DNA of 64,000 nucleotides, taken from contig JAGWOI010000004.1 in the NCBI GenBank assembly GCA_028870995.1, positions 17,578 through 81,577 of the forward strand, written 5' to 3'. The stretch's first letter is position 1, and each line of letters opens with the position of its first letter. The stretch is from Candidatus Omnitrophota bacterium. Lineage in GTDB: Bacteria; Omnitrophota; Gorgyraeia; Zapsychrales; Fredricksoniimonadaceae. The notes beneath the pieces are model-generated. The model saw nothing but the letters and a program-made list of their open reading frames with translations. It was not told the origin of the DNA and did not search any database. Shown here in pieces: positions 1-64,000 of the stretch. The translations under genes and the position numbers were made by a program.

Positions 1-193
1 TGAATGTATCCCAGCAGGTCTTTACCCAAGAAAGCAGCGCCCCCACCAGTTATCAAGACGCCAACCCTCAGCCGGAGACCCAGGTTTACTGGCAGTATAA
101 AAAGAGGTTTTAAACATTTAAATGTTGTACCCTTTGGTCTAATACGTTAGAATGCGTAAAATTATAACCTTTCATCTATAGTAAGGAGCAGTC

Positions 194-691
194 ATGAAAA
201 AATTTTTACTCGGCGTTGGGATGTTATTGACGATAGGGATGTTCAATGGTTACGTTTGCGCCGATGAGGCGGTGGTGGGGCCGGGCAAAAAAGTGACCTT
301 GGATTATACGCTCACGGTGGATAATAAGGAAGTTGAGACGTCGGTGGGTAAAGAGCCGCTGACCTATACGCCAGGCAGCCATGAGATAATTCCTGGTCTT
401 GAGCAACAGTTGAACGGCCTGCATGTCGGTGATAAAAAGACCGTCCATGTGGCGGCCAAGGATGCCTACGGTGAAGTGGACCCCAAAGCCTATAAGGAGT
501 TCCCCGTTTCTTCGCTTCCCAAGGGATTGACGCCCAAGGTGGGCATGGTGCTGCAAGCCACGGCCCCGGATGGCTCTAAGTTTCCTGCCGTCATCTCTGA
601 GGTTAAAGGCGATAAGATGGTTTTGAATTTCAATCATCCTTTGGCCGGCAAAGACCTGACGTTCGACATCAAGATTTTAAAGATTGAATAA
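194..691 (+). CDS. FKBP-type peptidyl-prolyl cis-trans isomerase (SlyD/FkpA-like) with N-terminal signal peptide
   Basis: Hydrophobic N-terminal leader, then an FKBP fold signature (…GKKVTLDYTLTVDNKEVETS… GSHEIIPGLEQQLNGLHVGDKKTVHV…) with an IF-type insert. AAGGAG ribosome-binding site lies before the ATG. Confidence 0.75.
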   Translation: MKKFLLGVGMLLTIGMFNGYVCADEAVVGPGKKVTLDYTLTVDNKEVETSVGKEPLTYTPGSHEIIPGLEQQLNGLHVGDKKTVHVAAKDAYGEVDPKAYKEFPVSSLPKGLTPKVGMVLQATAPDGSKFPAVISEVKGDKMVLNFNHPLAGKDLTFDIKILKIE

Positions 692-715
692 TTAAACTGC
701 TATCAGAGAGTTAAT

Positions 716-1174
716 ATGCCGGTTAAAAAATCGGATATTAAGCAGTTTTTTCTGGAAACCAGGATCGCTGACGTGATGGCCTCGCCGGTCATCACGGTCA
801 AAGAGACTGATGATTTTGCCCTGGTTCAGGAGAAGATCGCTTTATACGATATCAGGCATTTGCCGGTGGTCAATGACGCCGGCACCCTGGCCGGGCTCAT
901 TTCCCAGCGTGACCTCTATCAAATTCATTCCCCGCGGCGCCTTGATGACGGCACCTGGTACTATGACAAGGAAGCGTTGAACCAATTCCTGCTCACCAAG
1001 GTCATGGTCAAGAACCCTTTTACGTTAAAGTCCGACGATACGCTTTATTCCGCCATGGACGCCATGGCGCGCTTTAAATTCGGCTGTATCCCCATTGTGG
1101 ACGACTACCGTAAACCGTGCGGCATCCTCACGCGTGATACCATCCTGAAGTTCTGTATTTCGAAGGAGGCTTAG
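716..1174 (+). CDS. CBS-domain pair protein
   Basis: Two CBS-like motifs (VMASPVITV…HLPVVNDAGTLAGLISQRD; VMVKNPFTL…GCIPIVDD…GILTRDTI). Tightly coupled to the downstream DUF47/PiT genes. Confidence 0.7.
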   Translation: MPVKKSDIKQFFLETRIADVMASPVITVKETDDFALVQEKIALYDIRHLPVVNDAGTLAGLISQRDLYQIHSPRRLDDGTWYYDKEALNQFLLTKVMVKNPFTLKSDDTLYSAMDAMARFKFGCIPIVDDYRKPCGILTRDTILKFCISKEA

Positions 1175-1176
1175 AG

Positions 1177-1809
1177 ATGATCTTGGATTTTTTATTCCCC
1201 AAGGAATTCGATTTCTTTACCCTCTTTGAAGAACAGGTCAATTATGCGGTGCAGGCTGCCGGTAAATTTAAGGAGATAGCTTCAACACCGGGACTGATCG
1301 AAGAGTCCTCCTATCAGGCCATCCAGCACTTCGAACATAAGGGCGATGACGCCACCCATGCGGTCATCGACCAGCTTAACAAGTCCTTTATCACGCCTTT
1401 TGACCGGGAAGATATCCATGCCCTGACCAAGGAGCTGGACAATATCACGGACGTGATCAACACCATGGTGGGGCGTATCAAGGTCTATAAGATCCCCGGC
1501 GGGGACAAGCATCTGATGGAATTCTCCCGTGTCATCGAAGAATCGGTCCTGGCCGTGGCCAAGGCGGTCAAAGGCATGCGCGTGAGAAAGAACGGTACCA
1601 AGGCGGTCCTTGAGCATTGCGTGGAGATCAACCGCCTGGAAAACGTGGGGGACGCCATGCGCGATGCGGTCTTGTTCGAGCTTTTCGAATCCAAAAGCGC
1701 CATCGAGATCATCAAATGGAAGGAAATTTACCAGGACGCGGAAACCGTTCTGGATATATGCGAAGACGTGGCCAACGTGGTTGAATCCATTTTAGTCAAG
1801 CAGGCTTAA
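1177..1809 (+). CDS. DUF47/PhoU-like (YkaA family) phosphate-transport regulator partner of PiT
   Basis: About 210 aa with a helical PhoU-like repeat pattern. Sits immediately upstream of a PiT permease, the canonical gene pairing. Confidence 0.7.
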   Translation: MILDFLFPKEFDFFTLFEEQVNYAVQAAGKFKEIASTPGLIEESSYQAIQHFEHKGDDATHAVIDQLNKSFITPFDREDIHALTKELDNITDVINTMVGRIKVYKIPGGDKHLMEFSRVIEESVLAVAKAVKGMRVRKNGTKAVLEHCVEINRLENVGDAMRDAVLFELFESKSAIEIIKWKEIYQDAETVLDICEDVANVVESILVKQA

Positions 1810-1813
1810 AGTA

Positions 1814-2809
1814 ATGCACGTGTCCCTGGCGATAGTTTTCCTTATATGTCTGGCGTTGGTTTTTGATTTTTTAAACGGTTTCCATGATTCCGCCAACGCC
1901 ATTTCCACCATCGTTTCCACCAGGGTGCTTTCCCCGCGCAAGGCCATCGTCTGGGCCGCCTTTTTCGAATTCATCGCTTTTTTTTTCTTTGGGCTGCACA
2001 TAGCCAATACCATCGGCAAGGGCATTGTGGACATCCACGTGGTGGACAAGACCTTTGTTTTCGGAGCGCTCATCGGCGCCTGCGGCTGGGATCTCATCAC
2101 CTGGTATTTCGGCCTGCCCACCAGTTCTTCGCATGCCCTGATCGGGGGGATGATCGGGGCGGCCCTGGTCAAGGCCGGACCTAAAGCGTTGTTGCTGTCC
2201 GGTATCACCAAGGTGGTGGTATTTATATTTGTTGCGCCCTGCATGGGGCTGGTGCTGGGGCTTTGTTATGGGATCCTGGTGCATTATATCTGTCATCGGT
2301 TTACTCCCCAAAAGGTCGACCATATTTTCCGTAAAGGTCAGCTGCTTTCAACCGCTCTTTATTGCATGGGCCATGGCGGCAACGATTCCCAGAAAACCAT
2401 GGGCATCATCGCCAGCCTGCTTTTCAGCGCCGGGCTCTTGGGGCCTAAGTTTTATATCCCTCTCTGGGTCGTCCTGGCCTGTTACACGACGATGTCGTTC
2501 GGCATTGCCTGCGGCGGCTGGCGCATCGTCAAGACTGTGGGGCAGCGTATCGTCAAATTGCGTCCCGTGGACGGTTTTTGTGCCGAGACAGGTGCGGCCA
2601 GCCTGTTGTATTTTGCCTCCTTTTTGGGGGTCCCGGTCAGCACCACCCACACCATCACCGGCGGCATCATGGGGGTTGGCGCCCTGAAACGCTTCAGCGC
2701 GGTCAAATGGGGGGTGGCCGGCCGCATTGTCTGGGCCTGGATCTTCACCATTCCTTGTTCCGCCGTTATAGCAGCCGGCGCCTATTTGCTGGCGCGTTCC
2801 GTGCTTTAA
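1814..2809 (+). CDS. pit: Inorganic phosphate transporter, PiT family
   Basis: Multi-TM protein with the PiT signature GFHDSANAI at the N-terminus and a duplicated motif (GNDSQKTMGIIA) in the C-terminal half. Confidence 0.85.
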   Translation: MHVSLAIVFLICLALVFDFLNGFHDSANAISTIVSTRVLSPRKAIVWAAFFEFIAFFFFGLHIANTIGKGIVDIHVVDKTFVFGALIGACGWDLITWYFGLPTSSSHALIGGMIGAALVKAGPKALLLSGITKVVVFIFVAPCMGLVLGLCYGILVHYICHRFTPQKVDHIFRKGQLLSTALYCMGHGGNDSQKTMGIIASLLFSAGLLGPKFYIPLWVVLACYTTMSFGIACGGWRIVKTVGQRIVKLRPVDGFCAETGAASLLYFASFLGVPVSTTHTITGGIMGVGALKRFSAVKWGVAGRIVWAWIFTIPCSAVIAAGAYLLARSVL

Positions 2810-2917
2810 AATCTTCCTCAAATTTTACCCGCACTTAACCTGATCTTAACTTCCGTCGAGTATACTTTGGTTATCCCCAGAAAGATTTAGGAATGTAACT
2901 TATTTAACCGGTGATAG

Positions 2918-5900
2918 TTGCTTATTATGCGTCGGCGCCTAATTATTTTATTTCTTATCCTTACCTTTTCCGTTGAAACTTTAGGCGGGGATGCGGCCCG
3001 GGCCTGGTCGCAGTCTCAAGCTGAAAATGCCGTTATGCTTCCGCCGGGGACCTTGATGTCCATTTCTCCGGTTTTTTCTTTGCCCACCTTAAGAGGCATT
3101 GCCATTGACCCCCACGATCCTTTTAAAATCAATTTTGTCGTTGATAAGGCTGACCAGAATGACCAAATTCAAGGCCAGGTCAATTTGCTGGTGAAGTATT
3201 TTTTAAGCTTTTTGACCATCCCGGAAGAAGATCTTTGGGTCAATCTTTCCCCTTATGAAAAAGGCCGCATCATCACTCCGGATTTCGAGAACACCAATGC
3301 CGGCCGTGACATGTTGGTTGAGGATTACACGCTTAAACAGCTGGCATCCTCGTTGACCTACCCAGGCTCTGATTTGGGAAAAATTTTCTGGCAGAAAATC
3401 TTTCGACGTGCCAGGCAAGAGTATGGTTCCACCGCCATCCCGCTCAATACGTTTAATAAGGTTTGGGTTGTTCCTGACCGGGCCGTGGTGTATGAAGGCA
3501 ACGGCTCGGCCTTCATTGCCGAAAGTCATTTAAAGGTTTTGGTGGAAGAGGATTATTTAAGCATGCGCAAGCATGGCCAAATTGTGCCTAAGAATGACGG
3601 GACTGAAAATTTATCGTCCCAAATAATGCGTGAGCTTATCGTTCCTGAACTGGAACGTGAGGTCAATGAAGGGAAATCTTTTGCGCCTTTACGCCAGATG
3701 TTCAATTCCTTGATTCTTGCCATTTGGTTCAAGAAAAGATTAAGGGAAAACTTGATCGATAAAGTCTATGTAGACCAGGACAAAACTTTGGGCATCGCCC
3801 TGAATGAAAAGCAGGTCAAGGAAAGGATCTATGCCCAATATCTTAAAGCCTTCAAGAAAGGTGTCTATAATTTTATCCAGGAGGATTACGATGCCGCTTC
3901 GCACCAGGACGTACCCCGCAAATATTTTTCCGGCGGTTTCTCCTTTACCAATGCCGCTTCATGCATCAGCTACAGGCCGGCTTCCCAGATAGAGGAGTTG
4001 CCGGAAAACCAACGGCGGTTTAAAGGCGATTTTTCCATGTTCTCCATCGTTTTAAATCCGCTGGGCGTCTCCAAGGCAGCTTTGCTTAAGGCCGATGCCG
4101 CCCAGACCTCGTCTTCGGGAAGGATCAACAAGCTTTTGTATTCCTTTGTTTTTGCCGTTGGCGTGGCGGCGGGCGGATGGATGATGATGCCCGTTTCCCC
4201 GACCGCACCGCCTGCTGTCCCAAGTGTGGCTGCACCGGCGGCGACCAACACAGCTTTGCCTGCGGCAGCAGTTCCTATTCAAGTGACTACTGCCGACAAG
4301 GACGGTCAGATCGAATTTCATAATTTTTCGGACGATGTCGTTCCCATACCAGTGGAGGACCAGCTACTGGCTGAGGACGGCGGGGTGATAAGCGGCCTGG
4401 ACCCGGACAAGAAGGATTATAAGGCCGGGGACGTCATGTTTTCCCTTATAGATCCCCAAGTCAAGGGCCGTATTGAGCAATTGACCAAGGAGCTGGCCAT
4501 CCGCCAAGAAAAGCTTCAGGCTTTACAAAAATTGTTTCCCCAGCAGGCTTCCGGTGAGGAGGTAACGGCCGCGGGCCAGGCGGTGGATGAGATTTCGGCT
4601 GAACTGGCCCATGCCAGGCAGGCCTTGATCACCCGTGTCGCTGTCGCCCCGCATGACCTGAGGGTCAAGAATATGCTGGTGGCTAATGACATGTCCGTGG
4701 CCAAGGGAGGCGAGCTTTTGACTTATTTCGACAAGCAAAGGATCCAGGTGAACATCCAGGTCCCGCCTTCGTTGAACTATTTTTATGCGATCAAAGGGCT
4801 TAAAATAAACGGCCGGCCGGTTGAGAGCATGGTCAGTCTTGACTGGTCCCTGGACCCTTTGCAGAAAAACGCTCAACTCAGTATGATCATGGATGTGCCT
4901 TCCTCAATAGTCACCGGTCAGCCGGCCAAGCTGGAGTTTACTTTTTCAGCACCCGACACAGATCATCAACTCCTGGAGACGGTCAGCGGGCTCGACCAGA
5001 CGTTGGCCAAAGTCAACCGGGTGGAGGCCTATGTTTTAAGGGCGCCTACCGACGGCCCTGTGCAATTCCTGGTCCATGAAGGCCAGCAGGTGGCCAAAGG
5101 CCAGATAGTTGCTGTGGTGGAGAACAAGAACTATATTGAGGAATACCAGAACACCCGCTTGGGTCTCCGCAGCCTTGACATCCAGATAGGTTTGGGCAGG
5201 GACATCGACGGTACGCTGTTGATCAAGCGCGATGAACTGGATCGTTTGAAGGAGCAGAGGGCGGTCTTTTTGGAAAAGCTCAAGACCCTCGAGCAGGAAA
5301 TCCAACTCGATTATGTGCGCGCTCCAAACAGCGGCATTGTCATCAGCAGGGCTGCTTATCAATCGAAGGTATTTAAAGGTCAGGATGAGCTTTTGAGGAT
5401 AGGTACCGGTGAGACGATCGTTGGGAACATCAACGGTCCCAGGGATTTGATTTTGTTCCCCAAGGATTTGGATATTAAGGTCGGGGATCCGGTGGTGGTT
5501 GAAACCCCGCAAGGTGTCAGGCTGCCGGGCAAGGTGACAGCGGTCAATAAAAGTCCTTTTGATGCAGCCCGGGATTTAAGCGCCAATCAGGCCGTCGAGG
5601 TCATGGCCTTTGACCGGCAGAATATCCTGCAACCCAACCTGCCCGTAAATATCATTCTTCCCCAGCAAGGACAAAGGCAGCAAGTGCTGGTGGCATGGGA
5701 CACCGTGGCCCATGAAAACACCGCGGCTGTCCCGACACCGCCGGTCGTTGTCAGTCCCCTTGGGGCGCCCACTGTCGTTCTCCCAGCCCCTGCGGCCGCA
5801 ACACTGACTTCGACACCGGACTTTACCAATGGAGTGCCCCTGTTGGATCTGGCCGGCATTGACCGCCTGGTGGCAGGCAATGAGCTGGTCAGCGGCGCGC

Positions 5901-8900
5901 AGTCCCTTGAAGTCCTTCAGAAAAAGGAAGCGGAGGCGTTCCCTTCTGCCAGCCGGTTCAGCCTGACCGGCGGGGTCTTTATGCAAAACGGCAAACTGGT
6001 GGTCAGCGGCGGCGTCCAGGGCATGCTCAAAAACAGCATCAACGGCGGGCTCTCGTCCGGCAATGCCATCGGTTCCGCTGTCCCCCTGGTCTTTGACCTG
6101 GCCGGCAATATCATTGACGCCATCAGCGGCAAGGTGGTCAAGGAGACTGCTCTGGCCAAGAAAATGACGGAGATTGCCTACCACCATATGCAGGAAACCA
6201 TTATTCAGCAGTCCGTGGCAGGCCAGGATTTGTTGATTGATATCGGGGCGGCACGGCAGAAAATAGGGGAGCTTAAAAAATTACAACAGGATATGCGGCA
6301 GGCCAGGAGTGTCATGAAGGCACGCGAAGAAGCAGGCTTCAGTTTGAAAATCCAGCAGGACCAGCTCGATTACGAAATTCAAGATATCACCAACCAGATC
6401 GAGACCCTGGAAACACAACAGGCCGAATGGAAAACCCAGCTGGACGTTTTGATCAGCCGTACCAGGACCGTCCATTTTGACATGGACATTTCTCCGGTCT
6501 TGCCGTGGGGCAAGGGCTTTACGCCCATCGATGCGGCGACCAAGGAGGCCATGGCCAAGCAGCTTCTTGGTCCCGGCAGCCCGAACCCGCGCATGCAAGA
6601 GGTGACGGCAGCGGACCAGGCGGTGGATATGAGCATCAAGCTGCAGAATTTGGGAAGGCTGCCTTTTATTAATCTAGGCGGCGTTTTTATCAATAACGGC
6701 CATGGGCTTAACCCCTTGTATGATGTTTCGGAACCAGTTACGGGCGAACGCACCGGCAATCTGCAGCAGGGGGCCAATCCGGCGGGGCAGATTGAAATTC
6801 CTCTCATTGACACCGTTCAGCATACCAAGGAAGCTATTGTGGCCCTGGAAAAGCAAAAATCGCAATTGAATATCGATACGGCCAAAGCCGAGTTGGGCCG
6901 CCAGCTTGAGCAGGCCGTGGATGATATCAACCGATTAAGCGCCCAAATCCAACAAACCCAGGAGGCCTATCGGAATGCGGTGGCTGTCTGGGAGGCGAAG
7001 ATCCGGCGTCCTGATTTTTACCTGCCGTATCAGCTGGTGTCTGACCGTCTTGAAATTAATAAACTATGGCAGGAGTTGTGTAACCAAAAAGCGCAATATT
7101 TGAAGGCTGAAACTTCATTAAGGGAGTTGCGCGTCTGGGGCCAGGAAACTTCAAAGGTGCAAGCCGGCCCGATGGATGGACTTCCGGCAGCGGTTTCCGC
7201 CGCCGTGGCGGGAGATTTCAGTGTTGAGGCGCCTTCCTTAATAATACCGTCCTTGCCGTCGCTCAATTTAATGGCCTTCAGTCAGGGAGAGGATACGCTG
7301 GCCCCGGGCATCATCAATTATCACATAGGAGAGGATGTTTCGAGTGCCTGGGCGCTGATGCACGGCAATCCCTCGGGCGCTGATACGCCCCTGGATGCCT
7401 TGAAAAATATTTTGATCAAAGAGCCTAACACTTTTGTGCGTGCCGATGCTTTGAAGCATTTCCTGGCTGAGTATCAAGGGGACAGCCGGTTTTTGCCGGC
7501 GCTTAAAGACATAGTCGAGCGTTCAGCCCATCCGGACGTGGTCTGGGAATTGTTGAAATACATGAGCCAGCGCGAGGACCGCGATCCGCGTTTTCTCGTT
7601 GAGGTCATCGATGAAGGCGAGAACAGCCGCGATCATCTGCTTGTCCGCCTGGGCTTTCAGGCGCTCCGGGATGTTTTGACCATGTACCCGCAGGAGATGA
7701 AAAAATTGAGTCCTGCCGATTTTATAACTTCCGCTCATTCGCCGTATCCTCGGGCGACCATCACCGCGGCCAACAAGGTTTTTCTCACCTTCCTGGCCCA
7801 GGAGCCGGACGATTCCATCGCTGCCGAGCGCCTGGTGCAGAGCGATTTTTGGAGCACGGATGATTTAAAGGACATTTACAAAAAGTTGGAGACGGCCAAG
7901 GACGATCATCCCGGCAGTGCACCTCAAATCGAGGCCCTGGCCCAATTCATCCAGGCCGCTGATAAACGGAAGGCCGCGCTCGACAATATTGACCAGGTCT
8001 TTACCCCCGGGCCCTTTGGCGAGCACGGCGGTGCTGTCTTTCAACGGGACATTATTTCCTATATCCAGATCATGGACAATGCCAGGGAGAGCCAGCGCTT
8101 TCTGAACACCTCGCCGCAATGGGAGAAGATGGCAGCCTTCATCCATCCCAAGCTTTATGCCTGCACCTTAAGCGAAGTCCAACGCCCCGGCCCTGCCGCC
8201 GCTGCTGTCCCTGTGGACCCTGTTTATGATCTGATGCCTTCAACCGCACAGCACCCCGAGCTGGAATATTTTCAAAGTCTGGGGCTTAAGGAACAGGAAG
8301 GATATATTGAACAGTCCCAGGACATTTGCGAATTGAACAGGATCTTGGATCTGAATACGCCCCTGCGCACTGTTGTTTTGGACCGGTTAATGGCATCCAG
8401 CCAGGGGCGGGTGCTGGTGTTAAAAACCTACCTTGGGTCGGATGCCCCTGATCTTTTGGGCCTCATCGAATCACGTTCCTGGGACACGGTTCTGCTGGCC
8501 GACATCCCCAACATTGAGGATGCGGCTTCCAATAGAATCGTGCGTTCGGGGCTGGAGAAAATGTATGACCGTACCGGCCAGGAGAAGTATTTAAATCTAA
8601 GGCTGCTGACGTACTCCGATTTTGAATTGCCTGCCCTCGATGATCCGAGAGGCAAGCGTATCCGAGAGGCTGCCATCCGGCGTGCCGCCGCGATCCGGGC
8701 CCTTCAGGCGTATCAAAAGCATATGGAGGTGGAAGTCCTGCCTTGGGCCGGCTATTCCATCCAGGATGCCAGAACTAAGACCGAGATAGCCAACCTGCAG
8801 CGCATCTTTGTCGAAGAGCCCGACCCCGTCAAGGTGGATGAATATATCGACAGCCACACTGTCCTCTCCCGGCAAGTGCCGCGTAGGATTTTTGATCAGA

Positions 8901-11665
8901 TCAACATTTTCGACGGATCCGTCCACTCCATGTTCGATTATATCAGGGGGGCCAGGGCAAAATTCGTCAAGCGATTGGCGGCCAATGACCAAAGCATCCC
9001 GCGGCTTAATATCCCGCAGATGGCCTCCTTTCTTGGATTGAGCGCCTTTCTCTTCCTGACTTCTCTATATAAAAGGACCTACCGATTTTACCGCCGCAAC
9101 ATCCTGCATTCTGATGACCAGATCAAGGGGCTTATGTACGCCTTAAAAGGAGACAAGCTGGATAAAAATCTGGCCGTCAAATGGCTTAAGGCCCACCAGG
9201 AGAATCGCCTTGACCGCAAGGGGCAGATCATCGGGCAAGACCAAGGGGGGCAGGCTGCGGACGATTTCAAAACACTTTCCGTGAACCCGCCGGTCCAGGT
9301 TTACCTGCCTTCACGTGAAGCTTTCCAGACCTGGTATGTGCTTGTCAGTGATTGGAAGACGGCCCCCAAGGTTCCGCCGGAACGCCTCATGGCCGACCTT
9401 AACACCATTCTTAATAATGCCAAAGAGGTCTTGCGTAAAATGCCGTATGAGCCGGATTTGATGTACAGCGGTCACGCCTGGGAATCTTTGGACACGGACA
9501 CCTATCAAAAGACCTACTCTTATTTTATGGGCCTGGCCTTGGAAACTCTTAACGTGATGAACGTGCGGCTTAGCGGCCAAAAGATAGGAGAAAGTCAGAG
9601 GAGATGGATGCAAGCGGAAGCCGGCATCATGAACGATATGGTCAAGTATGTCAACAGGTACCTGCGGGTTTTAACCTACAGAGGAAACATCGAACGGGCC
9701 ATCAGCAAAAAATTCTCCTATCAGCACTGGACTGAGCGGAGCAAGTTGGCACCGCTGGTCCGATGGATTTTGACGGACAGCTACCTCTGGGGCCAATCGC
9801 AAAAGCGGCTTTTTAAAGAACTGCCCCTTTTATTGGATGAGGGCAACGCCTTGATGCCGGATTTTTACCAGGATAAAGACAGCATCATTGAAGATACGCG
9901 GATTGCCTTAAATACGGCGACCAAAAGGGGCGGCAGCCTGAATAACACCCAGGCCAGGGAAGACCGCCATAATTTCAGGCTGGGGGATTTTTGGGGCCGG
10001 GTGGTTTATTTGTCAGCGTTCGGGCTGGGGTTCGCCGGACTGGCGGGCATATTCATTGGGTACAATATGCCTTTTGTCGAATTATCGACGATTGCCTTTT
10101 TTGTGGTCTGGGTCAAAGTTTATCTCAGTTATTGGAGGCCGCATTTGGATTTGTTGAGGATGGAGTGGAACAAGCTGGCCCACAAGATACGGGGCGATTT
10201 AAAGGCCCAATTGGATCAAAAACTCGGGGATTTCACGGAAGGCCCCCGAAAGAAACAGGTGGTCTTTTTTGCGCGCAAGGAAAACCAGGAGCAAACCGCC
10301 GTCGAATTGGACACCAGCCATGCCCCTAATGTGGACATGATCGTGGTGGTGGTGTCCAACGCTAAAAGCACCGCGAACATCGAGAACTATGTCAAGGGCC
10401 TAAGGGGTCAATTGATCCGCAATGACATTCCGGTCATGGTCATTCCTTCGCGCTACCAGGGCAGCGGCAATGCCTATTTGAGCATGTTGTTGCGGGCCAG
10501 AGACAAGTTCCGGTCGCCGGCTTATAAGAATAAAAACAGATATCCTTATTTGAAGTCCTGGGACAAGTCCCGCAAACTGTTCATCTTCATCGGCAAAGAG
10601 ATCGACGGCATGGACGTCGAATATCCTTTGCTGGACTTGTCCCTCCAAACCGGCTACCGCCTGGCCCAAAAGGACCCGGATATGAACGGCAATGCCGTGG
10701 AAGGCGGGCATATCACCATTTATGCCAGGGACGCTTATTACGGCCCGACGCCGTATTTCCCCCAGCAGGGCATTACCTTTCTCACCGCCAGGGCCAACCG
10801 CGATGAATTAAAAGAACGGGGCTTCGTCAATACCAATGACAGGCACGACACTCTGTCCCCGGTTTCCGAAATCCTGGAGAAACTGGATATTGCCGCCCTG
10901 GAGAATGATAAGAGAAGCCGCAAGGGAAGGACCCTGGAATATTTGGAGGAGAAATTTAACCTGCAAAACCATGCCATCAAACAGTTCGATACTTTAAGCG
11001 GGATCGTGGATGTGGCGCCGGACGCAGAAGAATATTTGTTGAAAATTGCCGCTTATGTGGATGAGCACCAGTTGTGGAAGCAATGGAACAGGCATTTGGT
11101 AGGAGACCTTTTTGTCCCCACCTTGATGTGGATGAGCAATTTGGATGAGGAAGACAAGGAAGAAGAGGTGGAGCAGTACATTGACAAACGCAGCCGCTGG
11201 AGCGATGTCAACCCTAACGGCAATGGCCATAAGCAGGGTCATAGTCATAAGAACGGCAACGGTCATCATGAGATACAGGAGAAGCTGAGGCCGTTTTATA
11301 GCTTCATTAAAGGATTACATCCCCAGATAGAGGCCAGGGCTTTTTTACCTTATCCTCTCCTTACCGTGTCCATGCACATCGCGGGAAAGAAGTTCCAAGA
11401 GGAGATGGACCGGTTTAAGTCCATCGATCATGCGCAAATATCCCAGGCGCCGGTCCTTTCGGAGACGAGGATTGACTCCCGTCCCGGCGGTATCGATCTT
11501 TCCCAGACATCGGATAAAATTTTATTTCAAAAAAGCGATGCGGCCCGGGCAGGCGGTTCCTTTCTTGTTTCGCAGGTCCTTAAGTCCTTTAAGGGTTTTG
11601 ATTTCCAAGTCATTGAATACCGTCAGATTTCGAATCCGTTGAGTTCCCTGGAAGGCGGCCTTTAA
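2918..11665 (+). CDS. Giant (2915 aa) multidomain envelope protein. Regions in order: signal peptide, unknown N-domain, Pro/Ala linkers, HlyD/membrane-fusion-protein-like beta/coiled-coil module, long coiled coils, HEAT-like repeats, TM segments, C-terminal unknown domain, His/Asn/Gly-rich tail
   Basis: Single uninterrupted ORF of 8.7 kb. Start may be TTG at 2918 or ATG at 2927. N-terminal hydrophobic leader. MFP-like motifs: VRAPNSGIVISRAAY…, LRAPTDGPVQFLVHEGQQVAKGQIVAVVEN, VGDPVVVETPQGVRLPGKVTAVN. PA-rich linkers: TAPPAVPSVAAPAA; AVPTPPVVVSPLGAPTVVLPAPAA. Predicted TM helices near aa ~2380–2420. HEAT-like repeats around aa 1450–1700. Tail contains NGNGHKQGHSHKNGNGHHE. Confidence 0.7.
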   Translation: MLIMRRRLIILFLILTFSVETLGGDAARAWSQSQAENAVMLPPGTLMSISPVFSLPTLRGIAIDPHDPFKINFVVDKADQNDQIQGQVNLLVKYFLSFLTIPEEDLWVNLSPYEKGRIITPDFENTNAGRDMLVEDYTLKQLASSLTYPGSDLGKIFWQKIFRRARQEYGSTAIPLNTFNKVWVVPDRAVVYEGNGSAFIAESHLKVLVEEDYLSMRKHGQIVPKNDGTENLSSQIMRELIVPELEREVNEGKSFAPLRQMFNSLILAIWFKKRLRENLIDKVYVDQDKTLGIALNEKQVKERIYAQYLKAFKKGVYNFIQEDYDAASHQDVPRKYFSGGFSFTNAASCISYRPASQIEELPENQRRFKGDFSMFSIVLNPLGVSKAALLKADAAQTSSSGRINKLLYSFVFAVGVAAGGWMMMPVSPTAPPAVPSVAAPAATNTALPAAAVPIQVTTADKDGQIEFHNFSDDVVPIPVEDQLLAEDGGVISGLDPDKKDYKAGDVMFSLIDPQVKGRIEQLTKELAIRQEKLQALQKLFPQQASGEEVTAAGQAVDEISAELAHARQALITRVAVAPHDLRVKNMLVANDMSVAKGGELLTYFDKQRIQVNIQVPPSLNYFYAIKGLKINGRPVESMVSLDWSLDPLQKNAQLSMIMDVPSSIVTGQPAKLEFTFSAPDTDHQLLETVSGLDQTLAKVNRVEAYVLRAPTDGPVQFLVHEGQQVAKGQIVAVVENKNYIEEYQNTRLGLRSLDIQIGLGRDIDGTLLIKRDELDRLKEQRAVFLEKLKTLEQEIQLDYVRAPNSGIVISRAAYQSKVFKGQDELLRIGTGETIVGNINGPRDLILFPKDLDIKVGDPVVVETPQGVRLPGKVTAVNKSPFDAARDLSANQAVEVMAFDRQNILQPNLPVNIILPQQGQRQQVLVAWDTVAHENTAAVPTPPVVVSPLGAPTVVLPAPAAATLTSTPDFTNGVPLLDLAGIDRLVAGNELVSGAQSLEVLQKKEAEAFPSASRFSLTGGVFMQNGKLVVSGGVQGMLKNSINGGLSSGNAIGSAVPLVFDLAGNIIDAISGKVVKETALAKKMTEIAYHHMQETIIQQSVAGQDLLIDIGAARQKIGELKKLQQDMRQARSVMKAREEAGFSLKIQQDQLDYEIQDITNQIETLETQQAEWKTQLDVLISRTRTVHFDMDISPVLPWGKGFTPIDAATKEAMAKQLLGPGSPNPRMQEVTAADQAVDMSIKLQNLGRLPFINLGGVFINNGHGLNPLYDVSEPVTGERTGNLQQGANPAGQIEIPLIDTVQHTKEAIVALEKQKSQLNIDTAKAELGRQLEQAVDDINRLSAQIQQTQEAYRNAVAVWEAKIRRPDFYLPYQLVSDRLEINKLWQELCNQKAQYLKAETSLRELRVWGQETSKVQAGPMDGLPAAVSAAVAGDFSVEAPSLIIPSLPSLNLMAFSQGEDTLAPGIINYHIGEDVSSAWALMHGNPSGADTPLDALKNILIKEPNTFVRADALKHFLAEYQGDSRFLPALKDIVERSAHPDVVWELLKYMSQREDRDPRFLVEVIDEGENSRDHLLVRLGFQALRDVLTMYPQEMKKLSPADFITSAHSPYPRATITAANKVFLTFLAQEPDDSIAAERLVQSDFWSTDDLKDIYKKLETAKDDHPGSAPQIEALAQFIQAADKRKAALDNIDQVFTPGPFGEHGGAVFQRDIISYIQIMDNARESQRFLNTSPQWEKMAAFIHPKLYACTLSEVQRPGPAAAAVPVDPVYDLMPSTAQHPELEYFQSLGLKEQEGYIEQSQDICELNRILDLNTPLRTVVLDRLMASSQGRVLVLKTYLGSDAPDLLGLIESRSWDTVLLADIPNIEDAASNRIVRSGLEKMYDRTGQEKYLNLRLLTYSDFELPALDDPRGKRIREAAIRRAAAIRALQAYQKHMEVEVLPWAGYSIQDARTKTEIANLQRIFVEEPDPVKVDEYIDSHTVLSRQVPRRIFDQINIFDGSVHSMFDYIRGARAKFVKRLAANDQSIPRLNIPQMASFLGLSAFLFLTSLYKRTYRFYRRNILHSDDQIKGLMYALKGDKLDKNLAVKWLKAHQENRLDRKGQIIGQDQGGQAADDFKTLSVNPPVQVYLPSREAFQTWYVLVSDWKTAPKVPPERLMADLNTILNNAKEVLRKMPYEPDLMYSGHAWESLDTDTYQKTYSYFMGLALETLNVMNVRLSGQKIGESQRRWMQAEAGIMNDMVKYVNRYLRVLTYRGNIERAISKKFSYQHWTERSKLAPLVRWILTDSYLWGQSQKRLFKELPLLLDEGNALMPDFYQDKDSIIEDTRIALNTATKRGGSLNNTQAREDRHNFRLGDFWGRVVYLSAFGLGFAGLAGIFIGYNMPFVELSTIAFFVVWVKVYLSYWRPHLDLLRMEWNKLAHKIRGDLKAQLDQKLGDFTEGPRKKQVVFFARKENQEQTAVELDTSHAPNVDMIVVVVSNAKSTANIENYVKGLRGQLIRNDIPVMVIPSRYQGSGNAYLSMLLRARDKFRSPAYKNKNRYPYLKSWDKSRKLFIFIGKEIDGMDVEYPLLDLSLQTGYRLAQKDPDMNGNAVEGGHITIYARDAYYGPTPYFPQQGITFLTARANRDELKERGFVNTNDRHDTLSPVSEILEKLDIAALENDKRSRKGRTLEYLEEKFNLQNHAIKQFDTLSGIVDVAPDAEEYLLKIAAYVDEHQLWKQWNRHLVGDLFVPTLMWMSNLDEEDKEEEVEQYIDKRSRWSDVNPNGNGHKQGHSHKNGNGHHEIQEKLRPFYSFIKGLHPQIEARAFLPYPLLTVSMHIAGKKFQEEMDRFKSIDHAQISQAPVLSETRIDSRPGGIDLSQTSDKILFQKSDAARAGGSFLVSQVLKSFKGFDFQVIEYRQISNPLSSLEGGL

Positions 11666-11697
11666 AACTTTACAGCGGCTTTATCTTTTTCTAATAT

Positions 11698-11753
11698 AAA
11701 CAGCGTAGCATGGGGTCATTCGGGAGGATAAAACAATGACCCCAGCGCTGTTT
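11698..11753 (+). terminator. Strong imperfect inverted repeat (17-bp arms with a 5-nt bulge) downstream of the giant gene. Likely transcription terminator.
   Basis: AAACAGCG-TAGCA-TGGGGTCAT … ATGACCCCAGCGCTGTTT, followed by a T-rich tract (ATCTTTATTTT). Confidence 0.5.
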
Positions 11754-11818
11754 ATCTTTATTTTAGAGCTGATTTTTAAACAAAATTTCAATCTAATTGA
11801 GCTCTAACACTTAATTTG

Positions 11819-11853
11819 TCCTTAATATTTCCTTAATATTCAAGCCCTATATT
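11819..11853 (+). promoter_or_regulatory. Pho-box-like element upstream of the porin-pst operon: perfect 11-bp tandem direct repeat TCCTTAATATT x2, followed 7 bp later by a TATATT -10-like hexamer
   Basis: The repeats are read directly from the sequence. PhoB-type activators bind direct repeats with 11-bp periodicity that replace the -35 element. Confidence 0.45.
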
Positions 11854-11899
11854 TAGCGTGTCCCGAAAAGAATATCAATCACCAAAAGCAGGAGGATTC

Positions 11900-13240
11900 A
11901 TGAAAAAAACGGTTCTAACACTCGCAACAATAATGGCTTTTGGTTGGCAAGGCATAAGCTTTGCCGACAGCTCGGTGGATGCGCTGATCCAGAAATTGCA
12001 GGATAAGGGTATCCTGACCTCTCAGGAGGCGAGCCAGCTCAAGGATGAAGTTTCCACCAAGGAAGAAACTACTCAGAAGGCAACTTTCAAAAGCATGTTG
12101 CCCAGCTGGATCAGCGGGATTAAAATCGGTGGAGATTTCCGTCTGCGCGATCAAATTCAGCGTACCAAGAAACCCACCGGCGGTACAGGTAATGATGCCA
12201 GAAACAGGGGCCGTCTGCGCGCCCGGTTGAATCTGGAAGACCAGATCAACGACAAGGTCAAATTCGACGTGACCTTGGCCACTGAAGGCGGAAGCGACAA
12301 TGGCCAATTGAATAACAGCCGTTCCAATAACTGGACCTTCGGCGGTAATGGATCTACTGGTTCCGGATCTTTTTCCAAACCTTACATTGCCCTTGATAAG
12401 GCCTATGTGACGTATACGCCTAACAAGATGGTCACCTTATTGGGCGGTAAAATGGCCAATCCTATTTGGGAACCCGCCAGCCTGCTTTGGGACCCGGATA
12501 TCACTCCTGAAGGCGGCGCTATTTTATTATCCAAGAGATTAAGCGATCTGGTCACCCCTTTCTCGACCAATGCGTTCTTTGTCCTTAAAGATTCGGGGCC
12601 TAGCTCTTCTCAAAGGACAGATCCGTATGTTTTTGTCACCCAAGAGGGTATTAAAGGCAACTTGACGGACAAGGTGTTCTATCAGGCAGCCGCACAGGGG
12701 CATTTCTTCAGCAATGCCGGCCATGTGCCGCTTGATAACGGGGCTGGATCAGTGGGTAATACATTGACCAGCGGCGGTTTATATGCTTATGGTTATAGTT
12801 TGGTTGGCGGCGCCATTAATATCGGCATGAATGATCCGTTCGGCGACATGCTGCCCAATCCCATCTATATTCCTCAAATCGGGATATTCGGAGAATATAA
12901 CCAAAATATGGATGTTTCCAACAAAAATACCTCTTGGGATGCCGGCTGGTACATGGGCAATTCCGCCATCAACGGCTGGGGGACCTGGAAAATTTCCTCC
13001 TTCTATAAGGTACTTGCGGCCGATTCAGTTCCCGATGCCATTCCGTCGGATGACTTCTATTCCGGTGATACGGACACCAGGGGCTGGCAGAATGAAATCG
13101 ATATCGGTTTGGCCAAAAACGTATGGTTTGACATGTTGTATTACCATACCAATGTCTATAAACCCATTGCTTCCATTACGAACTTAAGCAGCAATGCGCC
13201 GGAAGACATCTTCCAAATCGATATGAATTTCAAGTTCTAA
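11900..13240 (+). CDS. Outer-membrane beta-barrel porin (possibly phosphate-selective), first gene of the pst operon
   Basis: Signal peptide (MKKTVLTLATIMAFGWQGISFA). Gly/Asn/Tyr-rich beta-strand-like sequence. C-terminal …NFKF ending in Phe, an outer-membrane-protein signature. GGAGG ribosome-binding site before ATG 11900. Immediately upstream of pstS. Confidence 0.6.
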   Translation: MKKTVLTLATIMAFGWQGISFADSSVDALIQKLQDKGILTSQEASQLKDEVSTKEETTQKATFKSMLPSWISGIKIGGDFRLRDQIQRTKKPTGGTGNDARNRGRLRARLNLEDQINDKVKFDVTLATEGGSDNGQLNNSRSNNWTFGGNGSTGSGSFSKPYIALDKAYVTYTPNKMVTLLGGKMANPIWEPASLLWDPDITPEGGAILLSKRLSDLVTPFSTNAFFVLKDSGPSSSQRTDPYVFVTQEGIKGNLTDKVFYQAAAQGHFFSNAGHVPLDNGAGSVGNTLTSGGLYAYGYSLVGGAINIGMNDPFGDMLPNPIYIPQIGIFGEYNQNMDVSNKNTSWDAGWYMGNSAINGWGTWKISSFYKVLAADSVPDAIPSDDFYSGDTDTRGWQNEIDIGLAKNVWFDMLYYHTNVYKPIASITNLSSNAPEDIFQIDMNFKF

Positions 13241-13271
13241 GCATGATGAATCCATTAAGAAAGGAAAGTTT

Positions 13272-14282
13272 ATGAAAAAGTTATTAGCTTTAGTTGCCGC
13301 CTTGGGCTTTGCCACCTCAGCCTGGGCCGGTCAGATCCAGCTTACAGGGGCAGGCTCGACTTTTATTTATCCTGCCATTACGAAATGGTTTGAAGCCTAT
13401 GACAGTATTGATCCTAACGTCCAATTCAACTACCAGGCCATTGGATCGGGTGCCGGCATCAAGGAAATTACGGATAAGATCGTGGATTTCGGCGGTACCG
13501 ACGGCCCCATGACGGAAGGCCAAATGGCTGCGGCCCCCGGCAAGATCTACCATATTCCGCTGGTCATGGGCGCGGAAGCCATTGCCTACAATATTCCGGG
13601 AGTCGGCCCTGGATTGAAGTTTACCCCTGATGTTTTGGCCGGCATTTGGTTGGGCGAAATCACCAATTGGAATGATCCCAAGATCACGGCCCAAAATCCT
13701 GGCGTCAATCTTCCTAACATGCCCATCATCGTAGCACACCGCTCCGATGGCAGCGGCACCACCTTCATCTTTACGCATTACCTGAGTTCAGTGAGTCCCG
13801 AATGGTCTTCCAAGGTGGGTTTTAGTACGTCCGTTTCGTGGCCGGTGGGCTTGGGCGGCAAAGGCAATCAGGGCGTTTCAGGTATCCTTACGCAAAATCC
13901 TGGTTCCATAGGGTACGTGGAACTGGCTTATGCCATCCAAAATAAGATCCCTTACGGGGTGGTGGAAAATTCCAGCGGTAATTTTGTGGAGCCTACCGTT
14001 GAGGCGACATCCGAAGCCGCTTCAGGAGTGCCTATTCCGGCGGATTTCCGTGCCTCCATCGTCAACAGCTCGAACCCCAAGGCCTACCCCATTTGCGGGT
14101 TCAGCTGGATGCTGATCTACAAGAATATGGCGGGCGAAGGGGCCAAGGGCAAGGCCTTGGTGGATTTCGCCAAATGGGCGGTCACCGATGGGCAAAAGAT
14201 TTCCGCGCAACTCGACTATGCGCCCCTGCCATCGGACTTGATTGCGAAAATCATGAAGACACTGGATAAAATCAGTTATTAA
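13272..14282 (+). CDS. pstS: Phosphate ABC transporter substrate-binding protein PstS
   Basis: Signal peptide. PstS motifs (GAGSTF.YP…W…Y; SDGSGTTFIFT). Followed by pstCAB. Confidence 0.9.
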   Translation: MKKLLALVAALGFATSAWAGQIQLTGAGSTFIYPAITKWFEAYDSIDPNVQFNYQAIGSGAGIKEITDKIVDFGGTDGPMTEGQMAAAPGKIYHIPLVMGAEAIAYNIPGVGPGLKFTPDVLAGIWLGEITNWNDPKITAQNPGVNLPNMPIIVAHRSDGSGTTFIFTHYLSSVSPEWSSKVGFSTSVSWPVGLGGKGNQGVSGILTQNPGSIGYVELAYAIQNKIPYGVVENSSGNFVEPTVEATSEAASGVPIPADFRASIVNSSNPKAYPICGFSWMLIYKNMAGEGAKGKALVDFAKWAVTDGQKISAQLDYAPLPSDLIAKIMKTLDKISY

Positions 14283-14297
14283 GGTAAAATAATCGGC

Positions 14298-15227
14298 ATG
14301 AGTCGCCATGATACCAGCGACTTGATCTTCAGAAGGGTTTTGGCCGCCTTTCCCATCACCGTTCTGATTATCGTCGCTGGTATTTTTTTTGAGCTCGTTT
14401 ATTCTTCCCTGCCGTCTTTGCATAAATTCGGCATAGGATTCCTTTATCATAGTATTTGGAACCCGGTTGAGGAAAATTTCGGCGCCCTGCCGTTTATTTA
14501 CGGCACCTGTGTCACGTCCTTGGTGGCGCTTTTATTGGCCATTCCCATCGGTGTGGGAGCGGCCATTTATTTGGTGGAATATGCTCCAGTCAAGGTGTCA
14601 AGGGTGATATCAACGTTGGTGGACCTTCTGGCCGCCATTCCCAGTGTTATCTATGGGCTTTGGGGCATTTTTGTCCTGGTGCCTTTTATGAGAAATGTTG
14701 TCCAGCCGTTTTTGGGGAAATATTTCGGTTTCCTGCCTTTGTTCCAGGGCCCCAATTACGGCATCGGCATGCTGGCCGCAAGCGTGATGCTGGCCATCAT
14801 CATCGTGCCGTTCATCATTTCCGTTTCGCGCGAGGTGATTGCGGCCGTCCCGTTTGTTTACAAGGAAAGCGCCTATGCCCTGGGCGCTACCCGCTGGGAG
14901 GCTTTGAGTAATATTGTTTTAAGCTACGGCAAGGCCGGTATTTTGGGCGCCGTGATCCTGGCTCTGGGCCGGGCCATCGGCGAGGTCATGGCTGTGACCA
15001 TGATCATCGGCAACGACCCCAAAATCGCTCTGTCCCTGTTCTCGCCGGGGTATACCTTGGCGAGCGTCATTGCCAATGAGTTCGCGGAAGCTGATTTTCC
15101 GATGTATTTGTCGGCCCTCATCGAGATCGCCCTGGTCCTGTTCCTGGTGGCCATCATTGTCAATATCCTGGCCCGGCTGTTGATATGGTCGGTGACCGGG
15201 GCGCAATCCGCGGAGGCTGTCAAATGA
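14298..15227 (+). CDS. pstC: Phosphate ABC transporter permease PstC
   Basis: Six-TM permease with an EAA-like loop, in operon context. Confidence 0.85.
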   Translation: MSRHDTSDLIFRRVLAAFPITVLIIVAGIFFELVYSSLPSLHKFGIGFLYHSIWNPVEENFGALPFIYGTCVTSLVALLLAIPIGVGAAIYLVEYAPVKVSRVISTLVDLLAAIPSVIYGLWGIFVLVPFMRNVVQPFLGKYFGFLPLFQGPNYGIGMLAASVMLAIIIVPFIISVSREVIAAVPFVYKESAYALGATRWEALSNIVLSYGKAGILGAVILALGRAIGEVMAVTMIIGNDPKIALSLFSPGYTLASVIANEFAEADFPMYLSALIEIALVLFLVAIIVNILARLLIWSVTGAQSAEAVK

Positions 15228-16102
15228 AAGACCTGGTCTTGAAATCCTTTGACGCCACCCGCCTGCGCAGAGAAATTTGGGACAAGGTCATGGTGGTCGT
15301 GCTTTTTTTATGCGCGGCGTGCGTGCTTTTTATCCTATTTATTATCTTGTGGCATTTGATCGCACGTGGGCTTTCTTCATTGAACCCGGCCTTTTTCACG
15401 CATCTGCCCAAGGCCGTCGGCGAATCGGGCGGGGGCATGGCCAATGCCATCATCGGCACCTTTGTCCTGCTGCTGCTGGCAGTGGGTGTCGGCGTGCCGC
15501 TCGGGCTTGGCGCAGGCGTCTATTTAAGCGAGTACGCGCATCAGCGTTTTGCCCAGACGGTGCGTTTTATGACCGATGTTCTCAACGGTGTTCCTTCGAT
15601 CGTCTTCGGCATTTTTTCGTATACGGTCTGCGTGCTTCCCATGAAATCGTTCTCAGCGGTCTCCGGCGGCTTCGCGTTGGGGCTCATGATGATCCCCATG
15701 ATCACGCGCACCAGCGAGCAGTTCGTCAAGATGGTCCCTCACCAGTTGAGGGAAGCGGGCCTGGCCTTGGGGCTCCCCAAATGGCGGGTGATCACCGGTA
15801 TTATTTTACCTTCGGCGATAGGCGGCATCATGACCGGCATTATGGTGGCGCTGGCGCGTGTGGCAGGGGAGACAGCTCCATTGCTGTTTACTGCTTTCGG
15901 CAACCTTCATTACACGCAGTCCCTCATGCAGCCCATTGCGGCCATACCGCTGCAGATCTTCAACTACGCTGTTTCGCCTTACAGCGACTGGCACCGTCAG
16001 GCCTGGGCCGGGGCGCTGGTCTTGATCGTTATAGTTTTTATCATTAACATTTGGGCCCAGTATTTTGTGTACAGCCGTAAACGCTGGTCAGCGGGGAAAT
16101 AG
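15224..16102 (+). CDS. pstA: Phosphate ABC transporter permease PstA
   Basis: ATGA start/stop overlap with pstC at 15224. Permease with an EAA motif region (…REAGLALGLPKWRVI…). Confidence 0.85.
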   Translation: MKDLVLKSFDATRLRREIWDKVMVVVLFLCAACVLFILFIILWHLIARGLSSLNPAFFTHLPKAVGESGGGMANAIIGTFVLLLLAVGVGVPLGLGAGVYLSEYAHQRFAQTVRFMTDVLNGVPSIVFGIFSYTVCVLPMKSFSAVSGGFALGLMMIPMITRTSEQFVKMVPHQLREAGLALGLPKWRVITGIILPSAIGGIMTGIMVALARVAGETAPLLFTAFGNLHYTQSLMQPIAAIPLQIFNYAVSPYSDWHRQAWAGALVLIVIVFIINIWAQYFVYSRKRWSAGK

Positions 16103-16105
16103 GAC

Positions 16106-16867
16106 ATGAACACTAACGGACGCATCGAAGTCAAGAATTTGAACTTTTACTACGGCAACTACCAGGCGCTTAAAAACGTCTCGATGACCGTTGAGCCCCA
16201 CCAGATCGTGGCCATGATCGGGCCGTCGGGCTGCGGCAAATCGACCCTGATCCGTATTTTCAACCGTATGTGCGATTTGATCCCCTCCACCCGTGTGGAG
16301 GGCAAAGTTCTTATCGACGGCAAGGACATTTATACTAAAGATACGGATGTGGTCAGCTTAAGGCGCAAGGTGGGCATGGTGTTCCAGAAATCGACGCCGT
16401 TTCCCAAATCCATTTATGATAATGTCGCCTACGGCTTAAAAATTATAGGCATCAAGGACCATCGCGTGTTGAACGAAACCGTTGAAAAATGCCTTCGCCG
16501 ATCGGCCTTGTGGGACGAGGTCAAAGACCATTTGGGCAAGAGCGCGCTGTCGCTGTCCGGCGGCCAGCAGCAGCGCCTGTGCATTGCCCGGGCCATCGCC
16601 GTTGACCCGGAGATCATTTTAATGGATGAGCCCTGCTCGGCCCTGGACCCTATCGCCACGGCCCGCATCGAGGAGTTGATGGCCGCCTTGAAGGATGAAT
16701 ACACGATCGTGATCGTCACCCATAACATGCAGCAGGCGGCTCGCGTTTCGGACAAGACCGCCTTTTTGATGCACGGGCAGCTTATCGAATACAACAAGAC
16801 CACGGATTTCTTCACCAATCCGTCCAATAAGATCACGGAAGACTATATTACCGGCCGGTTCGGGTAA
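16106..16867 (+). CDS. pstB: Phosphate ABC transporter ATP-binding protein PstB
   Basis: Walker [13 protein letters not shown] signature LSGGQQQRL, Walker B ILMDEP. Confidence 0.92.
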
Positions 16868-16868
16868 T

Positions 16869-16895
16869 AAAAAAAAGGGGACTGTCCCCTTTTTA
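16869..16895. terminator. Palindromic element AAAAAAAAGGGGACTGTCCCCTTTTT between pstB and phoU (bidirectional terminator/attenuator-like). Member of a repeated element family.
   Basis: Perfect palindrome GGGGAC-T-GTCCCC flanked by an A-run and a T-run. Related copies at 21751–21796 and 32147–32170. Confidence 0.5.
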
Positions 16896-16905
16896 GGAGA
16901 AAAAT

Positions 16906-17565
16906 ATGCTCAGAGACAAAATCACCGAATTAAAGCACCAGTTGATCCAGGATGCAGGGCTGGTGGAGGACATGATCAGCCGCAGCATGCGGGGTTTATT
17001 AGAGAAGAACGCCGACATGCTCTACCAGGTGGTCAAGCACCAGGAACCGCGGGTCAACGCCTATGACCGCTCCATCGATGAGTTGTGTGTCGAGACCATT
17101 GCCCGTTTCGAGCCTGTGGCCCGCGACTTGCGCATGGTCATCATGATCATCAAGATGAACAAAGATCTGGAGCGCATGGCCGACCATGCGGTGAATATCT
17201 CCGAAAGCGGGCTGTATCTGATCGCCAATCCCTTTATAGGATCTTATACGGACCTGTTTAAAATGGGCGAAGAGGCAGTGGCCATGCTCAAGGACGCCAT
17301 CAATGCCTTTGTCAATGAGGATGTGGCCACCGCTAGGTCCGTCCGTGACAGGGACAATATTGTGGATGAGGCAGGGGACAAGATCTTAAAGGAGCTGACC
17401 GTGGTCATGCGCGGCAAAAAAGACACCATCCCGCGCGCCCTGGCCTTGATGCGCATTGCCCATAACCTGGAGCGTATCGCGGATCTGTCCACCAACATTG
17501 CCGAAGAAGTCGTATATATAGTGGAAGGCCGCGACATCAAGCACCATAAAGACGATAACGCGTAA
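16906..17565 (+). CDS. phoU: Phosphate signalling regulator PhoU
   Basis: About 219 aa with two PhoU repeats (conserved D…R…E/N motifs). Downstream of pstB. Confidence 0.88.
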   Translation: MLRDKITELKHQLIQDAGLVEDMISRSMRGLLEKNADMLYQVVKHQEPRVNAYDRSIDELCVETIARFEPVARDLRMVIMIIKMNKDLERMADHAVNISESGLYLIANPFIGSYTDLFKMGEEAVAMLKDAINAFVNEDVATARSVRDRDNIVDEAGDKILKELTVVMRGKKDTIPRALALMRIAHNLERIADLSTNIAEEVVYIVEGRDIKHHKDDNA

Positions 17566-17845
17566 AAGTCCTTAAAATCCTTTACTTTACACGCCTGCTG
17601 GTTGTTGTATCCTTAGAAACCCCTTTCTAAGATTAAAATTTCCTTAATTTTTCTTGACTCCTCCTTTAGGCCATGGCAGAATAACCGCAGTTTTATTCCA
17701 CCCAGATGATTTTAAGCTTGACCGAGAAAGGAGGGATGCTCTAGAACGGTTAAAAATCATCACCATGGGGTCTATTTAGTTATTTTTCTAGGCCAATAGA
17801 CACCTAGATATATTCATATAAACCCAATATTCTTGGGAGATAGCA

Positions 17846-19258
17846 ATGAAAAAATTATTAGTTGCTGCTTTATTCGTGGTATTAGCCTCACCGGCTTTCG
17901 CGGCTATTCAGAACGTGAAGGTCAGCGGCGATATCACCACCTCGTTTGTTCATCGCAATGATTTTACCTTGGGCACGCCGACAGGTGATCTGTATCTCGA
18001 CGGCCTCAAGAAGCAAAACGTGTTCCTGACCCAAACTCAGGTCCGCATTGACGCTGACTTAAGCGACAATGTGTCCGCCACAGTTGCGTTGCTCAATGAG
18101 CGCGCCTGGAACAACGGCAGCGGTCTTGCTACCCCTACAGATCAAAACGTTGAGATCTACCTGGCCAATGTGACCTTGCGTGAGTTCTTATATTCTCCGC
18201 TCACCTTGACCATCGGTCGTCAGATCTTCACCTACGGTAACGGCTTGGTTCTGGGCAACGGCCCGGCCAACCAGACCAACGGCGGTTTGCAGTTCATCGC
18301 CCAGGATCTAGGCTGGTCAACCGCTGAAGATGGTGTCAAGGCCACCTTGGATTATAAGCCTTTGACCATCGACCTGATCTACTTCAAGAATGATCAGAAG
18401 AACCTCACGGGCGTGATCCAAAATGGCGGTGCCTCAAGCGCCAACCAAAGCTCAGAAGTGTTCGGTTATAATGCCAATTACCAGCTGAGCGATCCCTGGA
18501 ATACGGTTATCGAACAGTATGTGTTCAGCCGTGTTGATGAAGCCGGTTACACGACCAACAACAAGAGCGATAAGCTCTATGTTCCCGGCTTACGTGCCAG
18601 CACCAATCCTATCAAAGGGTTGAACATCCAGGGCGAAATTGCCTGGCAATTGGGTGATAAGGTTGTTACAGCTAATGGTGGTCAGCAAGCCGAAGGCCGT
18701 GATGCCATGGCTATTCAAGCCCTGGCCAGCTATTCGCTGCCGGTGATGGTTAAATACAAACCGACGGTGAATGCTTCTTACACCTACTTCTCTGGTGATA
18801 AGATGTCAGCCACCAACGGCATCTCAGGCAACAAGGATGCCAGGCACTACAGCGCCTGGGATGTGTTCATGGGAGATTTTGGTGCCGGCACCATCTACAG
18901 CGCCATCTATCCCTTGACCAACATGAACATCCTTTCCGCCGGTGCTTCAGTCAGCCCGTTGGAAGATGTGACCACCAGCTTCACGTGGAGCAATCTATGG
19001 GCTGCGGACAGCTACTCTACCAACAATCCTCTGCAGATCTATCAGCCGACTGAGGGTACTGAGCTCAACACCCTGACTACCAAGAACAACGGTGCTAGAG
19101 GCTTGGGTAATGAGTATGATGTGAACCTGAACTATAACTACACTGAAGATGTTACCTTTGGTGTGAGTTTAGGCTGGTATGTTCCCGGTTCCGCGTTGGC
19201 CAATACCAACCGCGACACCGCGAGCCAAGCCATCGCAAGTTTGGGCGTGAAATTCTAA
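17846..19258 (+). CDS. Outer-membrane beta-barrel porin (second porin flanking the pst locus)
   Basis: Signal peptide (MKKLLVAALFVVLASPAFA). Alternating amphipathic beta-strand pattern. C-terminal …LGVKF with terminal Phe. Confidence 0.6.
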   Translation: MKKLLVAALFVVLASPAFAAIQNVKVSGDITTSFVHRNDFTLGTPTGDLYLDGLKKQNVFLTQTQVRIDADLSDNVSATVALLNERAWNNGSGLATPTDQNVEIYLANVTLREFLYSPLTLTIGRQIFTYGNGLVLGNGPANQTNGGLQFIAQDLGWSTAEDGVKATLDYKPLTIDLIYFKNDQKNLTGVIQNGGASSANQSSEVFGYNANYQLSDPWNTVIEQYVFSRVDEAGYTTNNKSDKLYVPGLRASTNPIKGLNIQGEIAWQLGDKVVTANGGQQAEGRDAMAIQALASYSLPVMVKYKPTVNASYTYFSGDKMSATNGISGNKDARHYSAWDVFMGDFGAGTIYSAIYPLTNMNILSAGASVSPLEDVTTSFTWSNLWAADSYSTNNPLQIYQPTEGTELNTLTTKNNGARGLGNEYDVNLNYNYTEDVTFGVSLGWYVPGSALANTNRDTASQAIASLGVKF

Positions 19259-19284
19259 ACTTGTCGATTGCAAGTGGTTGTTTC

Positions 19285-19320
19285 AAAACCCCCGTTCGAT
19301 CCTTGAACGGGGGTTTTTTA
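19285..19320 (+). terminator. Rho-independent terminator
   Basis: AAAACCCCCGTTC-GATCCTT-GAACGGGGGTTTTTT hairpin plus a T-run directly after the porin stop codon. Confidence 0.8.
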
Positions 19321-19487
19321 TTTTCTCGACGAGAAATCGCTTTCCCCCATTTTAAAAACCCTTTAAAATTTTTGACATTATTATTTCCATTTGTGTTTTC
19401 TTTGTTATGATAATTTTAAAGATACATAAGTCATTAAAATTTAAGCCGTTATACGTTGTTTTTCCGTAGAAGAGAGCCAGTCGCCGT

Positions 19488-20066
19488 ATGACCCGTGATG
19501 AGATATATGATCACCTTGCCAAGGTTTATTTAGGCAAGCGCGAAGGTGCATCGCCTAAAAAAAGTAAACCCAAAAAAATCAACCGCTCGCTGTTGGTGAT
19601 CAACGTGGTGATCACCTTGGTCATCGTGATTTCGGCGGTCTACGGGTTTACGGCTTTCCTGACGCGCCGCGGTGATTTGAAGTCGCAGGTTTTTTACGCG
19701 TTGAACAATGAGCCGATCCGCATTGCGTATGACCTTAATGACCCGTATCCGTCGACAAAGACATTTTCGGTCACGCTCCCGACCAAGGATGTGTCCAAAT
19801 ACAGCGCCTTGAACATTTCGCTGCGGGGCTTGGACGGGGCCTATCCGGGGATCGTGAAGGTGGTGGTCACCAACCAGAAGGACGAGCGGGGGACCTATTA
19901 TATCCAGAATGTGGGCTCAACCTGGCAGAAGGCCAGTATCCCCTTTGACAAATTGAATTTGACGGACTGGACGACCGTCACCAAGGTGTCCTTTGTCCTG
20001 GAAGCATGGAATGTGGATTTCCGTCGGGGAACGCTGTTGATCGACGGGGTCAGTTTCTCAAATTAA
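19488..20066 (+). CDS. Single-pass membrane protein with a C-terminal beta-rich extracytoplasmic domain; first gene of an operon with the ParA-like ATPase
   Basis: Basic cytoplasmic N-terminus (…SPKKSKPKKINRS), TM helix (LLVINVVITLVIVISAVYGF), then a ~130-aa domain. Stop codon is 14 nt before the ParA-like start. Confidence 0.5.
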   Translation: MTRDEIYDHLAKVYLGKREGASPKKSKPKKINRSLLVINVVITLVIVISAVYGFTAFLTRRGDLKSQVFYALNNEPIRIAYDLNDPYPSTKTFSVTLPTKDVSKYSALNISLRGLDGAYPGIVKVVVTNQKDERGTYYIQNVGSTWQKASIPFDKLNLTDWTTVTKVSFVLEAWNVDFRRGTLLIDGVSFSN

Positions 20067-20080
20067 GGAGACAGTTGTTT

Positions 20081-21256
20081 ATGAAAATCATTTCCATTGC
20101 CAACCAAAAAGGCGGGTGCGGTAAAACCACGACGGCCATCAACCTGGCCTCGACGCTGTCCTTCAACGGCCAGAAAACGCTTTTGATCGACCTCGATCCC
20201 CAGGCGCACGCGACCCTGGGTCTGAACGTCGAGGACCAGAACAGCCTTTACAACTGCATCTCCAAACTGACCCCGCATAAACTGAAGATCAAGGACATCA
20301 TAAAGCCGGTGGGCAAGAGCTTTGATATCGTGCCTTCCAACGTGTTGGTGGGCACCCTGGAACAGGAACTGGCCGATGAGATCGGCCGGGAACTTAAGCT
20401 GGTGGAGATTATCGATGAAATCAAGGGCCTTTATGACTATATTCTCATCGACTGCCCGCCCTCCCTGGGGTTTCTCACGGTCAACTCCATCCGCGCCAGC
20501 GATGAACTGATCATTCCGGTTGAGACCAGCCGTTTCTCCATGCAGGGGGTCGACCACCTGATGGACATCACCAATTTGATCCGCGAGAGGCTTGGCCATC
20601 CGGTCAAGCCCAAGGTGCTGATCACCATGTTCGACTCCCGCCTGCGGCATTCCTTTACCATGTTAAACAAGATGAAAGAGAAATTCAGCGGCATGCTCTT
20701 CGACACCATCGTGCATGTCAACGTCAAGCTTAAAGAGGCCGCGGTCATGGGCGAGGCGGTCATCCGCTACGACAAATACTGCCGCGGTTCCAAGGACTAT
20801 TTGAGCCTGGCCCGCGAAATCCTCACCGCCGACCGCCAGCCGATCGTGCCGGAAGTCAAGGTGACCAGTATGCCTACCGTGGCGGCGGTCCTGGAAGCCC
20901 TTCAAGAACCCAAGGAGGTCCAGGCGTCGGCGCCTGCCTCATACCAGCCTTCCGAACGCATGCAGGAATTGATCCAAAAGGAAACTCAGGAGCTCTTGAA
21001 GGCCACCACCTTTTCTCTGGCAGCGCCGGAGGCCAAATCGGTGTATGTGACCGGTTCCTTCAATGATTGGTCGCTGGACGAGAACTGCCGGATGGCCGGC
21101 CAGGACGGCCTCTGGACCCTGAAGGTCAGCCTCAAGCCGGGGACCTATAAATATCAGTTCATCGTCGACGGCAAATGGCAGGAGGATCCGGCCAACGCCA
21201 ACATGGAGCGCAATTCCTTCGGCGACATCAATTCCCTGATCGAGGTCAAGGCCTAA
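20081..21256 (+). CDS. ParA/MinD-family P-loop ATPase fused to a C-terminal CBM48 (AMPK-beta glycogen-binding-like) domain
   Basis: AAGGAG ribosome-binding site at 20065–20070 and ATG at 20081. Deviant Walker A KGGCGKTT. The C-terminus (VYVTGSFNDWSLDE…GTYKYQFIVDGKWQEDP) matches the CBM48 consensus (GSFNNW…Y.YKF.VDG.W). Confidence 0.8.
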   Translation: MKIISIANQKGGCGKTTTAINLASTLSFNGQKTLLIDLDPQAHATLGLNVEDQNSLYNCISKLTPHKLKIKDIIKPVGKSFDIVPSNVLVGTLEQELADEIGRELKLVEIIDEIKGLYDYILIDCPPSLGFLTVNSIRASDELIIPVETSRFSMQGVDHLMDITNLIRERLGHPVKPKVLITMFDSRLRHSFTMLNKMKEKFSGMLFDTIVHVNVKLKEAAVMGEAVIRYDKYCRGSKDYLSLAREILTADRQPIVPEVKVTSMPTVAAVLEALQEPKEVQASAPASYQPSERMQELIQKETQELLKATTFSLAAPEAKSVYVTGSFNDWSLDENCRMAGQDGLWTLKVSLKPGTYKYQFIVDGKWQEDPANANMERNSFGDINSLIEVKA

Positions 21257-21265
21257 AAGGGGACT

Positions 21266-21288
21266 GGCTCTTTTGAAGCGCTTCAAGA
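21266..21288 (+). terminator. Hairpin terminator after the ParA-like gene
   Basis: CTCTTTTGAAGCGCTTCAAGAG near-perfect palindrome, preceded by AAAAGGGGACTGGCTC, which is a degenerate copy of the GGGGACTGTCCCC element. Confidence 0.5.
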
Positions 21289-21295
21289 GTTCCTT

Positions 21296-21613
21296 ATGAA
21301 ATCCAATTTTTCAAAAGAGGATGTCAGCGACGGAAAAATGTATGCGGTCCTGGCCTACCTGTCCATCTTTTGCATCATCCCCCTCATCCTTAAGAAAAAC
21401 AATCCTTTTGTTTTAAATCACGGCCGGCAAGGCCTGGTGCTTTTCGTGGCCGAGGTGGCCACCCTGGTCATCAGCATTGTGGTGCCGTGGGCTTTCCGGC
21501 CTTTCCTGTTCATTCTGTTCGCCTTTTCTTTCTGGGGCATGGTCACGGCCATTCGCGGCCAGGTGGTCGAGCTGCCGGTAGTGGCCGGGATCGCCGAGAA
21601 AATTACAATATAG
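21296..21613 (+). CDS. Small integral membrane protein (DUF4870-like)
   Basis: 105 aa with two or three TM helices. N-terminal …MYAVLAYLSIFCIIPLI motif. Confidence 0.5.
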   Translation: MKSNFSKEDVSDGKMYAVLAYLSIFCIIPLILKKNNPFVLNHGRQGLVLFVAEVATLVISIVVPWAFRPFLFILFAFSFWGMVTAIRGQVVELPVVAGIAEKITI

Positions 21614-21615
21614 AT

Positions 21616-22137
21616 ATGTTCCATAAAATCGTTGATGTCCTCAAAGAGGTCTTTTGGATCAAGCCTTCCCGGAAGAAACCCAAGACCGCCCGGCGTAAGA
21701 GCGCCAAAAGGCCTGCTGTTAAAAAAAAGGCGCTCAGGCCAAAACCCAAGAAAAAGGGGACAGTCCCCTTGAAAAAAAGGGGACAGTCCCCTTTTTCTGA
21801 AAAGCCGGCGGCGGCCAAGCCGGTCAAACCCAGGCCGGCGCCTAAAGCTGCCGTCAAAGGTGCCAAGTCTTCTGCCAGGGCCATTGATCCTTCCTTGACC
21901 GAAGTAGGGAACATCACGCATTATTTCGACCGCATTAAGGTTTGTGTGGTCCAGGTGACCTTCGGAACCGTTTTAATAGGGGACAAGTTGACCGTTTTGG
22001 GACCGAAGACAAAGTTCATTCAAAAAGTGTGGTCCATGCAAATTGAAAGTGAAGATGTAAAAGTTGCTAAGAAAGGTCAATTAATAGGGTTGAAGGTTGA
22101 TAAAGTTGTTTCTGTAGGCGACAAGGTTTACAAATGA
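21616..22137 (+). CDS. Lys/Pro/Ala-rich histone-H1-like N-terminal region fused to a C-terminal EF-Tu-domain-2-like beta-barrel. Coding status of the basic region is uncertain because it contains two copies of a palindromic repeat.
   Basis: ATG at 21616. Basic tract: KKPKTARRKSAKRPAVKKKALRPKPKKKGTVPLKKRGQSPFSEKPAAAKPVKPRPAPKAAVKGAK. C-terminus (GNITHYFDRIKVCVVQVTFGTVLIGDKLTVLG…VAKKGQLIGLKVDKVVSVGDKVYK) resembles the translation-factor beta-barrel domain. Confidence 0.45.
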   Translation: MFHKIVDVLKEVFWIKPSRKKPKTARRKSAKRPAVKKKALRPKPKKKGTVPLKKRGQSPFSEKPAAAKPVKPRPAPKAAVKGAKSSARAIDPSLTEVGNITHYFDRIKVCVVQVTFGTVLIGDKLTVLGPKTKFIQKVWSMQIESEDVKVAKKGQLIGLKVDKVVSVGDKVYK

Positions 22138-22158
22138 GATTGCCCCCTTGGGGGGGAT

Positions 22159-22353
22159 ATGATATATTTAATTACGGCTATGAATTCCAAAGGGCAAAAT
22201 ATCATCGAGTATATCCTGATGGTGACCGCAGTCTTGCTGGTTTGTATCTACTTTTTTACAGCCGGCCCCATGAAGCAAAGCGTTAACACCGCCCTCAACA
22301 CCATGGTCAATGAGATCCAAAACATCAACAGCCAGATCAACTTCAGCCCCTAA
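22159..22353 (+). CDS. flp: Flp-family (type IVb / Tad) prepilin
   Basis: 64 aa with a short leader then the G/QNIIEY motif, the Flp G-XXXX-EY prepilin-peptidase processing signature, followed by a hydrophobic helix (ILMVTAVLLVCIYFF). Confidence 0.6.
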   Translation: MIYLITAMNSKGQNIIEYILMVTAVLLVCIYFFTAGPMKQSVNTALNTMVNEIQNINSQINFSP

Positions 22354-22361
22354 TTTCGCTC

Positions 22362-22730
22362 ATGAAGAAACTTAAGGCGCATCATCAACAGCTGGTCCGC
22401 CGTTATTTGCTCTGGGCCTACAAAACCACCAGGGAGGATTTCGAGCGCATCGAGCGCAAGACCACCCAGTTGCTTGTCGACGAATACATTTTGGCGTATT
22501 TGACCACCCAAAAAGCCCGGGTCCCTGAAACATTCAAGGCCTATATCGCCGCCAAGCACAAGGACGAAGTGAAGTTAAAGTCACAGCCGGAGTATCTTCA
22601 TTTGAAGAACCGTCTGGAAGCGGTTGAGGCGGCCATCAGGCACTTTTTGGGCGCCAAAGAATTGGCCGGTATTGAGAAACTTTATGAAGGGGAGTTTACC
22701 AGGCGCATCCTGGAGGCGAGGGAACACTAA
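22362..22730 (+). CDS. Hypothetical protein
   Basis: 122-aa ORF with no recognisable motif. Confidence 0.4.
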   Translation: MKKLKAHHQQLVRRYLLWAYKTTREDFERIERKTTQLLVDEYILAYLTTQKARVPETFKAYIAAKHKDEVKLKSQPEYLHLKNRLEAVEAAIRHFLGAKELAGIEKLYEGEFTRRILEAREH

Positions 22731-22951
22731 AACTTCTGGGATTCCTGGTCTTCTATTTTCTGCTTCATGCTGTCCATCAGTTCCCGCTGTTTTTCTTTAG
22801 TCTGATCAATGCTTTGCTGGGCCTCGGTTTTGACTGCGGAAGAATCAATCGCTGCAGGGGCATGAGAGAAGCTTTTGTTCAGGCCGCCCCAGAGCATGCC
22901 AAGGGCCCACATACCGGCGACAACTATGATAATGATGATTCCAAAGTTCAT
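22727..22951 (-). CDS. Small membrane protein (hypothetical)
   Basis: 74 aa with an N-terminal TM helix (IIIIIVVAGMWALGMLWGG) and a charged C-terminal tail. Confidence 0.4.
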   Translation of the reverse strand: MNFGIIIIIVVAGMWALGMLWGGLNKSFSHAPAAIDSSAVKTEAQQSIDQTKEKQRELMDSMKQKIEDQESQKF

Positions 22952-22976
22952 GTGAATAGTATATAATAAATTTCGT

Positions 22977-23423
22977 ATGCGGGTACTGTTTTTGATTATA
23001 TCTGTTTTTTTGGCTTGGGCCGGGCAAGCAAGGGCCGTGGAAGTTTATGTGGGCGGCCACCGGTATGATTCTTTCCAGGCTTATCGGGCGGCCCAAAAAG
23101 CAGTCCGTACCGCCCTAGTCACCGCGGCCCTGGACGAGCAGCAGGAAGAGTATAAGAACAAGGTCAAAATCACCCGGTTCAATGAGGCCCAGGCGCACCG
23201 GTTGTACGTGTTGGGTGTCGAAAATGGAATGAAAGAGGCCGCGCAGAGGTTTTTCATAAATCCGGGAGCGGCCGGCGCTCCTGCTGCTCAGCATATATCC
23301 TCAGAACAATTGCAAAAGGCCCTTGAGCAGGCAATGGGCAAGTCCAAAGGGCCGAAACTTTTGATCGCCGGTCCCGGCAAGGTGCGCGTCATGGCCCTGG
23401 CGCCCAATGAACAGGCCAAATAG
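22977..23423 (+). CDS. Secreted hypothetical protein
   Basis: Signal peptide (MRVLFLIISVFLAWAGQARA). 148 aa. Confidence 0.45.
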   Translation: MRVLFLIISVFLAWAGQARAVEVYVGGHRYDSFQAYRAAQKAVRTALVTAALDEQQEEYKNKVKITRFNEAQAHRLYVLGVENGMKEAAQRFFINPGAAGAPAAQHISSEQLQKALEQAMGKSKGPKLLIAGPGKVRVMALAPNEQAK

Positions 23424-23452
23424 GGGGCCAGGCGCACGGTTTGAGGTTTTTC

Positions 23453-23481
23453 TTGACTAGGTTGCGCAATCCAGCTATAAT
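23453..23481 (+). promoter_or_regulatory. Sigma70-type promoter for rpsO-pnp (TTGACT-17-TATAAT)
   Basis: Consensus hexamers with a 17-bp spacer, about 70 nt upstream of the rpsO start. Confidence 0.65.
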
Positions 23482-23550
23482 TTGCGCTCTTATATAGGTC
23501 AAATGAATAAGCGCGGGGTCGCGCTAAAAGGAGGAAGTACGTTGGTTCTC

Positions 23551-23811
23551 ATGAAAGAAAAGAAAACAGAAGTCATCAGCCGTTTCAAGACCCACGCCAA
23601 GGACACGGGCTCTGCTCCTGTCCAGATCGCGGTCCTGACGGAACAGATCAATCAGCTCAACGAGCATTTTAAAACCCACAAGAAGGATTTCCATTCCCGC
23701 CGTGGCATGTTGATGCTCATCGGCAAGCGCCGCCGTATGCTGGACTATCTCCAGAAGCAAGATCCCAAAAAATACGAAGAAACCATCAATAAGCTCGATT
23801 TACGCAAGTAA
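23551..23811 (+). CDS. rpsO: 30S ribosomal protein S15
   Basis: Start refined to ATG 23551, with an AAAGGAGG ribosome-binding site. Conserved S15 sequence …[25 protein letters not shown]…. Confidence 0.9.
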
Positions 23812-23848
23812 CCTCACTCGAGCACTTTTTTAAGAAAGGGTCTTTTAT

Positions 23849-25954
23849 ATGGCACAAGCGCGTGTGGAAATTCCTTTTGGATCTTCCAGTCTAGTCATTG
23901 AATCCGGTAAATTGGCCAAGCAGGCCAATGGGGCTGTAACCGTTTCCTGCGGCGGTACCGTTGTTTTGGTCACGGCCTGTATGGCCAAGCAGCCCAGGGA
24001 GGGGATCGATTTCTTCCCCCTGACGGTTGAATACCAGGAAAAAACTTATTCCGCAGGGAAGATCCCCGGCGGCTTTTTCAAGCGTGAAGGCCGTTCGACG
24101 GAACGTGAAATCCTCGTCTCCCGCCTGATCGACCGTTCCATCCGCCCCTTGTTCCCCGAAGGCTGCCTGAACGAAGTGCAGGTCATTGCCTCCGTCCTGA
24201 GCCATGACGGCGAAAATGATCCCGACATCCTGGCCATGATCGGCGCCTCCGCGGCGCTTATGGTTTCGGATATCCCTTTTGACGGCCCCATCGGTGCTTC
24301 AAGAGTCTGTCTTATCGACGGTACTCTCACGGCCAACCCCACCTTTGCCCAGCGCAAAGAAAAGAACACCATGGATTTGGTAGTGGCAGGTTGGGGCAGC
24401 GGCATTGTCATGATCGAAGGCGAGTCCATTGAAGTTCCCGAACCGCAAGTGCTGGAAGGCCTGAAAATGGCATTGGACACCTTACAGGCTGCCAAGAACG
24501 CCCAGGTGCAGTTGGCCAAGCAGGCGGGGAAGGCCAGGGTTGAAATACCTTTACGCCACGTGAATCCGGATTTTGCCGCCTACGTGCGTCAGCAGGCCAT
24601 CGGGCCCTTGAATGACGCCTACACCAAAATTGCCGACAAGCAAAAGCGCGAAGAGGCGGTCAATGCGGTATTTGCCAAACTGACCGAGAACATGGACGCC
24701 TATGCCCAATTCAACAGCAAGGAGCATGAGATCGGCAAGGGCGATATCGCCGCTCAATTTGAAATTTTGCAGTACGAGGTCATCCGCAACAACGTCTTTG
24801 ACAAAGGCATCCGTGCCGACGGCCGCGGCTTGAAGGACATCCGAGACATCAGCTGCGAGGCAGGCGTACTGCCACGCACGCACGGATCGGCCCTGTTCAC
24901 CCGCGGGCAGACCCAGAGCTTAGGGGTGATCACGCTGGGCACCAAGGATGACGAGCAGCTCATCGAAGGCCTGGAAGAAACCAGTTACAGGACCTTTATG
25001 CTTCATTACAATTTTCCGTCTTTCAGCGTGGGTGAAACCAAGCCCATGCGCGGGCCTGGCCGCCGCGAGATCGGCCATGGGGCCCTTGCAGCCAAGGCCG
25101 TCAAGGCCATGCTGCCGTCGAAGGATGAGTTTCCCTATACGATCCGTGTCGTTTCCGAGATCCTGGAATCCAACGGTTCGTCATCCATGGCCTCGGTGTG
25201 TTCCGCCTCCCTGGCTTTAATGGACGCCGGTGTGCCCATCAAGGCGCCGGTGGCCGGTATTTCCATCGGCCTTATTTCCGATGAGAAACGCAAGGTGCTC
25301 ATCACCGACATCATGGGCCTGGAAGATCATTTCGGCGACATGGATTTCAAGGTGGCCGGTACCTCCAAGGGCGTCAACGCCATCCAGCTGGACCTGAAGA
25401 TCAGAGAGCTTTCCATCGAACTTTTGGAAAAGGCCATCGCCCAGTCCAAGGAAGCGCGCACGATCATTTTAGACAAGATGCATGCCGCGATCTCCTCACC
25501 CCGCGCAGACCTTTCACCGTACGCGCCGCGCATCGTGACCCTGCAGATTCCTCAAGACAAGATCGGCGAGGTCATAGGGCCGGGCGGCAAAACCATCCGC
25601 AAGATGATCGAAGAAAGCGGTGTCACTTCCATCGACATCGAAGAGGACGGCAAGGTCATCGTGGCTTCCCCTGACAAGGAAGCGCTCGACCGCGCCGTTG
25701 GGATGATAAAATCTTTGACCGAAGAGCCTGAGATTGGTAAAATCTACGAAGCAACCGTGAAACGCATCATGAATTTCGGCGCCTTCGTGGAATTCTTACC
25801 TGGCCGCGAAGGGTTGGTCCACGTTTCCGAGATGGCCAATAAATTTGTCAAGGACGTCAACGAGGTAGTCAAGGTCGGCGACAAATTCAAGGTCAAGCTC
25901 GTGGAAAAAGATGAGATGGGCCGGTTTAACCTGAGCAAAAAGCAGGCCGACTAA
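23849..25954 (+). CDS. pnp: Polyribonucleotide nucleotidyltransferase (PNPase)
   Basis: 701 aa with two RNase PH domains, a KH domain (…IGEVIGPGGKTIRKM…) and an S1 domain (…GKIYEATVKRIMNFGAFVEF…). Downstream of rpsO. Confidence 0.92.
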   Translation: MAQARVEIPFGSSSLVIESGKLAKQANGAVTVSCGGTVVLVTACMAKQPREGIDFFPLTVEYQEKTYSAGKIPGGFFKREGRSTEREILVSRLIDRSIRPLFPEGCLNEVQVIASVLSHDGENDPDILAMIGASAALMVSDIPFDGPIGASRVCLIDGTLTANPTFAQRKEKNTMDLVVAGWGSGIVMIEGESIEVPEPQVLEGLKMALDTLQAAKNAQVQLAKQAGKARVEIPLRHVNPDFAAYVRQQAIGPLNDAYTKIADKQKREEAVNAVFAKLTENMDAYAQFNSKEHEIGKGDIAAQFEILQYEVIRNNVFDKGIRADGRGLKDIRDISCEAGVLPRTHGSALFTRGQTQSLGVITLGTKDDEQLIEGLEETSYRTFMLHYNFPSFSVGETKPMRGPGRREIGHGALAAKAVKAMLPSKDEFPYTIRVVSEILESNGSSSMASVCSASLALMDAGVPIKAPVAGISIGLISDEKRKVLITDIMGLEDHFGDMDFKVAGTSKGVNAIQLDLKIRELSIELLEKAIAQSKEARTIILDKMHAAISSPRADLSPYAPRIVTLQIPQDKIGEVIGPGGKTIRKMIEESGVTSIDIEEDGKVIVASPDKEALDRAVGMIKSLTEEPEIGKIYEATVKRIMNFGAFVEFLPGREGLVHVSEMANKFVKDVNEVVKVGDKFKVKLVEKDEMGRFNLSKKQAD

Positions 25955-25976
25955 AAAGATTTGGCCTCATCAGCTA

Positions 25977-28247
25977 ATGAAGCTTGAACACCTCAATGAG
26001 ATCAAGGGCATTGTGATCTTGGGCTTTAGCCTTATTTTGCTGGCTAGCCTGGTGTCCTTCACTCCGATAGACCTTTCCTGGTTTACTTCAAGACCTAACG
26101 ACCCTGTCCACAACTGGATCGGCATTGCCGGCGCTTACGCTGCCGGCATCTTTTTTTTCATGGTCGGTTACAGCGCCTATTTTCTGGTGGGCATCGGCAT
26201 CTTTTTCAGCTGGAACAAATTCACCTCGCGCGATCTGCCTTTTAATTTCTTTAAGTTCTTAAGCATCCTGATCCTGTTCATTGTGGCCGCCGGCCTGTTC
26301 AGTTTTTTTGCAGGCGGCAATGCCGGCGCCGGTTTTATCAACGGAGGGGTCATCGGCGACGTGTTCAGCGGTTTTCTGGTGAAGTATTTCCAGCCGCTGG
26401 GCGCCTTGATCATCCTGTTTACGCTGGGTGCGCTGGCCCTGGTCGTGGCGGGGGAATTCCTGGTGTCACCGTTCTTTGTTTGGCTGGGCAGAAGTGTTTG
26501 GGGCTTCATCCAGCGGGCTTCTAAATTGGTGCCTGCTTCTGCCGTGCCCTCCGCCAACAAGCCGGCGGCTAAAATGGCCAGAAAACCGGTGCAGGAAGCC
26601 GATGAGGACGATGCGCCTGCGGGGCTCAATGAGGAAATAAAAGAAAAATTATTCAGAAGCACGGTGCAGCCTACGCCATTGGCCCAGCAGCCCGCAGCGT
26701 CTAAACCGGCCCCTGCGGCGGCCGCCAAGCCAAATATCCATATCGTCGCACCGCCTAAAACCGAAGTTCCGGCCGATGCCCCCAAACCCGAGCCGAAAGT
26801 GGTCGGGGAATATCATTTGCCCGCGGTCGACCTGCTCAATGATCCGCCGCCGGTTTCCAATACTAAGGTACAGGAAAACCTGATGAACGGTGCCAAGATC
26901 CTGGAAGAGACGCTGGCCGATTTCGGGGTCAATGTCAAGGTGGTGGACATCGAGCGCGGTCCGGTGATCACCCGTTATGAATTACAGCCCGCCCCCGGCG
27001 TCAAGATCCAGAGCATCGCCAGTTTGTCTGATGACCTGGCCCTGGCCTTAAGCGCGCAGGCGGTGCGTATTTTAGCGCCCATCCCCGGCAAGAATCGGGT
27101 GGGTATCGAAGTGCCCAACGGCGCTTCCGCCGCCGTTTTCTTAAAAGATGTGCTGACCCAAGGCCGGGCGCGCCACAGCGATTCGAAACTGGACCTGGCC
27201 ATCGGCAAGGACACCTCCGGCCATCCGGTCATTTCGGACTTGTCGGACATGCCGCATCTTTTGGTTGCAGGGACCACGGGCAGCGGTAAAACCGTTTGCT
27301 TAAACAGCCTGATCATGTCCATTTTGTTTAAGGCCTCACCGTCCGAGGTCAAGTTTATCATGATTGACCCCAAGATGGTGGAGATGATCCCTTATAATGA
27401 CCTGCCGCATTTACTCTGCCCGGTCGTCACGGACGCCAAGAAAGTCCCGGCCGCCCTGAATTGGGTGGTGATGGAGATGGAGAACCGCTATAAGACCTTA
27501 AGCAAGGAAGCGGTGCGCAATATCAAAGGCTATCACGCCAAAGGCCTGCAGATGCCTTATATTATCGTTGTCGTCGATGAATTGGCGGACCTGATGCAGA
27601 CCTCGGCCAAGGCCGTGGAAGGGGCGATCACCCGTCTGGCCCAGTTGGCCCGCGCTGTGGGCATCCATTTGATCCTGGCCACGCAGCGCCCGTCGGTGGA
27701 TGTTATTACCGGTGTCATCAAGGCCAATTTCCCGTCGAGAATTTCATTTAAAGTGGCCTCCAAGGTGGATTCCCGCACGGTCCTCGACACCAACGGCGCC
27801 GAAACTCTGCTCGGCAAGGGAGACTTCCTTTTTATGAGGACCGGTGATCCCAAGCCGCTGCGCGGCCAGTGCTGCTATGTGTCGGACGAAGAGATCAACC
27901 GGGTCATAGATTTTATTAAAAAACAGGGGCAGCCGGAGTATAATGAGAGCGTTCTTAAACCTCAGCCGGCCGCCGGCGGCGGCTCCATGGAAGAGAAGGA
28001 TGAAATGTATGACGAGGCCGTGCGGGTGGTGATCGAGACCAACCAGGCTTCGGTGACGATTTTGCAGCGACGCCTGCGCCTGGGCTACGGCCGCGCGGCG
28101 CGGTTGGTCGACATGATGGAACAAAACGGCATTGTGGGCCCGTATGCCGGCAGCAAGGCCAGGGACATCCTGGTGGACCGCGAAAAATGGCTTTTAGAAA
28201 ACATGGGGGAAGCAAAGACCGATGTCGTCGATGGACAGCAACAATAG
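25977..28247 (+). CDS. ftsK: DNA translocase FtsK
   Basis: N-terminal TM domain, PA-rich linker, motor domain with Walker A GTTGSGKT and an FtsK gamma-like C-terminus. Confidence 0.9.
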   Translation: MKLEHLNEIKGIVILGFSLILLASLVSFTPIDLSWFTSRPNDPVHNWIGIAGAYAAGIFFFMVGYSAYFLVGIGIFFSWNKFTSRDLPFNFFKFLSILILFIVAAGLFSFFAGGNAGAGFINGGVIGDVFSGFLVKYFQPLGALIILFTLGALALVVAGEFLVSPFFVWLGRSVWGFIQRASKLVPASAVPSANKPAAKMARKPVQEADEDDAPAGLNEEIKEKLFRSTVQPTPLAQQPAASKPAPAAAAKPNIHIVAPPKTEVPADAPKPEPKVVGEYHLPAVDLLNDPPPVSNTKVQENLMNGAKILEETLADFGVNVKVVDIERGPVITRYELQPAPGVKIQSIASLSDDLALALSAQAVRILAPIPGKNRVGIEVPNGASAAVFLKDVLTQGRARHSDSKLDLAIGKDTSGHPVISDLSDMPHLLVAGTTGSGKTVCLNSLIMSILFKASPSEVKFIMIDPKMVEMIPYNDLPHLLCPVVTDAKKVPAALNWVVMEMENRYKTLSKEAVRNIKGYHAKGLQMPYIIVVVDELADLMQTSAKAVEGAITRLAQLARAVGIHLILATQRPSVDVITGVIKANFPSRISFKVASKVDSRTVLDTNGAETLLGKGDFLFMRTGDPKPLRGQCCYVSDEEINRVIDFIKKQGQPEYNESVLKPQPAAGGGSMEEKDEMYDEAVRVVIETNQASVTILQRRLRLGYGRAARLVDMMEQNGIVGPYAGSKARDILVDREKWLLENMGEAKTDVVDGQQQ

Positions 28248-29058
28248 CGTCAAGCCTTCTGTTTTAAAGGACACCCGGGAATCCAAGGGCCTGACCCTGG
28301 AGATCGTGCATGAAGCCACCAAGATCCCCCTGGATGCCTTGAAGGCGATTGAGGAAGGCTATTCCTCGCGCATTTTGTCGCCCTTTTATTACCGGGGCTT
28401 CATTAAAATTTATTCCGAGTTTTTAGGCTTGGATGTTAAGGAGATATACCGGCAGTACGGCGTTGACCAGCCGGCCAATCAGCCGGCCGCCACACCGACT
28501 TCACGCAAACCGGCTGCCGGAGGGGCCCAGCCCAACCTTTTTCTCGAACAAACGCAGGATTGGATAGGCGTCTTGTTGAAACCCAAAAATCTCCAGGCGG
28601 CCGGCAAGGTTATCGCATTTTTAGTGTTGTTCTTTCTGCTTTTTAAGGCGGGTGGTTGGGTGGCCGGACACCTGCACCAAAAAGCCGCGGCCAAAAGGGT
28701 GATTGTCCATAAGAATGCCCGTGAAACTCTGCCGTTGAGGGCAACGGCCGCGCCGGTTGCGGCCAGGCACACGATGGTGGCCGCTCCCAGCCGCAATCGA
28801 AAGGCGGAAGTGGCGGTCAGGGCCTCGAGGAATGTCTGGCTTCGCGTCAAGACCGACGGTACGGTCGTTTTTGAGACGGTTTTGCGCAAGGGGTCGCTGG
28901 AAACCTGGACAGCCAAGGACAAGATCGAGATGTCGGGCAGGGACTTGCAGCGCCTGGATATGGAGATCAACGGTAAGCATGTGGGCTTTTTGGGCGGCGG
29001 CGGCCGCCGGATCAGCTGGGTGGTCATTACGCCCGAAGGATTGACGGTTAAAAAATAA
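28222..29058 (+). CDS. HTH (XRE-like) domain membrane protein, RodZ-like
   Basis: N-terminal HTH (…KGLTLEIVHEATKIPLDALKAIEEG…), a TM segment (VIAFLVLFFLLF) and a C-terminal DUF4115-like domain. Confidence 0.55.
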   Translation: MSSMDSNNSVKPSVLKDTRESKGLTLEIVHEATKIPLDALKAIEEGYSSRILSPFYYRGFIKIYSEFLGLDVKEIYRQYGVDQPANQPAATPTSRKPAAGGAQPNLFLEQTQDWIGVLLKPKNLQAAGKVIAFLVLFFLLFKAGGWVAGHLHQKAAAKRVIVHKNARETLPLRATAAPVAARHTMVAAPSRNRKAEVAVRASRNVWLRVKTDGTVVFETVLRKGSLETWTAKDKIEMSGRDLQRLDMEINGKHVGFLGGGGRRISWVVITPEGLTVKK

Positions 29059-29059
29059 G

Positions 29060-30361
29060 ATGATGAGGACAACTAAGGATTTCCAAAAGGAACGCCTTAG
29101 CGCCGGCCAAAAGGTCGGCGTTATTAATTTAGGCTGCGCCCGCAATCTCGTGGACGCCCAGATGATGCTGGGCCGTCTCAAGAAGAACGGGCACCGCATT
29201 GTCGAAGCAGACCAGGCCCAGACGGTCATCGTCAACACCTGTTCTTTTATCGAGGAGGCGCGGCGGGAGTCCGTTGACACCATCCTCGATTTGATCGAAT
29301 TGAAAAAAAACGGCAAGATCAAAAAGGTGATCGTGGCCGGCTGCCTGAGCCAGCGCTACGGCAAGGATTTGGCCAAGGAATTCCCCGAAGTTGATGCCTT
29401 TGTGGGCACGCCAACCTTGAACCGCCAGGAAAACCCCCAGCAGGTGCAGCTTACTCCTAAACATTTCGCCTATGTCAAAATATGCGAGAGCTGTTTTAAT
29501 GCCTGCTCGTTTTGCGCCATCCCCAAGATCAAGGGGAAATTCGTCTCGCGTACCATCGAATCCGTTGTCAAGGAAGTCCAGGCCCTAGATGCCCAGGGCG
29601 TCAAGGAAATCAATATCATCGGCCAGGACATCACGGCTTACGGCATGGATATTTACCGCGAGAAATCGCTGGCCAGGCTGCTCAAAGAGCTGGTCAAGGT
29701 GACCCGGAACATCGAGTGGATCCGGCTGCTGTATGCCTTTCCCGCCCATGTCACCGATGAGCTTATCGAGACCATGGCCCGGGAGCCTAAGATCTGCAAA
29801 TACATCGACATGCCCCTGCAGCACATCAGCGATCATATCCTTGAGGAGCAGAACCGCAATATCACCGCTCAAGGGACCATGGAACTCATCCGCAAGATCC
29901 GCCAGGCCATGCCGCAGGGCTTTTTGCGCACCACCTTTATTACCGGGCTGCCGGGTGAAAGCGAGAAGGATTTTGGGCAGCTGCGCTCTTTTGTGAAAGA
30001 TTTCCGTTTTGAACGGGTCGGCGTTTTCGTTTATTCCCGGGAAGAGGGTACTGGGGCTGCGCAAATGAAGGAGCAGGTGCCCGAAAAAACCAAAAAAGCC
30101 CGTCTGGATGTCCTCATGCAGGACCAGCAGGTCATTTCGGCCGGGATCCAACAGTCCTTTGTGGGGCGTACTTTAAAGGTGCTTATCGAAGAGAAGGAAA
30201 ATGGCAGCCTGGAAACCTATATCGGCCGCAGCGAGTATGACGCGCCGGATGTGGACGGGGTGGTCTATGTGCGTTCGAACAAAGAGCTTAAGGCCGGCGA
30301 CTTTGTATCCGTTAAGATCACCGATGCCTATGAATATGATTTAGCCGGAGTAGTGGCATGA
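29060..30361 (+). CDS. rimO: Radical-SAM methylthiotransferase, MiaB/RimO family (RimO-like, ribosomal protein S12 methylthiotransferase)
   Basis: MTTase N-domain (VNTCSFIEEA), radical-SAM CxxxCxxC motif (CFNACSFC) and a C-terminal TRAM-like region. Confidence 0.8.
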   Translation: MMRTTKDFQKERLSAGQKVGVINLGCARNLVDAQMMLGRLKKNGHRIVEADQAQTVIVNTCSFIEEARRESVDTILDLIELKKNGKIKKVIVAGCLSQRYGKDLAKEFPEVDAFVGTPTLNRQENPQQVQLTPKHFAYVKICESCFNACSFCAIPKIKGKFVSRTIESVVKEVQALDAQGVKEINIIGQDITAYGMDIYREKSLARLLKELVKVTRNIEWIRLLYAFPAHVTDELIETMAREPKICKYIDMPLQHISDHILEEQNRNITAQGTMELIRKIRQAMPQGFLRTTFITGLPGESEKDFGQLRSFVKDFRFERVGVFVYSREEGTGAAQMKEQVPEKTKKARLDVLMQDQQVISAGIQQSFVGRTLKVLIEEKENGSLETYIGRSEYDAPDVDGVVYVRSNKELKAGDFVSVKITDAYEYDLAGVVA

Positions 30362-30897
30362 ATTTACCCAATACCCTGACCCTTTCACGCATTGTTTTGG
30401 CGGCCGTGCTGGTCTTGCTTTTGCACGAGCGTTCCTTGACCGGCAATATCTGGGCGGTCATTGTCTTTGTGATCGCCTCATTGACGGATTTCTTTGACGG
30501 CCACCTGGCCAAGACCAGGGGTGTCATCAGCGACTTCGGCAAGATCATGGACCCTATCGCCGACAAGGTGCTGATGTTGTCCGTATTTGCGGTCCTGGCC
30601 CATCTGGGCCAGATCGCCGCCTGGATGTTCATCGTGATTGCCGTGCGCGAAGTGGGAGTTACTCTCTACAGGCTCCAAGCCATGCGTCAGGGCTTGGTAT
30701 TGCCTGCCGAGAAGGCCGGTAAAATGAAGACCGTGGCCCAAATGATCGCGGTTTCGTCCTTGCTGTTATATCTCGTGGCCAGGCAGTTTGAAGGTGTCTT
30801 GAACTGGTGGGCTCAAATCAATTACATTTTGATGCTGGCAGCCGTTGTATTAACTGTTTATTCAGGCATAGAGTGCTTGCGCCGCAAGAAGATATGA
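30358..30897 (+). CDS. pgsA: CDP-diacylglycerol--glycerol-3-phosphate 3-phosphatidyltransferase
   Basis: CDP-alcohol phosphatidyltransferase motif D-x2-DG-x2-AR…G-x3-D-x3-D (DFFDGHLAKTRGVISDFGKIMDPIADKV). Confidence 0.85.
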   Translation: MNLPNTLTLSRIVLAAVLVLLLHERSLTGNIWAVIVFVIASLTDFFDGHLAKTRGVISDFGKIMDPIADKVLMLSVFAVLAHLGQIAAWMFIVIAVREVGVTLYRLQAMRQGLVLPAEKAGKMKTVAQMIAVSSLLLYLVARQFEGVLNWWAQINYILMLAAVVLTVYSGIECLRRKKI

Positions 30898-31349
30898 AAA
30901 ATTCATTGATGAAGGCTTTTGCAACCGTGTTGGGGGTCGGTTTCCTGCCGGCAGCTCCCGGCACCTGGGCCACGGCTGTGGGGATCGTGATTGCTTATTA
31001 TTCCAGCGCTAATGTGGTCATTTATACCGTCCTTCTTTTGGTCTTACTGGCTTTGGGCATTGTGGCCACAGGCCGGGTAGCCAAACAAATGGGACAGAAG
31101 GATCCGGGGTGCCTGTGCATTGACGAGGTGGTTGGGATCATGATCGCCTTATGGGGCCTGCCGCTTATGTGGTCCATTATGATCTGCGGATTTTTCTTGT
31201 TTAGGGCTTTTGATATGTTTAAAATATATCCCATTAACAGGCTTGAGGGCCTGCACGGCGGTTGGGGTATTATGCTTGATGACTGTATGGCAGGGGTATA
31301 TACTAATATTCTCTTGCGTATTGCCCTGCGATGCGCGGGTATCTTTTAA
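30894..31349 (+). CDS. pgpA: Phosphatidylglycerophosphatase A
   Basis: ATGA overlap with pgsA. PgpA N-terminal motif (GVGFLPAAPGTWAT). Confidence 0.8.
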   Translation: MKNSLMKAFATVLGVGFLPAAPGTWATAVGIVIAYYSSANVVIYTVLLLVLLALGIVATGRVAKQMGQKDPGCLCIDEVVGIMIALWGLPLMWSIMICGFFLFRAFDMFKIYPINRLEGLHGGWGIMLDDCMAGVYTNILLRIALRCAGIF

Positions 31350-31386
31350 GCAAGGATGACAAACACCAGTTGGGAGGGAAGTTACG

Positions 31387-32133
31387 ATGGAAAGCAGCAA
31401 TCCGACGTTAAATGAAAGAGCTTTTGGTGCCGCACGCGTAGGCATTGGCGAGCCGGCCATGACCATCCAGGGGACGGTTAATAAGACCTTGATTCTCCTA
31501 GGGATTTTGATGGCCTGCGCCATGTGGACTTGGAGTCAGGCTTATAATCCGGCCAGCCAGGGCCTGTTAAGCGGGGTATTTTTCGTGTCCATGATCGGCG
31601 GTCTTATATTGGCCGTGGCCACTTCTTTTAAACCCAAATGGTCGCCTATCACCGCTCCTTTGTATGCGGCATGCGAAGGCCTGCTTTTAGGGGTGCTTTC
31701 AGCTTATTTCGAAGCGCGTTATCCAGGCATTGTTATGCAGGCCGTGGGCCTGACCTTTGCCGTGACCTTAGCCATGCTCATGGGCTATAAATCAGGATGG
31801 CTTCAGGCCACACCTGGTTTGCGCAAGGGGTTGTTTATCGCCATGGGCGGTTTGATGATCTTTTATGTGGTCGTCTGGATCGCCTCCTTTTTCGGCATCC
31901 ACCCGCCGGGCTTCATCAATGGCGGCGGTCCCTTGGGCATCGCCTTCAGCTTGTTCGTGGTGGGCATTGCGGCTTTGTCCCTGGTTCTGGATTTCGATCT
32001 TATCGAGTCCGCCTGCCGCGAAGGCCTGGAAAGGTACATGGAATGGTATGGTGCCTTTGCCCTGATGGTGACCTTGATCTGGCTTTACATGGAAATCCTG
32101 CGCCTTTTGTCCAAACTCAACCGCAGGGATTAA
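31387..32133 (+). CDS. Bax-inhibitor-1/YccA family membrane protein
   Basis: Seven predicted TM helices. BI-1-like layout with a cytoplasmic N-terminus. Confidence 0.55.
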   Translation: MESSNPTLNERAFGAARVGIGEPAMTIQGTVNKTLILLGILMACAMWTWSQAYNPASQGLLSGVFFVSMIGGLILAVATSFKPKWSPITAPLYAACEGLLLGVLSAYFEARYPGIVMQAVGLTFAVTLAMLMGYKSGWLQATPGLRKGLFIAMGGLMIFYVVVWIASFFGIHPPGFINGGGPLGIAFSLFVVGIAALSLVLDFDLIESACREGLERYMEWYGAFALMVTLIWLYMEILRLLSKLNRRD

Positions 32134-32146
32134 GAATCGCACAGTC

Positions 32147-32170
32147 AAAAAAGGGGACTGTCCCTTTTTT
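32147..32170. terminator. Bidirectional terminator between convergent genes; copy of the GGGGACTGTCCC palindromic element
   Basis: AAAAAAGGGGACTGTCCCTTTTTT. Confidence 0.6.
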
Positions 32171-32180
32171 GTTCCTATTT

Positions 32181-32846
32181 TTAGAGTTTCTTTTTGTTTA
32201 ATTCGTAGATGACATCGAGGATGATAAGCCCCGCGGCAATGAGGATCAAGGTCCAGGCATTATCATTGAGGGCTTTATGCTCGATGAACAGGCGGGTCTT
32301 CAGGTAAAAAACCACCAGCAGGATAAAAACCCAGAAAGCAGGTTTATGCTCCTTGCTTTTAAGCAGCCTGTTCAGGCTGAAAGGCCACTTTTCCCCCTTG
32401 GTATAAGGGATGAGGCTGGGAAGCATGGCCGGCACATGCCGGCAATAGTCGATATAGGCGTCCTTGAATTTGGCGGCGAGCATACCTTGTTCACCGTTGA
32501 TGGTGCGGTAGTATTGAAAGCTTAAGGCTAATAAAAGAAGGAGGCCCGCCGCGTGCTCGATCACCGGCGGGTTGCTTTTAAGGACCAGCATAAATCCAGC
32601 GGCGATCAGGAAGGTGCCGACATACAAGGGGTTGCGTACGAACGCGTAAGGTCCTGACGTGGTCAGCTTGTCGTTCTTGATGGCATAACCGTTGGACCAC
32701 AGGCGCAGCACGGTACCGGCGATGATAAAGCCTATGCCTGTTTTAAGGGAGGCTTCATCCAGCCAGCAGAAAAACAGAAAGAAAAAACCAAAAGGATAAA
32801 TAACGGCAAAACGGGGTTTTAGCCAGCGTTCCATGCGTTGATTCAT
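32181..32846 (-). CDS. Isoprenylcysteine carboxyl methyltransferase / phospholipid methyltransferase family membrane protein
   Basis: Multi-TM protein with the …GPYAFVRNPLYVG… motif typical of ICMT/PEMT-family methyltransferases. Confidence 0.65.
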   Translation of the reverse strand: MNQRMERWLKPRFAVIYPFGFFFLFFCWLDEASLKTGIGFIIAGTVLRLWSNGYAIKNDKLTTSGPYAFVRNPLYVGTFLIAAGFMLVLKSNPPVIEHAAGLLLLLALSFQYYRTINGEQGMLAAKFKDAYIDYCRHVPAMLPSLIPYTKGEKWPFSLNRLLKSKEHKPAFWVFILLVVFYLKTRLFIEHKALNDNAWTLILIAAGLIILDVIYELNKKKL

Positions 32847-32865
32847 AAGCGGTCATTATACCTGA

Positions 32866-33330
32866 TTAAACGGACTTGGCCAGTATTTTTAAAGCGGTTT
32901 GGGCGGCTTGCTTTTTAACGGCGAGGCGGCTTCCTTTAAAAAGACACCTTTTGACAGTCGTTTTTTTGCCGGTACTTTGGGCGATAAACACAAGACCGAC
33001 AGGTTTGGCCGCGCTGCCGCCTCCGGGGCCGGCAATGCCGGTCACGCCTAATCCCACATCTGTTTTCAATATTTTACGTACCCCTTCAGCCATAGCTGCG
33101 GCCACCGCTGCGCTGACAGCGCCGTGTTTTACAAGCAAGCTGGAAGGGACCCGCAATGTTTTGGTTTTGGCGGCATTATCATAAGCGACCACCCCTAACA
33201 AGAAGAAGGCAGAAGCGCCCGCCGCATTGGTCAGGTTGTCGGCTATAAGGCCTCCGGTACAGGATTCGGCAATGGATAGGGTTTTACCGGTCTTCAGGAA
33301 TCGCCTCAGGATTTTTTGTTCGAGACCCAT
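32866..33330 (-). CDS. CinA C-terminal domain protein (nicotinamide-nucleotide amidohydrolase PncC-like)
   Basis: …LSIAESCTGGLIADNLTNAAGAS… motif. Start set at the internal Met (33330) because the longer 5' extension would overlap the rib promoter. Confidence 0.7.
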   Translation of the reverse strand: MGLEQKILRRFLKTGKTLSIAESCTGGLIADNLTNAAGASAFFLLGVVAYDNAAKTKTLRVPSSLLVKHGAVSAAVAAAMAEGVRKILKTDVGLGVTGIAGPGGGSAAKPVGLVFIAQSTGKKTTVKRCLFKGSRLAVKKQAAQTALKILAKSV

Positions 33331-33389
33331 ATTATTTATAGTATTGGGGTTAGAGATATTTACTACCATTATAGGGACGGGGAATTCGG

Positions 33390-33418
33390 TTGACAAGCCC
33401 TATATTAGAGCATATACT
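33390..33418 (+). promoter_or_regulatory. Sigma70-type promoter for the rib operon (TTGACA-17-TATACT)
   Basis: Read directly from the sequence. Two Shine-Dalgarno-like motifs follow before ribBA ATG 33469. Confidence 0.55.
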
Positions 33419-33468
33419 TTACTTCTTTAAGGAGGCTGCTTATTTAATTTTTAAGGAAGAGATAACCC

Positions 33469-34671
33469 ATGTTTAATTCCATTTCTGAAATTGTACAAGA
33501 TCTTAGAGCCGGCCGCATGGTCATCGTCATGGATGACGAAGGCCGGGAAAACGAAGGCGATCTGCTGATTGCCGCCCAATTTGTCACGCCCGAGGCCGTC
33601 AATTTTATGGCCAGGGAAGCCCGCGGTCTTATCTGCGTTCCCATGGAGGACGGCCGCCTCACGGACCTGGATCTGCATCCCATGAAGGAAGATATCCATT
33701 CCAAACACCAGCGCTGCAATACGGCGTGGACCGTGTCCGTGGATGCGGCATACGGCGTGACCACGGGGATCTCAGCCGCGGACCGCGCCAAGACCGTCAA
33801 AGTTCTTATCGATCCCAAGTCCACTCCGGCTGATCTGGTGACACCCGGCCATTTGTTTCCCTTGCGCGCCCGCCGGGGTGGGGTCCTGGTGCGTGCCGGA
33901 CATACGGAGGCGTCTGTTGATTTAATGCGCCTGGCGGATCTGTACCCGGCCGGGGTCATTTGCGAGATCATGAACGATGACGGGACCATGGCCCGAACCC
34001 AGGATTTGATCAAGTTTGCCCAGAAACATAAAATAAAGATTTGCACCATCGACAGCCTGATCGAGCACCGCCGCAAGACAGAAAAACTCGTCCAGCGGGT
34101 GGAAGAGGCCGCCTTGCCCACCGAATATGGGGATTTCAAGATGGTGGCGTATGAATCGCTGGTCGACGGGGTCATCCATGTCGCCCTGGTGAAGGGAACC
34201 ATCGACAGCGCCCAGCCGATCCTGGTGCGGGCCCAGTCGGAATGCCTGACCGGGGACGTGTTCGGCTCCCTGCGCTGCGATTGCAACAGCCAGCTTAAGG
34301 CTGCCATGAAGGCCATCAACGAGGCGGGCCAGGGTGTCGTGCTCTACATTCGCCAGCATGAAGGCCGCGGGATAGGCCTGGTCAACAAGCTAAAAGCCTA
34401 TAATTTGCAGGATGACGGCATGGATACCGTCGAGGCCAACCAGGCCCTGGGATTCGCGGCGGACTTGCGCGATTACGGCATCGGCGCGCAGATCCTGGTG
34501 GATTTGGGGGTCAAGCAGATCCAACTGCTGACCAACAATCCCCGTAAGATCGTCGGACTGGAAGGCTATGGCTTGACCGTCATCGAGCGCGTGCCCATTA
34601 AAATCCCTCATAATACGACCAACGAAAATTATTTAAAAGCTAAGAAGAACAAGCTGGGCCACATCCTTTAA
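33469..34671 (+). CDS. ribBA: Bifunctional 3,4-dihydroxy-2-butanone-4-phosphate synthase / GTP cyclohydrolase II
   Basis: DHBP synthase motifs (RENEGDL) and the GTP cyclohydrolase II zinc motif ([14 protein letters not shown]). Confidence 0.92.
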
Positions 34672-34676
34672 GCCTT

Positions 34677-35135
34677 ATGGCTGCCGTCAAGAAAAATAAA
34701 AGCAACAAGCCTCCCCGCATCGGCATCGTGGCCTCAAGCTTCAACGATTTCATCACCAAGAGGCTGCTCCAAGCGTGTTTGTTGGAATTAAAGCTGGCGG
34801 GCGTCAACCAGGTCACCACGGTCTGGGTCCCCGGTGCCTTTGAGGCGCCCCTGGCCGCCCTGGCCCTGGCCCGGCGCAAGGATATCGACGGGGTCATTTG
34901 TTTGGGGGCCGTGCTGAGGGGGGAAACCTACCATTTCGATGTGGTGGCCAATGAAGCAGGGCGCGGGATCATGGAAGTGTCCCTGCGCACAGGCAAGCCG
35001 GTGATGATGGGGATATTGACCGCCGATACCGGTTCCCAGGCTGAGGGGCGTTCCAAACCTAAAGGCGGCAGCAATAAGGGGCGCGATTGCGCCCGTGCGG
35101 TCCTGGAAATGATTGCTCTTTTGAAAAATCTATGA
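34677..35135 (+). CDS. ribH: 6,7-dimethyl-8-ribityllumazine synthase
   Basis: About 152 aa with lumazine synthase motifs (…VWVPGAFE…; [12 protein letters not shown]). Confidence 0.9.
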
Positions 35136-35554
35136 GACGTCGCACCCTGGCGCGGGAACACGCCTTGAAAATCCTTTACCAGTTCGACATCACCAAGCGT
35201 CCGGTGGACGCGGTGGTTGATTCTTATTGGAAGGCGGAAGAGACCAAGGACGGGGAGATCATCACCTATGCCAACCTTTTGGTCCGCGGCGTCAATGGCC
35301 ATATTCAGGACATCGACCACAAGATTTCCGATTATGCCACCAATTGGCAGATCAAGCGCATGGCGATCATTGACCGCAATATCATGCGCATCGGTTTGTA
35401 CGAACTGCAGCACACCCAGGACATTCCCCCGAAGGTGGCCATCAATGAAGCGGTGGAACTGGCCAAAAAATACGGTGACCTTGAATCAAGCAAGTTCGTC
35501 AACGGCATCCTGGACAAGATCCACAAAAAAGAGATCGTCGAACGGCAGAATTAA
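35132..35554 (+). CDS. nusB: Transcription antitermination factor NusB
   Basis: ATGA overlap with ribH. NusB-like helical sequence (…[16 protein letters not shown]…). Confidence 0.85.
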
Positions 35555-35563
35555 TTCCCTTCG

Positions 35564-36406
35564 TTGCAAATTCTGGAGGACGGCATGCCCGGCAACGCAG
35601 ATCTTCATATCCACACGTATTTCTCCGACAGCACTGCATCGCCGCAGGAGGTGGCCGATGAGGCGAAGGCTGCCGGACTTTCCTGCATCGCCATCACCGA
35701 CCACGACATCATTGAAGGCGTAGCACCCGCCATTGAGGCGGCCGGGCCCCATGGGATCGAAGTTGTCCCGGGCATCGAACTTTCGTCGGAGTTCGAAAAC
35801 TGCGATATCCATATCCTCGGTTATTTCATCGATTATCAGAAGGGGCCGATGCTGGAAAGGATCGACACCTTTTTGAATGCCCGCATGGACCGCATGAAGC
35901 GGATGATCATGAATCTAAAGGGCGTCGGCGTCAATAATATCGAATTCGAAGAGGTCTGCGCCCTGACGCATTCCAGGGCGGTGGGCCGCTCCCATCTGGC
36001 CATGCTGCTGCAGCAAAAGGGCTGGGTCAATAACATCAAGGCCGCCTTTGAAAAATACCTGGGCCCCGGCTGTCCCGGCTATGCGCCCAAATACAAGCAA
36101 ACTCCTTTTGAAGCCATCGAGCTTATCCGCCGATCCGGCGGGGTGGCGGTGATGGCCCATCCGATGCTCACCCAAAAAGACGAATTGATCCCGCGCTTTG
36201 TAGCGGCAGGATTAAAAGGCCTGGAGGTCTATTATCCCAATACCATGGATGCGGTGGTGCAATTTTATGAACGCATCGCCCGGAAAAACGGTCTCATCGC
36301 TACCGGCGGTTCGGATGCGCACGGCAAGGCCAAGCCTTATACTTATATCGGCAAAAGAACCATACCAATGGAAGTTGTTGAGCAATTGCGGCAGGCCAAG
36401 GGATGA
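35564..36406 (+). CDS. PHP-family (polymerase/histidinol-phosphatase) metal-dependent phosphoesterase
   Basis: PHP motifs: DLHIHTYFSD; AITDHD; HILGYF; MAHP; GGSDAHG. Embedded in the rib operon between nusB and ribD. Confidence 0.8.
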   Translation: MQILEDGMPGNADLHIHTYFSDSTASPQEVADEAKAAGLSCIAITDHDIIEGVAPAIEAAGPHGIEVVPGIELSSEFENCDIHILGYFIDYQKGPMLERIDTFLNARMDRMKRMIMNLKGVGVNNIEFEEVCALTHSRAVGRSHLAMLLQQKGWVNNIKAAFEKYLGPGCPGYAPKYKQTPFEAIELIRRSGGVAVMAHPMLTQKDELIPRFVAAGLKGLEVYYPNTMDAVVQFYERIARKNGLIATGGSDAHGKAKPYTYIGKRTIPMEVVEQLRQAKG

Positions 36407-37476
36407 ATAATGATATCATCTATATGAACCGGGCTTGGGAATTGGCCCTGCAAGGTTGGGGCAGGACATCGCCCAATCCCATGGTGGGCGCGGTGATTGT
36501 CAAGTCGGGCAGGATCATTGCCGAAGGCTATCATCATTATTGTGGCGCAGACCATGCCGAAGTGGATGCCTTTAAAAAAGCCGGTACAGCGGCACGCGGG
36601 GCAGCGCTGTATGTGACCTTGGAGCCTTGCGGCCATTGGGGACGCACGCCGCCGTGTACTGAGGCCATTGTGAAGGCCGGCATCCGCAAGGTCGTGGTCG
36701 GCGCGCTTGATCCCAATAAACTTAATAACGGCCAATCCCTGAAGTTCCTGAGACGCAACGGGATCAAGGTGGAGCAGGGCCTGTTATCGGAAGAATTGAC
36801 GCGCCTCAACGAAGCGTTCAACTGCTGGATCACCAAGAAGCGGCCCATGGTCACGGTCAAGATCGCCCAAACTCTCGACGGCAAGATCGCCACCCTTAAC
36901 GGGCGCTCCCAATGGATCACCGCAGCCTTTGCGCGTAATTATGCGCATCGCCTGAGATTCGGTTTTGATGCCATCATGGTGGGCATCAATACCGTTCTTA
37001 AAGACGGCCCGCGGTTAAACACCGTGCCGGCCAAACCCATCAAGAAAATTATTTTGGATACCCATGGCCGTTTCCCCGCGCGCGCCAGGTTATGCGAAGG
37101 CACCCGCCCGCAGGACGTACTGGTCTTTACGGGAAAAGCCGCTATGAAGCGGGCCGACGTGCAGGTGATCGAGGCCCCCTTATATGAAGGGAAAATTGAT
37201 TTAAAATGGGTCCTGTCATTTTTGGGGAAAATGGACATTACCAGCGTGCTTATTGAGGGCGGCGGGTTAATGGCAGGTGAGGCGCTCAGGCGTAATCTGG
37301 CCGATAAAATGATGATTTATATGGCGCCCAAGATCATGGGGGAGGGGCTTGGCAGTGTGCGCGGCTTTGTCCCCAAGGCCTTGGGAGAAATAGCCTATCT
37401 AAAAGAGATGAGTATTGATAAAATAGGGGAAGATATTTTAATCCAGGGTTATCCGCATGTTTACAGGCATCGTTGA
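36403..37476 (+). CDS. ribD: Bifunctional diaminohydroxyphosphoribosylaminopyrimidine deaminase / 5-amino-6-(5-phosphoribosylamino)uracil reductase
   Basis: CMP/dCMP deaminase zinc motif (HAEV…PCGHWGRTPPC) plus a C-terminal reductase domain. Confidence 0.9.
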   Translation: MNNDIIYMNRAWELALQGWGRTSPNPMVGAVIVKSGRIIAEGYHHYCGADHAEVDAFKKAGTAARGAALYVTLEPCGHWGRTPPCTEAIVKAGIRKVVVGALDPNKLNNGQSLKFLRRNGIKVEQGLLSEELTRLNEAFNCWITKKRPMVTVKIAQTLDGKIATLNGRSQWITAAFARNYAHRLRFGFDAIMVGINTVLKDGPRLNTVPAKPIKKIILDTHGRFPARARLCEGTRPQDVLVFTGKAAMKRADVQVIEAPLYEGKIDLKWVLSFLGKMDITSVLIEGGGLMAGEALRRNLADKMMIYMAPKIMGEGLGSVRGFVPKALGEIAYLKEMSIDKIGEDILIQGYPHVYRHR

Positions 37477-38044
37477 ACATCAAGGCATAGTCAAAAAGAT
37501 CGAGACCAAAAAGAACCTGCTGGTTTTTAGCATTGACCTGGGGCCGCTGGCCCCCAAGGTCCGTCTGGGCGACAGTGTGGCCATTGACGGGGTCTGCCTG
37601 ACCGCAAGGTCCAAAAAAGCCAAGACGGCTGCCTTTGACCTTATGAAGGAGACCATTGAGAAAACGGCGCTGCGGGATCTAAAGGCAGGGGACTCGGTGA
37701 ACCTGGAGCTGGCCTTGCGGGCCGACCAGCGCTTGGGCGGCCATTTTGTGACGGGCCATGTGGATGAGGTGGCTGTCATTAAGCGTATTGATGAGGAACT
37801 CAACTGGGTGGCCGTGACCCTTAGCGTCAGCCGGGCCAACCGTAAATATATCGTGCCCAAGGGGTCGGTGACGGTCAACGGCGTGAGTCTCACCGTGGGC
37901 TGGGTCGGTAAGGACCGCTTTCAAGTGTACCTGATCCCTTACACGCTGCAAGTCACCAATTTGGGCGAAAAAAAAGCAGGGGATTGCGTCAATATCGAGA
38001 CGGATATTTTAGCCAAGTATCTTTTTAACAAAAAGGGGGGTTAA
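37457..38044 (+). CDS. ribE: Riboflavin synthase alpha subunit
   Basis: MFTGIVEHQG… N-terminus and an internally duplicated lumazine-binding repeat. Confidence 0.9.
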   Translation: MFTGIVEHQGIVKKIETKKNLLVFSIDLGPLAPKVRLGDSVAIDGVCLTARSKKAKTAAFDLMKETIEKTALRDLKAGDSVNLELALRADQRLGGHFVTGHVDEVAVIKRIDEELNWVAVTLSVSRANRKYIVPKGSVTVNGVSLTVGWVGKDRFQVYLIPYTLQVTNLGEKKAGDCVNIETDILAKYLFNKKGG

Positions 38045-38046
38045 CT

Positions 38047-38490
38047 ATGCGCTTGGAAATCGACGATATACAAAAGATCATCCCGCACCGTTTTCCTTTC
38101 CTGCTCATCGACCGCGTGTTGGAATGCAAGCCCAATGAAAAGCTGGTGGCGGTCAAGAATGTTTCCATCAACGAGCAGTTCTTCGTCGGGCATTTCCCCC
38201 ATGAGCAGGTGATGCCCGGTGTCTTGATCGTCGAAGCCATGGCCCAGGCCGGATGCATTTACGTGTACTACAGCAAAAACCTGCAGGGTAAACACCTGAC
38301 CTATTACCTGGCCAAGACCGAGGCGCGTTTCCTTCATCCGGTTGTTCCCGGGGACCAGCTCAAGATCGAAATCACCACCGTCAAACTGCTGCCCAAGGCG
38401 GGCTTTGTCAGGGCCAAGGCGTTTGTGGGCGAGAAACTCGCGGCCGAAGCCGACATAGGTTTTGGCATCAAGGACATCCGGGATAAGTAA
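38047..38490 (+). CDS. fabZ: 3-hydroxyacyl-[ACP] dehydratase FabZ
   Basis: Hotdog fold with FabZ motifs (IQKIIPHRFPFLLIDRV…; HFP..PVMPGVLIVEAMAQ). Confidence 0.9.
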   Translation: MRLEIDDIQKIIPHRFPFLLIDRVLECKPNEKLVAVKNVSINEQFFVGHFPHEQVMPGVLIVEAMAQAGCIYVYYSKNLQGKHLTYYLAKTEARFLHPVVPGDQLKIEITTVKLLPKAGFVRAKAFVGEKLAAEADIGFGIKDIRDK

Positions 38491-38505
38491 TCCGTAGGGC
38501 TGGCA

Positions 38506-39021
38506 TTGATCGTGATCCAAACCAACCGAAAATATACCTTTGCTTTCGGCGAACGCAAGCTGGTCATCAATAAGCTTTCCCATGAATCGGAATTCCAGCC
38601 CTTTGCCAAGGCGCTGGTTTTCGCGCTGTTTCATAAGCAATACCGTTCCCTGCGCCTGGAGCCCCAGCTGCCCGAAGAGCGCTTCCAGCCGGACCTGTGC
38701 GCCTTTGACTTCGACGGCAGCACCATGCTGTTCTGGTCGGAGGTGGGCAATGTCTCCCTGGCCAAAATCGAAAAGCTGTTCAAGAAATACCGCAAAGCCC
38801 ATTTCGTTTTTGTCAAAGAAGAGCAGGACGTACCGGCATTTGACAAGCATCTGCACAAACTGTCCAAGGACATGCTCAGTCTTCCTTTGATCGACATCGT
38901 GGTCTATCCGCCGCATTTTCAGGAATGGAACGTCAGCCCCGAAGGCGATGTTTTTATCCGTAAAGAAGATGTGCAGATCATCCGCTGGCACCAGCCCAAA
39001 GGGCACAAGGAACATTTTTAA
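38506..39021 (+). CDS. YaeQ-family protein
   Basis: Similar in length and motifs to E. coli YaeQ (ALVFALFH…; PDLCAFDFDGSTMLFWSEVG). Confidence 0.55.
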   Translation: MIVIQTNRKYTFAFGERKLVINKLSHESEFQPFAKALVFALFHKQYRSLRLEPQLPEERFQPDLCAFDFDGSTMLFWSEVGNVSLAKIEKLFKKYRKAHFVFVKEEQDVPAFDKHLHKLSKDMLSLPLIDIVVYPPHFQEWNVSPEGDVFIRKEDVQIIRWHQPKGHKEHF

Positions 39022-39099
39022 ATAAAGGTCATAGTGATTTTATTTGGCCTGGCCTTCTTGACATGGGGTATACTTGAATCAAGGAAAGGAGGGCGGTCC

Positions 39100-39252
39100 A
39101 TGAAAAAAACCGTTATCATACTTTTCGTATTCATGGTTTTGGCAGTGCAAAGCGGCTTTGCCCTGGTAGTGGTAGGCGGCGGCAGTTCGGGCAGTCCCGG
39201 TAACTCCGGGAATCCGCATCATCACCATCATCACCACCACCCTAAAAAGTGA
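39100..39252 (+). CDS. Small secreted poly-histidine peptide (signal peptide + Gly/Ser linker + His8)
   Basis: Strong ribosome-binding site (AAGGAAAGGAGGG) before ATG 39100. Encodes MKKTVIILFVFMVLAVQSGFALVVVGGGSSGSPGNSGNPHHHHHHHHPKK. Followed by a terminator hairpin. Confidence 0.55.
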   Translation: MKKTVIILFVFMVLAVQSGFALVVVGGGSSGSPGNSGNPHHHHHHHHPKK

Positions 39253-39265
39253 GAGATGTGCAGGG

Positions 39266-39297
39266 AAAAAGGGAATCCGAAAGGGTTCCCTTTTTTT
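39266..39297 (+). terminator. Rho-independent terminator after the poly-His peptide gene
   Basis: AAAAAGGGAA-TCCGAAAGGG-TTCCC followed by a T7 run. Confidence 0.7.
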
Positions 39298-39315
39298 ATT
39301 GCGCTTTCACGGCTG

Positions 39316-39344
39316 TTGACGCCGGCTCGCGGGACTGATAGAAT
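39316..39344 (+). promoter_or_regulatory. Sigma70-type promoter for tRNA-Pro (TTGACG-17-TAGAAT)
   Basis: Hexamers with a 17-bp spacer, about 30 nt upstream of the tRNA 5' end. Confidence 0.55.
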
Positions 39345-39373
39345 AGCGCCCTTAAAAGTATTGTTGTGATTTC

Positions 39374-39449
39374 GGGAAGTAGCGCAGTTGGCTAGCGCGC
39401 AACGTTCGGGACGTTGAGGTCGCGGGTTCAAGTCCCGCCTTCCCGACCA
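39374..39449 (+). tRNA. tRNA-Pro (anticodon CGG)
   Basis: Cloverleaf: acceptor GGGAAGT/ACTTCCC(G); D-arm GCGC/GCGC; anticodon stem CAACG/CGTTG with loop TTCGGGA; T-arm GCGGG-TTCAAGT-CCCGC; encoded CCA end. Confidence 0.85.
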
Positions 39450-39477
39450 TCTATAGCAGCATCTTTACGTCCAGTTT

Positions 39478-39747
39478 ATGGTTCGAGCCCATATTCACTT
39501 CTTCGGCACCGTCCAAGGTGTCGGCTTCCGCTACACCACGTTAAATCTTGCCAAGCCTTTGCATCTCACCGGTTGGGTGCGCAATCTCTCCGATGGCAGT
39601 GTGGAGGCCGTGGCCGAAGGTTCCCGGGAAAAGATTGAAGAGCTCGTTGCCCTATTAAAACAGGAATTTGGCCAGTTTATCCGGGATATCAAGATCGAAT
39701 GGCCGCCGGCCAGGGGTGAATTTGCCGAGTTCAAGATCGTTCATTAG
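39478..39747 (+). CDS. acyP: Acylphosphatase
   Basis: About 89 aa with acylphosphatase signatures (VQGVGFR…; [12 protein letters not shown]). Confidence 0.85.
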
Positions 39748-39750
39748 ATT

Positions 39751-41748
39751 ATGAATCAAACGGAAGCTAGAAAAGAGATCCGGTATCTGACCAAGGCTAT
39801 CGAGGAGCACAACCGCCGTTATTATGTGCTCCATGATCCTGCCATTTCCGATGAGGAATATGACCGCCTGCTTCAAAGGCTCGTGCAGCTGGAAGAGGAG
39901 TTCCCTCAGTTGAGGTCGCCGGATTCGCCGACTCACCGGGTCGGCGCCAAGGTGGAGGGGAATCTGCCCACGGTCAGGCATTCCCAGGGCATGCTTTCCT
40001 TGGATAATACCTATTCCTTGGATGAGCTTAAAGCCTGGTATCAGCGCGTGGTCAAGGGATTGGGCGGGCAGGAGCCGGTCATGACCGCCGAGGTCAAAAT
40101 TGACGGCCTAAGCTGTGCCTTGACCTATAAAGAAGGCCGCCTGGACCTGGCCGCCACCCGCGGGGACGGTACGACCGGTGAGGACGTCACGCATAATGCC
40201 AGGACCATCCACGACATTCCTTTGGCATTGAAATCATCCGCCCCTGAACTTTTGGAAATCAGGGGAGAAGTTTACATGGATAAAAAAGATTTTGCCAGGA
40301 TTAACCAGCAGCGCAAGGACAAAGGCGAGATTTTGTTCGCCAACCCCCGCAACGCCGCGGCCGGCTCGTTGAAATTGCTGGATGCCCGGCTGACCGCCCA
40401 GCGGCACTTGAAATTCTTTGTGCATTCGCCGGGCCGTCTTGAAAAGGAAAACCCTCCGTCCAGCCAATGGGGGTTTTTGAAGCGTTCTGAAGAATACGGT
40501 TTTGTCATCAATCCGCACATCCATCTTTGCCATAAGCTGGATGAGGTCATTCAATTTTGTCATGAGATGGAAAACACGCGTAATGAGATCGGCTTTGAAG
40601 TTGACGGGGTGGTGGTGAAGGTCGATGATTTCAAACAGCAGGCAATACTTGGGCGTACCCTTAAAAGCCCGCGCTGGGCCGTGGCCTTCAAATTTCAGGC
40701 CCACCAGGCCACCACAACGGTTAAAGATATTGTCGTTCAGGTCGGCCGCACCGGCGTTTTGACGCCCGTGGCGGAATTAGAGCCGGTGGCCTGCGCCGGT
40801 GTGGTCATCCAACGTGCCACCCTGCATAATTTCGATGAGATCAGACGTTTAGGCGTCAACGCCGGAGACCGGATCCTGCTGGAACGCGCCGGGGACGTGA
40901 TCCCTAAAGTCGTCAAGGTCACCCAAAAGCATGCCCAAGGCGATTTCGTGCCGCCTAAAACCTGCCCCTCATGCGGCGCCCGGATCCAGAAGGTCAAGGA
41001 AGCGGACGTGGCTTACCGCTGCTTGAATCCGTCCTGTCCCAAGCAACTGGAACGCCTTCTTATCCATTTCGCCTCGCGTCGGGCCATGGATATCGAAGGC
41101 CTGGGTGAATCCCTGGTGGATCAGCTGCTTAAGAAGGGAATGATCAAAGACCTGGCCGATATTTATTCGCTAAAGAAGGAGCGGCTGCTTGACTTGGAAT
41201 TATTTGCCGAAAAGAAGGCCGAGAATGTGCTCAAGGCCATCGATGAAAGCAAAACCCGGCCTTTATCCAAATTCCTTTATGCGTTAGGCATACCCAACGT
41301 CGGTGTCAAGGCTGCCGCAAATTTAGCTGGGCATTTCGGTTCCTTGGATGCTATTATAAAGAGTTCAATCTCACAATTGCAGGCCATCGCGGAAGTGGGG
41401 CCGGTGATGGCGGAATCAGTGGTTGAGTATTTCAAGCAGCCGCAGGTCAAAAACCTTTTGACCAAATTCCAGGCAGCGGGCCTGCATTTGACCGGAGCCA
41501 AGCGTCAGCCTTCAGGCCATCGCCTGGATGGCAAGAAATTCGTCTTTACCGGCGAGCTGGACGGGATGACCCGTGAGGCAGCCGGCGGGTTAGTGGAAGA
41601 ACAGGGCGGCAAGGTGGTCGACAGTATCAGCAAAAGTTTGGATTACCTGGTGGTTGGCCGGGCGCCGGGATCAAAGCTGGCCACGGCAAGGCAGTTGGGC
41701 ATACCCATATTAAATCAAAAGGAATTTAAGGAGATGCTGCATGGTTAA
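39751..41748 (+). CDS. ligA: NAD-dependent DNA ligase LigA
   Basis: Adenylation motif KxDG (EVKIDGLS), OB fold, Zn finger (CPSCG…C..C), HhH and a C-terminal BRCT domain. Confidence 0.92.
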   Translation: MNQTEARKEIRYLTKAIEEHNRRYYVLHDPAISDEEYDRLLQRLVQLEEEFPQLRSPDSPTHRVGAKVEGNLPTVRHSQGMLSLDNTYSLDELKAWYQRVVKGLGGQEPVMTAEVKIDGLSCALTYKEGRLDLAATRGDGTTGEDVTHNARTIHDIPLALKSSAPELLEIRGEVYMDKKDFARINQQRKDKGEILFANPRNAAAGSLKLLDARLTAQRHLKFFVHSPGRLEKENPPSSQWGFLKRSEEYGFVINPHIHLCHKLDEVIQFCHEMENTRNEIGFEVDGVVVKVDDFKQQAILGRTLKSPRWAVAFKFQAHQATTTVKDIVVQVGRTGVLTPVAELEPVACAGVVIQRATLHNFDEIRRLGVNAGDRILLERAGDVIPKVVKVTQKHAQGDFVPPKTCPSCGARIQKVKEADVAYRCLNPSCPKQLERLLIHFASRRAMDIEGLGESLVDQLLKKGMIKDLADIYSLKKERLLDLELFAEKKAENVLKAIDESKTRPLSKFLYALGIPNVGVKAAANLAGHFGSLDAIIKSSISQLQAIAEVGPVMAESVVEYFKQPQVKNLLTKFQAAGLHLTGAKRQPSGHRLDGKKFVFTGELDGMTREAAGGLVEEQGGKVVDSISKSLDYLVVGRAPGSKLATARQLGIPILNQKEFKEMLHG

Positions 41749-42298
41749 TTTTAATCCGGGCAAAAAATTGGTGGTTCTGGCGGCCGGTCTTCTGGTCATG
41801 GCCCTTTCTTTGAGCTCTTGCGATACGCTTAAAGAGAAATTCATTCGCAAGCCCAAGCATGAGGTGCAGAGTTTCACGCCGGTGCTTGAACCGGAAGAAT
41901 ATCCTTCACCCGAATTGGACCCGAAACATAATTACCAGCAGCATTACGACCTCATCAAGGCCTGGTACAGGGACCTGTGGTCTGCCATCGATGAAAAGGA
42001 CACTTCGAAGTATGTGCACTATATTATCAGGGAGGTCGACCATCACATCGATCAGATGAAGGCGCTGGTGGACGAGCCGACCCGGCTCAAATTGATCAAA
42101 TTGTCCTCGTATTTGGATTATTACCAAAGTTCTTTGGAGTACTCCTGGCAGGTGCGTAATGTTTCGCGGATCCAAAGCGATTTGCGCGGTTTTGACCGTT
42201 ATTTGCGGGACAACCTGCGCATAGACAGGATCCAAGGCCATTTTATTAAAATAATGCCTGCTGCGATGCCCGCAAAGCCGGCCATCAGGACAGAATGA
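41741..42298 (+). CDS. Lipoprotein, hypothetical
   Basis: Lipobox LSLSSC after a hydrophobic leader. 185 aa. Confidence 0.5.
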   Translation: MVNFNPGKKLVVLAAGLLVMALSLSSCDTLKEKFIRKPKHEVQSFTPVLEPEEYPSPELDPKHNYQQHYDLIKAWYRDLWSAIDEKDTSKYVHYIIREVDHHIDQMKALVDEPTRLKLIKLSSYLDYYQSSLEYSWQVRNVSRIQSDLRGFDRYLRDNLRIDRIQGHFIKIMPAAMPAKPAIRTE

Positions 42299-43182
42299 AG
42301 GAATTTATCGATGATTTCCTGGACTACATTACCGTCGAGCGCGGGCTGTCCAAGAACACCGGCCTGGCCTACCGCCGGGATTTAACCAAATACATCGGGT
42401 ATCTGTCGCAAAAGGGGATCGGCAGCGCCGACGCAGTCAGGCGGGAGCATGTTTCCGATTTCATGTTCGATCTCAAGAAGCACGGCATGTCCCCGTCCAG
42501 CATCTGCCGGCATCTGGCGGCGGTCAAAATGTTCCATCGTTTCCTGTTGCGGGAAAACCTTTCCAAGGAAGACCCCACGACACTGGTGGACACTCCGAAA
42601 CTTTGGAAGAGGATACCCGCGGTATTGACCCAGGCCGAGATCGAGTCCATGATCGCGGCAGCGGCCGGCCGCAAGACCCAGCAGGTCAGGGATGCGGCCA
42701 TCCTGGAAATTTTCTATGCCAGCGGTTTGCGCGTCTCGGAATTAGCGGATTTGAAAACGACCAGCATCAATTTCGAGGTCGGCTTTGTGCGGGCAGTGGG
42801 CAAGGGCAGCAAGGAGCGGATCATCCCTTTGGGGCAGAAGGCGGCCCAAGCCGTGCAAAAATATTTGGAGAAAGCCAGGCCGCAGCTTTTAAAGAACCAG
42901 GCGAATGATTATCTGTTCTTGAGCAAGCTGGGCAAAAGGATCAGCCGGGTCAGCTTATGGTCATTGATCCAGTCATATGCCCGTAAGGCCAATATCAAAA
43001 AACCGATCAAGCCGCATACCTTGCGGCACACTTTCGCGACCCATTTGCTGGAACATGGCGCGGATCTGCGCTCGGTTCAGGAAATGCTGGGGCATGCGGA
43101 CATTTCCACGACCCAGATTTACACGCACGTGGACAAGGAACGCTTGAGAAGCGTGCATAAACAATTTCACCCGCGGGGTTAA
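42295..43182 (+). CDS. xerD: Tyrosine recombinase XerC/XerD
   Basis: C-terminal catalytic region with the R…HxxR…Y signature (HTLRHTFATHLLEHGADLRSVQEMLGHADISTTQIYTHV). Confidence 0.85.
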   Translation: MKEFIDDFLDYITVERGLSKNTGLAYRRDLTKYIGYLSQKGIGSADAVRREHVSDFMFDLKKHGMSPSSICRHLAAVKMFHRFLLRENLSKEDPTTLVDTPKLWKRIPAVLTQAEIESMIAAAAGRKTQQVRDAAILEIFYASGLRVSELADLKTTSINFEVGFVRAVGKGSKERIIPLGQKAAQAVQKYLEKARPQLLKNQANDYLFLSKLGKRISRVSLWSLIQSYARKANIKKPIKPHTLRHTFATHLLEHGADLRSVQEMLGHADISTTQIYTHVDKERLRSVHKQFHPRG

Positions 43183-43185
43183 ATC

Positions 43186-43911
43186 TTGAACGATCTGCTG
43201 GCCCGTTTAAATAAAGATTCCTTGAGCCTGGTGCGTTCCATCGGTGAATTGGCCGAAGTCCTGGGCATGAGGGCTTATCTGGTCGGCGGCCCGGTCAGGG
43301 ACCTGGTCTTGAAATGCGCTAATGTCGACCTGGATATTGCCGTGGAGGGCGCGGCCCCGCGTCTGGCGGATGGGTTCGCCCGACAGCAGTCCGGTGCTGC
43401 CGTGACCCATTACCCGGCCTTCAAGACCGCCACCGTGCGTTTGGCGGACGGCCGGCTGGTGGATTTTGCCACGGCCCGCAAGGAAACCTATGCACGCGGC
43501 GGCGCTTTCCCGGCGGTGGTGCCATCGGATATCAAGCATGACCTTTTCCGCCGGGATTTTACGGTCAATGCCATGGCGGTGGCCGTCAACCCCAAGGCCT
43601 GGGGCAAGGTGGTCGATCCTTTCGGCGGCATGAAAGACCTCAAGGCCCAAAGGATCCGGGTGCTGCATGATAAAAGTTTTTGGGATGATCCAACCCGTAT
43701 TTTGCGGGCGGCCAGGTTCAAGGCCAGGTTCGGCTTTAAAATGGAAGCCAAAACATTAAGGCTTTTGAAGCAGGCCGTTGGGATGAAAGTACTTGATACA
43801 ATCAGGCCGCAGAGGTATCTTAAAGACTTTAATAAAATCCTCCAGGAGCCCCAATCCCTGGAAGCTGTCAGGTGCTTGAAGGTGTGGGGCGCTTATAAAG
43901 AAGGAAGGTAG
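43186..43911 (+). CDS. Short (241 aa) tRNA nucleotidyltransferase / poly(A) polymerase head-domain protein. TTG start.
   Basis: PolyA_pol head motifs (YLVGGPVRDLVL…DLDIAV…; RRDFTVNAMAV). It lacks the usual C-terminal body domains. Confidence 0.55.
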   Translation: MNDLLARLNKDSLSLVRSIGELAEVLGMRAYLVGGPVRDLVLKCANVDLDIAVEGAAPRLADGFARQQSGAAVTHYPAFKTATVRLADGRLVDFATARKETYARGGAFPAVVPSDIKHDLFRRDFTVNAMAVAVNPKAWGKVVDPFGGMKDLKAQRIRVLHDKSFWDDPTRILRAARFKARFGFKMEAKTLRLLKQAVGMKVLDTIRPQRYLKDFNKILQEPQSLEAVRCLKVWGAYKEGR

Positions 43912-43921
43912 GTAGTGCCGT

Positions 43922-44284
43922 ATGCGTATCGAAAAAGTCAACTCAACCATTAAACGTGAACTGGGCATGATCCTCCAGTACGGAGAGCTCAGCGACCCCA
44001 GGATTTCTTTTGTCACCATCATGAGCGTGGATACCAGCAAGGACCTCCAGCATGCTCGGGTCAAATTCAGCGTGCTGTCGGATGATCCCAGGGACATCGA
44101 GGCCGCCACCCAGGCCTTCGTCGACTGCCGCGGGCTTATCCGCAAGCTCATCGGCCAGCGCATATCCCTGCGCTATACGCCGCAGTTCCAGTTTGTTTAT
44201 GATAAAAGCATCAAATACGCCGCCGATATCGATAAGGCCCTGGAAGATATTAAGAAGTTGAAATCAGCGCCGGAGGGGGCATGA
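43922..44284 (+). CDS. rbfA: Ribosome-binding factor A
   Basis: About 120 aa with an RbfA KH-like motif (…RVKFSVLSDD…). Confidence 0.8.
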   Translation: MRIEKVNSTIKRELGMILQYGELSDPRISFVTIMSVDTSKDLQHARVKFSVLSDDPRDIEAATQAFVDCRGLIRKLIGQRISLRYTPQFQFVYDKSIKYAADIDKALEDIKKLKSAPEGA

Positions 44285-45255
44285 CTTATAAAAATATCCT
44301 AGAGACGATCCGCCGCCACAGGCGGTTTTTGGTGGTATCCCATCATAACCCCGATGCGGATGCCCTTGCTTCGACGCTGGTCATGGCCCTTTATCTTAAA
44401 GGCCTGGGCAAAACGGTGTACGCCCTAAATGAGGACGCCTGCCCCCAGTGGCTGGAATTTTTACCGGCCACAAGCATGCTCAAGAAGGCGGGCGATGTTA
44501 AAAAGTTCGATTATGATGCGGCCGTCGTGCTCGATTGCGGCGATCTCAAGCGCATCGGTGGGGTTAATGCCTTTCTTTGCAAGGGCAAGCCTCTTATCAA
44601 CATCGACCACCATGTGACCAATGAGCGGTTCGGCACTCTCAATGTGGTCAAACCGGATGCGTCTTCCACCTGTGAACTGGTCTTCGATCTTCTTAAGGAA
44701 GCAGGATGTCCGCTTAATAAAAAGACGGCGATCCTGCTTTATGCCGGCATCATGACGGACACCGGCTCCTTCCGTTTCGACAACACCACGGCGTATAGCC
44801 ATGAGGTGGTGCGCGAACTGATGGCTTTTAAATTTTCTCCGCCCGATATGTACGGGCACCTTTATGTGGGCATTCCCGTGGCGGACATGAAGAGGTTTAC
44901 GGACCTCATTCATAAGGCCAGGCTCACAGACAACAACAGGGTCTTTTGCATATCGTTGTCTCAGGTGGTGGTCAAGAGCTTTTCTCCCAGTTTTGATCTG
45001 AAAGAGAAACTTTTTGCCTTCTTGCGTTCTATCGAAGGCATTGAAGTGGTGGTGATCCTCACTGAATTAAACCCCAAGGAGATCAGGGTGAATTTGCGCA
45101 GCCAGAATCATTTCGACGTGGCACGATTGGCCAAAACCTTTGACGGGGGAGGCCATCGCAAAGCCGCAGGCTGCAAGATTTACGGGACGCTCGCCCAAGC
45201 GCAAAAGATCATTGGCCAGGCCATCCATCAACGTTTACGGACGGAGGGCGCATGA
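44281..45255 (+). CDS. nrnA: DHH/DHHA1 phosphoesterase (NrnA-like nanoRNase / pAp phosphatase)
   Basis: DHH motifs (VVSHHNPDADALAS; IDHH) and a C-terminal DHHA1 motif (GGGHRKAAG). Confidence 0.8.
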   Translation: MTYKNILETIRRHRRFLVVSHHNPDADALASTLVMALYLKGLGKTVYALNEDACPQWLEFLPATSMLKKAGDVKKFDYDAAVVLDCGDLKRIGGVNAFLCKGKPLINIDHHVTNERFGTLNVVKPDASSTCELVFDLLKEAGCPLNKKTAILLYAGIMTDTGSFRFDNTTAYSHEVVRELMAFKFSPPDMYGHLYVGIPVADMKRFTDLIHKARLTDNNRVFCISLSQVVVKSFSPSFDLKEKLFAFLRSIEGIEVVVILTELNPKEIRVNLRSQNHFDVARLAKTFDGGGHRKAAGCKIYGTLAQAQKIIGQAIHQRLRTEGA

Positions 45256-45938
45256 AAGCGGCGGTACAACCATCCCTGCAAGGCATTGTATTGGTCAATA
45301 AGCCCGCCGGCCTGACGTCCCACGATGTGGTCGGTTTTGTACGCCGCACCTTCAAAATGCGGCGGGTGGGTCATGCCGGAACGCTTGATCCCATGGCCAC
45401 CGGTGTTTTGGTCATTTTACTTGGGAACTCCACCAAGCTATTCGACAAATTCTCCAGTTTTGACAAGACCTACCGGGCCACCTTGCGCCTCGGGTTGAAG
45501 ACAACCACGGCGGATATCACCGGCGATACCCTGCTGGAAAGGCCTTGTGAGGCCATCACCGAGGAGCAGGTGCGGCGCACCTTCGTGCAATTTACAGGAG
45601 ACATCGATCAGATGCCGCCGATGGTCTCCGCGGTCAAGCACCAAGGGGAGCGTTTGTACAAGATCGCCCGCCAGGGCAAGCAGGTCGAGCGGCAGGCCCG
45701 CCGGGTGCGCATCGACGAATTGAAGGTGCTGAAGTTCAGCCTGCCTGAGGTGGAATTTTTGATGAGCTGCTCCAAAGGCACCTACGTGCGGCAGTTGGCC
45801 GAGGATGTCGGCGAGGTCTTAGGATGCGGAGCCTGCATTTCACAAATCGAGCGGACCAAGGTGGGGCCCTTTGACATCAAGGACGCGGTGACGCTGGAAC
45901 ATTTGAATGAAGATCATATCCTTAAGTGGTCATTCTAA
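45252..45938 (+). CDS. truB: tRNA pseudouridine(55) synthase TruB
   Basis: Catalytic motif …GHAGTLDPMATGVL…. ATGA overlap with nrnA. Confidence 0.88.
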   Translation: MKAAVQPSLQGIVLVNKPAGLTSHDVVGFVRRTFKMRRVGHAGTLDPMATGVLVILLGNSTKLFDKFSSFDKTYRATLRLGLKTTTADITGDTLLERPCEAITEEQVRRTFVQFTGDIDQMPPMVSAVKHQGERLYKIARQGKQVERQARRVRIDELKVLKFSLPEVEFLMSCSKGTYVRQLAEDVGEVLGCGACISQIERTKVGPFDIKDAVTLEHLNEDHILKWSF

Positions 45939-46836
45939 ACTGTCCTTAAAAAGGACCTGTGCGGCCATCGGCATTTTTGATGGGGTGCACCGCGGGCACC
46001 AATACCTTGTCAAACAGATGCTGGCCACGGCCCGGCGTTTGAAACTCAAGCCCATCGTCATCACTTTTTTCCCCCATCCGGCCCACGTGCTCCGTCCGGA
46101 CATCTCCTTGGGCTATATCATCTCCTTGGAAGAACGGTTTGCGATGCTTAAAGCATTAGGGGTTGACACCTGCCTGGTTGTCAAATTCAACCGTGCCTTT
46201 GCCAAGATTTCGCCGGAGCAATTCGTCCGTGATATCCTGATCAGAAAACTTGATGTCAAAGCTGTCTTTGTCGGCGAGAATTTCCGGTTCGGCAAGGACA
46301 GGAGCGGCGGTGTCGCCACCTTCGAGCGGTCGGCCCAAGAGTACGGCTATGAAATGTACGCGGTGCGCGCCTTAAAACAAGGGCCTCACATCATCAGCTC
46401 CACCCTGATCCGGCAATTGATCGGTGAGGGGAAAATCGCGCAGGCCGCAAGGCTTTTGGGCCGCGGGGTCAGCGCTTCCGGCCCGGTGGTCAAAGGCGCG
46501 GGCCGCGGCCGCCTCCTGGGCTTTCCGACGGCCAACGTGGCTTATGAAGCGGACATTCTGCCGCCGCAAGGGGTGTATATCGTCGGTGTTCGTCTGGGTT
46601 CCAAAGACTACCCGGCCATGGCCAATATCGGCACGCGCCCTTCGTTTGAGGACAGATCCAAGCTTCATTTGGAGATCCATATCCTCGATTTCTCAGCAAG
46701 TCTTTACGGCAAACATTTGAAGGTGGAATTCCTCAAAAAGATCCGCAATGAAAAGAAGTTTCACAACCCTAAAGCCCTCGTCCGGCAGATCCAAAAGGAC
46801 GAAATCACCGCACGAAAGTATTTCAATATTATTTAA
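45907..46836 (+). CDS. ribF: Bifunctional riboflavin kinase / FMN adenylyltransferase
   Basis: N-terminal (G.FDGVHRGHQ) and C-terminal riboflavin kinase motifs (…GFPTAN…; PSFEDRSKLHLEIHILDF). Confidence 0.88.
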   Translation: MKIISLSGHSKLSLKRTCAAIGIFDGVHRGHQYLVKQMLATARRLKLKPIVITFFPHPAHVLRPDISLGYIISLEERFAMLKALGVDTCLVVKFNRAFAKISPEQFVRDILIRKLDVKAVFVGENFRFGKDRSGGVATFERSAQEYGYEMYAVRALKQGPHIISSTLIRQLIGEGKIAQAARLLGRGVSASGPVVKGAGRGRLLGFPTANVAYEADILPPQGVYIVGVRLGSKDYPAMANIGTRPSFEDRSKLHLEIHILDFSASLYGKHLKVEFLKKIRNEKKFHNPKALVRQIQKDEITARKYFNII

Positions 46837-46897
46837 GTTTTTTAAATTTTGTCCTTTAGAGGCGCCTAAAACCTGTCAAAAGTAGCTATTTTGTGTG

Positions 46898-46926
46898 TTG
46901 ACAAGGCCATGGCGCAGGTCTATACT
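46898..46926 (+). promoter_or_regulatory. Sigma70-type promoter of the dcw cluster (TTGACA-17-TATACT)
   Basis: Read directly from the sequence, about 40 nt upstream of the mraZ ATG. Confidence 0.6.
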
Positions 46927-46937
46927 TTGGTTGTATA

Positions 46938-46962
46938 TGGAGTGAAGTGGAGGGAAGTGGAG
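46938..46962 (+). promoter_or_regulatory. Putative MraZ operator: three TGGAG direct repeats with exact 10-bp periodicity between the -10 element and the mraZ start
   Basis: TGGAGtgaag TGGAGggaag TGGAGcc. MraZ proteins are known to bind arrays of short direct repeats at 10-bp spacing in their own promoter. Confidence 0.45.
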
Positions 46963-46965
46963 CCA

Positions 46966-47406
46966 ATGTTTTACGGTGAATACAGCCACGGTATCGATAC
47001 CAAGGGCCGTTTGATCCTGCCTGCGCGTTTCCGGATCGTTGCCAAGGAGAACGGGATCGACAAGTTTTTTGTCACCCGCGGCCTTGATAAATGCATTTTC
47101 ATGTTCGCGGAGAATGAATGGCGCTTGCAGGAAGCACGGTTCAAGAACCTCTCCTTTACCAAGGGCGAGGCGCGTGCTTTTAACCGCATGTTCTTCTCCG
47201 GTGCCGTTGAAGTGGAGCCTGACAAACAGGGGCGCTTCATCATTCCCCAATACCTTAAGGATTTTGCCGGCATCAAGAAGGATGCCGTGGTGATAGGTCT
47301 TTCCAACCGTATCGAAATTTGGGAAACCGCCGCATGGCGGGAGTTCTTTAACAAAACCAGCGGTGAGTTCGAAAAGACCGCGGAGCACATGCTGGATATG
47401 GGTTGA
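46966..47406 (+). CDS. mraZ: Transcriptional regulator MraZ
   Basis: Start refined to ATG 46966. Two SpoVT/AbrB-like repeats with the DTKGRLILP / DKQGRFIIPQ motifs. Confidence 0.88.
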   Translation: MFYGEYSHGIDTKGRLILPARFRIVAKENGIDKFFVTRGLDKCIFMFAENEWRLQEARFKNLSFTKGEARAFNRMFFSGAVEVEPDKQGRFIIPQYLKDFAGIKKDAVVIGLSNRIEIWETAAWREFFNKTSGEFEKTAEHMLDMG

Positions 47407-48308
47407 TGGAGCCTCAGAGCCCCGTCCATATATCCGTGATGCCTCAAGAGGCGCTTGATCTGCTGCGCCTTCCGCCCGGCGGCATTGCCGTTGACGGCAC
47501 CTTGGGGATGGGAGGGCATGCCCTCCTGATGGCCCGGGTTTTGGGGAACAGCGGACATTTGATCGGCATTGATCGCGACAACGCTTCTTTAAGGCAGGCT
47601 GAAAAGAAGCTTTCTTCTCTTGAGTTAAAGATTGATTTGTTGCAGGGAAGTTTCAGCAGGCTCGATATAATTTTAGCCGGCCTTAAAGTAAGCGCTGTCG
47701 ACGGTATTTTGCTGGACTTAGGCATCTCGAGTTTTCAGCTGGACGATTCGGCCCGTGGTTTTGCTTTCAGCAGCGAAGGGCCGTTGGATATGCGGATGGA
47801 TGCGGCGCAGACGACCACCGCGGCGGACCTGGTCAACACGCTCAAAGAGGTCCAGCTAGAAAGAATAATAGCGGAATTCGGCGAAGAACGCTTCGCCCGG
47901 CGGATCGCGGCGGCCGTGGTGATGAGCCGCTCCAAGGCCAGGATCGCCACGACCAGGGAATTGGCTGATATCATTTTGCGCGCCTTGCCCAGGGGTTACA
48001 CCCGCGGGCGTATCCATCCGGCCACCAGGACTTTCCAGGCCCTGCGCATCGCGGTCAATGGGGAATTGGACGAGCTGGCCTTGGGGCTGGATGTGTGCTT
48101 CAGGATGTTGAAGAAGGGCGGCCGGTTGTGCGTGATATCGTTTCATTCATTGGAAGACCGGCTGGTGAAGAATAAATTTAAAACGTGGGGGGCGGGGGAC
48201 GAAGGTCTGGTATTGACCAAAAAGCCTTTGACGGCAGCGGAAGCGGAGTGTGAAGGCAATCCCCGCAGCCGCAGCGCCAAATTAAGAGCGATTGAAAGGT
48301 TAAAATGA
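47403..48308 (+). CDS. rsmH: 16S rRNA (cytosine1402-N4)-methyltransferase RsmH (MraW)
   Basis: SAM-binding motif (VDGTLGMGGH) and the conserved C-terminal region. Confidence 0.9.
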   Translation: MMEPQSPVHISVMPQEALDLLRLPPGGIAVDGTLGMGGHALLMARVLGNSGHLIGIDRDNASLRQAEKKLSSLELKIDLLQGSFSRLDIILAGLKVSAVDGILLDLGISSFQLDDSARGFAFSSEGPLDMRMDAAQTTTAADLVNTLKEVQLERIIAEFGEERFARRIAAAVVMSRSKARIATTRELADIILRALPRGYTRGRIHPATRTFQALRIAVNGELDELALGLDVCFRMLKKGGRLCVISFHSLEDRLVKNKFKTWGAGDEGLVLTKKPLTAAEAECEGNPRSRSAKLRAIERLK

Positions 48309-48676
48309 GTTTAAAAGTCTATTTTAAAATAGCCATGTTCGTCACTATAATATCTTTGTTGTATATCCATATGCAGATGAAGATTTTTGAGTTATCCTAT
48401 AGGGACAAGGATAAAGAAAAGATCATCCATGAATTGAATGACAGCAATGGCTCCTTGAACCACCAGATTTTGACCATGGAATCCGCCAACAGTCTGGGCA
48501 ACCGGCTGCTGGACCATGACAGCAATTTCCAATTTATGGACAATCAACGGGTCATGACCGTGGTGGCCTCGGCCCAAGGCATGCCGCATATCAGCCAGCC
48601 CAGACCGAAGCCCGTTGGTCCTGCCTGGGGTTTGTTCTCGTTTTTAGGCGCTCAGGAAGCCAAGGCCTGGGAATAG
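48305..48676 (+). CDS. ftsL: Cell division protein FtsL-like
   Basis: Small bitopic protein (TM helix FVTIISLLYI, then a coiled-coil region). Position between rsmH and ftsI. Confidence 0.6.
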   Translation: MSLKVYFKIAMFVTIISLLYIHMQMKIFELSYRDKDKEKIIHELNDSNGSLNHQILTMESANSLGNRLLDHDSNFQFMDNQRVMTVVASAQGMPHISQPRPKPVGPAWGLFSFLGAQEAKAWE

Positions 48677-48700
48677 ACACAAGACTAGCTAGAGGTTAAA

Positions 48701-50392
48701 TTGTTCCTTCGTAAGTATCCGCTCCGTTTCGCCGTAGTGTGCCTATTTTTATTTGCAGGTTTTGCTTACTCCGTCGGATTTCTCGTTTTTATCCAGATCT
48801 TCCGCTCCGATTATTTAAGCAATCTCGCCAAGCGCCAGCACGAGCATTCCATAGTCCTGGAGCCCCGGCGGGGGACCATTTATGACCGCAACATGAGGCC
48901 GCTGGCGATCAACCTGCCGGTTTATTCCATTTATGCCAATCCCAAGATCATGCGCCGGCCGCATGATGTGGATGTGGCGGTGGCAAAATTGTCCGTGATT
49001 TTGAAGACGGATCCCCGGTTGATCCGTGAAAAACTTGAAAAGGATAAATATTTTGTTTGGATTCAGCGCAAGGTGCCGCAGGATGTCTTCCTGCAGGTCA
49101 ATGCGTTAAAGCTTGTCGGCATCGGGTTTATTAAGGAAAGCAAACGTTATTACCCCAACCAAACCCTGGCCGCGCATTTGATCGGATTTGTCGGTATTGA
49201 CAATAACGGCCTGGACGGCCTGGAGCGCGATTATGACAAGTACCTGCGGGGAAAGCCCGGGCATGCCATCATCCTGCGCGATGCCCGTTCCAGGGAATTG
49301 ATGTTCAACAAAGGGTATGTGCCGGCCGAGGATGGCTATAATATTGTCCTGACCATCGATGAAACGATCCAGTTTATCGCGGAGCGGGCCCTCGACGCCA
49401 TGTATAGAAAGTACAATTGCAAGGGCGCCAGTATCATCGTCATGGACCCGCGCACCGGTGAGATCCTGGCCTTTGCCAACCGCCCCACCTATAACCTGGA
49501 GCAGGTTTCCAAGAGCACGCCGGAATCACGTACCGACCGCGCCATTGTTTTTACCTATGAGCCCGGTTCGGTGTTCAAGATCATCACGGCTTCGGCAGCG
49601 CTGCAGGAGGGCGTCGTCAGGGAAGGGGACATGATCAATTGCGAGCACGGCGCCTGGCGCGTGGCCGGCCATGTCCTGCATGATGCCGAAAAGTTCGGCG
49701 TGCTGACCTTTAAACAGGTCATTGAGCAGTCGAGCAACATCGGTACCACCAAGGTGGCCATGCGCCTGGGACCGAAGCGCATTTATGATTATGCCCGCCG
49801 TTTCCGTATTGGGATGAAGACCGGCATCGACCTGCCCGGCGAAGCGTCAGGGATATTGAAACCCGTGAGCCGCTGGTCAAAAACCTCCATCAGCGCGGTG
49901 CCGATAGGCCAGGAGGTGACGGTGACCCCGATCCAGCTCGTCTGCGCCATGTCCGCCATCGCCAATGGCGGTGTTTATATGAGGCCGTACGTCGTCAAGT
50001 CCATCGTTGACAGCCAGGGTCATGTTCTTTATGAGCATAAACCTCAAATCCTGGACAAGGTCATAACAACGACAACGGCCAGACGGATGAAAGCCATTTT
50101 AGAGGGAGTTGTCAAGGAGGGCACCGGTGTCAAAGCCGCCATCCCCGGTGTTGTCGTCGCGGGCAAGACAGGGACGGCCCAAAAGGTGGTCAACGGCGCT
50201 TATTCCCATTCGCATTTTTATGCGACGTTCGACGGTTTCGCCCCGGCGGACCATCCCCGCCTGGCCGCGGTGGTGGTCTTCGACGACCCGCACCCGGCTT
50301 ATTACGGCGGTTCAGTGTCAGCGCCGGTCTTTTCCCAAGTCATTGGGGATTCCCTGAAATACCTGGCCTCGAGAGGCCCAAGCGGCGGTTAG
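48701..50392 (+). CDS. ftsI: Peptidoglycan D,D-transpeptidase FtsI (PBP3 family)
   Basis: TTG start. Transpeptidase motifs SVFK (STFK-type), SSN and KTGT. Confidence 0.88.
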   Translation: MFLRKYPLRFAVVCLFLFAGFAYSVGFLVFIQIFRSDYLSNLAKRQHEHSIVLEPRRGTIYDRNMRPLAINLPVYSIYANPKIMRRPHDVDVAVAKLSVILKTDPRLIREKLEKDKYFVWIQRKVPQDVFLQVNALKLVGIGFIKESKRYYPNQTLAAHLIGFVGIDNNGLDGLERDYDKYLRGKPGHAIILRDARSRELMFNKGYVPAEDGYNIVLTIDETIQFIAERALDAMYRKYNCKGASIIVMDPRTGEILAFANRPTYNLEQVSKSTPESRTDRAIVFTYEPGSVFKIITASAALQEGVVREGDMINCEHGAWRVAGHVLHDAEKFGVLTFKQVIEQSSNIGTTKVAMRLGPKRIYDYARRFRIGMKTGIDLPGEASGILKPVSRWSKTSISAVPIGQEVTVTPIQLVCAMSAIANGGVYMRPYVVKSIVDSQGHVLYEHKPQILDKVITTTTARRMKAILEGVVKEGTGVKAAIPGVVVAGKTGTAQKVVNGAYSHSHFYATFDGFAPADHPRLAAVVVFDDPHPAYYGGSVSAPVFSQVIGDSLKYLASRGPSGG

Positions 50393-50393
50393 C

Positions 50394-51869
50394 ATGCGTT
50401 TAAGCGAATTACTCGACGGACTCTATACCAAACCCATTGCCTTGCCATGGCAGGCTTTCGATGTCGCCGCCATTTCCTGCGATTCGCGTGAGGAACAAAA
50501 GGGCGGGCTGTTCGTGGCCCTGCCCGGGTTCAAATTCGACGGACGGGAGTTTATCGATGATGCCGTCAAGCACGGGGCAAGGATCGTTGCCGTCAAAGGG
50601 TGCCCCCCCAAAGGGGACAATATCCTTTCGGGGGACAGGACGCTTTATCTTGATGTCGAGGACCCGAAGCATTTCCTGCGCTGCCTTGCCCGACGGTTTT
50701 ACGGCACTCCTTCCGCGCGGGTCAAGTGTGTGGGCGTCACCGGCACCAACGGCAAGACAACCATCACGTACCTCATCGAATCCATTATCCGGGCCGCGGG
50801 CTCGCGCTGCGGCGTTATCGGCACCATCAACCACCGCATCGGCGATAAAATAATCCCGTCGAAAAACACCACTCCCGGCTTCCTGGACAATCAGCGCTAC
50901 CTGGCCCAATTGGCGGACGCCGGCGCCGATTATTGCGTGATGGAGGCCTCCAGCCATGCCCTGGACCAGGGGCGGCTTGAAGACATCCATTTTTCCGCGG
51001 GCATTTTTACCAATTTGACGCAGGACCATCTGGATTATCACAAGGACATGGAGGATTATTTCAGGGCCAAATCGCTCTTGTTCAGCAAATTGAGTTCATC
51101 ATCGACGGCGATCATCAACATCGATGACCCGTACGGCCAAAAACTCTTGACCCTGACCGGGTGCCCGGTCATTCCTTATGCCGTCGATACGCCGGCGAAG
51201 GTCCATGCCGCCAATATCCGCTACGATCTGGACGGCAGCCGCTTTGACATTATTTTTCCTGACGGCACCATCAACATCCATACCCGGTTTATCGGCCGCC
51301 ACAATGTGTACAATATCCTGGCCGCCTTTGCCTGGGGCATGAGCCAGGGGTTCGGTCCTCAAATCATCCGGCAGGGGATCGAGAAACTGCAGGCCGTTCC
51401 TGGCCGGCTTGAAGGGGTGGATAACGATCAAGGCATTTTCATATTCATCGATTACGCGCATACCGAGGACGGGCTGGTCAATGTGCTTAAGGCCTTAAGG
51501 GCCGTGACCAGTGAAAGGATCATTCTTGTCTTCGGCTGCGGGGGCGACCGGGACAGGAGCAAACGGCCCCAAATGGGCCAGGCCGCCTGCCGGCTGGCCG
51601 ATTATTCGATCGTCACCAGCGACAATCCCCGCAGCGAGGATCCTGCGGCCATCATCAGCGAAATCGTTGTCGGTTTTACCAAAAAGAATTTTGAAACCTG
51701 TATCGACCGTACCCAAGCCATCAGTCTGGCCCTTGAGATGGCGCAGCCGGGCCAGGTGGTCTTGATCGCGGGCAAGGGGCATGAGAATTACCAGATTTTC
51801 AAAGACCGTACCATCACCTTCGACGAACGGGACGTCGTCAGTCAATGTTTACAATCCAGGAAATCCTGA
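50394..51869 (+). CDS. murE: UDP-N-acetylmuramoyl-L-alanyl-D-glutamate--2,6-diaminopimelate ligase
   Basis: Mur ligase P-loop GVTGTNGKTT and a DNPR motif near the C-terminus. Confidence 0.9.
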   Translation: MRLSELLDGLYTKPIALPWQAFDVAAISCDSREEQKGGLFVALPGFKFDGREFIDDAVKHGARIVAVKGCPPKGDNILSGDRTLYLDVEDPKHFLRCLARRFYGTPSARVKCVGVTGTNGKTTITYLIESIIRAAGSRCGVIGTINHRIGDKIIPSKNTTPGFLDNQRYLAQLADAGADYCVMEASSHALDQGRLEDIHFSAGIFTNLTQDHLDYHKDMEDYFRAKSLLFSKLSSSSTAIINIDDPYGQKLLTLTGCPVIPYAVDTPAKVHAANIRYDLDGSRFDIIFPDGTINIHTRFIGRHNVYNILAAFAWGMSQGFGPQIIRQGIEKLQAVPGRLEGVDNDQGIFIFIDYAHTEDGLVNVLKALRAVTSERIILVFGCGGDRDRSKRPQMGQAACRLADYSIVTSDNPRSEDPAAIISEIVVGFTKKNFETCIDRTQAISLALEMAQPGQVVLIAGKGHENYQIFKDRTITFDERDVVSQCLQSRKS

Positions 51870-53224
51870 AAGCCGTTAAAGGGGACTTGCTGCAGGGGCC
51901 TGCCCGCGGCAGATGCGTTTCTGTCTCCATCGATTCGCGGCATGTCAAGAAGGGCCAACTATTCATCGCCATCAAAGGCGAAGTCTTCGACGGGCATGAT
52001 TTTATCGATCAGGTGACGGCCAGGGGCGTGCAGACCTTGGTCGTCCATAGGCCCATTGAGGTCAAGGACCCAAGGGCCAGCGTTATCCTGGTCAAGGATA
52101 CAGCCCATGCCCTTGGAGATGTGGCGCGCTATCACCGTCTCAGGTTTAAGATACCAGTCATTGCCCTGACCGGATCCGCCGGCAAGACAACGACCAAGGA
52201 GATGGTCGCGGCGGTGCTGGGATGCCGCTACAAGGTCTTAAAGAACGAAGGCACCCAAAATAATCATATCGGCGTGCCCCTGACCCTGCTTAAATTAAGA
52301 CCTTCGCACCGTATCGTTGTCCTGGAATGCGGCACCAACCAGCCAGGCGATATTGCCTGGCTGGCGGATGTGGCGCGTCCCACCGTCGCTGTTTTTACAA
52401 ACATCGGTGCCTCCCACCTGGAAAAATTGAAGACAACAGCCGGAGTTTTAAGGGAGAAATGGCGTTTGACGACCTTTTTGGGCCGCAAAGATAAGGTCAT
52501 TCTTAATGCGGATGATGTTCTTTTATCAAAACAGCAGAAGCGTCTAAGGCATCCTTTCAAGATCATGACTTTCGGGATCAACGCCAAAGCGGATTGGACC
52601 GCCCATGCTATTCATGTCCATGCCGGCCGGTATTTAAAATTCCGGATGGGGGACCGAAGCTTTGAGTTAAACTCCTGCGGGATAAACCATGTCTACAATG
52701 CTCTGGCCGCTTTTGCCTGCGGCCGCTTGTTTAAAGTACCGTCCCGGGATATCGCCCGCGCGCTTAGTCTTTTTGAATTTCCCCAGGGGAGAGGGCAGAT
52801 CCTGCGCCTGGGGAAAGGATGGATGATCAATGACACGTATAACGCCAATCCGGTTTCTATGAATTCGGCCCTGCAGACCCTGCAGGCCATTGAAACCCGG
52901 GGCCAAAGGATCTTTGTCGCCGCGGACATGCTGGAGCTGGGCGGGAAGTCCAGGCTGCTGCACCAGGCCCTGGGCAAGAGTGTGGTGAAGGCCGGGGTCG
53001 ATGTTTTAATCACCGTCGGAACCATGGCCCGGCTGGCGGCCCGAAAAGCCAGGCAGCTCGATAAAAAAATAAAGGTATTTGCTTGCGCCGACGCCCACTC
53101 CGCGCAAAAATACTTAGCAAAAATATTTCATAACGGGGACGCGGTCCTGGTCAAGGGTTCCCGTCGCATGAAGATGGAAGAGGTGGCTGAGTTTTTGCTG
53201 GCCTCTCCCAAAGGATCGGGTTAA
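51845..53224 (+). CDS. murF: UDP-N-acetylmuramoyl-tripeptide--D-alanyl-D-alanine ligase
   Basis: Mur ligase P-loop TGSAGKTTTKE. Gene order. Confidence 0.9.
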   Translation: MFTIQEILKAVKGDLLQGPARGRCVSVSIDSRHVKKGQLFIAIKGEVFDGHDFIDQVTARGVQTLVVHRPIEVKDPRASVILVKDTAHALGDVARYHRLRFKIPVIALTGSAGKTTTKEMVAAVLGCRYKVLKNEGTQNNHIGVPLTLLKLRPSHRIVVLECGTNQPGDIAWLADVARPTVAVFTNIGASHLEKLKTTAGVLREKWRLTTFLGRKDKVILNADDVLLSKQQKRLRHPFKIMTFGINAKADWTAHAIHVHAGRYLKFRMGDRSFELNSCGINHVYNALAAFACGRLFKVPSRDIARALSLFEFPQGRGQILRLGKGWMINDTYNANPVSMNSALQTLQAIETRGQRIFVAADMLELGGKSRLLHQALGKSVVKAGVDVLITVGTMARLAARKARQLDKKIKVFACADAHSAQKYLAKIFHNGDAVLVKGSRRMKMEEVAEFLLASPKGSG

Positions 53225-54312
53225 TGTTTTACTTTTTATCGCAGTATTTTTATAATTCCACCCATTTTAATATTTTTCGTTACATCACCTTCCGCGCCGG
53301 TATGGCCGGGGTCACGGCATTTTTGCTGTGCATGATCTTCGGGCCGGTGTTTATCAAGTTGACCAGACGGCGCCGCATCGGTGAGTCGGCCAAGCGCCAG
53401 GACGCCCCGGGCCTTGACCAATTCCAGGTCAAAAAGGACGGTACGCCCACCATGGGCGGAATCTTTATCGTGGGCAGTATCCTGGCGTCCGTCATTTTAT
53501 GGGGCAATTGGTCCAACAGCTTCACGGTCATGACCGCCTGGGTCTGTGTTTCCTTCGCCCTGCTGGGCGGCTGGGATGATTATATAAAGCTCAAAGGGAT
53601 CGGTCCCCATCGCGGGATTTCCGCCAGAGTCAAGTCTTTTTGGCAGGTGACGATCGCCTTTATCGTCGGTGTTTTCGTTTATCTATACCCCTATATCACC
53701 ACCAACCTGGATGTGCCCTTCTTCAAGCATTTGATCATCAACCTGGGGCCGTTCTTCGTCTTCTGGGTGGTCCTGGTGGTCGTGGGTTCGTGCAATGCGG
53801 TCAACCTGACCGACGGGCTTGACGGCCTGGCTATCGGCTGCACCTTGATGGTGGCTTTCACCCTGGCCATTTTGAGTTACGTCACCGGCAACGTCGAGAT
53901 GAGCGGTTACCTGTACGTCACCTATGTGCCGGGCGCCGGGGAGCTGACCGTATTTTGTATGGCCATCGTCGGTGCAAGCCTCGGGTTTCTCTGGTTTAAT
54001 TCCTATCCCGCCACTGTTTTTATGGGGGACGTTGGTTCCCTGGCCCTGGGCGGGAGCCTGGGGATGATCGCGGTCCTGATAAAGAAGGAAGTATGGCTGG
54101 TGGTTTTGGGCGGTGTTTTCGTCATTGAGGCCGGTTCCGTGATTTTGCAGGTTTTTTCTTTTAAATTGACGGGAAAGCGCATTTTCAAAATGTCGCCTTT
54201 CCATCATCATTTGCAGTTGTCCGGTTGGAACGAGAACAAGATCATCGTCAGATTCTGGATTGTGGCCATTATCCTGGCCATGTTGACCATCACCACCTTA
54301 AAGATCCGGTAA
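53224..54312 (+). CDS. mraY: Phospho-N-acetylmuramoyl-pentapeptide transferase
   Basis: Ten-TM protein with MraY motifs (NAVNLTDGLDGLA; HHH). Confidence 0.92.
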   Translation: MFYFLSQYFYNSTHFNIFRYITFRAGMAGVTAFLLCMIFGPVFIKLTRRRRIGESAKRQDAPGLDQFQVKKDGTPTMGGIFIVGSILASVILWGNWSNSFTVMTAWVCVSFALLGGWDDYIKLKGIGPHRGISARVKSFWQVTIAFIVGVFVYLYPYITTNLDVPFFKHLIINLGPFFVFWVVLVVVGSCNAVNLTDGLDGLAIGCTLMVAFTLAILSYVTGNVEMSGYLYVTYVPGAGELTVFCMAIVGASLGFLWFNSYPATVFMGDVGSLALGGSLGMIAVLIKKEVWLVVLGGVFVIEAGSVILQVFSFKLTGKRIFKMSPFHHHLQLSGWNENKIIVRFWIVAIILAMLTITTLKIR

Positions 54313-54321
54313 GCGTTCGAC

Positions 54322-55584
54322 ATGTCATTTGTTAAAGGTAAAACAGTAACAGTCATCGGCGCTGCCAGGAGCGGGATTGCGGTCGCCAACGCGGTTTTGC
54401 GTCTGGGCGGGGCGGCCAAGATTTCCGAGAGCAAGCCGCTGGATGAGTTCAGCGGCCGGCTTAAAGAGTTGTCCGACCCCGTAGGCGTGCGCATTGAACA
54501 TGGGGGGCACACCAAAGCCTTTATTCAGGACAGCGACTATGTGGTCCTTAGTCCAGGCGTGCGCCAGGACGCCCAGCCGGCGGCATGGGCAAGGCAGCAC
54601 GGCCTGGAAGTGATGGGCGAGGTTGAATTTGCCTTTCGTTTGTGCCCTTGCCCGATCGTAGCGGTCACGGGCAGCAACGGCAAGACCACCACTTCGACGG
54701 TGATCGCCGAGATCATCAAGGCCGCCGGCCGTACGGTCGTCTTGTGCGGCAATATCGGCAGCCCTTTTTCCAAACATGTGCTGGACTTGAGACCCTCGGA
54801 TACTGTTGTTTTGGAAATCAGTTCATTCCAATTGGAAAGCACCATCCGTTTCAAGCCCTTTGTCGCCGTGTGGACGAATTTCAGCCAGAACCATCTGGAC
54901 CGTCATAAGGACCTGAAGGAGTATTTTGACGCCAAGACCAGGATTTTTGCCAACCAGGATGAGCATGATTTCGCCGTGCTTAATTTTCAGACCCCGGAAC
55001 ACCGGAAATTGGTAACGAAGTTGAAAGCTAATTTGCTTTTTTTTAACATACCTGATAAGCCGGTGGGCACGGACAACCCCAACTATATGGCCGCCATGCA
55101 GGCCGCGCACGCCTTGGGAATCAGCGGCGAAACCTGCCTCAAGGTGTTTAGCGAGTTCAAGGGGGTTGAACACCGGTTGGAATTCGTGCGGCAGCTGGAG
55201 GGGGTCGATTATATCAATGATTCCAAATCCACGACGGTGGAAGCCGGGCGCTGGGCCCTGGAGAGGATGAACAAGCCCATCATGATGATCTGTGGGGGGC
55301 TGGACAAGCATTTGGATTATGCACCTTTAAAGGCGCTGGTGGCCCGGAAGGTCAAACGCATGGAGGCCATCGGCCAGGCCCGCGAGATCATGAAGGCCAC
55401 CTTCAGCGATGTGGTTGCAGTGGACACCTTTATGTCCCTGGAAGAGGCGGTCAAGGCCGCCCGTGCTGCTGCCAGGCCAGGGGAGTGCGTTCTGCTTTCG
55501 CCCATGTGTGCCAGCTTCGACATGTTCACCGACTATGAGCACCGGGGAGCTTGTTTTAAAGAAATCGTTAACGGGTTGACCTAA
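54322..55584 (+). CDS. murD: UDP-N-acetylmuramoylalanine--D-glutamate ligase
   Basis: Mur ligase P-loop GSNGKTTT and the MurD N-terminal Rossmann fold (VIGAARSG). Confidence 0.9.
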   Translation: MSFVKGKTVTVIGAARSGIAVANAVLRLGGAAKISESKPLDEFSGRLKELSDPVGVRIEHGGHTKAFIQDSDYVVLSPGVRQDAQPAAWARQHGLEVMGEVEFAFRLCPCPIVAVTGSNGKTTTSTVIAEIIKAAGRTVVLCGNIGSPFSKHVLDLRPSDTVVLEISSFQLESTIRFKPFVAVWTNFSQNHLDRHKDLKEYFDAKTRIFANQDEHDFAVLNFQTPEHRKLVTKLKANLLFFNIPDKPVGTDNPNYMAAMQAAHALGISGETCLKVFSEFKGVEHRLEFVRQLEGVDYINDSKSTTVEAGRWALERMNKPIMMICGGLDKHLDYAPLKALVARKVKRMEAIGQAREIMKATFSDVVAVDTFMSLEEAVKAARAAARPGECVLLSPMCASFDMFTDYEHRGACFKEIVNGLT

Positions 55585-55630
55585 GACGGGGACACTTCTG
55601 TCGTAAGTTAATACATTGCAATACGATACT

Positions 55631-55668
55631 TAGAAACGGTCCAATACATTAGAAACGGTCCAATACAT
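55631..55668 (+). repeat. Perfect 19-bp tandem direct repeat (TAGAAACGGTCCAATACAT x2) immediately upstream of the ftsW start codon, with a third partial copy (AATACAT) about 20 nt upstream
   Basis: Read directly from the sequence in the 85-nt murD-ftsW gap. Confidence 0.6.
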
Positions 55669-55669
55669 T

Positions 55670-56758
55670 ATGCGCCAGGAGAGAATCAATTTATCCATCA
55701 CTGTTTTGACCTTGATTTGCTTTGGCATCATCATGATTTATTCGGCCAGTTGTGTCAATGCCATGCAGACCTTCGGCGACAGCATGTATTTCCTTAAACG
55801 CCATCTGTTGTTTTTGACCCTGGGGCTGGTGGCGTCGTTTTTTATCATGCGCATGGATTACCGCCGGATACAACCTTTCGCCCGTCCTTTGATAGGCTTG
55901 TGCGTCCTTCTTTTGATTTTTGTCTTGATCCCCCATATCGGCAACGAAAGTTACGGCGCCCGCCGGTGGTTCAAGCTGGGCGTCTTCCATTTTCAGCCCT
56001 CGGAGCTCGCCAAACTGGCGCTGATCATCTATACGGCGGATTTCCTGCACCGTAAACAACACCTCGTCAGAAGTTTTAGGTATGGGTTCCTGCCGCCACT
56101 GATCGTCATGGGCATCTTATGCGCCTTGACCGTCAAGCAGCCGGATTTGGGCACGACTGTCGAAATGGCGGTCGTGACCCTCACGATGCTGTTCTTGGGT
56201 GGGGCAAGGCTTTGGCACTTGGGCCTGGTCTTCGGCTCCGCGGTGCCGGTATTGGTTTACCTTATCGTTAAAGAGCCCTACCGCATGGCACGCATCATTG
56301 CCTTTCTCGATCCCTGGCAGGACAGCCAGGGGATCGGCTTTCAATTGACCCAATCGCAGATCGCCCTGGGTTCCGGCGGCCTCTTCGGCGTGGGGCTGGG
56401 CCACAGCAAGCAGAAACTTTTTTACCTGCCGGCGGCACATACGGATTTCATCCTCTCCATCATCGGTGAAGAGCTGGGGCTTATCGGGACGCTGACCGTC
56501 ATCACCCTGTTTTGCCTTTTTATCTGGCAGGGTACCCGTATTGTGCGCCAGACCAACAATGCCTTCGGCTATTTTCTGGGGATGGGTATCGTCATGATGC
56601 TGGGCTTGCAGGCCATGGTTAATGTTGGCGTCAGTATCGGCGCCTTTCCCACCAAGGGCTTGCCGCTGCCGTTTATCAGCTACGGCGGCAGCGCTTTGAT
56701 CTTTCATTTGGCGGCCATTGCCTTGCTGTTGAACATTTCCAAGGTTGAGGACTACTGA
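55670..56758 (+). CDS. ftsW: Peptidoglycan glycosyltransferase FtsW (SEDS family)
   Basis: Ten-TM SEDS protein with conserved motifs (…IMIYSAS…; GGSAL). Confidence 0.9.
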   Translation: MRQERINLSITVLTLICFGIIMIYSASCVNAMQTFGDSMYFLKRHLLFLTLGLVASFFIMRMDYRRIQPFARPLIGLCVLLLIFVLIPHIGNESYGARRWFKLGVFHFQPSELAKLALIIYTADFLHRKQHLVRSFRYGFLPPLIVMGILCALTVKQPDLGTTVEMAVVTLTMLFLGGARLWHLGLVFGSAVPVLVYLIVKEPYRMARIIAFLDPWQDSQGIGFQLTQSQIALGSGGLFGVGLGHSKQKLFYLPAAHTDFILSIIGEELGLIGTLTVITLFCLFIWQGTRIVRQTNNAFGYFLGMGIVMMLGLQAMVNVGVSIGAFPTKGLPLPFISYGGSALIFHLAAIALLLNISKVEDY

Positions 56759-57822
56759 TGAAGGTTTTAATCGCCACCGGCGGCACAGGCGGCCACATTT
56801 TTCCCGCCATCGAGACGGCCAAGGCCTTGAGGACCAGGGGCCATCAGGTGAGTTTTGCCGGTGTTTTGGGAAGCAACGAGGCCAAGATCAGGGAACTGGA
56901 TTTTCCGGTATTTGCGTTAAGTGCCCAGGGCCTGACCGATGTCACCTTCAAGGGCTGGCTTAAATTCGCCGGCATCATGGGCCAGGCGGTGTTCCGTTCC
57001 TTTAGCGTGGTGCGTAAATGCGCGCCGGACAAGATCATGGGTTTTGGCAGTTACGGCGCGTTTCCCGTCGTCATGGCCGGCGCCCTGATGCGCTATCCGG
57101 TGGTGATCCATGAGCAGAATGTGGTGCCCGGGCGCGCCAATGCCTTCCTGGCCAATATCGTGAGAAAGGTGGCGATCAGTTTTGAGAGCAGCAGGCAGTT
57201 TTTCGCGCCGGGTAAGGCCATTTGGACTGGGTGCCCTTGCCATTACAAGTCCCTGCCGTCGAAGGCCGAAGGGCTGCTGGCCTTTGACCTGAAGGAAAAT
57301 AAAAACACGCTTGTGCTGGTGGGGGGATCCCAGGGCAGCCAAAAGCTCAATGAGGTGTTCTTCGAAATGATGAAGGACATGCCGCCGGCCGATTTCCAGG
57401 CCATCCATATGACCGGCGTCAAGGAATTCGCCAAGTATGAGGCTCTTTATCATCAGGAGAGCCTGCCTGTCAAGGTTTGCGCCTTTATCGACAACATCAC
57501 CCATGCCTATGCCGCCGCGGACCTTGTCATCGCCCGGGCCGGGGCGGCCACCATCAACGAATTGGGGCTCCTGGGCATTGCCGCCGTGCTGGTACCGTAC
57601 CCCTTTGCCGGCAATCATCAAAAATACAATGCCCGCATCCTGGCGATGGCCGGCGCCGCGGCGCTCATCGAGCAGAGAGATTTGACCAAGGCTTCCCTGA
57701 AAGAAGCGGTGGCCCGCATGTTGTTTTCCAATTTCACGAGGGAGGATATCCTAAAAAAGACCAAAGGCTTGTTTCAGGCGGACGCGGCGCTGCAATTGGC
57801 GCTGGTGACAGAAGGGCTATGA
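56758..57822 (+). CDS. murG: UDP-N-acetylglucosamine--N-acetylmuramyl-(pentapeptide) pyrophosphoryl-undecaprenol N-acetylglucosamine transferase
   Basis: N-terminal GGTGGH motif and a GT-B fold. Confidence 0.9.
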   Translation: MKVLIATGGTGGHIFPAIETAKALRTRGHQVSFAGVLGSNEAKIRELDFPVFALSAQGLTDVTFKGWLKFAGIMGQAVFRSFSVVRKCAPDKIMGFGSYGAFPVVMAGALMRYPVVIHEQNVVPGRANAFLANIVRKVAISFESSRQFFAPGKAIWTGCPCHYKSLPSKAEGLLAFDLKENKNTLVLVGGSQGSQKLNEVFFEMMKDMPPADFQAIHMTGVKEFAKYEALYHQESLPVKVCAFIDNITHAYAAADLVIARAGAATINELGLLGIAAVLVPYPFAGNHQKYNARILAMAGAAALIEQRDLTKASLKEAVARMLFSNFTREDILKKTKGLFQADAALQLALVTEGL

Positions 57823-57841
57823 AGAGCGGCAGAGGAGATCT

Positions 57842-58621
57842 GTGAAAATTATTCTTTTAACCGCGCTGGCCGTTTTGCTGGCCGACGTCTCATTTGCCGG
57901 TACGCCCCAGAGCGGCTGGCAGGTGATGAAGGGGCAGGATTTTGTCATTTATTACCGACAGGACGTGCCCAATGATTTTATCCAGACCACCATGGACACC
58001 GCCGAAGACGAATTAAGGGACGTGACGGACGACATGGGCATTATTGACGAGTCGCAGTGGGGGGACAAGCCGGTCAAGATTTACATTTATAGCAACCAGA
58101 GGGACTTTGTACAAAACGGCGGCCAGGCAGGCTGGTCGCACGGGGCGGCCTTTGCCAGGGCGCGTACCATCAAGGCCTACCCGGAAGCGTCGGGCTTTTT
58201 TGACAGCATCCTGCCGCATGAACTGGGGCATATTGTTTTCCGGGATGATATCGGATATACGGCGCAGGTGCCTTTGTGGTTCGAGGAGGGGGTGGCCATT
58301 TATCAGGAGAAGGCCAAGCGGCTGGGGTCGGATACGCTTGTGCGGGAGGCGTTAAAAAATGGCCAATTTATTCCTTTATCACAGCTGACAGGTATGCGAT
58401 TATATAAAAATACGGCCAACCAGGTGGTGGATGTCTTCTATACCGAATCGGCCAGTGTGGTCCATTATATGATCGAAGAATTGGGCCGGCGGGAATTTCT
58501 TATGCTTTGCGATGAGCTTAAGTCAGGCACGCCTTTCCAGACGGCCCTGCATAAAGTCTATCTAACATTCAGGACCATCGATGACTTAAACCAGGCATGG
58601 GTGGATTATTTACAAGGGTAA
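57842..58621 (+). CDS. Secreted peptidase-MA-like (HExxH) zinc-metallopeptidase-family protein inserted between murG and murC
   Basis: Signal peptide (MKIILLTALAVLLADVSFAG), an HELGH zinc-binding motif and a downstream Glu (EEGVAIY). Confidence 0.55.
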   Translation: MKIILLTALAVLLADVSFAGTPQSGWQVMKGQDFVIYYRQDVPNDFIQTTMDTAEDELRDVTDDMGIIDESQWGDKPVKIYIYSNQRDFVQNGGQAGWSHGAAFARARTIKAYPEASGFFDSILPHELGHIVFRDDIGYTAQVPLWFEEGVAIYQEKAKRLGSDTLVREALKNGQFIPLSQLTGMRLYKNTANQVVDVFYTESASVVHYMIEELGRREFLMLCDELKSGTPFQTALHKVYLTFRTIDDLNQAWVDYLQG

Positions 58622-58623
58622 TT

Positions 58624-60021
58624 ATGAGTAAACATTATCATTTGATCGGTATCGGCGGGATCGGGATGGGGACACTGGCGTCCTTGCTGTTGGACCAAGG
58701 GCATACCATCAGTGGTTCAGATGTGAAAGACAATGAAATGACCTCGGGGCTGCGCAAAAAGGGCGTGACCGTCGCCATAGGCCACAGTGCCGGCAATATC
58801 GCCAAGACCGTTGATTATGTGGTTTACTCATCGGCCATCCGTGTCACCAATCCTGAACTTTTCGAGGCGCATAGCCGTAATCTCCCCGTGCTGCAGCGCG
58901 CACAGGTGCTGGCCCAGCTGGCCAACCAGCAGCTGCCCATCACCATCGCCGGCGCACATGGGAAAACAACGACGACCTCCATGGTCTCGAGCCTCCTTAT
59001 CAACGCGGGCCTCAAACCCACCACGGCCATCGGCGGCATCATCAACGGCACGACCGCCTACAATGCCAACCTGGGGGAAGGCAAATATTTCGTGGCGGAA
59101 GTGGACGAAAGCGACGGCACCTTTCTTTATTTCAACCCGCAATATTCCATCATCACCAACATGGATTTCGAGCACGTCGATTTTTATAAAAACTGGGATG
59201 GGATCACTCAGGCCTATGGCCGGTTCATCAGCGGCACCCGGCCGCAGGGCTGCCTGATCGTTTGCGGGGAAGACAAACGGCTGACCGAGCTGGCCCGCGG
59301 GCAGAAGGCCGGCCTTATCACCTATGGCTTGAGCAGCGATTATGATGTTTTCGCCACGGACATGGTTTCCGACGGATTTCAATCCTCTTTTTGCGCTCAT
59401 GCCCGTCAGGCCCCAGTGGGCGCCTTCGAACTGAATGTCCCTGGCCGGCATAATATTTTGAATGCCCTGGCGTGTATCAGCTTAGGGCTGGAGCTTGGTG
59501 TCCCTTATGAGGTCATGTTCAGGACGCTGAAGAATTTCACCGGCGTCAAGCGCCGCTTTCAATTAAAGGGCAAAGCGGACGGGATCATGGTGATTGATGA
59601 TTATGGCCATCATCCCACGGAAATCGCCGCAACGTTGAATGCCGCCAGGCTGTTTGCGCCCAAGCGCCTTATCACCGTGTTCCAGCCCCACCGGTATTCA
59701 AGGACAAAGTTCCTGCTGAATGAATTTGCCGCCGCCTTGGGGCTTACGGATGAGCTGGTCCTGACCGATGTTTATGCGGCCAGCGAGAAAATCGGCGAGG
59801 GGGTAGGCACCGGCGCCCTGCTCGAGAAGCTGCAAGGTGCTCTGGGGGAGAGGGTCATTTACTTAAAAAAGGAAGATATTGTAAAACATGTGCAGGATCA
59901 TGTCCGTCCCGGTGATCTGGTGATTTTCTTGGGGGCGGGGGATATTTATCATCTTTCGGATGAATTGGTTAAAAACTTGGAAACCCCGCGCAAAGCTGGG
60001 GCGGTGGAAAGGGTTTTATGA
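58624..60021 (+). CDS. murC: UDP-N-acetylmuramate--L-alanine ligase
   Basis: Start refined to ATG 58624. MurC N-terminal motif (HLIGIGGIGM) and P-loop GAHGKTTTTS. Confidence 0.9.
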   Translation: MSKHYHLIGIGGIGMGTLASLLLDQGHTISGSDVKDNEMTSGLRKKGVTVAIGHSAGNIAKTVDYVVYSSAIRVTNPELFEAHSRNLPVLQRAQVLAQLANQQLPITIAGAHGKTTTTSMVSSLLINAGLKPTTAIGGIINGTTAYNANLGEGKYFVAEVDESDGTFLYFNPQYSIITNMDFEHVDFYKNWDGITQAYGRFISGTRPQGCLIVCGEDKRLTELARGQKAGLITYGLSSDYDVFATDMVSDGFQSSFCAHARQAPVGAFELNVPGRHNILNALACISLGLELGVPYEVMFRTLKNFTGVKRRFQLKGKADGIMVIDDYGHHPTEIAATLNAARLFAPKRLITVFQPHRYSRTKFLLNEFAAALGLTDELVLTDVYAASEKIGEGVGTGALLEKLQGALGERVIYLKKEDIVKHVQDHVRPGDLVIFLGAGDIYHLSDELVKNLETPRKAGAVERVL

Positions 60022-60968
60022 GTTCTCGTCAGTTCGGCAATATAGGTGTATTGATGGGCGGTTATTCCTCAGAACGGGAAATTTCCCTGCGTTCGGGCCA
60101 GGCTGTGGCTGAAGCGTTGTCCCAGGAAGGTTACCGGGTGGTGCCGCTGGACATCACCGCCAACGATAGCCCCAAGATCATCCAGCAAATCCAGAAAGCG
60201 CCTTTGGATGTGGCATTTATCGCCCTGCACGGCCGTCTGGGGGAAGACGGTACCATCCAGGACATCCTGGAAAAATTGGATATCCCTTATACCGGCTGCG
60301 GGGTGAAGGCCAGCCAAACGGCTTTTAATAAAATCCTTACCCAGAAGGCGCTGGCTGCCGCGGGCCTGCCGGTGCCGGTGCATTATTGCATCACCGATGG
60401 TAAAGTGGTGGATTTCAAGGGCGCCTGGAACCATATTAAATCAACACCCATGGTGGTCAAGCCGGCCTGCGAAGGCTCGAGCATCGGCGTGCATATGGTG
60501 CGCCATCCTTCCGAGTGGGAACCGGCTTTCAAGAACGCCTTGAATTACGGGCCGCAGATCATTATCGAGCAATTCATCAGGGGCCGGGAATTCACCGCCG
60601 GCATTTTCGACCGGGAATGCCTGCCGCTGGTGGAGATCTGCCCCAATGCCACTTTTTTTAATTTTACCGCCAAATACCAAAAGGGCGCCACCCAGTATGT
60701 ATGCCCTGCGGTCATCGATGAGGGGCTGGCAGGTAAAATCAAGGCGATGTCCCTGGCCGCCGCCGAGGTGCTGGGGTGCCAGGAGTTTTGCCGGGTGGAC
60801 CTGCGGGTGGACGATAACCGGCAGCCTTTCATCCTTGAGATCAATACCATTCCGGGGTTTACGGGAACAAGCCTTTTTCCCAAGGCGGCCAAGGAAGCCG
60901 GGTATAGTTTTGTGCAGGTCTGCGAGAAACTTCTGGATTTGGCCTATGGCAAAAAAGTCAAGCGTTAA
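60018..60968 (+). CDS. ddl: D-alanine--D-alanine ligase
   Basis: ATP-grasp fold with Ddl motifs (…ALHGRLGEDGT…; EINTIPGFT). Confidence 0.88.
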   Translation: MSSRQFGNIGVLMGGYSSEREISLRSGQAVAEALSQEGYRVVPLDITANDSPKIIQQIQKAPLDVAFIALHGRLGEDGTIQDILEKLDIPYTGCGVKASQTAFNKILTQKALAAAGLPVPVHYCITDGKVVDFKGAWNHIKSTPMVVKPACEGSSIGVHMVRHPSEWEPAFKNALNYGPQIIIEQFIRGREFTAGIFDRECLPLVEICPNATFFNFTAKYQKGATQYVCPAVIDEGLAGKIKAMSLAAAEVLGCQEFCRVDLRVDDNRQPFILEINTIPGFTGTSLFPKAAKEAGYSFVQVCEKLLDLAYGKKVKR

Positions 60969-61713
60969 TATCTCACCCATCGCGATCATCCGCGTTATTG
61001 TCTTTTTATTTATCGGTTTCGTTGTATTCACCGGCTATGTCAACGCCGTTGATTTTCTCACCAGCTCTCCCTTGTTTTCCGTTAAGGACGTGCTTATCGA
61101 CCGTTCCATCCAGTTTATCGACCTGCGGACGCTCAGGGAGATCCCCGGCACCAATATATTCGAGGTGGATATCAATAAGCTTGACCGTCAGATACGCCGC
61201 CGCTATCCTTATATCGCCGAGTTAAGGGTGGTGCGCCAGCTGCCGGACCGCATCCTGGTCCTGGCCAAGCAACGTGAGGCGCTGATGCAGATTTATTATA
61301 AGAAAAAGTATTTGCAGCTGGACACCGAGGGGGTGGCTTTATATTATACCCTGCAGCCGGCCGAGGTGCCCTTGGTTTTCGGGGTTCCTGTCGATAATTC
61401 ACTGTTCTTGGGCGGGACCGTTCGCGGGGCGAGCTTAAAAAAAGTAGTGAAGATTCTCAACATCTTCAAGCGTTCTCCCTACCTGAAACGCTGGCGCATT
61501 CACGCCGTCCAGGCGGGTAACCTGGCGAAAATAGACCTTTCTGTAGGAGAGAGCATGCATGTGATCCTTGATCAGGACAATACCGAGGAAAAGATCGGGC
61601 TGCTGCAGATGCTGGTGGCCTCGAACAAGCTCGATTTGAACAAGGTCAAATACATTGATTTGAGGTTTCATGAGCCCATCATCGCCAACAACGAGGAAGG
61701 CAAGGAAAAATAA
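60946..61713 (+). CDS. ftsQ: Cell division protein FtsQ/DivIB
   Basis: Start placed at ATG 60946; the longer ORF 60646..61713 overlaps ddl out of frame. TM helix (IIRVIVFLFIGFVVF) followed by POTRA-like and beta domains. Confidence 0.7.
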   Translation: MAKKSSVNISPIAIIRVIVFLFIGFVVFTGYVNAVDFLTSSPLFSVKDVLIDRSIQFIDLRTLREIPGTNIFEVDINKLDRQIRRRYPYIAELRVVRQLPDRILVLAKQREALMQIYYKKKYLQLDTEGVALYYTLQPAEVPLVFGVPVDNSLFLGGTVRGASLKKVVKILNIFKRSPYLKRWRIHAVQAGNLAKIDLSVGESMHVILDQDNTEEKIGLLQMLVASNKLDLNKVKYIDLRFHEPIIANNEEGKEK

Positions 61714-61715
61714 GG

Positions 61716-62948
61716 ATGTTTAGGAAAATGGCACAGACACAATATTTTTGCGGATTGGATTTGGGCACCCATACCCTGAAGGCTGGCATCATCTGCGCCA
61801 AGGACGAGGAGAATCTGGACCTGATGGGCGTCTTCGAGACCAGGGCCACGGGTTTCAAAGAAGCCTCCATCAGCGATATCGCCGAGCTGTCGGATTGTAT
61901 CCAGCATGTCATGCAGGGGGTGATGCAGAAGACCGGCATCAAGGTTCACGCCGTCCAGCTGGGGATCAGCGGCAGCTTTCTGGCTGTCCGGCGCAGTTCG
62001 GCCATCATTCCGCTGATCGACAGCGGCACCAAGGTGGTCTCCGCCTTTGATTTGCGCAAGGTGGATCACCAGGCCAAATTGCTGGGCGTCAACCTGGACG
62101 AGGACATTATCCATGATTTTCCGCAGTGGTACAGGGTCGATGACGTCAATACGTCCGCCAATCCGGCCGGGTTGGTGGGCCGGAAGATTGAATCCAGCCT
62201 TTTATTGTTGACGGCGCAAGCCTTGCGCCTGCGCAACTTGACCAAGGCCGTGCACCAGGCGGGCTTCGAGGTCAACAGTGTCGCCTTTAGCGGGTTTGCC
62301 GCGGGCGACGTTGCCGTTGACAAGGAAGATAAGACACAGGGCTGTGCCCTGGTGGATATCGGCGCCAACATCACCTCGGTGATTTTCTTCAAGAACGGCA
62401 TCGTGGGCGATGTGCAATTCATTCCCTGGGGCGGCAACTACATCACCCAAACGATCGCTGAGCGCTTAAGCCTTACTGTTGATTTGGCCGAGGAGATCAA
62501 AAAGACACAAGGCCAGGCCAGCCAGTCCGATCCCAAGGAGGTTTCCGGAGAAATCCTGGTTAAGCGTGAAAAGGGTTATATGCCCATCCGCCGGGAGGCT
62601 GTTTGCGAGGCGGTCAACTGGGAGATCGAAAATTTCCTGACCCATTTGGAGGCCGTGGTGAAGGGGTCGAATCTTTATTACCAATTGAACAAGGGGATCG
62701 TGATGGTGGGCGGGGGCTCGTTATTGACGGGTGCCATTGAGCGCATCGAAGAGCGGGTCAACCGTCCGGTGCGCATGGGGGCCTCGACACCGGGCTTGAA
62801 CAACGCGCCGGTCTATGCGGCGGCCATAGGCCTCGGCCGGATGCATTATTTGAAAAAGAAGCAGGAGTCTTTGAACATCAAGACCCCCGCGGCGTTCAAG
62901 GACAAGATCGTCAACAGCGTCAGAGAATTGTGCCAGGAATATTTTTAA
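61716..62948 (+). CDS. ftsA: Cell division protein FtsA
   Basis: Actin/ASKHA fold (GLDLGTHTLK; …VMVGGGSLL…). Confidence 0.88.
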   Translation: MFRKMAQTQYFCGLDLGTHTLKAGIICAKDEENLDLMGVFETRATGFKEASISDIAELSDCIQHVMQGVMQKTGIKVHAVQLGISGSFLAVRRSSAIIPLIDSGTKVVSAFDLRKVDHQAKLLGVNLDEDIIHDFPQWYRVDDVNTSANPAGLVGRKIESSLLLLTAQALRLRNLTKAVHQAGFEVNSVAFSGFAAGDVAVDKEDKTQGCALVDIGANITSVIFFKNGIVGDVQFIPWGGNYITQTIAERLSLTVDLAEEIKKTQGQASQSDPKEVSGEILVKREKGYMPIRREAVCEAVNWEIENFLTHLEAVVKGSNLYYQLNKGIVMVGGGSLLTGAIERIEERVNRPVRMGASTPGLNNAPVYAAAIGLGRMHYLKKKQESLNIKTPAAFKDKIVNSVRELCQEYF

Positions 62949-63316
62949 TAATCCTTGTCTTCGCGGGCGGGTTTTTGGTCGAAGCGGCGTTTGCTTAAGT
63001 TAAATTCGATGTTCCTGATGGCGCTGCGGATCCTGGAATTATGGCTGATGAGGTTTAAGACGCCAAGGGCTATCAATATCAGGAGCATGACGGTGAGGAT
63101 CATGGCGTAGCTTTGGATCAGCAGCAGTTGGGCGATGACATCGTTTTTGGGGACATCGAAGCTGGAATAGATCGTTTTAAGGCCGATGCCGAAGCCCAGG
63201 ATGAAAATAATGATGAGGATGACCTGGAAGAAAATGATGTAAAAATGCCGTCCCATCCACTGGCCGGCGCGGTTGTCCCATTGCCTTATCTTGGAAAGCA
63301 ACTCATTTTGTCCCAT
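62945..63316 (-). CDS. Small membrane protein (hypothetical), convergent with ftsA
   Basis: 123 aa with two TM helices (IIFFQVILIIIFILGFGIGL; ILTVMLLILIALGVLNLI). Confidence 0.4.
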   Translation of the reverse strand: MGQNELLSKIRQWDNRAGQWMGRHFYIIFFQVILIIIFILGFGIGLKTIYSSFDVPKNDVIAQLLLIQSYAMILTVMLLILIALGVLNLISHNSRIRSAIRNIEFNLSKRRFDQKPAREDKDY

Positions 63317-63366
63317 AGGATTCTTTTATTTTAGGGAGACAGAAGGCTGTTGCCAAGGGTTTTTTT

Positions 63367-63876
63367 ATGAATATGGCCCGTATTTTTTATTGGCTCTTCT
63401 TAAGTTTGTCCCTCTTTTCCGGATGCATCACGGCGCCTGGCGTCAACGGCACCCTCGGTTACAGCCAGGAAAGGCGGGTGGTGATCGTCGGAGAAAAAGT
63501 TTCCCCCAGCATCGCCGCCTTTTATCAGCGCAAGTACAACGCGCCGGTCTGGTTTACGCCCACCCGGGGCTTGCTCAAGGATTCCGCCGAGGTTGTCCTT
63601 AAAGGCTTCGGGCCTTCCCAGGCCATGCGTTCCCTGATCAATGAGCTGGAAAGCATTAATTATACCACCGGACGCTGGGAGATCATTGTGCCGGGCCTGG
63701 CCGAGGGGTATTTCCTGGATACGCTGAAGAACATGGGCGACGGGGCCTTGGCACATGCCCGCGGCGACTTCGTGCTGATCGACTCCAACGGCAACAAGGA
63801 GGTCGAGGCCCAGGTGGCGCGGGTGACCAACGAGAGTTTTTTTGTGACGTACGAATTCCGCAAGTATGACATTTAG
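63367..63876 (+). CDS. Lipoprotein, hypothetical
   Basis: Lipobox LFSGC after a hydrophobic leader. 169 aa. Confidence 0.45.
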   Translation: MNMARIFYWLFLSLSLFSGCITAPGVNGTLGYSQERRVVIVGEKVSPSIAAFYQRKYNAPVWFTPTRGLLKDSAEVVLKGFGPSQAMRSLINELESINYTTGRWEIIVPGLAEGYFLDTLKNMGDGALAHARGDFVLIDSNGNKEVEAQVARVTNESFFVTYEFRKYDI

Positions 63877-63913
63877 CGGAAGACCTCTGAAAATCATTTC
63901 TCAACCATGTCAC

Positions 63914-63937
63914 ACCAGCCGTTGGCTGGTTTTTTTA
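63914..63937 (+). terminator. Rho-independent terminator
   Basis: CCAGCC-GTTG-GCTGG followed by a T7 run. Confidence 0.7.
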
Positions 63938-64000
63938 ATTTATGGTAATATAGTCTCAATTCTGATTGGTTTATGGAAAATCTGCGCCTGTAGCTCAACT

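Follow-up and report, generated by a model that had tools for sequence, protein, structure and literature searches.

Between the yaeQ gene and the promoter of a downstream proline tRNA lies an intergenic gap that holds a 50-codon ORF on the plus strand, inside no other gene; its product would consist of a Sec-type N-terminus, a flexible linker and a run of eight histidines. The locus raises the question of whether this ORF is a gene at all and, if it is, what a peptide of such composition would do. The sequence feature itself is real and well formed, and from its sequence it is probably a young orphan gene; the ORF is considered likely to be translated. The reading preferred here, with a confidence that falls slightly short of even, is that of a young, lineage-specific orphan mini-gene whose product would be exported or membrane-anchored, with a His8 tail that would bind divalent metals outside the cytoplasm. 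The coordinates of the features are collected in Table 1; the window is the whole 64-kb stretch of DNA that was analysed, and all positions refer to it.

Table 1. Features from yaeQ to the tRNA-Pro gene, in window positions
Feature	Position	Strand	Basis
YaeQ-family protein gene, 171 aa, last long gene of the ribD-ribE-fabZ-yaeQ run	38506..39021	+	
Segment of ~290 bp with the small ORF and terminator, absent in the JGI contig L028	39024..39312	+	blastn
Shine-Dalgarno region AAGGAAAGGAGGG; AGGAGG core at 39087-39092, 7-nt spacer to the ATG	39081..39093	+	
Small ORF, 50 codons and TGA, product MKKTVIILFVFMVLAVQSGFALVVVGGGSSGSPGNSGNPHHHHHHHHPKK	39100..39252	+	translation
Predicted Sec signal peptide, residues 1-21: MKK n-region, TVIILFVFMVLAV h-region, QSGFA c-region	39100..39162	+	heuristic filter
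LVVV, then low-complexity Gly/Ser/Asn/Pro linker, residues 22-39	39163..39216	+	
Eight His codons, CAT CAT CAC CAT CAT CAC CAC CAC	39217..39240	+	
Intrinsic terminator: 13-nt arms AAAAAGGGAATCC (39266-39278) and GGGTTCCCTTTTT (39283-39295), GAAA loop, T7	39266..39297	+	
Sigma-70-type tRNA-Pro promoter TTGACG-17-TAGAAT with upstream TG (extended), 10/12 matches	39316..39344	+	consensus scan
tRNA-Pro(CGG)	39373..39449	+	

The small ORF, its start signal and its predicted export

Re-translation of the interval on the plus strand gave exactly the 50-aa product of the original prediction; the positions that it assigned to the His run (39221-39244) are 4 nt off. The run is composed of a 9-nt unit that is duplicated and followed by CACCAC, after which come Pro-Lys-Lys and the stop codon, and TRF calls it as (CATCATCAC)x2.2. 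Because CAT and CAC codons are mixed the run is not a homopolymer, and the artefact that had been suggested for it is unlikely. Eight histidines do resemble an engineered tag, and an error of repeat assembly or sequencing, or contamination by a His-tagged laboratory construct, has to be weighed on that account; this is scarcely credible, as the codons are mixed, the ORF lies in an unbroken stretch of Omnitrophota housekeeping genes, the same sequence is found on a second NCBI contig, no plasmid in PLSDB is similar to it, and the flanks, a signal peptide and a terminator that are both native, are not vector-like. The second contig, JAGWKV010000024.1 (L001) of assembly GCA_028865175.1, carries the same 8.1-kb stretch and is 100% identical over 35156-42397, all 84 mismatches to the window falling at contig ends; it is weak as independent support for the length of the His run, as both assemblies may share reads, and its identity across the region leaves no substitutions from which a dN/dS could be computed. 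The YaeQ and LigA proteins are both found unchanged on two contigs, of which the longer measures 110,887 bp.

The exact 50-aa peptide is absent from a 15-billion protein collection (NCBI proteins included) in which yaeQ is held with two GenBank accessions; only the collection's own gene caller found the small ORF, on the identical NCBI contig and with the same product of 50 aa. The ORF appears to be unannotated in GenBank, which agrees with the remark in the original prediction that genes of this size are missed by annotation.

The claim of a strong Shine-Dalgarno sequence is borne out by the AGGAGG found 7 nt ahead of the ATG. A start signal of this kind is nevertheless weak evidence for a gene on its own: the window holds 19 instances of GGAGG-N4-10-ATG, of which 10 head short ORFs (<65 aa) that are probably spurious. 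Folding indicated no significant 5'-UTR hairpin in which CCUUCUU would pair with the Shine-Dalgarno sequence and be able to mask it (z -1.6), and no significant fold that pairs the Val/Gly codons of the ORF with its His codons (z -1.6). A longer, 72-aa reading from a GTG at 39034 was rejected; it is without a Shine-Dalgarno sequence, and the strong one would fall inside its frame. The codon usage of the small ORF is ambiguous, with a log-odds score of +1.3 that 98% of true 50-codon chunks exceed and 10% of false ones attain, in a test that is weakened by the odd amino-acid composition of the peptide; of the five other frames over the same bases, four score from -17.9 to -41 and one antisense frame scores +7.8.

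The N-terminus has the layout of a Sec signal peptide, with Lys2 and Lys3 and no acidic residue among the first 6, a core of 13 uninterrupted hydrophobic residues (11-residue Kyte-Doolittle maximum 3.50), and a heuristic cleavage-site pattern that would place the cut between QSGFA and Leu22 (G at -3, A at -1); an alternative site may lie after VQS and before the following G, and hydrophobicity runs on through LVVV. A crude filter with n-, h- and c-region criteria was applied to 1000 frames that open with ATG and reach at least 40 aa; ten of these pass, the small ORF among them, and eight of the ten (7 genes, one with two alternative starts) are the starts of long ORFs and presumably of real secreted proteins, the pass rate among non-gene frames being ~0.2%. 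The peptide contains no cysteine and hence no lipobox Cys for signal peptidase II, and is therefore not a lipoprotein. Residues 5-25 are hydrophobic throughout (Kyte-Doolittle mean 2.81 across 21 residues), so that an uncleaved N-in/C-out membrane anchor is as plausible as a cleaved, secreted peptide; the positive-inside rule favours a C-out orientation, given the KK at the N-terminus and the 15 uncharged residues past the hydrophobic stretch. The anatomy originally proposed (Sec signal, linker and His8) holds as far as a Sec-type N-terminus, a Gly/Ser/Asn/Pro linker and the eight histidines are concerned, whereas free secretion does not follow, since the same hydrophobic stretch fits an uncleaved anchor equally.

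It is typical of small membrane regulators and toxin-like peptides to be short, hydrophobic orphans encoded in intergenic regions. The ORF could accordingly be read as a small membrane protein that does no metal buffering, either a single-pass protein that regulates a larger membrane protein or a type-I-toxin-like, membrane-active peptide, whose His tail is incidental or acts as a pH or charge switch; this is considered improbable. The length of the hydrophobic stretch, sufficient to span the membrane uncleaved, speaks for it, and MntS is described in a preprint as a small regulator of metal homeostasis that derives from a signal peptide (bioRxiv 10.1101/2023.06.02.543501). Among the traits of a type I toxin, the hydrophobic peptide of <60 aa is present; judged from sequence alone, a consensus scan of the minus strand over 39100-39320 found no antisense promoter in or after the ORF. 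The peptide also matches no toxin family in Pfam or NCBIfam, no partner gene is evident, and the lack of a significant hairpin over the Shine-Dalgarno sequence likewise counts against a toxin of this type.

Transcription unit and gene neighbourhood

Upstream of the small ORF stand rpsO, pnp, ftsK, rodZ, a radical-SAM/TRAM gene, pgpA, a BaxI-family gene and cinA, followed more closely by ribBA, ribH, nusB, a PHP-domain gene, ribD, ribE, fabZ and yaeQ; downstream come tRNA-Pro, acyP, ligA, a 185-aa gene, xerD, a PolyA_pol gene, rbfA, a DHH-family gene and truB, and further on ribF, mraZ, rsmH, a PBP gene, two Mur-ligase genes and a Glycos_transf_4 gene. These names, within 15 kb of the ORF, were taken from Pfam domains, and a few ORFs have no Pfam match. 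The homologues of the yaeQ product are named as YaeQ family, many with PF07152, and its relatives all come from Candidatus Omnitrophota MAGs. The genes within 15 kb to which a function can be assigned are mostly housekeeping genes; no metal transporter, metallochaperone or metal-dependent enzyme cluster is found among those assigned by Pfam, and the metal-transport neighbours for which the original prediction proposed a search are thus missing over that distance.

The terminator begins 14 nt past the stop codon of the small ORF, so that stop codon and helix are 13 nt apart. It folds with a dG of -20.9 kcal/mol (z -4.5; 0 of 200 shuffles fold as well), and an outer helix extends it over 39253-39309, the 66-nt version reaching a dG of -31.3 kcal/mol (z -6.1); given its A-tract and T-tract it is potentially usable in both directions. 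A consensus scan missed the structure, which is plain on folding, probably because pairing of the A-tract with the T-tract lengthens the stem that is counted. By the same kind of scan there is no plus-strand terminator in 38400-39100, from yaeQ to the small ORF; since no terminator separates the two, the hairpin may end the whole ribD-ribE-fabZ-yaeQ unit. The terminator that had been claimed is thus present, though its dedication to the small ORF is not necessary. The sigma70-like promoter announced for the downstream tRNA was recovered as listed in Table 1. Directly upstream of the small ORF a consensus scan found no canonical promoter, and this counts against the mini-gene reading.

A short ORF that carries consecutive His codons close to its end and has an intrinsic terminator after it also has the layout of an attenuation leader, in which a ribosome would stall at the eight His codons if His-tRNA were scarce, alter the folding of the RNA and so permit read-through of the terminator into the genes downstream. 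E. coli HisL also ends in H7-Pro-Asp, and the likeness lies in a short ORF with 7-8 consecutive His codons before an intrinsic terminator. This reading was rejected and is now very hard to credit, being largely refuted: folds of 39200-39300, with 13 nt from stop to hairpin, contain no anti-terminator pairing; neither the Rfam His_leader nor any other cis-regulatory family matches at E<=1; and what lies downstream is tRNA-Pro, acyP and ligA, with no his genes. In addition, a 50-aa leader with a predicted export signal is atypical and longer than classical leaders, and the tRNA has a promoter of its own that is conserved in relatives without the ORF.

Distribution among relatives and the origin of the ORF

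Searches for homologues of the peptide were negative at every scale. A word-index search of 5.8 billion protein clusters gave no candidate homologue, and phmmer against 1.84 billion protein representatives gave two matches, both spurious: one is a repetitive 2015-aa sequence, and the other an unrelated 419-aa protein with which only the signal peptide and the Gly-rich start align. Six 8-aa patterns of the peptide produced 600 pattern matches in JGI metagenomes, of which 0 were confirmed; Pfam (E<=1) and NCBIfam (E<=10) returned 0 families, and blastn of 39022-39320 found no match among PLSDB plasmids. When 27 related loci were searched by blastn and tblastn without low-complexity filters, only the ORF itself and its copy on the second NCBI contig were recovered. 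The His run is also rare as such: six-frame translation of the window holds a single H4 besides the His8 among runs of at least four histidines, and no ORF with H>=5 occurs in 62 related loci (347 kb).

Comparison of gene order leads to the same result. Fifty-four yaeQ loci (19 from GTDB and 35 from metagenomes) have no His-rich small ORF within 1 kb 3' of yaeQ, and in none of them does the tRNA-Pro(CGG) of the window adjoin yaeQ; in the two closest GTDB relatives the genes 3' of yaeQ are unrelated. The sole relative that keeps yaeQ beside tRNA-Pro is the JGI contig L028, with yaeQ at 81% nucleotide identity and fabZ upstream. Here the -35 box stands 6 nt past the yaeQ stop (around 1627-1660 of L028), and blastn homology to the window stops at 39023 and restarts at the tRNA (39366). 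As the ~290 bp at 39024-39312 are absent from L028, they represent either a lineage-specific insertion or a loss in L028, a choice that two taxa cannot polarise. No recognisable insertion scars surround the segment; the short direct repeats AGATGTGCAG and GGGAATCCG were considered as scars or as a regulatory pairing and were rejected, as they stand at about chance level by the analysts' own estimate.

On the other side of the segment the block tRNA-Pro(CGG)-acyP-ligA-~180 aa-xerD-PolyA_pol-rbfA-DHH-truB is kept in L021, L024, L025 and L026 (LigA identity 72-75%); the acyP-ligA block is conserved, and tRNA-Pro stands ahead of it in all ligA-anchored relatives except L027. The tRNA-Pro promoter is retained in relatives that do not have the small ORF, with TTGAC, TG.TA.AAT and CGCCCTTA invariant in 4 genomes, whereas the sequence upstream of this promoter is different in every relative; in L021, L024, L025, L026 and L028 the small ORF is absent from the position upstream of tRNA-Pro. 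The tRNA is a hot spot for integration: an AT-rich island bounded by a 3'-tRNA repeat is found in L021, and integrases adjoin tRNA-Pro in L023 and L026.

The conservation that the original prediction proposed to look for is therefore lacking, since no relative and no database carries the ORF, and an absence of this kind in related genomes had been named beforehand, along with the lack of a translation signal, as what would refute the prediction, which by its own standard thus stands half refuted; as the ORF is missing from all relatives, there is also no basis for detecting purifying selection. These observations bear most directly on the reading of the ORF as a functionless chance product or proto-gene of the ~290-bp insert, in which purines that resemble a Shine-Dalgarno sequence, an ATG, a hydrophobic stretch and a (CAY)8 made by slippage happen to occur together, the whole being untranslated or unselected, while the hairpin only ends the upstream operon and insulates the tRNA promoter. 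This reading is regarded as rather unlikely, though as a serious competitor: apart from the complete lack of conservation and the absence at the syntenic site of L028, it draws on the ambiguous codon score with a higher-scoring antisense frame, on the GGAGG-N4-10-ATG sites of the window, about half of which head short and probably spurious ORFs, on a His run that is structured like a recent 9-nt duplication, and on the variability of the sequence upstream of tRNA-Pro in every relative. What weighs against it is the coincidence of four gene-like features, improbable in random sequence, namely the spacing of the AGGAGG, the n/h/c pattern of the N-terminus, a repeat that lies in the His frame, and a stop codon just ahead of the terminator.

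Predicted mode of action and comparison with known systems

If the orphan mini-gene reading is followed, the ORF would be transcribed either together with ribD-ribE-fabZ-yaeQ, as the final cistron of that unit, or from a weak promoter that serves the ORF alone, and the hairpin would end the rib-fabZ-yaeQ-ORF transcript and shield the tRNA promoter. Translation would begin at the strong AGGAGG/ATG site, and the N-terminus (MKK, the 13-residue hydrophobic core and QSGFA) would direct the product to the Sec translocon. Two outcomes are envisaged: signal peptidase I may cut after Ala21 and free the 29-residue LVVVGGGSSGSPGNSGNPHHHHHHHHPKK into the periplasm, or residues 5-25 may remain as an N-in/C-out anchor. 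Both would leave an unstructured His8 on a flexible linker outside the cytoplasm, where its imidazoles could bind Ni(II), Zn(II), Cu(II) and Co(II), the tail forming a small sink or buffer for metal at the membrane or in the periplasm. Observed directly are the sequence features with their positions and the absence of the gene from all relatives; that the ORF is translated, that its product is exported, cleaved and binds metal in the living cell, and that the cell benefits from it, is inferred from sequence. Metal binding is expected from the chemistry of poly-His tracts and not from homology; the function is chemically reasonable, and conservation and context give it no support. The proposal of a periplasmic or extracellular metal chelator or metallochaperone has accordingly gained nothing from the checks, given the lack of conservation, the absence at the L028 site and the lack of nearby metal genes.

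A bolder form of the proposal, in which the peptide is an unmodified natural His-tag, holds that a de novo, Sec-exported product of ~29 residues would scavenge or buffer metal in the periplasm or at the surface of an ultra-small Omnitrophota cell, and would be a minimal protein metallophore that arose in a variable stretch between genes, beside a tRNA integration hot spot; its probability is judged to be low. If made and exported, the peptide would be the simplest imaginable bacterial metal-binding product, with a signal peptide, a linker and His8, and a clean case of a very young gene that gains an export signal and a chemically active tail. If true, this would be relevant to small proteins, de novo gene birth and periplasmic metal handling, and would call for caution in IMAC-based work on environmental samples. 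With a single uncultured lineage, no conservation and no metal context, the locus opens no long-standing question and allows no generalisation at present; the peptide is a curiosity and not yet a discovery.

The peptide belongs to none of the families with which it was compared, judging from its sequence, and no family model matches it. Unstructured His-rich tracts serve as Ni/Zn stores or relays in Hpn, UreE, HypB, SlyD and CooJ. The His-rich tail of mycobacterial GroEL1 is a Cu(II) ligand (PMC10170517). The proteins of this group are cytoplasmic, carry the tracts on folded domains and are encoded in or near urease, hydrogenase or CO-dehydrogenase clusters; in contrast, the His tract considered here stands alone, is predicted to be exported and has housekeeping neighbours.

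The histidines of SmbP are spread through helical repeats and do not form one run. This protein of Nitrosomonas europaea is periplasmic and has a mass of ~10 kDa; the metals that it binds are Ni(II), Cu(II), Zn(II) and Fe(III), and IMAC resin retains it (PMC7137794). Being small and bacterial, rich in histidines and equipped with a Sec signal peptide, it is the closest to the predicted peptide in its working; SmbP is folded, however, whereas the peptide would have ~29 residues when mature and is predicted to be unstructured, and the two share no sequence similarity.

Two further groups of small exported bacterial products were compared with the peptide. CopQ, CzcJ, MmrQ and MmmQ of Cupriavidus and Ralstonia are small, lineage-restricted proteins with signal sequences and a link to metal stress, and the CopQ/CzcJ family is defined by an RDXXTDG motif with 3-4 repeats after the signal sequence (PMC2864759). 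Several of them lie in metal-resistance loci and are metal-induced; they have no His run, and the RDXXTDG motif is absent from the 50-aa peptide. Bufferins are RiPP metallophores that arise from a Sec-signal precursor modified by an MNIO enzyme (bioRxiv 10.1101/2024.03.18.585515); the peptide has no Cys core, and no MNIO (DUF692) or partner genes are found among its neighbours.

[quoted passage not shown] These secreted natural peptides, EDDHHHHHHHHHGVGGGGGGGGGG, are 24-30 residues long and contain 6-12 successive His, a spacer of Pro or Ser and a Gly-rich tract; they are established ligands of Cu(II) and Zn(II) and are thought to be chelating buffers (PMC9472272). The likeness consists of an uninterrupted His run and a flexible Gly-rich tract. 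The viper peptides are eukaryotic and share no ancestry with the bacterial ORF, their order is reversed, with the His run first and the Gly tract last, and their proposed target is the venom metalloproteinases, for which the present locus shows no counterpart. By analogy, the metal binding that is predicted for the His8 tail matches the measurements made on these peptides (PMC9472272).

tRNA-Pro(CGG) as an integration site

In this Omnitrophota clade, the tRNA-Pro(CGG) that precedes acyP-ligA is a hot spot for integration, as seen in L021, L023, L026 and L028. Tyrosine integrases with HTH_17 excisionase-like genes adjoin the tRNA in L023 and L026; L021 carries an AT-rich gene for a 559-aa membrane protein, flanked by tRNA-Pro and a repeat of the tRNA 3' end. 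Foreign genes, one of them a DUF5678 gene, interrupt tRNA-Pro after its 5' half in L028. L028 is the closest syntenic relative, and a frameshift near 1297-1330 breaks its yaeQ into two ORFs that overlap; the gene has either decayed to a pseudogene or been misassembled.

A conserved element of ~90 nt separates the tRNA-Pro promoter from the tRNA in three relatives (L021, L025 and L028), with the conserved sequence GGAAGGCAAACTTTCTGGAAG...GGAAGTTTGCAC.TCTCCCGAA...TTTTCTGAATGTAATTCTGATTA and an internal hairpin (GGCAAACTT/AAGTTTGC). The element is missing in the window and in the related locus L024, where the tRNA lies close behind the promoter (a gap of 28 nt in the window). A search of Rfam gave no match for the element; candidates for its identity are a co-transcribed small RNA and a tRNA-like remnant.

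Coordinates of features at tRNA-Pro(CGG), around the small ORF and elsewhere in the window
Feature	Locus	Coordinates	Remark
~90-nt element	L021	1497-1588	between tRNA-Pro promoter and tRNA
~90-nt element	L025	about 3480-3571	between tRNA-Pro promoter and tRNA
~90-nt element	L028	about 1690-1792	between tRNA-Pro promoter and tRNA
Hot-spot region	L021	1589-3716	at tRNA-Pro(CGG)
Hot-spot region	L023	2510-3730	at tRNA-Pro(CGG)
Hot-spot region	L026	2122-3689	at tRNA-Pro(CGG)
Hot-spot region	L028	1793-2650	at tRNA-Pro(CGG)
Split yaeQ	L028	1119-1629	
Direct repeat AGATGTGCAG	window	38967-38976	within yaeQ 3' end
Direct repeat AGATGTGCAG	window	39254-39263	right after small-ORF stop
Direct repeat GGGAATCCG	window	39208-39216	Gly-Asn-Pro codons preceding His run
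Direct repeat GGGAATCCG	window	39271-39279	terminator 5' arm
72-aa form of small ORF	window	39034-39252 (+)	GTG start
2,915-aa ORF	window	2918-11665 (+)	
57-aa ORF	window	30724 (+)	

Start site and repeats of the small ORF

An in-frame GTG at 39034 would extend the small His8 ORF to a 72-aa form with an additional hydrophobic stretch at its N-terminus (MILFGLAFLTWGILESRKGGRS...). This start is without a good Shine-Dalgarno (SD) sequence and would enclose the strong SD within the coding region; the ATG at 39100 is therefore preferred. Two exact, short direct repeats lie in and around the ORF, and by estimate each is about what chance would give within 550 nt.

Other signal-peptide-like ORFs and strand bias

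Besides the small ORF, the only short ORF to pass the signal-peptide filter, a crude heuristic, is one of 57 aa beginning MKTVAQMIAVSSLLLYLVARQ...; it partially overlaps the start of a PgpA-family gene in a different frame and is probably spurious. A signal-peptide-like N-terminus (MRRRLIILFLILTFSVETLG) is also seen in a single ORF of 2,915 aa, which would encode a giant protein destined for secretion or the cell surface.

Of the 33 ORFs in the window (1-64000) that reach 250 aa or more, 32 lie on the + strand, and the cumulative GC skew shows a steady climb; the window is therefore inside a single replichore, with strong co-orientation of its genes.

Follow-up and report, generated by a model that had tools for sequence, protein, structure and literature searches.

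The dcw (division and cell wall) cluster of Escherichia coli K-12 extends from mraZ to ftsZ and lpxC, with a promoter-like site 5' of mraZ. It includes the run murG-murC-ddlB-ftsQ-ftsA-ftsZ, in which only 53 nt separate murG from murC, murC and ddl overlap, and murB is not part of the cluster. For the Omnitrophota, two independent surveys report an absence of ftsZ across the phylum in their supplementary material. The supplement of the first describes Omnitrophota as having no ftsZ homolog bar one archaeal-like occurrence (Seymour 2023). The second scores Omnitrophica as FtsZ absent and FtsA present (Fig. 5b, Supplementary Data), and its supplementary data list four Omnitrophica genomes besides OLB16, all without FtsZ and three of the four with FtsA (Pende 2021). 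OLB16, the sole FtsZ-positive 'Omnitrophica' genome, has since been reassigned to Candidatus Hinthialibacterota. A 2025 paper, in its passage on the dcw genes, calls them 'highly conserved' in Omnitrophota and does not treat ftsZ separately. FtsZ loss in Omnitrophota is already known and is not a new observation.

The region described here is the dcw operon of a Candidatus Omnitrophota bacterium, represented by a MAG whose phylum NCBI places within the PVC group. It lies in a 64-kb window, by which is meant the whole stretch of DNA that was analysed. Fifteen genes follow one another on one strand in the order mraZ-rsmH-ftsL-ftsI-murE-murF-mraY-murD-ftsW-murG-peptidase-murC-ddl-ftsQ-ftsA, as the first-pass annotation had read it and as Pfam and NCBIfam profiles bear out, with FtsL assigned by position and topology only. 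From mraZ to ftsA the cluster is colinear gene for gene with that of E. coli K-12, and it shares the promoter-like site and the murC/ddl overlap and likewise lacks murB. It departs in three ways: ftsZ is missing, murG and murC are separated by a 780-bp peptidase gene, and ftsA is followed by a convergent orphan membrane gene at the point where E. coli has ftsZ-lpxC. Taken as a whole, the locus is best explained as an FtsZ-less Omnitrophota dcw operon with an embedded secreted peptidase, a reading we regard as fairly probable.

A candidate Pmra, called from its consensus match only (sigma-70-like, TTGACA-17-TATACT, 11/12; 46898..46926, plus strand), stands just 5' of mraZ (46966..47406; PF02381, 2.7e-38), whose ATG is at 46966. 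All the operon genes are on the plus strand. rsmH (mraW; 47403..48308; PF01795, 1.5e-101) is followed by a gene for a small bitopic FtsL-like protein (48305..48676; N-terminal TM at about residues 1-27), which has no Pfam or NCBIfam match and is conserved in 41 related loci. Next come ftsI, encoding a class B PBP (48701..50392; PF00905, 6.6e-79, and PF03717), and murE (50394..51869), with Mur ligase domains and a DNPR motif at residue 410; this motif is typical of meso-DAP-adding MurE enzymes. Profile matches identify murF (51845..53224), mraY (53224..54312), murD (54322..55584) and murG (56758..57822), the last preceded by ftsW (55670..56758; PF01098, 7.6e-116; TIGR02614, 418.6 bits against a cutoff of 337.5). 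Beyond the peptidase gene (57842..58621) lie murC (58624..60021) and ddl (60018..60968), both identified by profile matches and overlapping by 4 nt; the murC start, 2 nt past the peptidase stop, is as called in the identical contig L001. ftsQ (60946..61713), its start also taken from the L001 gene call, has weak matches to POTRA_1 (2e-6) and FtsQ_DivIB_C (3e-3); a longer ORF from 60646 would overlap ddl. The operon ends with ftsA (61716..62948). Genes for RodZ and FtsK also occur in the window.

The first-pass annotation had further claimed that murB usually sits between murC and ddl and that the cluster here lacks it. The first part was overstated, given the E. coli K-12 cluster. The second stands: there is no room for murB, since the end of murC (60021) lies past the start of ddl (60018), and neither an E. 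coli nor an Omnitrophota MurB query found a match in the 64-kb window. The absence is nevertheless ordinary, because it is the E. coli-type arrangement and other Omnitrophota lineages keep murC-murB-ddl in the cluster. It is very likely that murB lies elsewhere in the genome: the rest of the pathway is complete, and a 2025 survey, in its PVC comparison, has murB conserved across the group.

No tubulin/FtsZ signature was present anywhere in the window, and tblastn with E. coli FtsZ gave no match there at E<1, in keeping with the earlier claim that the cluster keeps ftsA, ftsQ, ftsW, ftsI and ftsL with no ftsZ nearby. That claim had drawn a parallel with FtsZ loss in parts of the PVC group, which suits the phylum to which the organism belongs. 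In 2.2 Mb comprising 169 Omnitrophota loci and the window, the best match to the K-12 FtsZ query had E=2.1; K-12 FtsA, as a positive control, found matches in 145 loci of the same set. About 100 loci include at least 1.5-10 kb of sequence 3' of ftsA, all free of ftsZ. For this particular genome, of which 64 kb was searched, the absence of FtsZ is a presumed one, based on the phylum-level literature and on synteny.

The FtsA protein itself is well supported, with a TIGR01174 equivalog score of 209.5 bits (cutoff 175.85), both PF02491 (SHS2/1C) and PF14450 present, and PDB FtsA matches at 1.7e-57, in line with an actin-like protein that carries the 1C insert. Alignment of the Omnitrophota proteins shows a conserved C-terminal tail, ...KELxQEYF, which resembles the E. 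coli ...WLRKEF and is a putative amphipathic membrane-targeting helix. Relative to E. coli, Omnitrophota FtsA lacks 7 residues of the 2B helix around R300-E303, which we take to be the region that contacts the FtsZ tail, and the position of R300 is occupied by E, D, V, T, K or Q. The deletion bears on the possibility of a simple rearrangement, in which intact copies of both ftsZ and murB lie elsewhere in the genome and division is canonical. The sequence at hand is only 64 kb of the genome, murB is itself expected elsewhere, and FtsA is kept, its best-known role being to tether FtsZ. Such a rearrangement is nonetheless very improbable in view of the 2B deletion, the lack of ftsZ across 2.2 Mb of sequence at 169 dcw loci, the absence reported by both surveys in their supplements, and the removal from the phylum of its single FtsZ-positive genome.

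The gene between murG and murC had been described as encoding a secreted HExxH metallopeptidase-like protein, and closer analysis agrees. Starting at a GTG behind an AGGAG Shine-Dalgarno sequence, it encodes a single-domain protein of 259 aa that is 100% identical to NCBI KGK03_02265 (Candidatus Omnitrophica MAG) and matches Peptidase_MA_2 (PF13485), a broad and uncharacterised family, at 61.3 bits against a gathering cutoff of 32.4; PF13485 is also precomputed on homologues. Hydrophobic residues 1-22 are followed by an AFA-G cleavage-like site, and an N-terminal hydrophobic segment is found in 105/111 homologues. The HELGH motif (residues 126-130) belongs to an intact zinc site, HExxH-x18-E, with an invariant Tyr; H126, E127, H130, E149 and Y200 are invariant in 113/113 homologues. 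The protein is thus predicted from its sequence to be a secreted, catalytically intact MA-clan gluzincin.

A profile search of PDB sequences with the peptidase found nothing. Its AF2 model (pLDDT 87) has as best Foldseek matches in the PDB the peptidase domains of M9 collagenases and the M1 aminopeptidases, with E down to 1.9e-6. The model would share with M1 and with the M9 collagenases (ColH, ColG, ColT) a thermolysin-like two-subdomain fold, and the sequences have in common HExxH with a downstream Glu ligand and an invariant Tyr, at only 9-19% identity. With M1 it also shares the x18 spacing of the Glu ligand, and its WFEEG resembles the M1 WLNEG. It is, however, neither an M1 aminopeptidase, lacking the GxMEN exopeptidase motif and the M1 N-terminal beta and C-terminal ARM domains, nor an M9 collagenase or flagellinolysin, as it lacks the activator and collagen-binding domains of the former, scores 26.1 bits on NF033876 against a cutoff of 205, and gives TM-scores of 0.25-0.45 when normalised by target length.

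The position of the gene is strongly conserved. Each of the 80 genomic loci found by seeding with the peptidase has it between murG and murC, as do 34/42 loci (41 distinct places) found independently of it, namely 30/35 seeded with FtsA and 4/7 seeded with MurB. Because relatives also carry the peptidase at a set place in the dcw operon, the test of whether it occurs there in unrelated contexts, proposed in the first-pass annotation, does not refute the association. Median gaps to its neighbours are -1 nt and +2 nt (110 loci); such spacing makes its co-transcription with murG and murC almost certain and translational coupling probable. In some loci murG abuts murC and the locus contains no peptidase, namely those of the close relatives L092, L104 and L109, whose FtsA is 78-81% identical, and of several distant relatives; in these, at least, the peptidase can be dispensed with or relocated.

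This patchy absence could fit a general periplasmic housekeeping or nutrient peptidase that was inserted once and kept by synteny inertia, without any role in division, as could the lack of domain fusions or known partners and the breadth of its uncharacterised family. Such an explanation seems unlikely, since murG and/or murC adjoin in 80/80 peptidase-seeded loci with no other context seen, the compact coupled junctions are kept across lineages whose FtsA has diverged to ~35% identity, and its mean identity across the loci (50.6%) is comparable to that of MurG (46.6%) and FtsA (49.7%), its essential neighbours.

Gene context alone supports the earlier proposal of a division-associated peptidoglycan (PG) or protein peptidase, which was overstated, and its PG branch is harder to sustain. 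A peptidoglycan hydrolase, whether a stem-peptide or cross-link endopeptidase or a carboxypeptidase, might split or remodel the septal PG made by FtsW-FtsI and so replace the FtsZ/FtsEX/EnvC-amidase route. It would be a secreted protein encoded inside a PG-synthesis operon and conserved like MurG and FtsA, and the MurE DNPR motif implies ordinary DAP-type PG, which is cleaved for cell separation. The route to be replaced is reported missing from the phylum, AmiA, NlpD and EnvC being listed as not found in 'Omnitrophica' (Rivas-Marin 2016). Against this, in fold and motifs the protein belongs with the gluzincins whose substrates are L-amino-acid polypeptides (M9, M1, M61, M30); the peptidase has no Pfam or NCBIfam match to M23/LytM, M15, M14, NlpC/P60 or Amidase_3, and none of these is among its PDB fold matches. 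To our knowledge, no HExxH gluzincin is established as a PG stem-peptide hydrolase. Absence from some close relatives is also hard to square with a sole septum-splitting enzyme, and we consider a role in PG hydrolysis doubtful.

We instead tentatively propose, as a plausible though far from secure assignment, that the peptidase works as an endopeptidase in the periplasm, where its substrate would be a protein or peptide belonging to the envelope or the divisome. Once exported to the periplasm, it would cleave an envelope or divisome protein, for example in the maturation or turnover of the periplasmic part of FtsI, FtsQ or FtsL, or of an envelope tether, its proteolysis being dosed together with lipid II synthesis and the septal synthases. 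Because some close relatives are without it, it would be an accessory modulator and not an indispensable core part.

The gene that follows ftsA, rightly described beforehand as a convergent small membrane gene, encodes a two-TM helical-hairpin protein of 123 aa ('c0', 62945..63316, minus strand) that is 100% identical to KGK03_02290 (Candidatus Omnitrophica MAG). It overlaps the ftsA stop by 4 nt, tail to tail, at the usual place of ftsZ, and has a putative sigma-70-like promoter of its own, called from a consensus match only (TTGGCA-17-TAAAAT; 63328..63356, minus strand). The family is restricted to Omnitrophota and is convergent to ftsA in 104/116 loci. A full-text literature search found no paper describing the peptidase at the murG-murC junction, the orphan by ftsA or the murB variation, and none of the three is mentioned in the supplementary material cited above (Pende 2021; Seymour 2023). 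The fixed dcw position of the peptidase across many relatives is apparently undescribed, and that of the orphan beside ftsA looks to be so as well.

Division without a Z-ring presumably runs on FtsA together with FtsQ, FtsL, FtsW, FtsI and FtsK. A bolder and quite improbable idea is that Omnitrophota divide by a third, FtsA-centred and FtsZ-independent mechanism, of which the dcw gluzincin and the orphan two-TM protein are lineage-specific divisome parts. If so, the membrane hairpin would stand in for the Z-ring by anchoring or organising FtsA filaments, and the peptidase would supply a periplasmic proteolytic or hydrolytic step normally timed by FtsZ-dependent regulators.

Proteolysis of division proteins has precedents: in E. 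coli, Prc processes FtsI, and in Bacillus subtilis, RasP degrades FtsL. Prc (S41) and RasP (M50) belong to other protease families and are encoded outside the dcw cluster; they serve as a functional analogy for the role proposed for the peptidase. For the division machinery as a whole, the nearest comparison is with the Chlamydiota and Planctomycetota of the PVC group, in which FtsZ is absent, as reported for Omnitrophota, and FtsK, FtsQ, FtsW/FtsI and the PG precursor genes are kept, as they are here. According to the literature, however, those phyla have also lost FtsA, whereas in Omnitrophota FtsA is kept at full length and the dcw operon is unfragmented.

The division and cell wall (dcw) operon of the window runs on the plus strand from mraZ (46966-47406) to ftsA (61716-62948), and listing of open reading frames (ORFs) together with Pfam and NCBIfam scans bore out the gene order proposed in the first-pass annotation: mraZ, rsmH, an FtsL-like gene, ftsI, murE, murF, mraY, murD, ftsW, murG, a gene for a secreted HExxH peptidase (57842-58621), murC, ddl, ftsQ, and ftsA. 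The peptidase matched PF13485 with 61.3 bits (gathering score 32.4) and FtsA matched TIGR01174 with 209.5 bits (cutoff 175.85), while ftsQ gave weak POTRA and FtsQ_C matches; the small bitopic ORF between rsmH and ftsI, also on the plus strand, had no family match and was designated FtsL-like by its position and N-terminal transmembrane helix only. The starts of murC (58624) and ftsQ (60946), both on the plus strand, were refined by the gene call on an identical short contig (L001; 5.8 kb, from another assembly), the sole record that an exact look-up of the peptidase returned; the window FtsA had no exact match. The strongest promoter-like site of the region by sequence match, TTGACA-17-TATACT, lies just 5' of mraZ. 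The GTG start of the peptidase gene lies 20 nt past murG and is served by an AGGAG Shine-Dalgarno sequence. Between the peptidase stop and murC there are 2 nt, and murC and ddl share 4 nt, in agreement with the overlap claimed earlier. The peptidase and NCBI KGK03_02265, from a 'Candidatus Omnitrophica bacterium' MAG, are 100% identical, and the orphan gene beside ftsA (c0) is identical to KGK03_02290; the spacing of five tags between them fits murC, ddl, ftsQ, and ftsA, with no other annotated gene in between. Misassembly of the MAG as the source of this arrangement was ruled out, since more than 100 independent assemblies show it too.

The peptidase has 259 amino acids, a hydrophobic segment at its N-terminus, and an AFA-G site, and a similar hydrophobic N-terminus was found in 105 of 111 homologues. 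Residues H126, E127, H130, E149, and Y200 were invariant in all full-length homologues (113/113), and the HExxH-x18-E spacing and WFEEG motif are reminiscent of M1-type gluzincins. The AlphaFold model (pLDDT 87.2) had its best fold matches in M9 collagenase peptidase domains (E=1.9e-6, TM ~0.63 on the query), with further matches to M1 aminopeptidases and to M61 and M30 enzymes; a sequence-profile search of the PDB gave no match. Membership in M1 was rejected, as the protein has a single domain only and no GxMEN motif, and so was membership in the M9 or flagellinolysin families (26 bits against a cutoff of 205). Searches of Pfam, NCBIfam, and PDB fold matches detected no relation to known peptidoglycan hydrolases. 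The protein is a predicted secreted gluzincin with an intact predicted catalytic site, and its gene lies within the dcw operon between junctions of the coupling type.

Related loci were collected from 80 GTDB species representatives (seeded by the peptidase) and from 80 metagenome sequences (seeded by an alignment of Omnitrophota FtsA), with 8 further loci. The first-pass annotation had allowed that the HExxH protein might occur in unrelated contexts in relatives; murG and/or murC adjoined it in 80 of 80 peptidase-seeded loci, an outcome that does not refute the observation. Since this sample is biased by being seeded with the peptidase itself, samples chosen without reference to it were used. 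The peptidase lay between murG and murC in 30 of the 35 FtsA-seeded loci containing both genes and in 4 of 7 MurB-seeded loci (6 distinct places, as L167 and L168 have equal gene content), giving 34 of 42 in the combined samples. Across 110 loci the median gap was -1 nt to murG and +2 nt to murC. Mean identity to the window protein was 50.6% for the peptidase, compared with 46.6% for MurG, 49.7% for FtsA, and 51.6% for MurF. The peptidase was absent from the fetched loci, and murG abuts murC, in several distant relatives and in three close ones with FtsA 78-81% identical (L092, L104, and L109); in the close ones the gap is 49-77 nt (L092 1598-1654; L104 2574-2624; L109 1114-1192). The pattern in the close relatives indicates recent loss or relocation of the peptidase, and its absence from both close and distant ones argues against an indispensable role.

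Our tentative preference, because of the fold, the dcw context, and the patchy absence, is for an endopeptidase of the periplasm that would serve the maturation or turnover of a protein of the envelope or divisome. Judging from its fold, the enzyme would cut polypeptides or peptides; its gene context suggests that it would act in concert with the septal synthases and the making of lipid II, and its patchy absence that its role would be accessory. Precedents are Prc, which acts on FtsI, and RasP, which acts on FtsL. It is unlikely that the protein is instead a hydrolase of peptidoglycan stem peptides or cross-links that replaces a missing amidase route: the genomic context would suit such an enzyme, and AmiA, NlpD, and EnvC were reported to be lacking in 'Omnitrophica' (Rivas-Marin et al., 2016), but both the fold and the dispensability of the peptidase speak against it. 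A housekeeping peptidase that merely hitch-hikes in the operon seems similarly improbable.

The lack of murB in the cluster, which had been pointed out in the first-pass annotation, was confirmed as an observation: Omnitrophota MurB queries found no match in the window, and no murB lies within ~10 kb in the window or in ~160 related loci of its broad clade. The arrangement itself is ordinary, as E. coli K-12 has the same one, murG-murC-ddlB-ftsQ-ftsA, in which murC overlaps ddlB while murB has a separate chromosomal location. Omnitrophota show both states, with murC-murB-ddl carried by L053 and L070. With the L070 MurB as seed, a search brought up many proteins named 'UDP-N-acetylmuramate dehydrogenase [Candidatus Omnitrophota]', and all of the loci inspected (7/7) had murB in the cluster between murC and ddl, with none showing a murB outside the cluster. 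It is likely that murB has been relocated elsewhere in the window's genome, because the peptidoglycan precursor pathway is otherwise complete and murB is stated to be conserved across the Planctomycetes-Verrucomicrobia-Chlamydiae (PVC) group in a 2025 survey. In L052, a locus otherwise without murB, a 52-residue MurB-like stretch (12073-12228, E=3e-8) lies just past murC; it could be what is left of the gene, or an artefact caused by the extended N-terminus of the query.

The earlier claim that the window holds no tubulin/FtsZ signature was upheld, both by a six-frame scan for the tubulin signature and by tblastn with E. coli K-12 FtsZ, which gave no match at E<1. Pfam detected neither FtsZ nor MurB among the ~40 other genes of the window, which include pst/phoU, pnp, ftsK, rodZ, riboflavin genes, ligA, a xerC/D-type recombinase, truB, and ribF. 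Across 2.2 Mb of Omnitrophota dcw loci, the best match of K-12 FtsZ had E=2.1; as a positive control, K-12 FtsA detected 145 loci at E<1e-10 in the same sequence. About 100 loci reach 1.5-10 kb beyond ftsA. No divergent FtsZ was recognised among the ORFs 3' of ftsA: there was no tubulin signature, and the recurrent clusters resembled other genes (by sequence inspection an epimerase, a DegT-type aminotransferase, glycine-cleavage T/H/P proteins, a response regulator, and similar).

The literature is in agreement. The supplement of Seymour et al. (2023) reports Omnitrophota to be without an ftsZ homologue except for one occurrence, which is 89% identical to an archaeal protein. Omnitrophica were placed among FtsZ-less bacteria alongside Planctomycetes and Chlamydiae, the latter two also lacking FtsA, and the supplementary table of the same study covers five Omnitrophica genomes, of which the four besides OLB16 are all without FtsZ, with FtsA present in three of the four (Pende et al., 2021; PMC8178401). 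FtsZ had been credited to Omnitrophica from 'Omnitrophica bacterium OLB16' alone (Rivas-Marin et al., 2016); this genome (taxid 1617433) is now Candidatus Hinthialibacterota in NCBI taxonomy, outside the phylum. Candidatus Omnitrophota itself is a member of the PVC group (NCBI taxonomy). The supplements of a 2025 survey in iScience contain no Omnitrophota rows. Both publications and our own 2.2-Mb search support a real absence of FtsZ in Omnitrophota, and the missing ftsZ noted in the first-pass annotation stands as biology but not as novelty, having already been reported. For the window's own genome, we infer the FtsZ-less state by extrapolation from the phylum.

Alignment showed that Omnitrophota FtsA has a conserved C-terminal tail and, compared with the E. 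coli protein, lacks 7 residues around R300-E303 (residues ~295-305 of the window FtsA); the R300 position is occupied by E, D, V, T, K, or Q, and never by Arg. The 2B region, with R300/E303 of E. coli FtsA (R301/E304 in Thermotoga), we take to be the docking site for the FtsZ tail, and the deletion may, on this alignment, reflect loss of that site. In L169, which belongs to an Omnitrophota lineage that keeps murB, the genes right behind ftsA are one of the YggS type (Ala_racemase_N) and proC (8627-11422). A yggS/ylmE-type gene usually lies just 3' of ftsZ in other phyla, and the layout looks as if ftsZ had been cleanly excised.

Immediately beyond ftsA lies c0 (62945-63316, minus strand), a 123-residue ORF that is convergent with ftsA, shares 4 nt with it at the ftsA stop, and is equipped with a promoter-like site of its own. 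A homologue was present in 108 of the 116 loci with at least 450 bp past ftsA, and in 104 of the 116 it was convergent and within 150 bp of ftsA. This placement is kept where FtsA is only ~35-40% identical and the genes farther downstream differ; c0 is not incidental. It was not found beside ftsA in Candidatus Aceula-like loci or in murB-retaining lineages. In L162 (8525-16259; a 1.29-Mb contig of the same genome as L005), ftsA and c0 are parted by an insertion of ~8 kb, in which lie transposases (IS1595 and Y1), a Peptidase_S74 protein, and a 1042-residue ORF. The AlphaFold model of c0 (pLDDT 79) is a helical hairpin of two transmembrane helices with two cytoplasmic amphipathic or basic helices, and the conserved motifs are K(V/I)RxWDNRxAxWMxRHFY and LLLLNSFWxLYIFNG. 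The protein belongs to no Pfam or NCBIfam family, with Pfam searches of 16 members giving only transmembrane-bias noise. Among 1.84 billion representatives, an exhaustive HMM search returned only 25 clusters, almost all of ~120 residues, and every named homologue came from Omnitrophica; c0 is a phylum-restricted orphan. After c0 comes a lipoprotein-like ORF (63367-63876, plus strand; lipobox LFSGC) with no family match, which is kept in this position in 12 closer relatives and beyond which a tRNA begins at the edge of the window.

Elsewhere in the window, a gene at 20006-21256 (plus strand) encodes a ParA/MinD-type P-loop ATPase (AAA_31, CbiA, and MipZ matches) fused to a C-terminal glycogen-binding CBM48/AMPK1_CBM domain, an unusual combination for an FtsZ-less organism. 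At 25977-29058 (plus strand), rodZ (HTH_25 and RodZ_C) comes immediately after ftsK (4TM, alpha, motor, and gamma domains) and overlaps it. FtsK and RodZ are key players of the FtsZ-less chlamydial division. For a giant ORF of 2915 residues (2918-11665, plus strand), Pfam gave nothing at E<=1e-4; giant genes have been reported as a trait of Omnitrophota.

FtsZ-independent division is a long-standing open question that has been studied almost only in Chlamydiae and Planctomycetes, both of which also lack FtsA. Omnitrophota are a third FtsZ-less lineage and, as their dcw operon is intact and FtsA is retained, they separate the loss of FtsZ from the loss of FtsA. This combination is already in print, in a supplement and a figure legend only (Seymour et al., 2023; Pende et al., 2021, PMC8178401), and the literature can be corrected in that the sole 'Omnitrophica' genome credited with FtsZ is no longer in the phylum. 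A full-text literature search gave nothing relevant on PF13485 or on a metallopeptidase in dcw clusters, and two features are apparently undescribed: the gluzincin with its fixed place between murG and murC, and c0 fixed tail-to-tail with ftsA. Both are concrete candidates for change accompanying FtsZ loss, with roles suggested by their context, and are open to heterologous expression, biochemical assays, and prediction of interactions although the phylum is uncultured.
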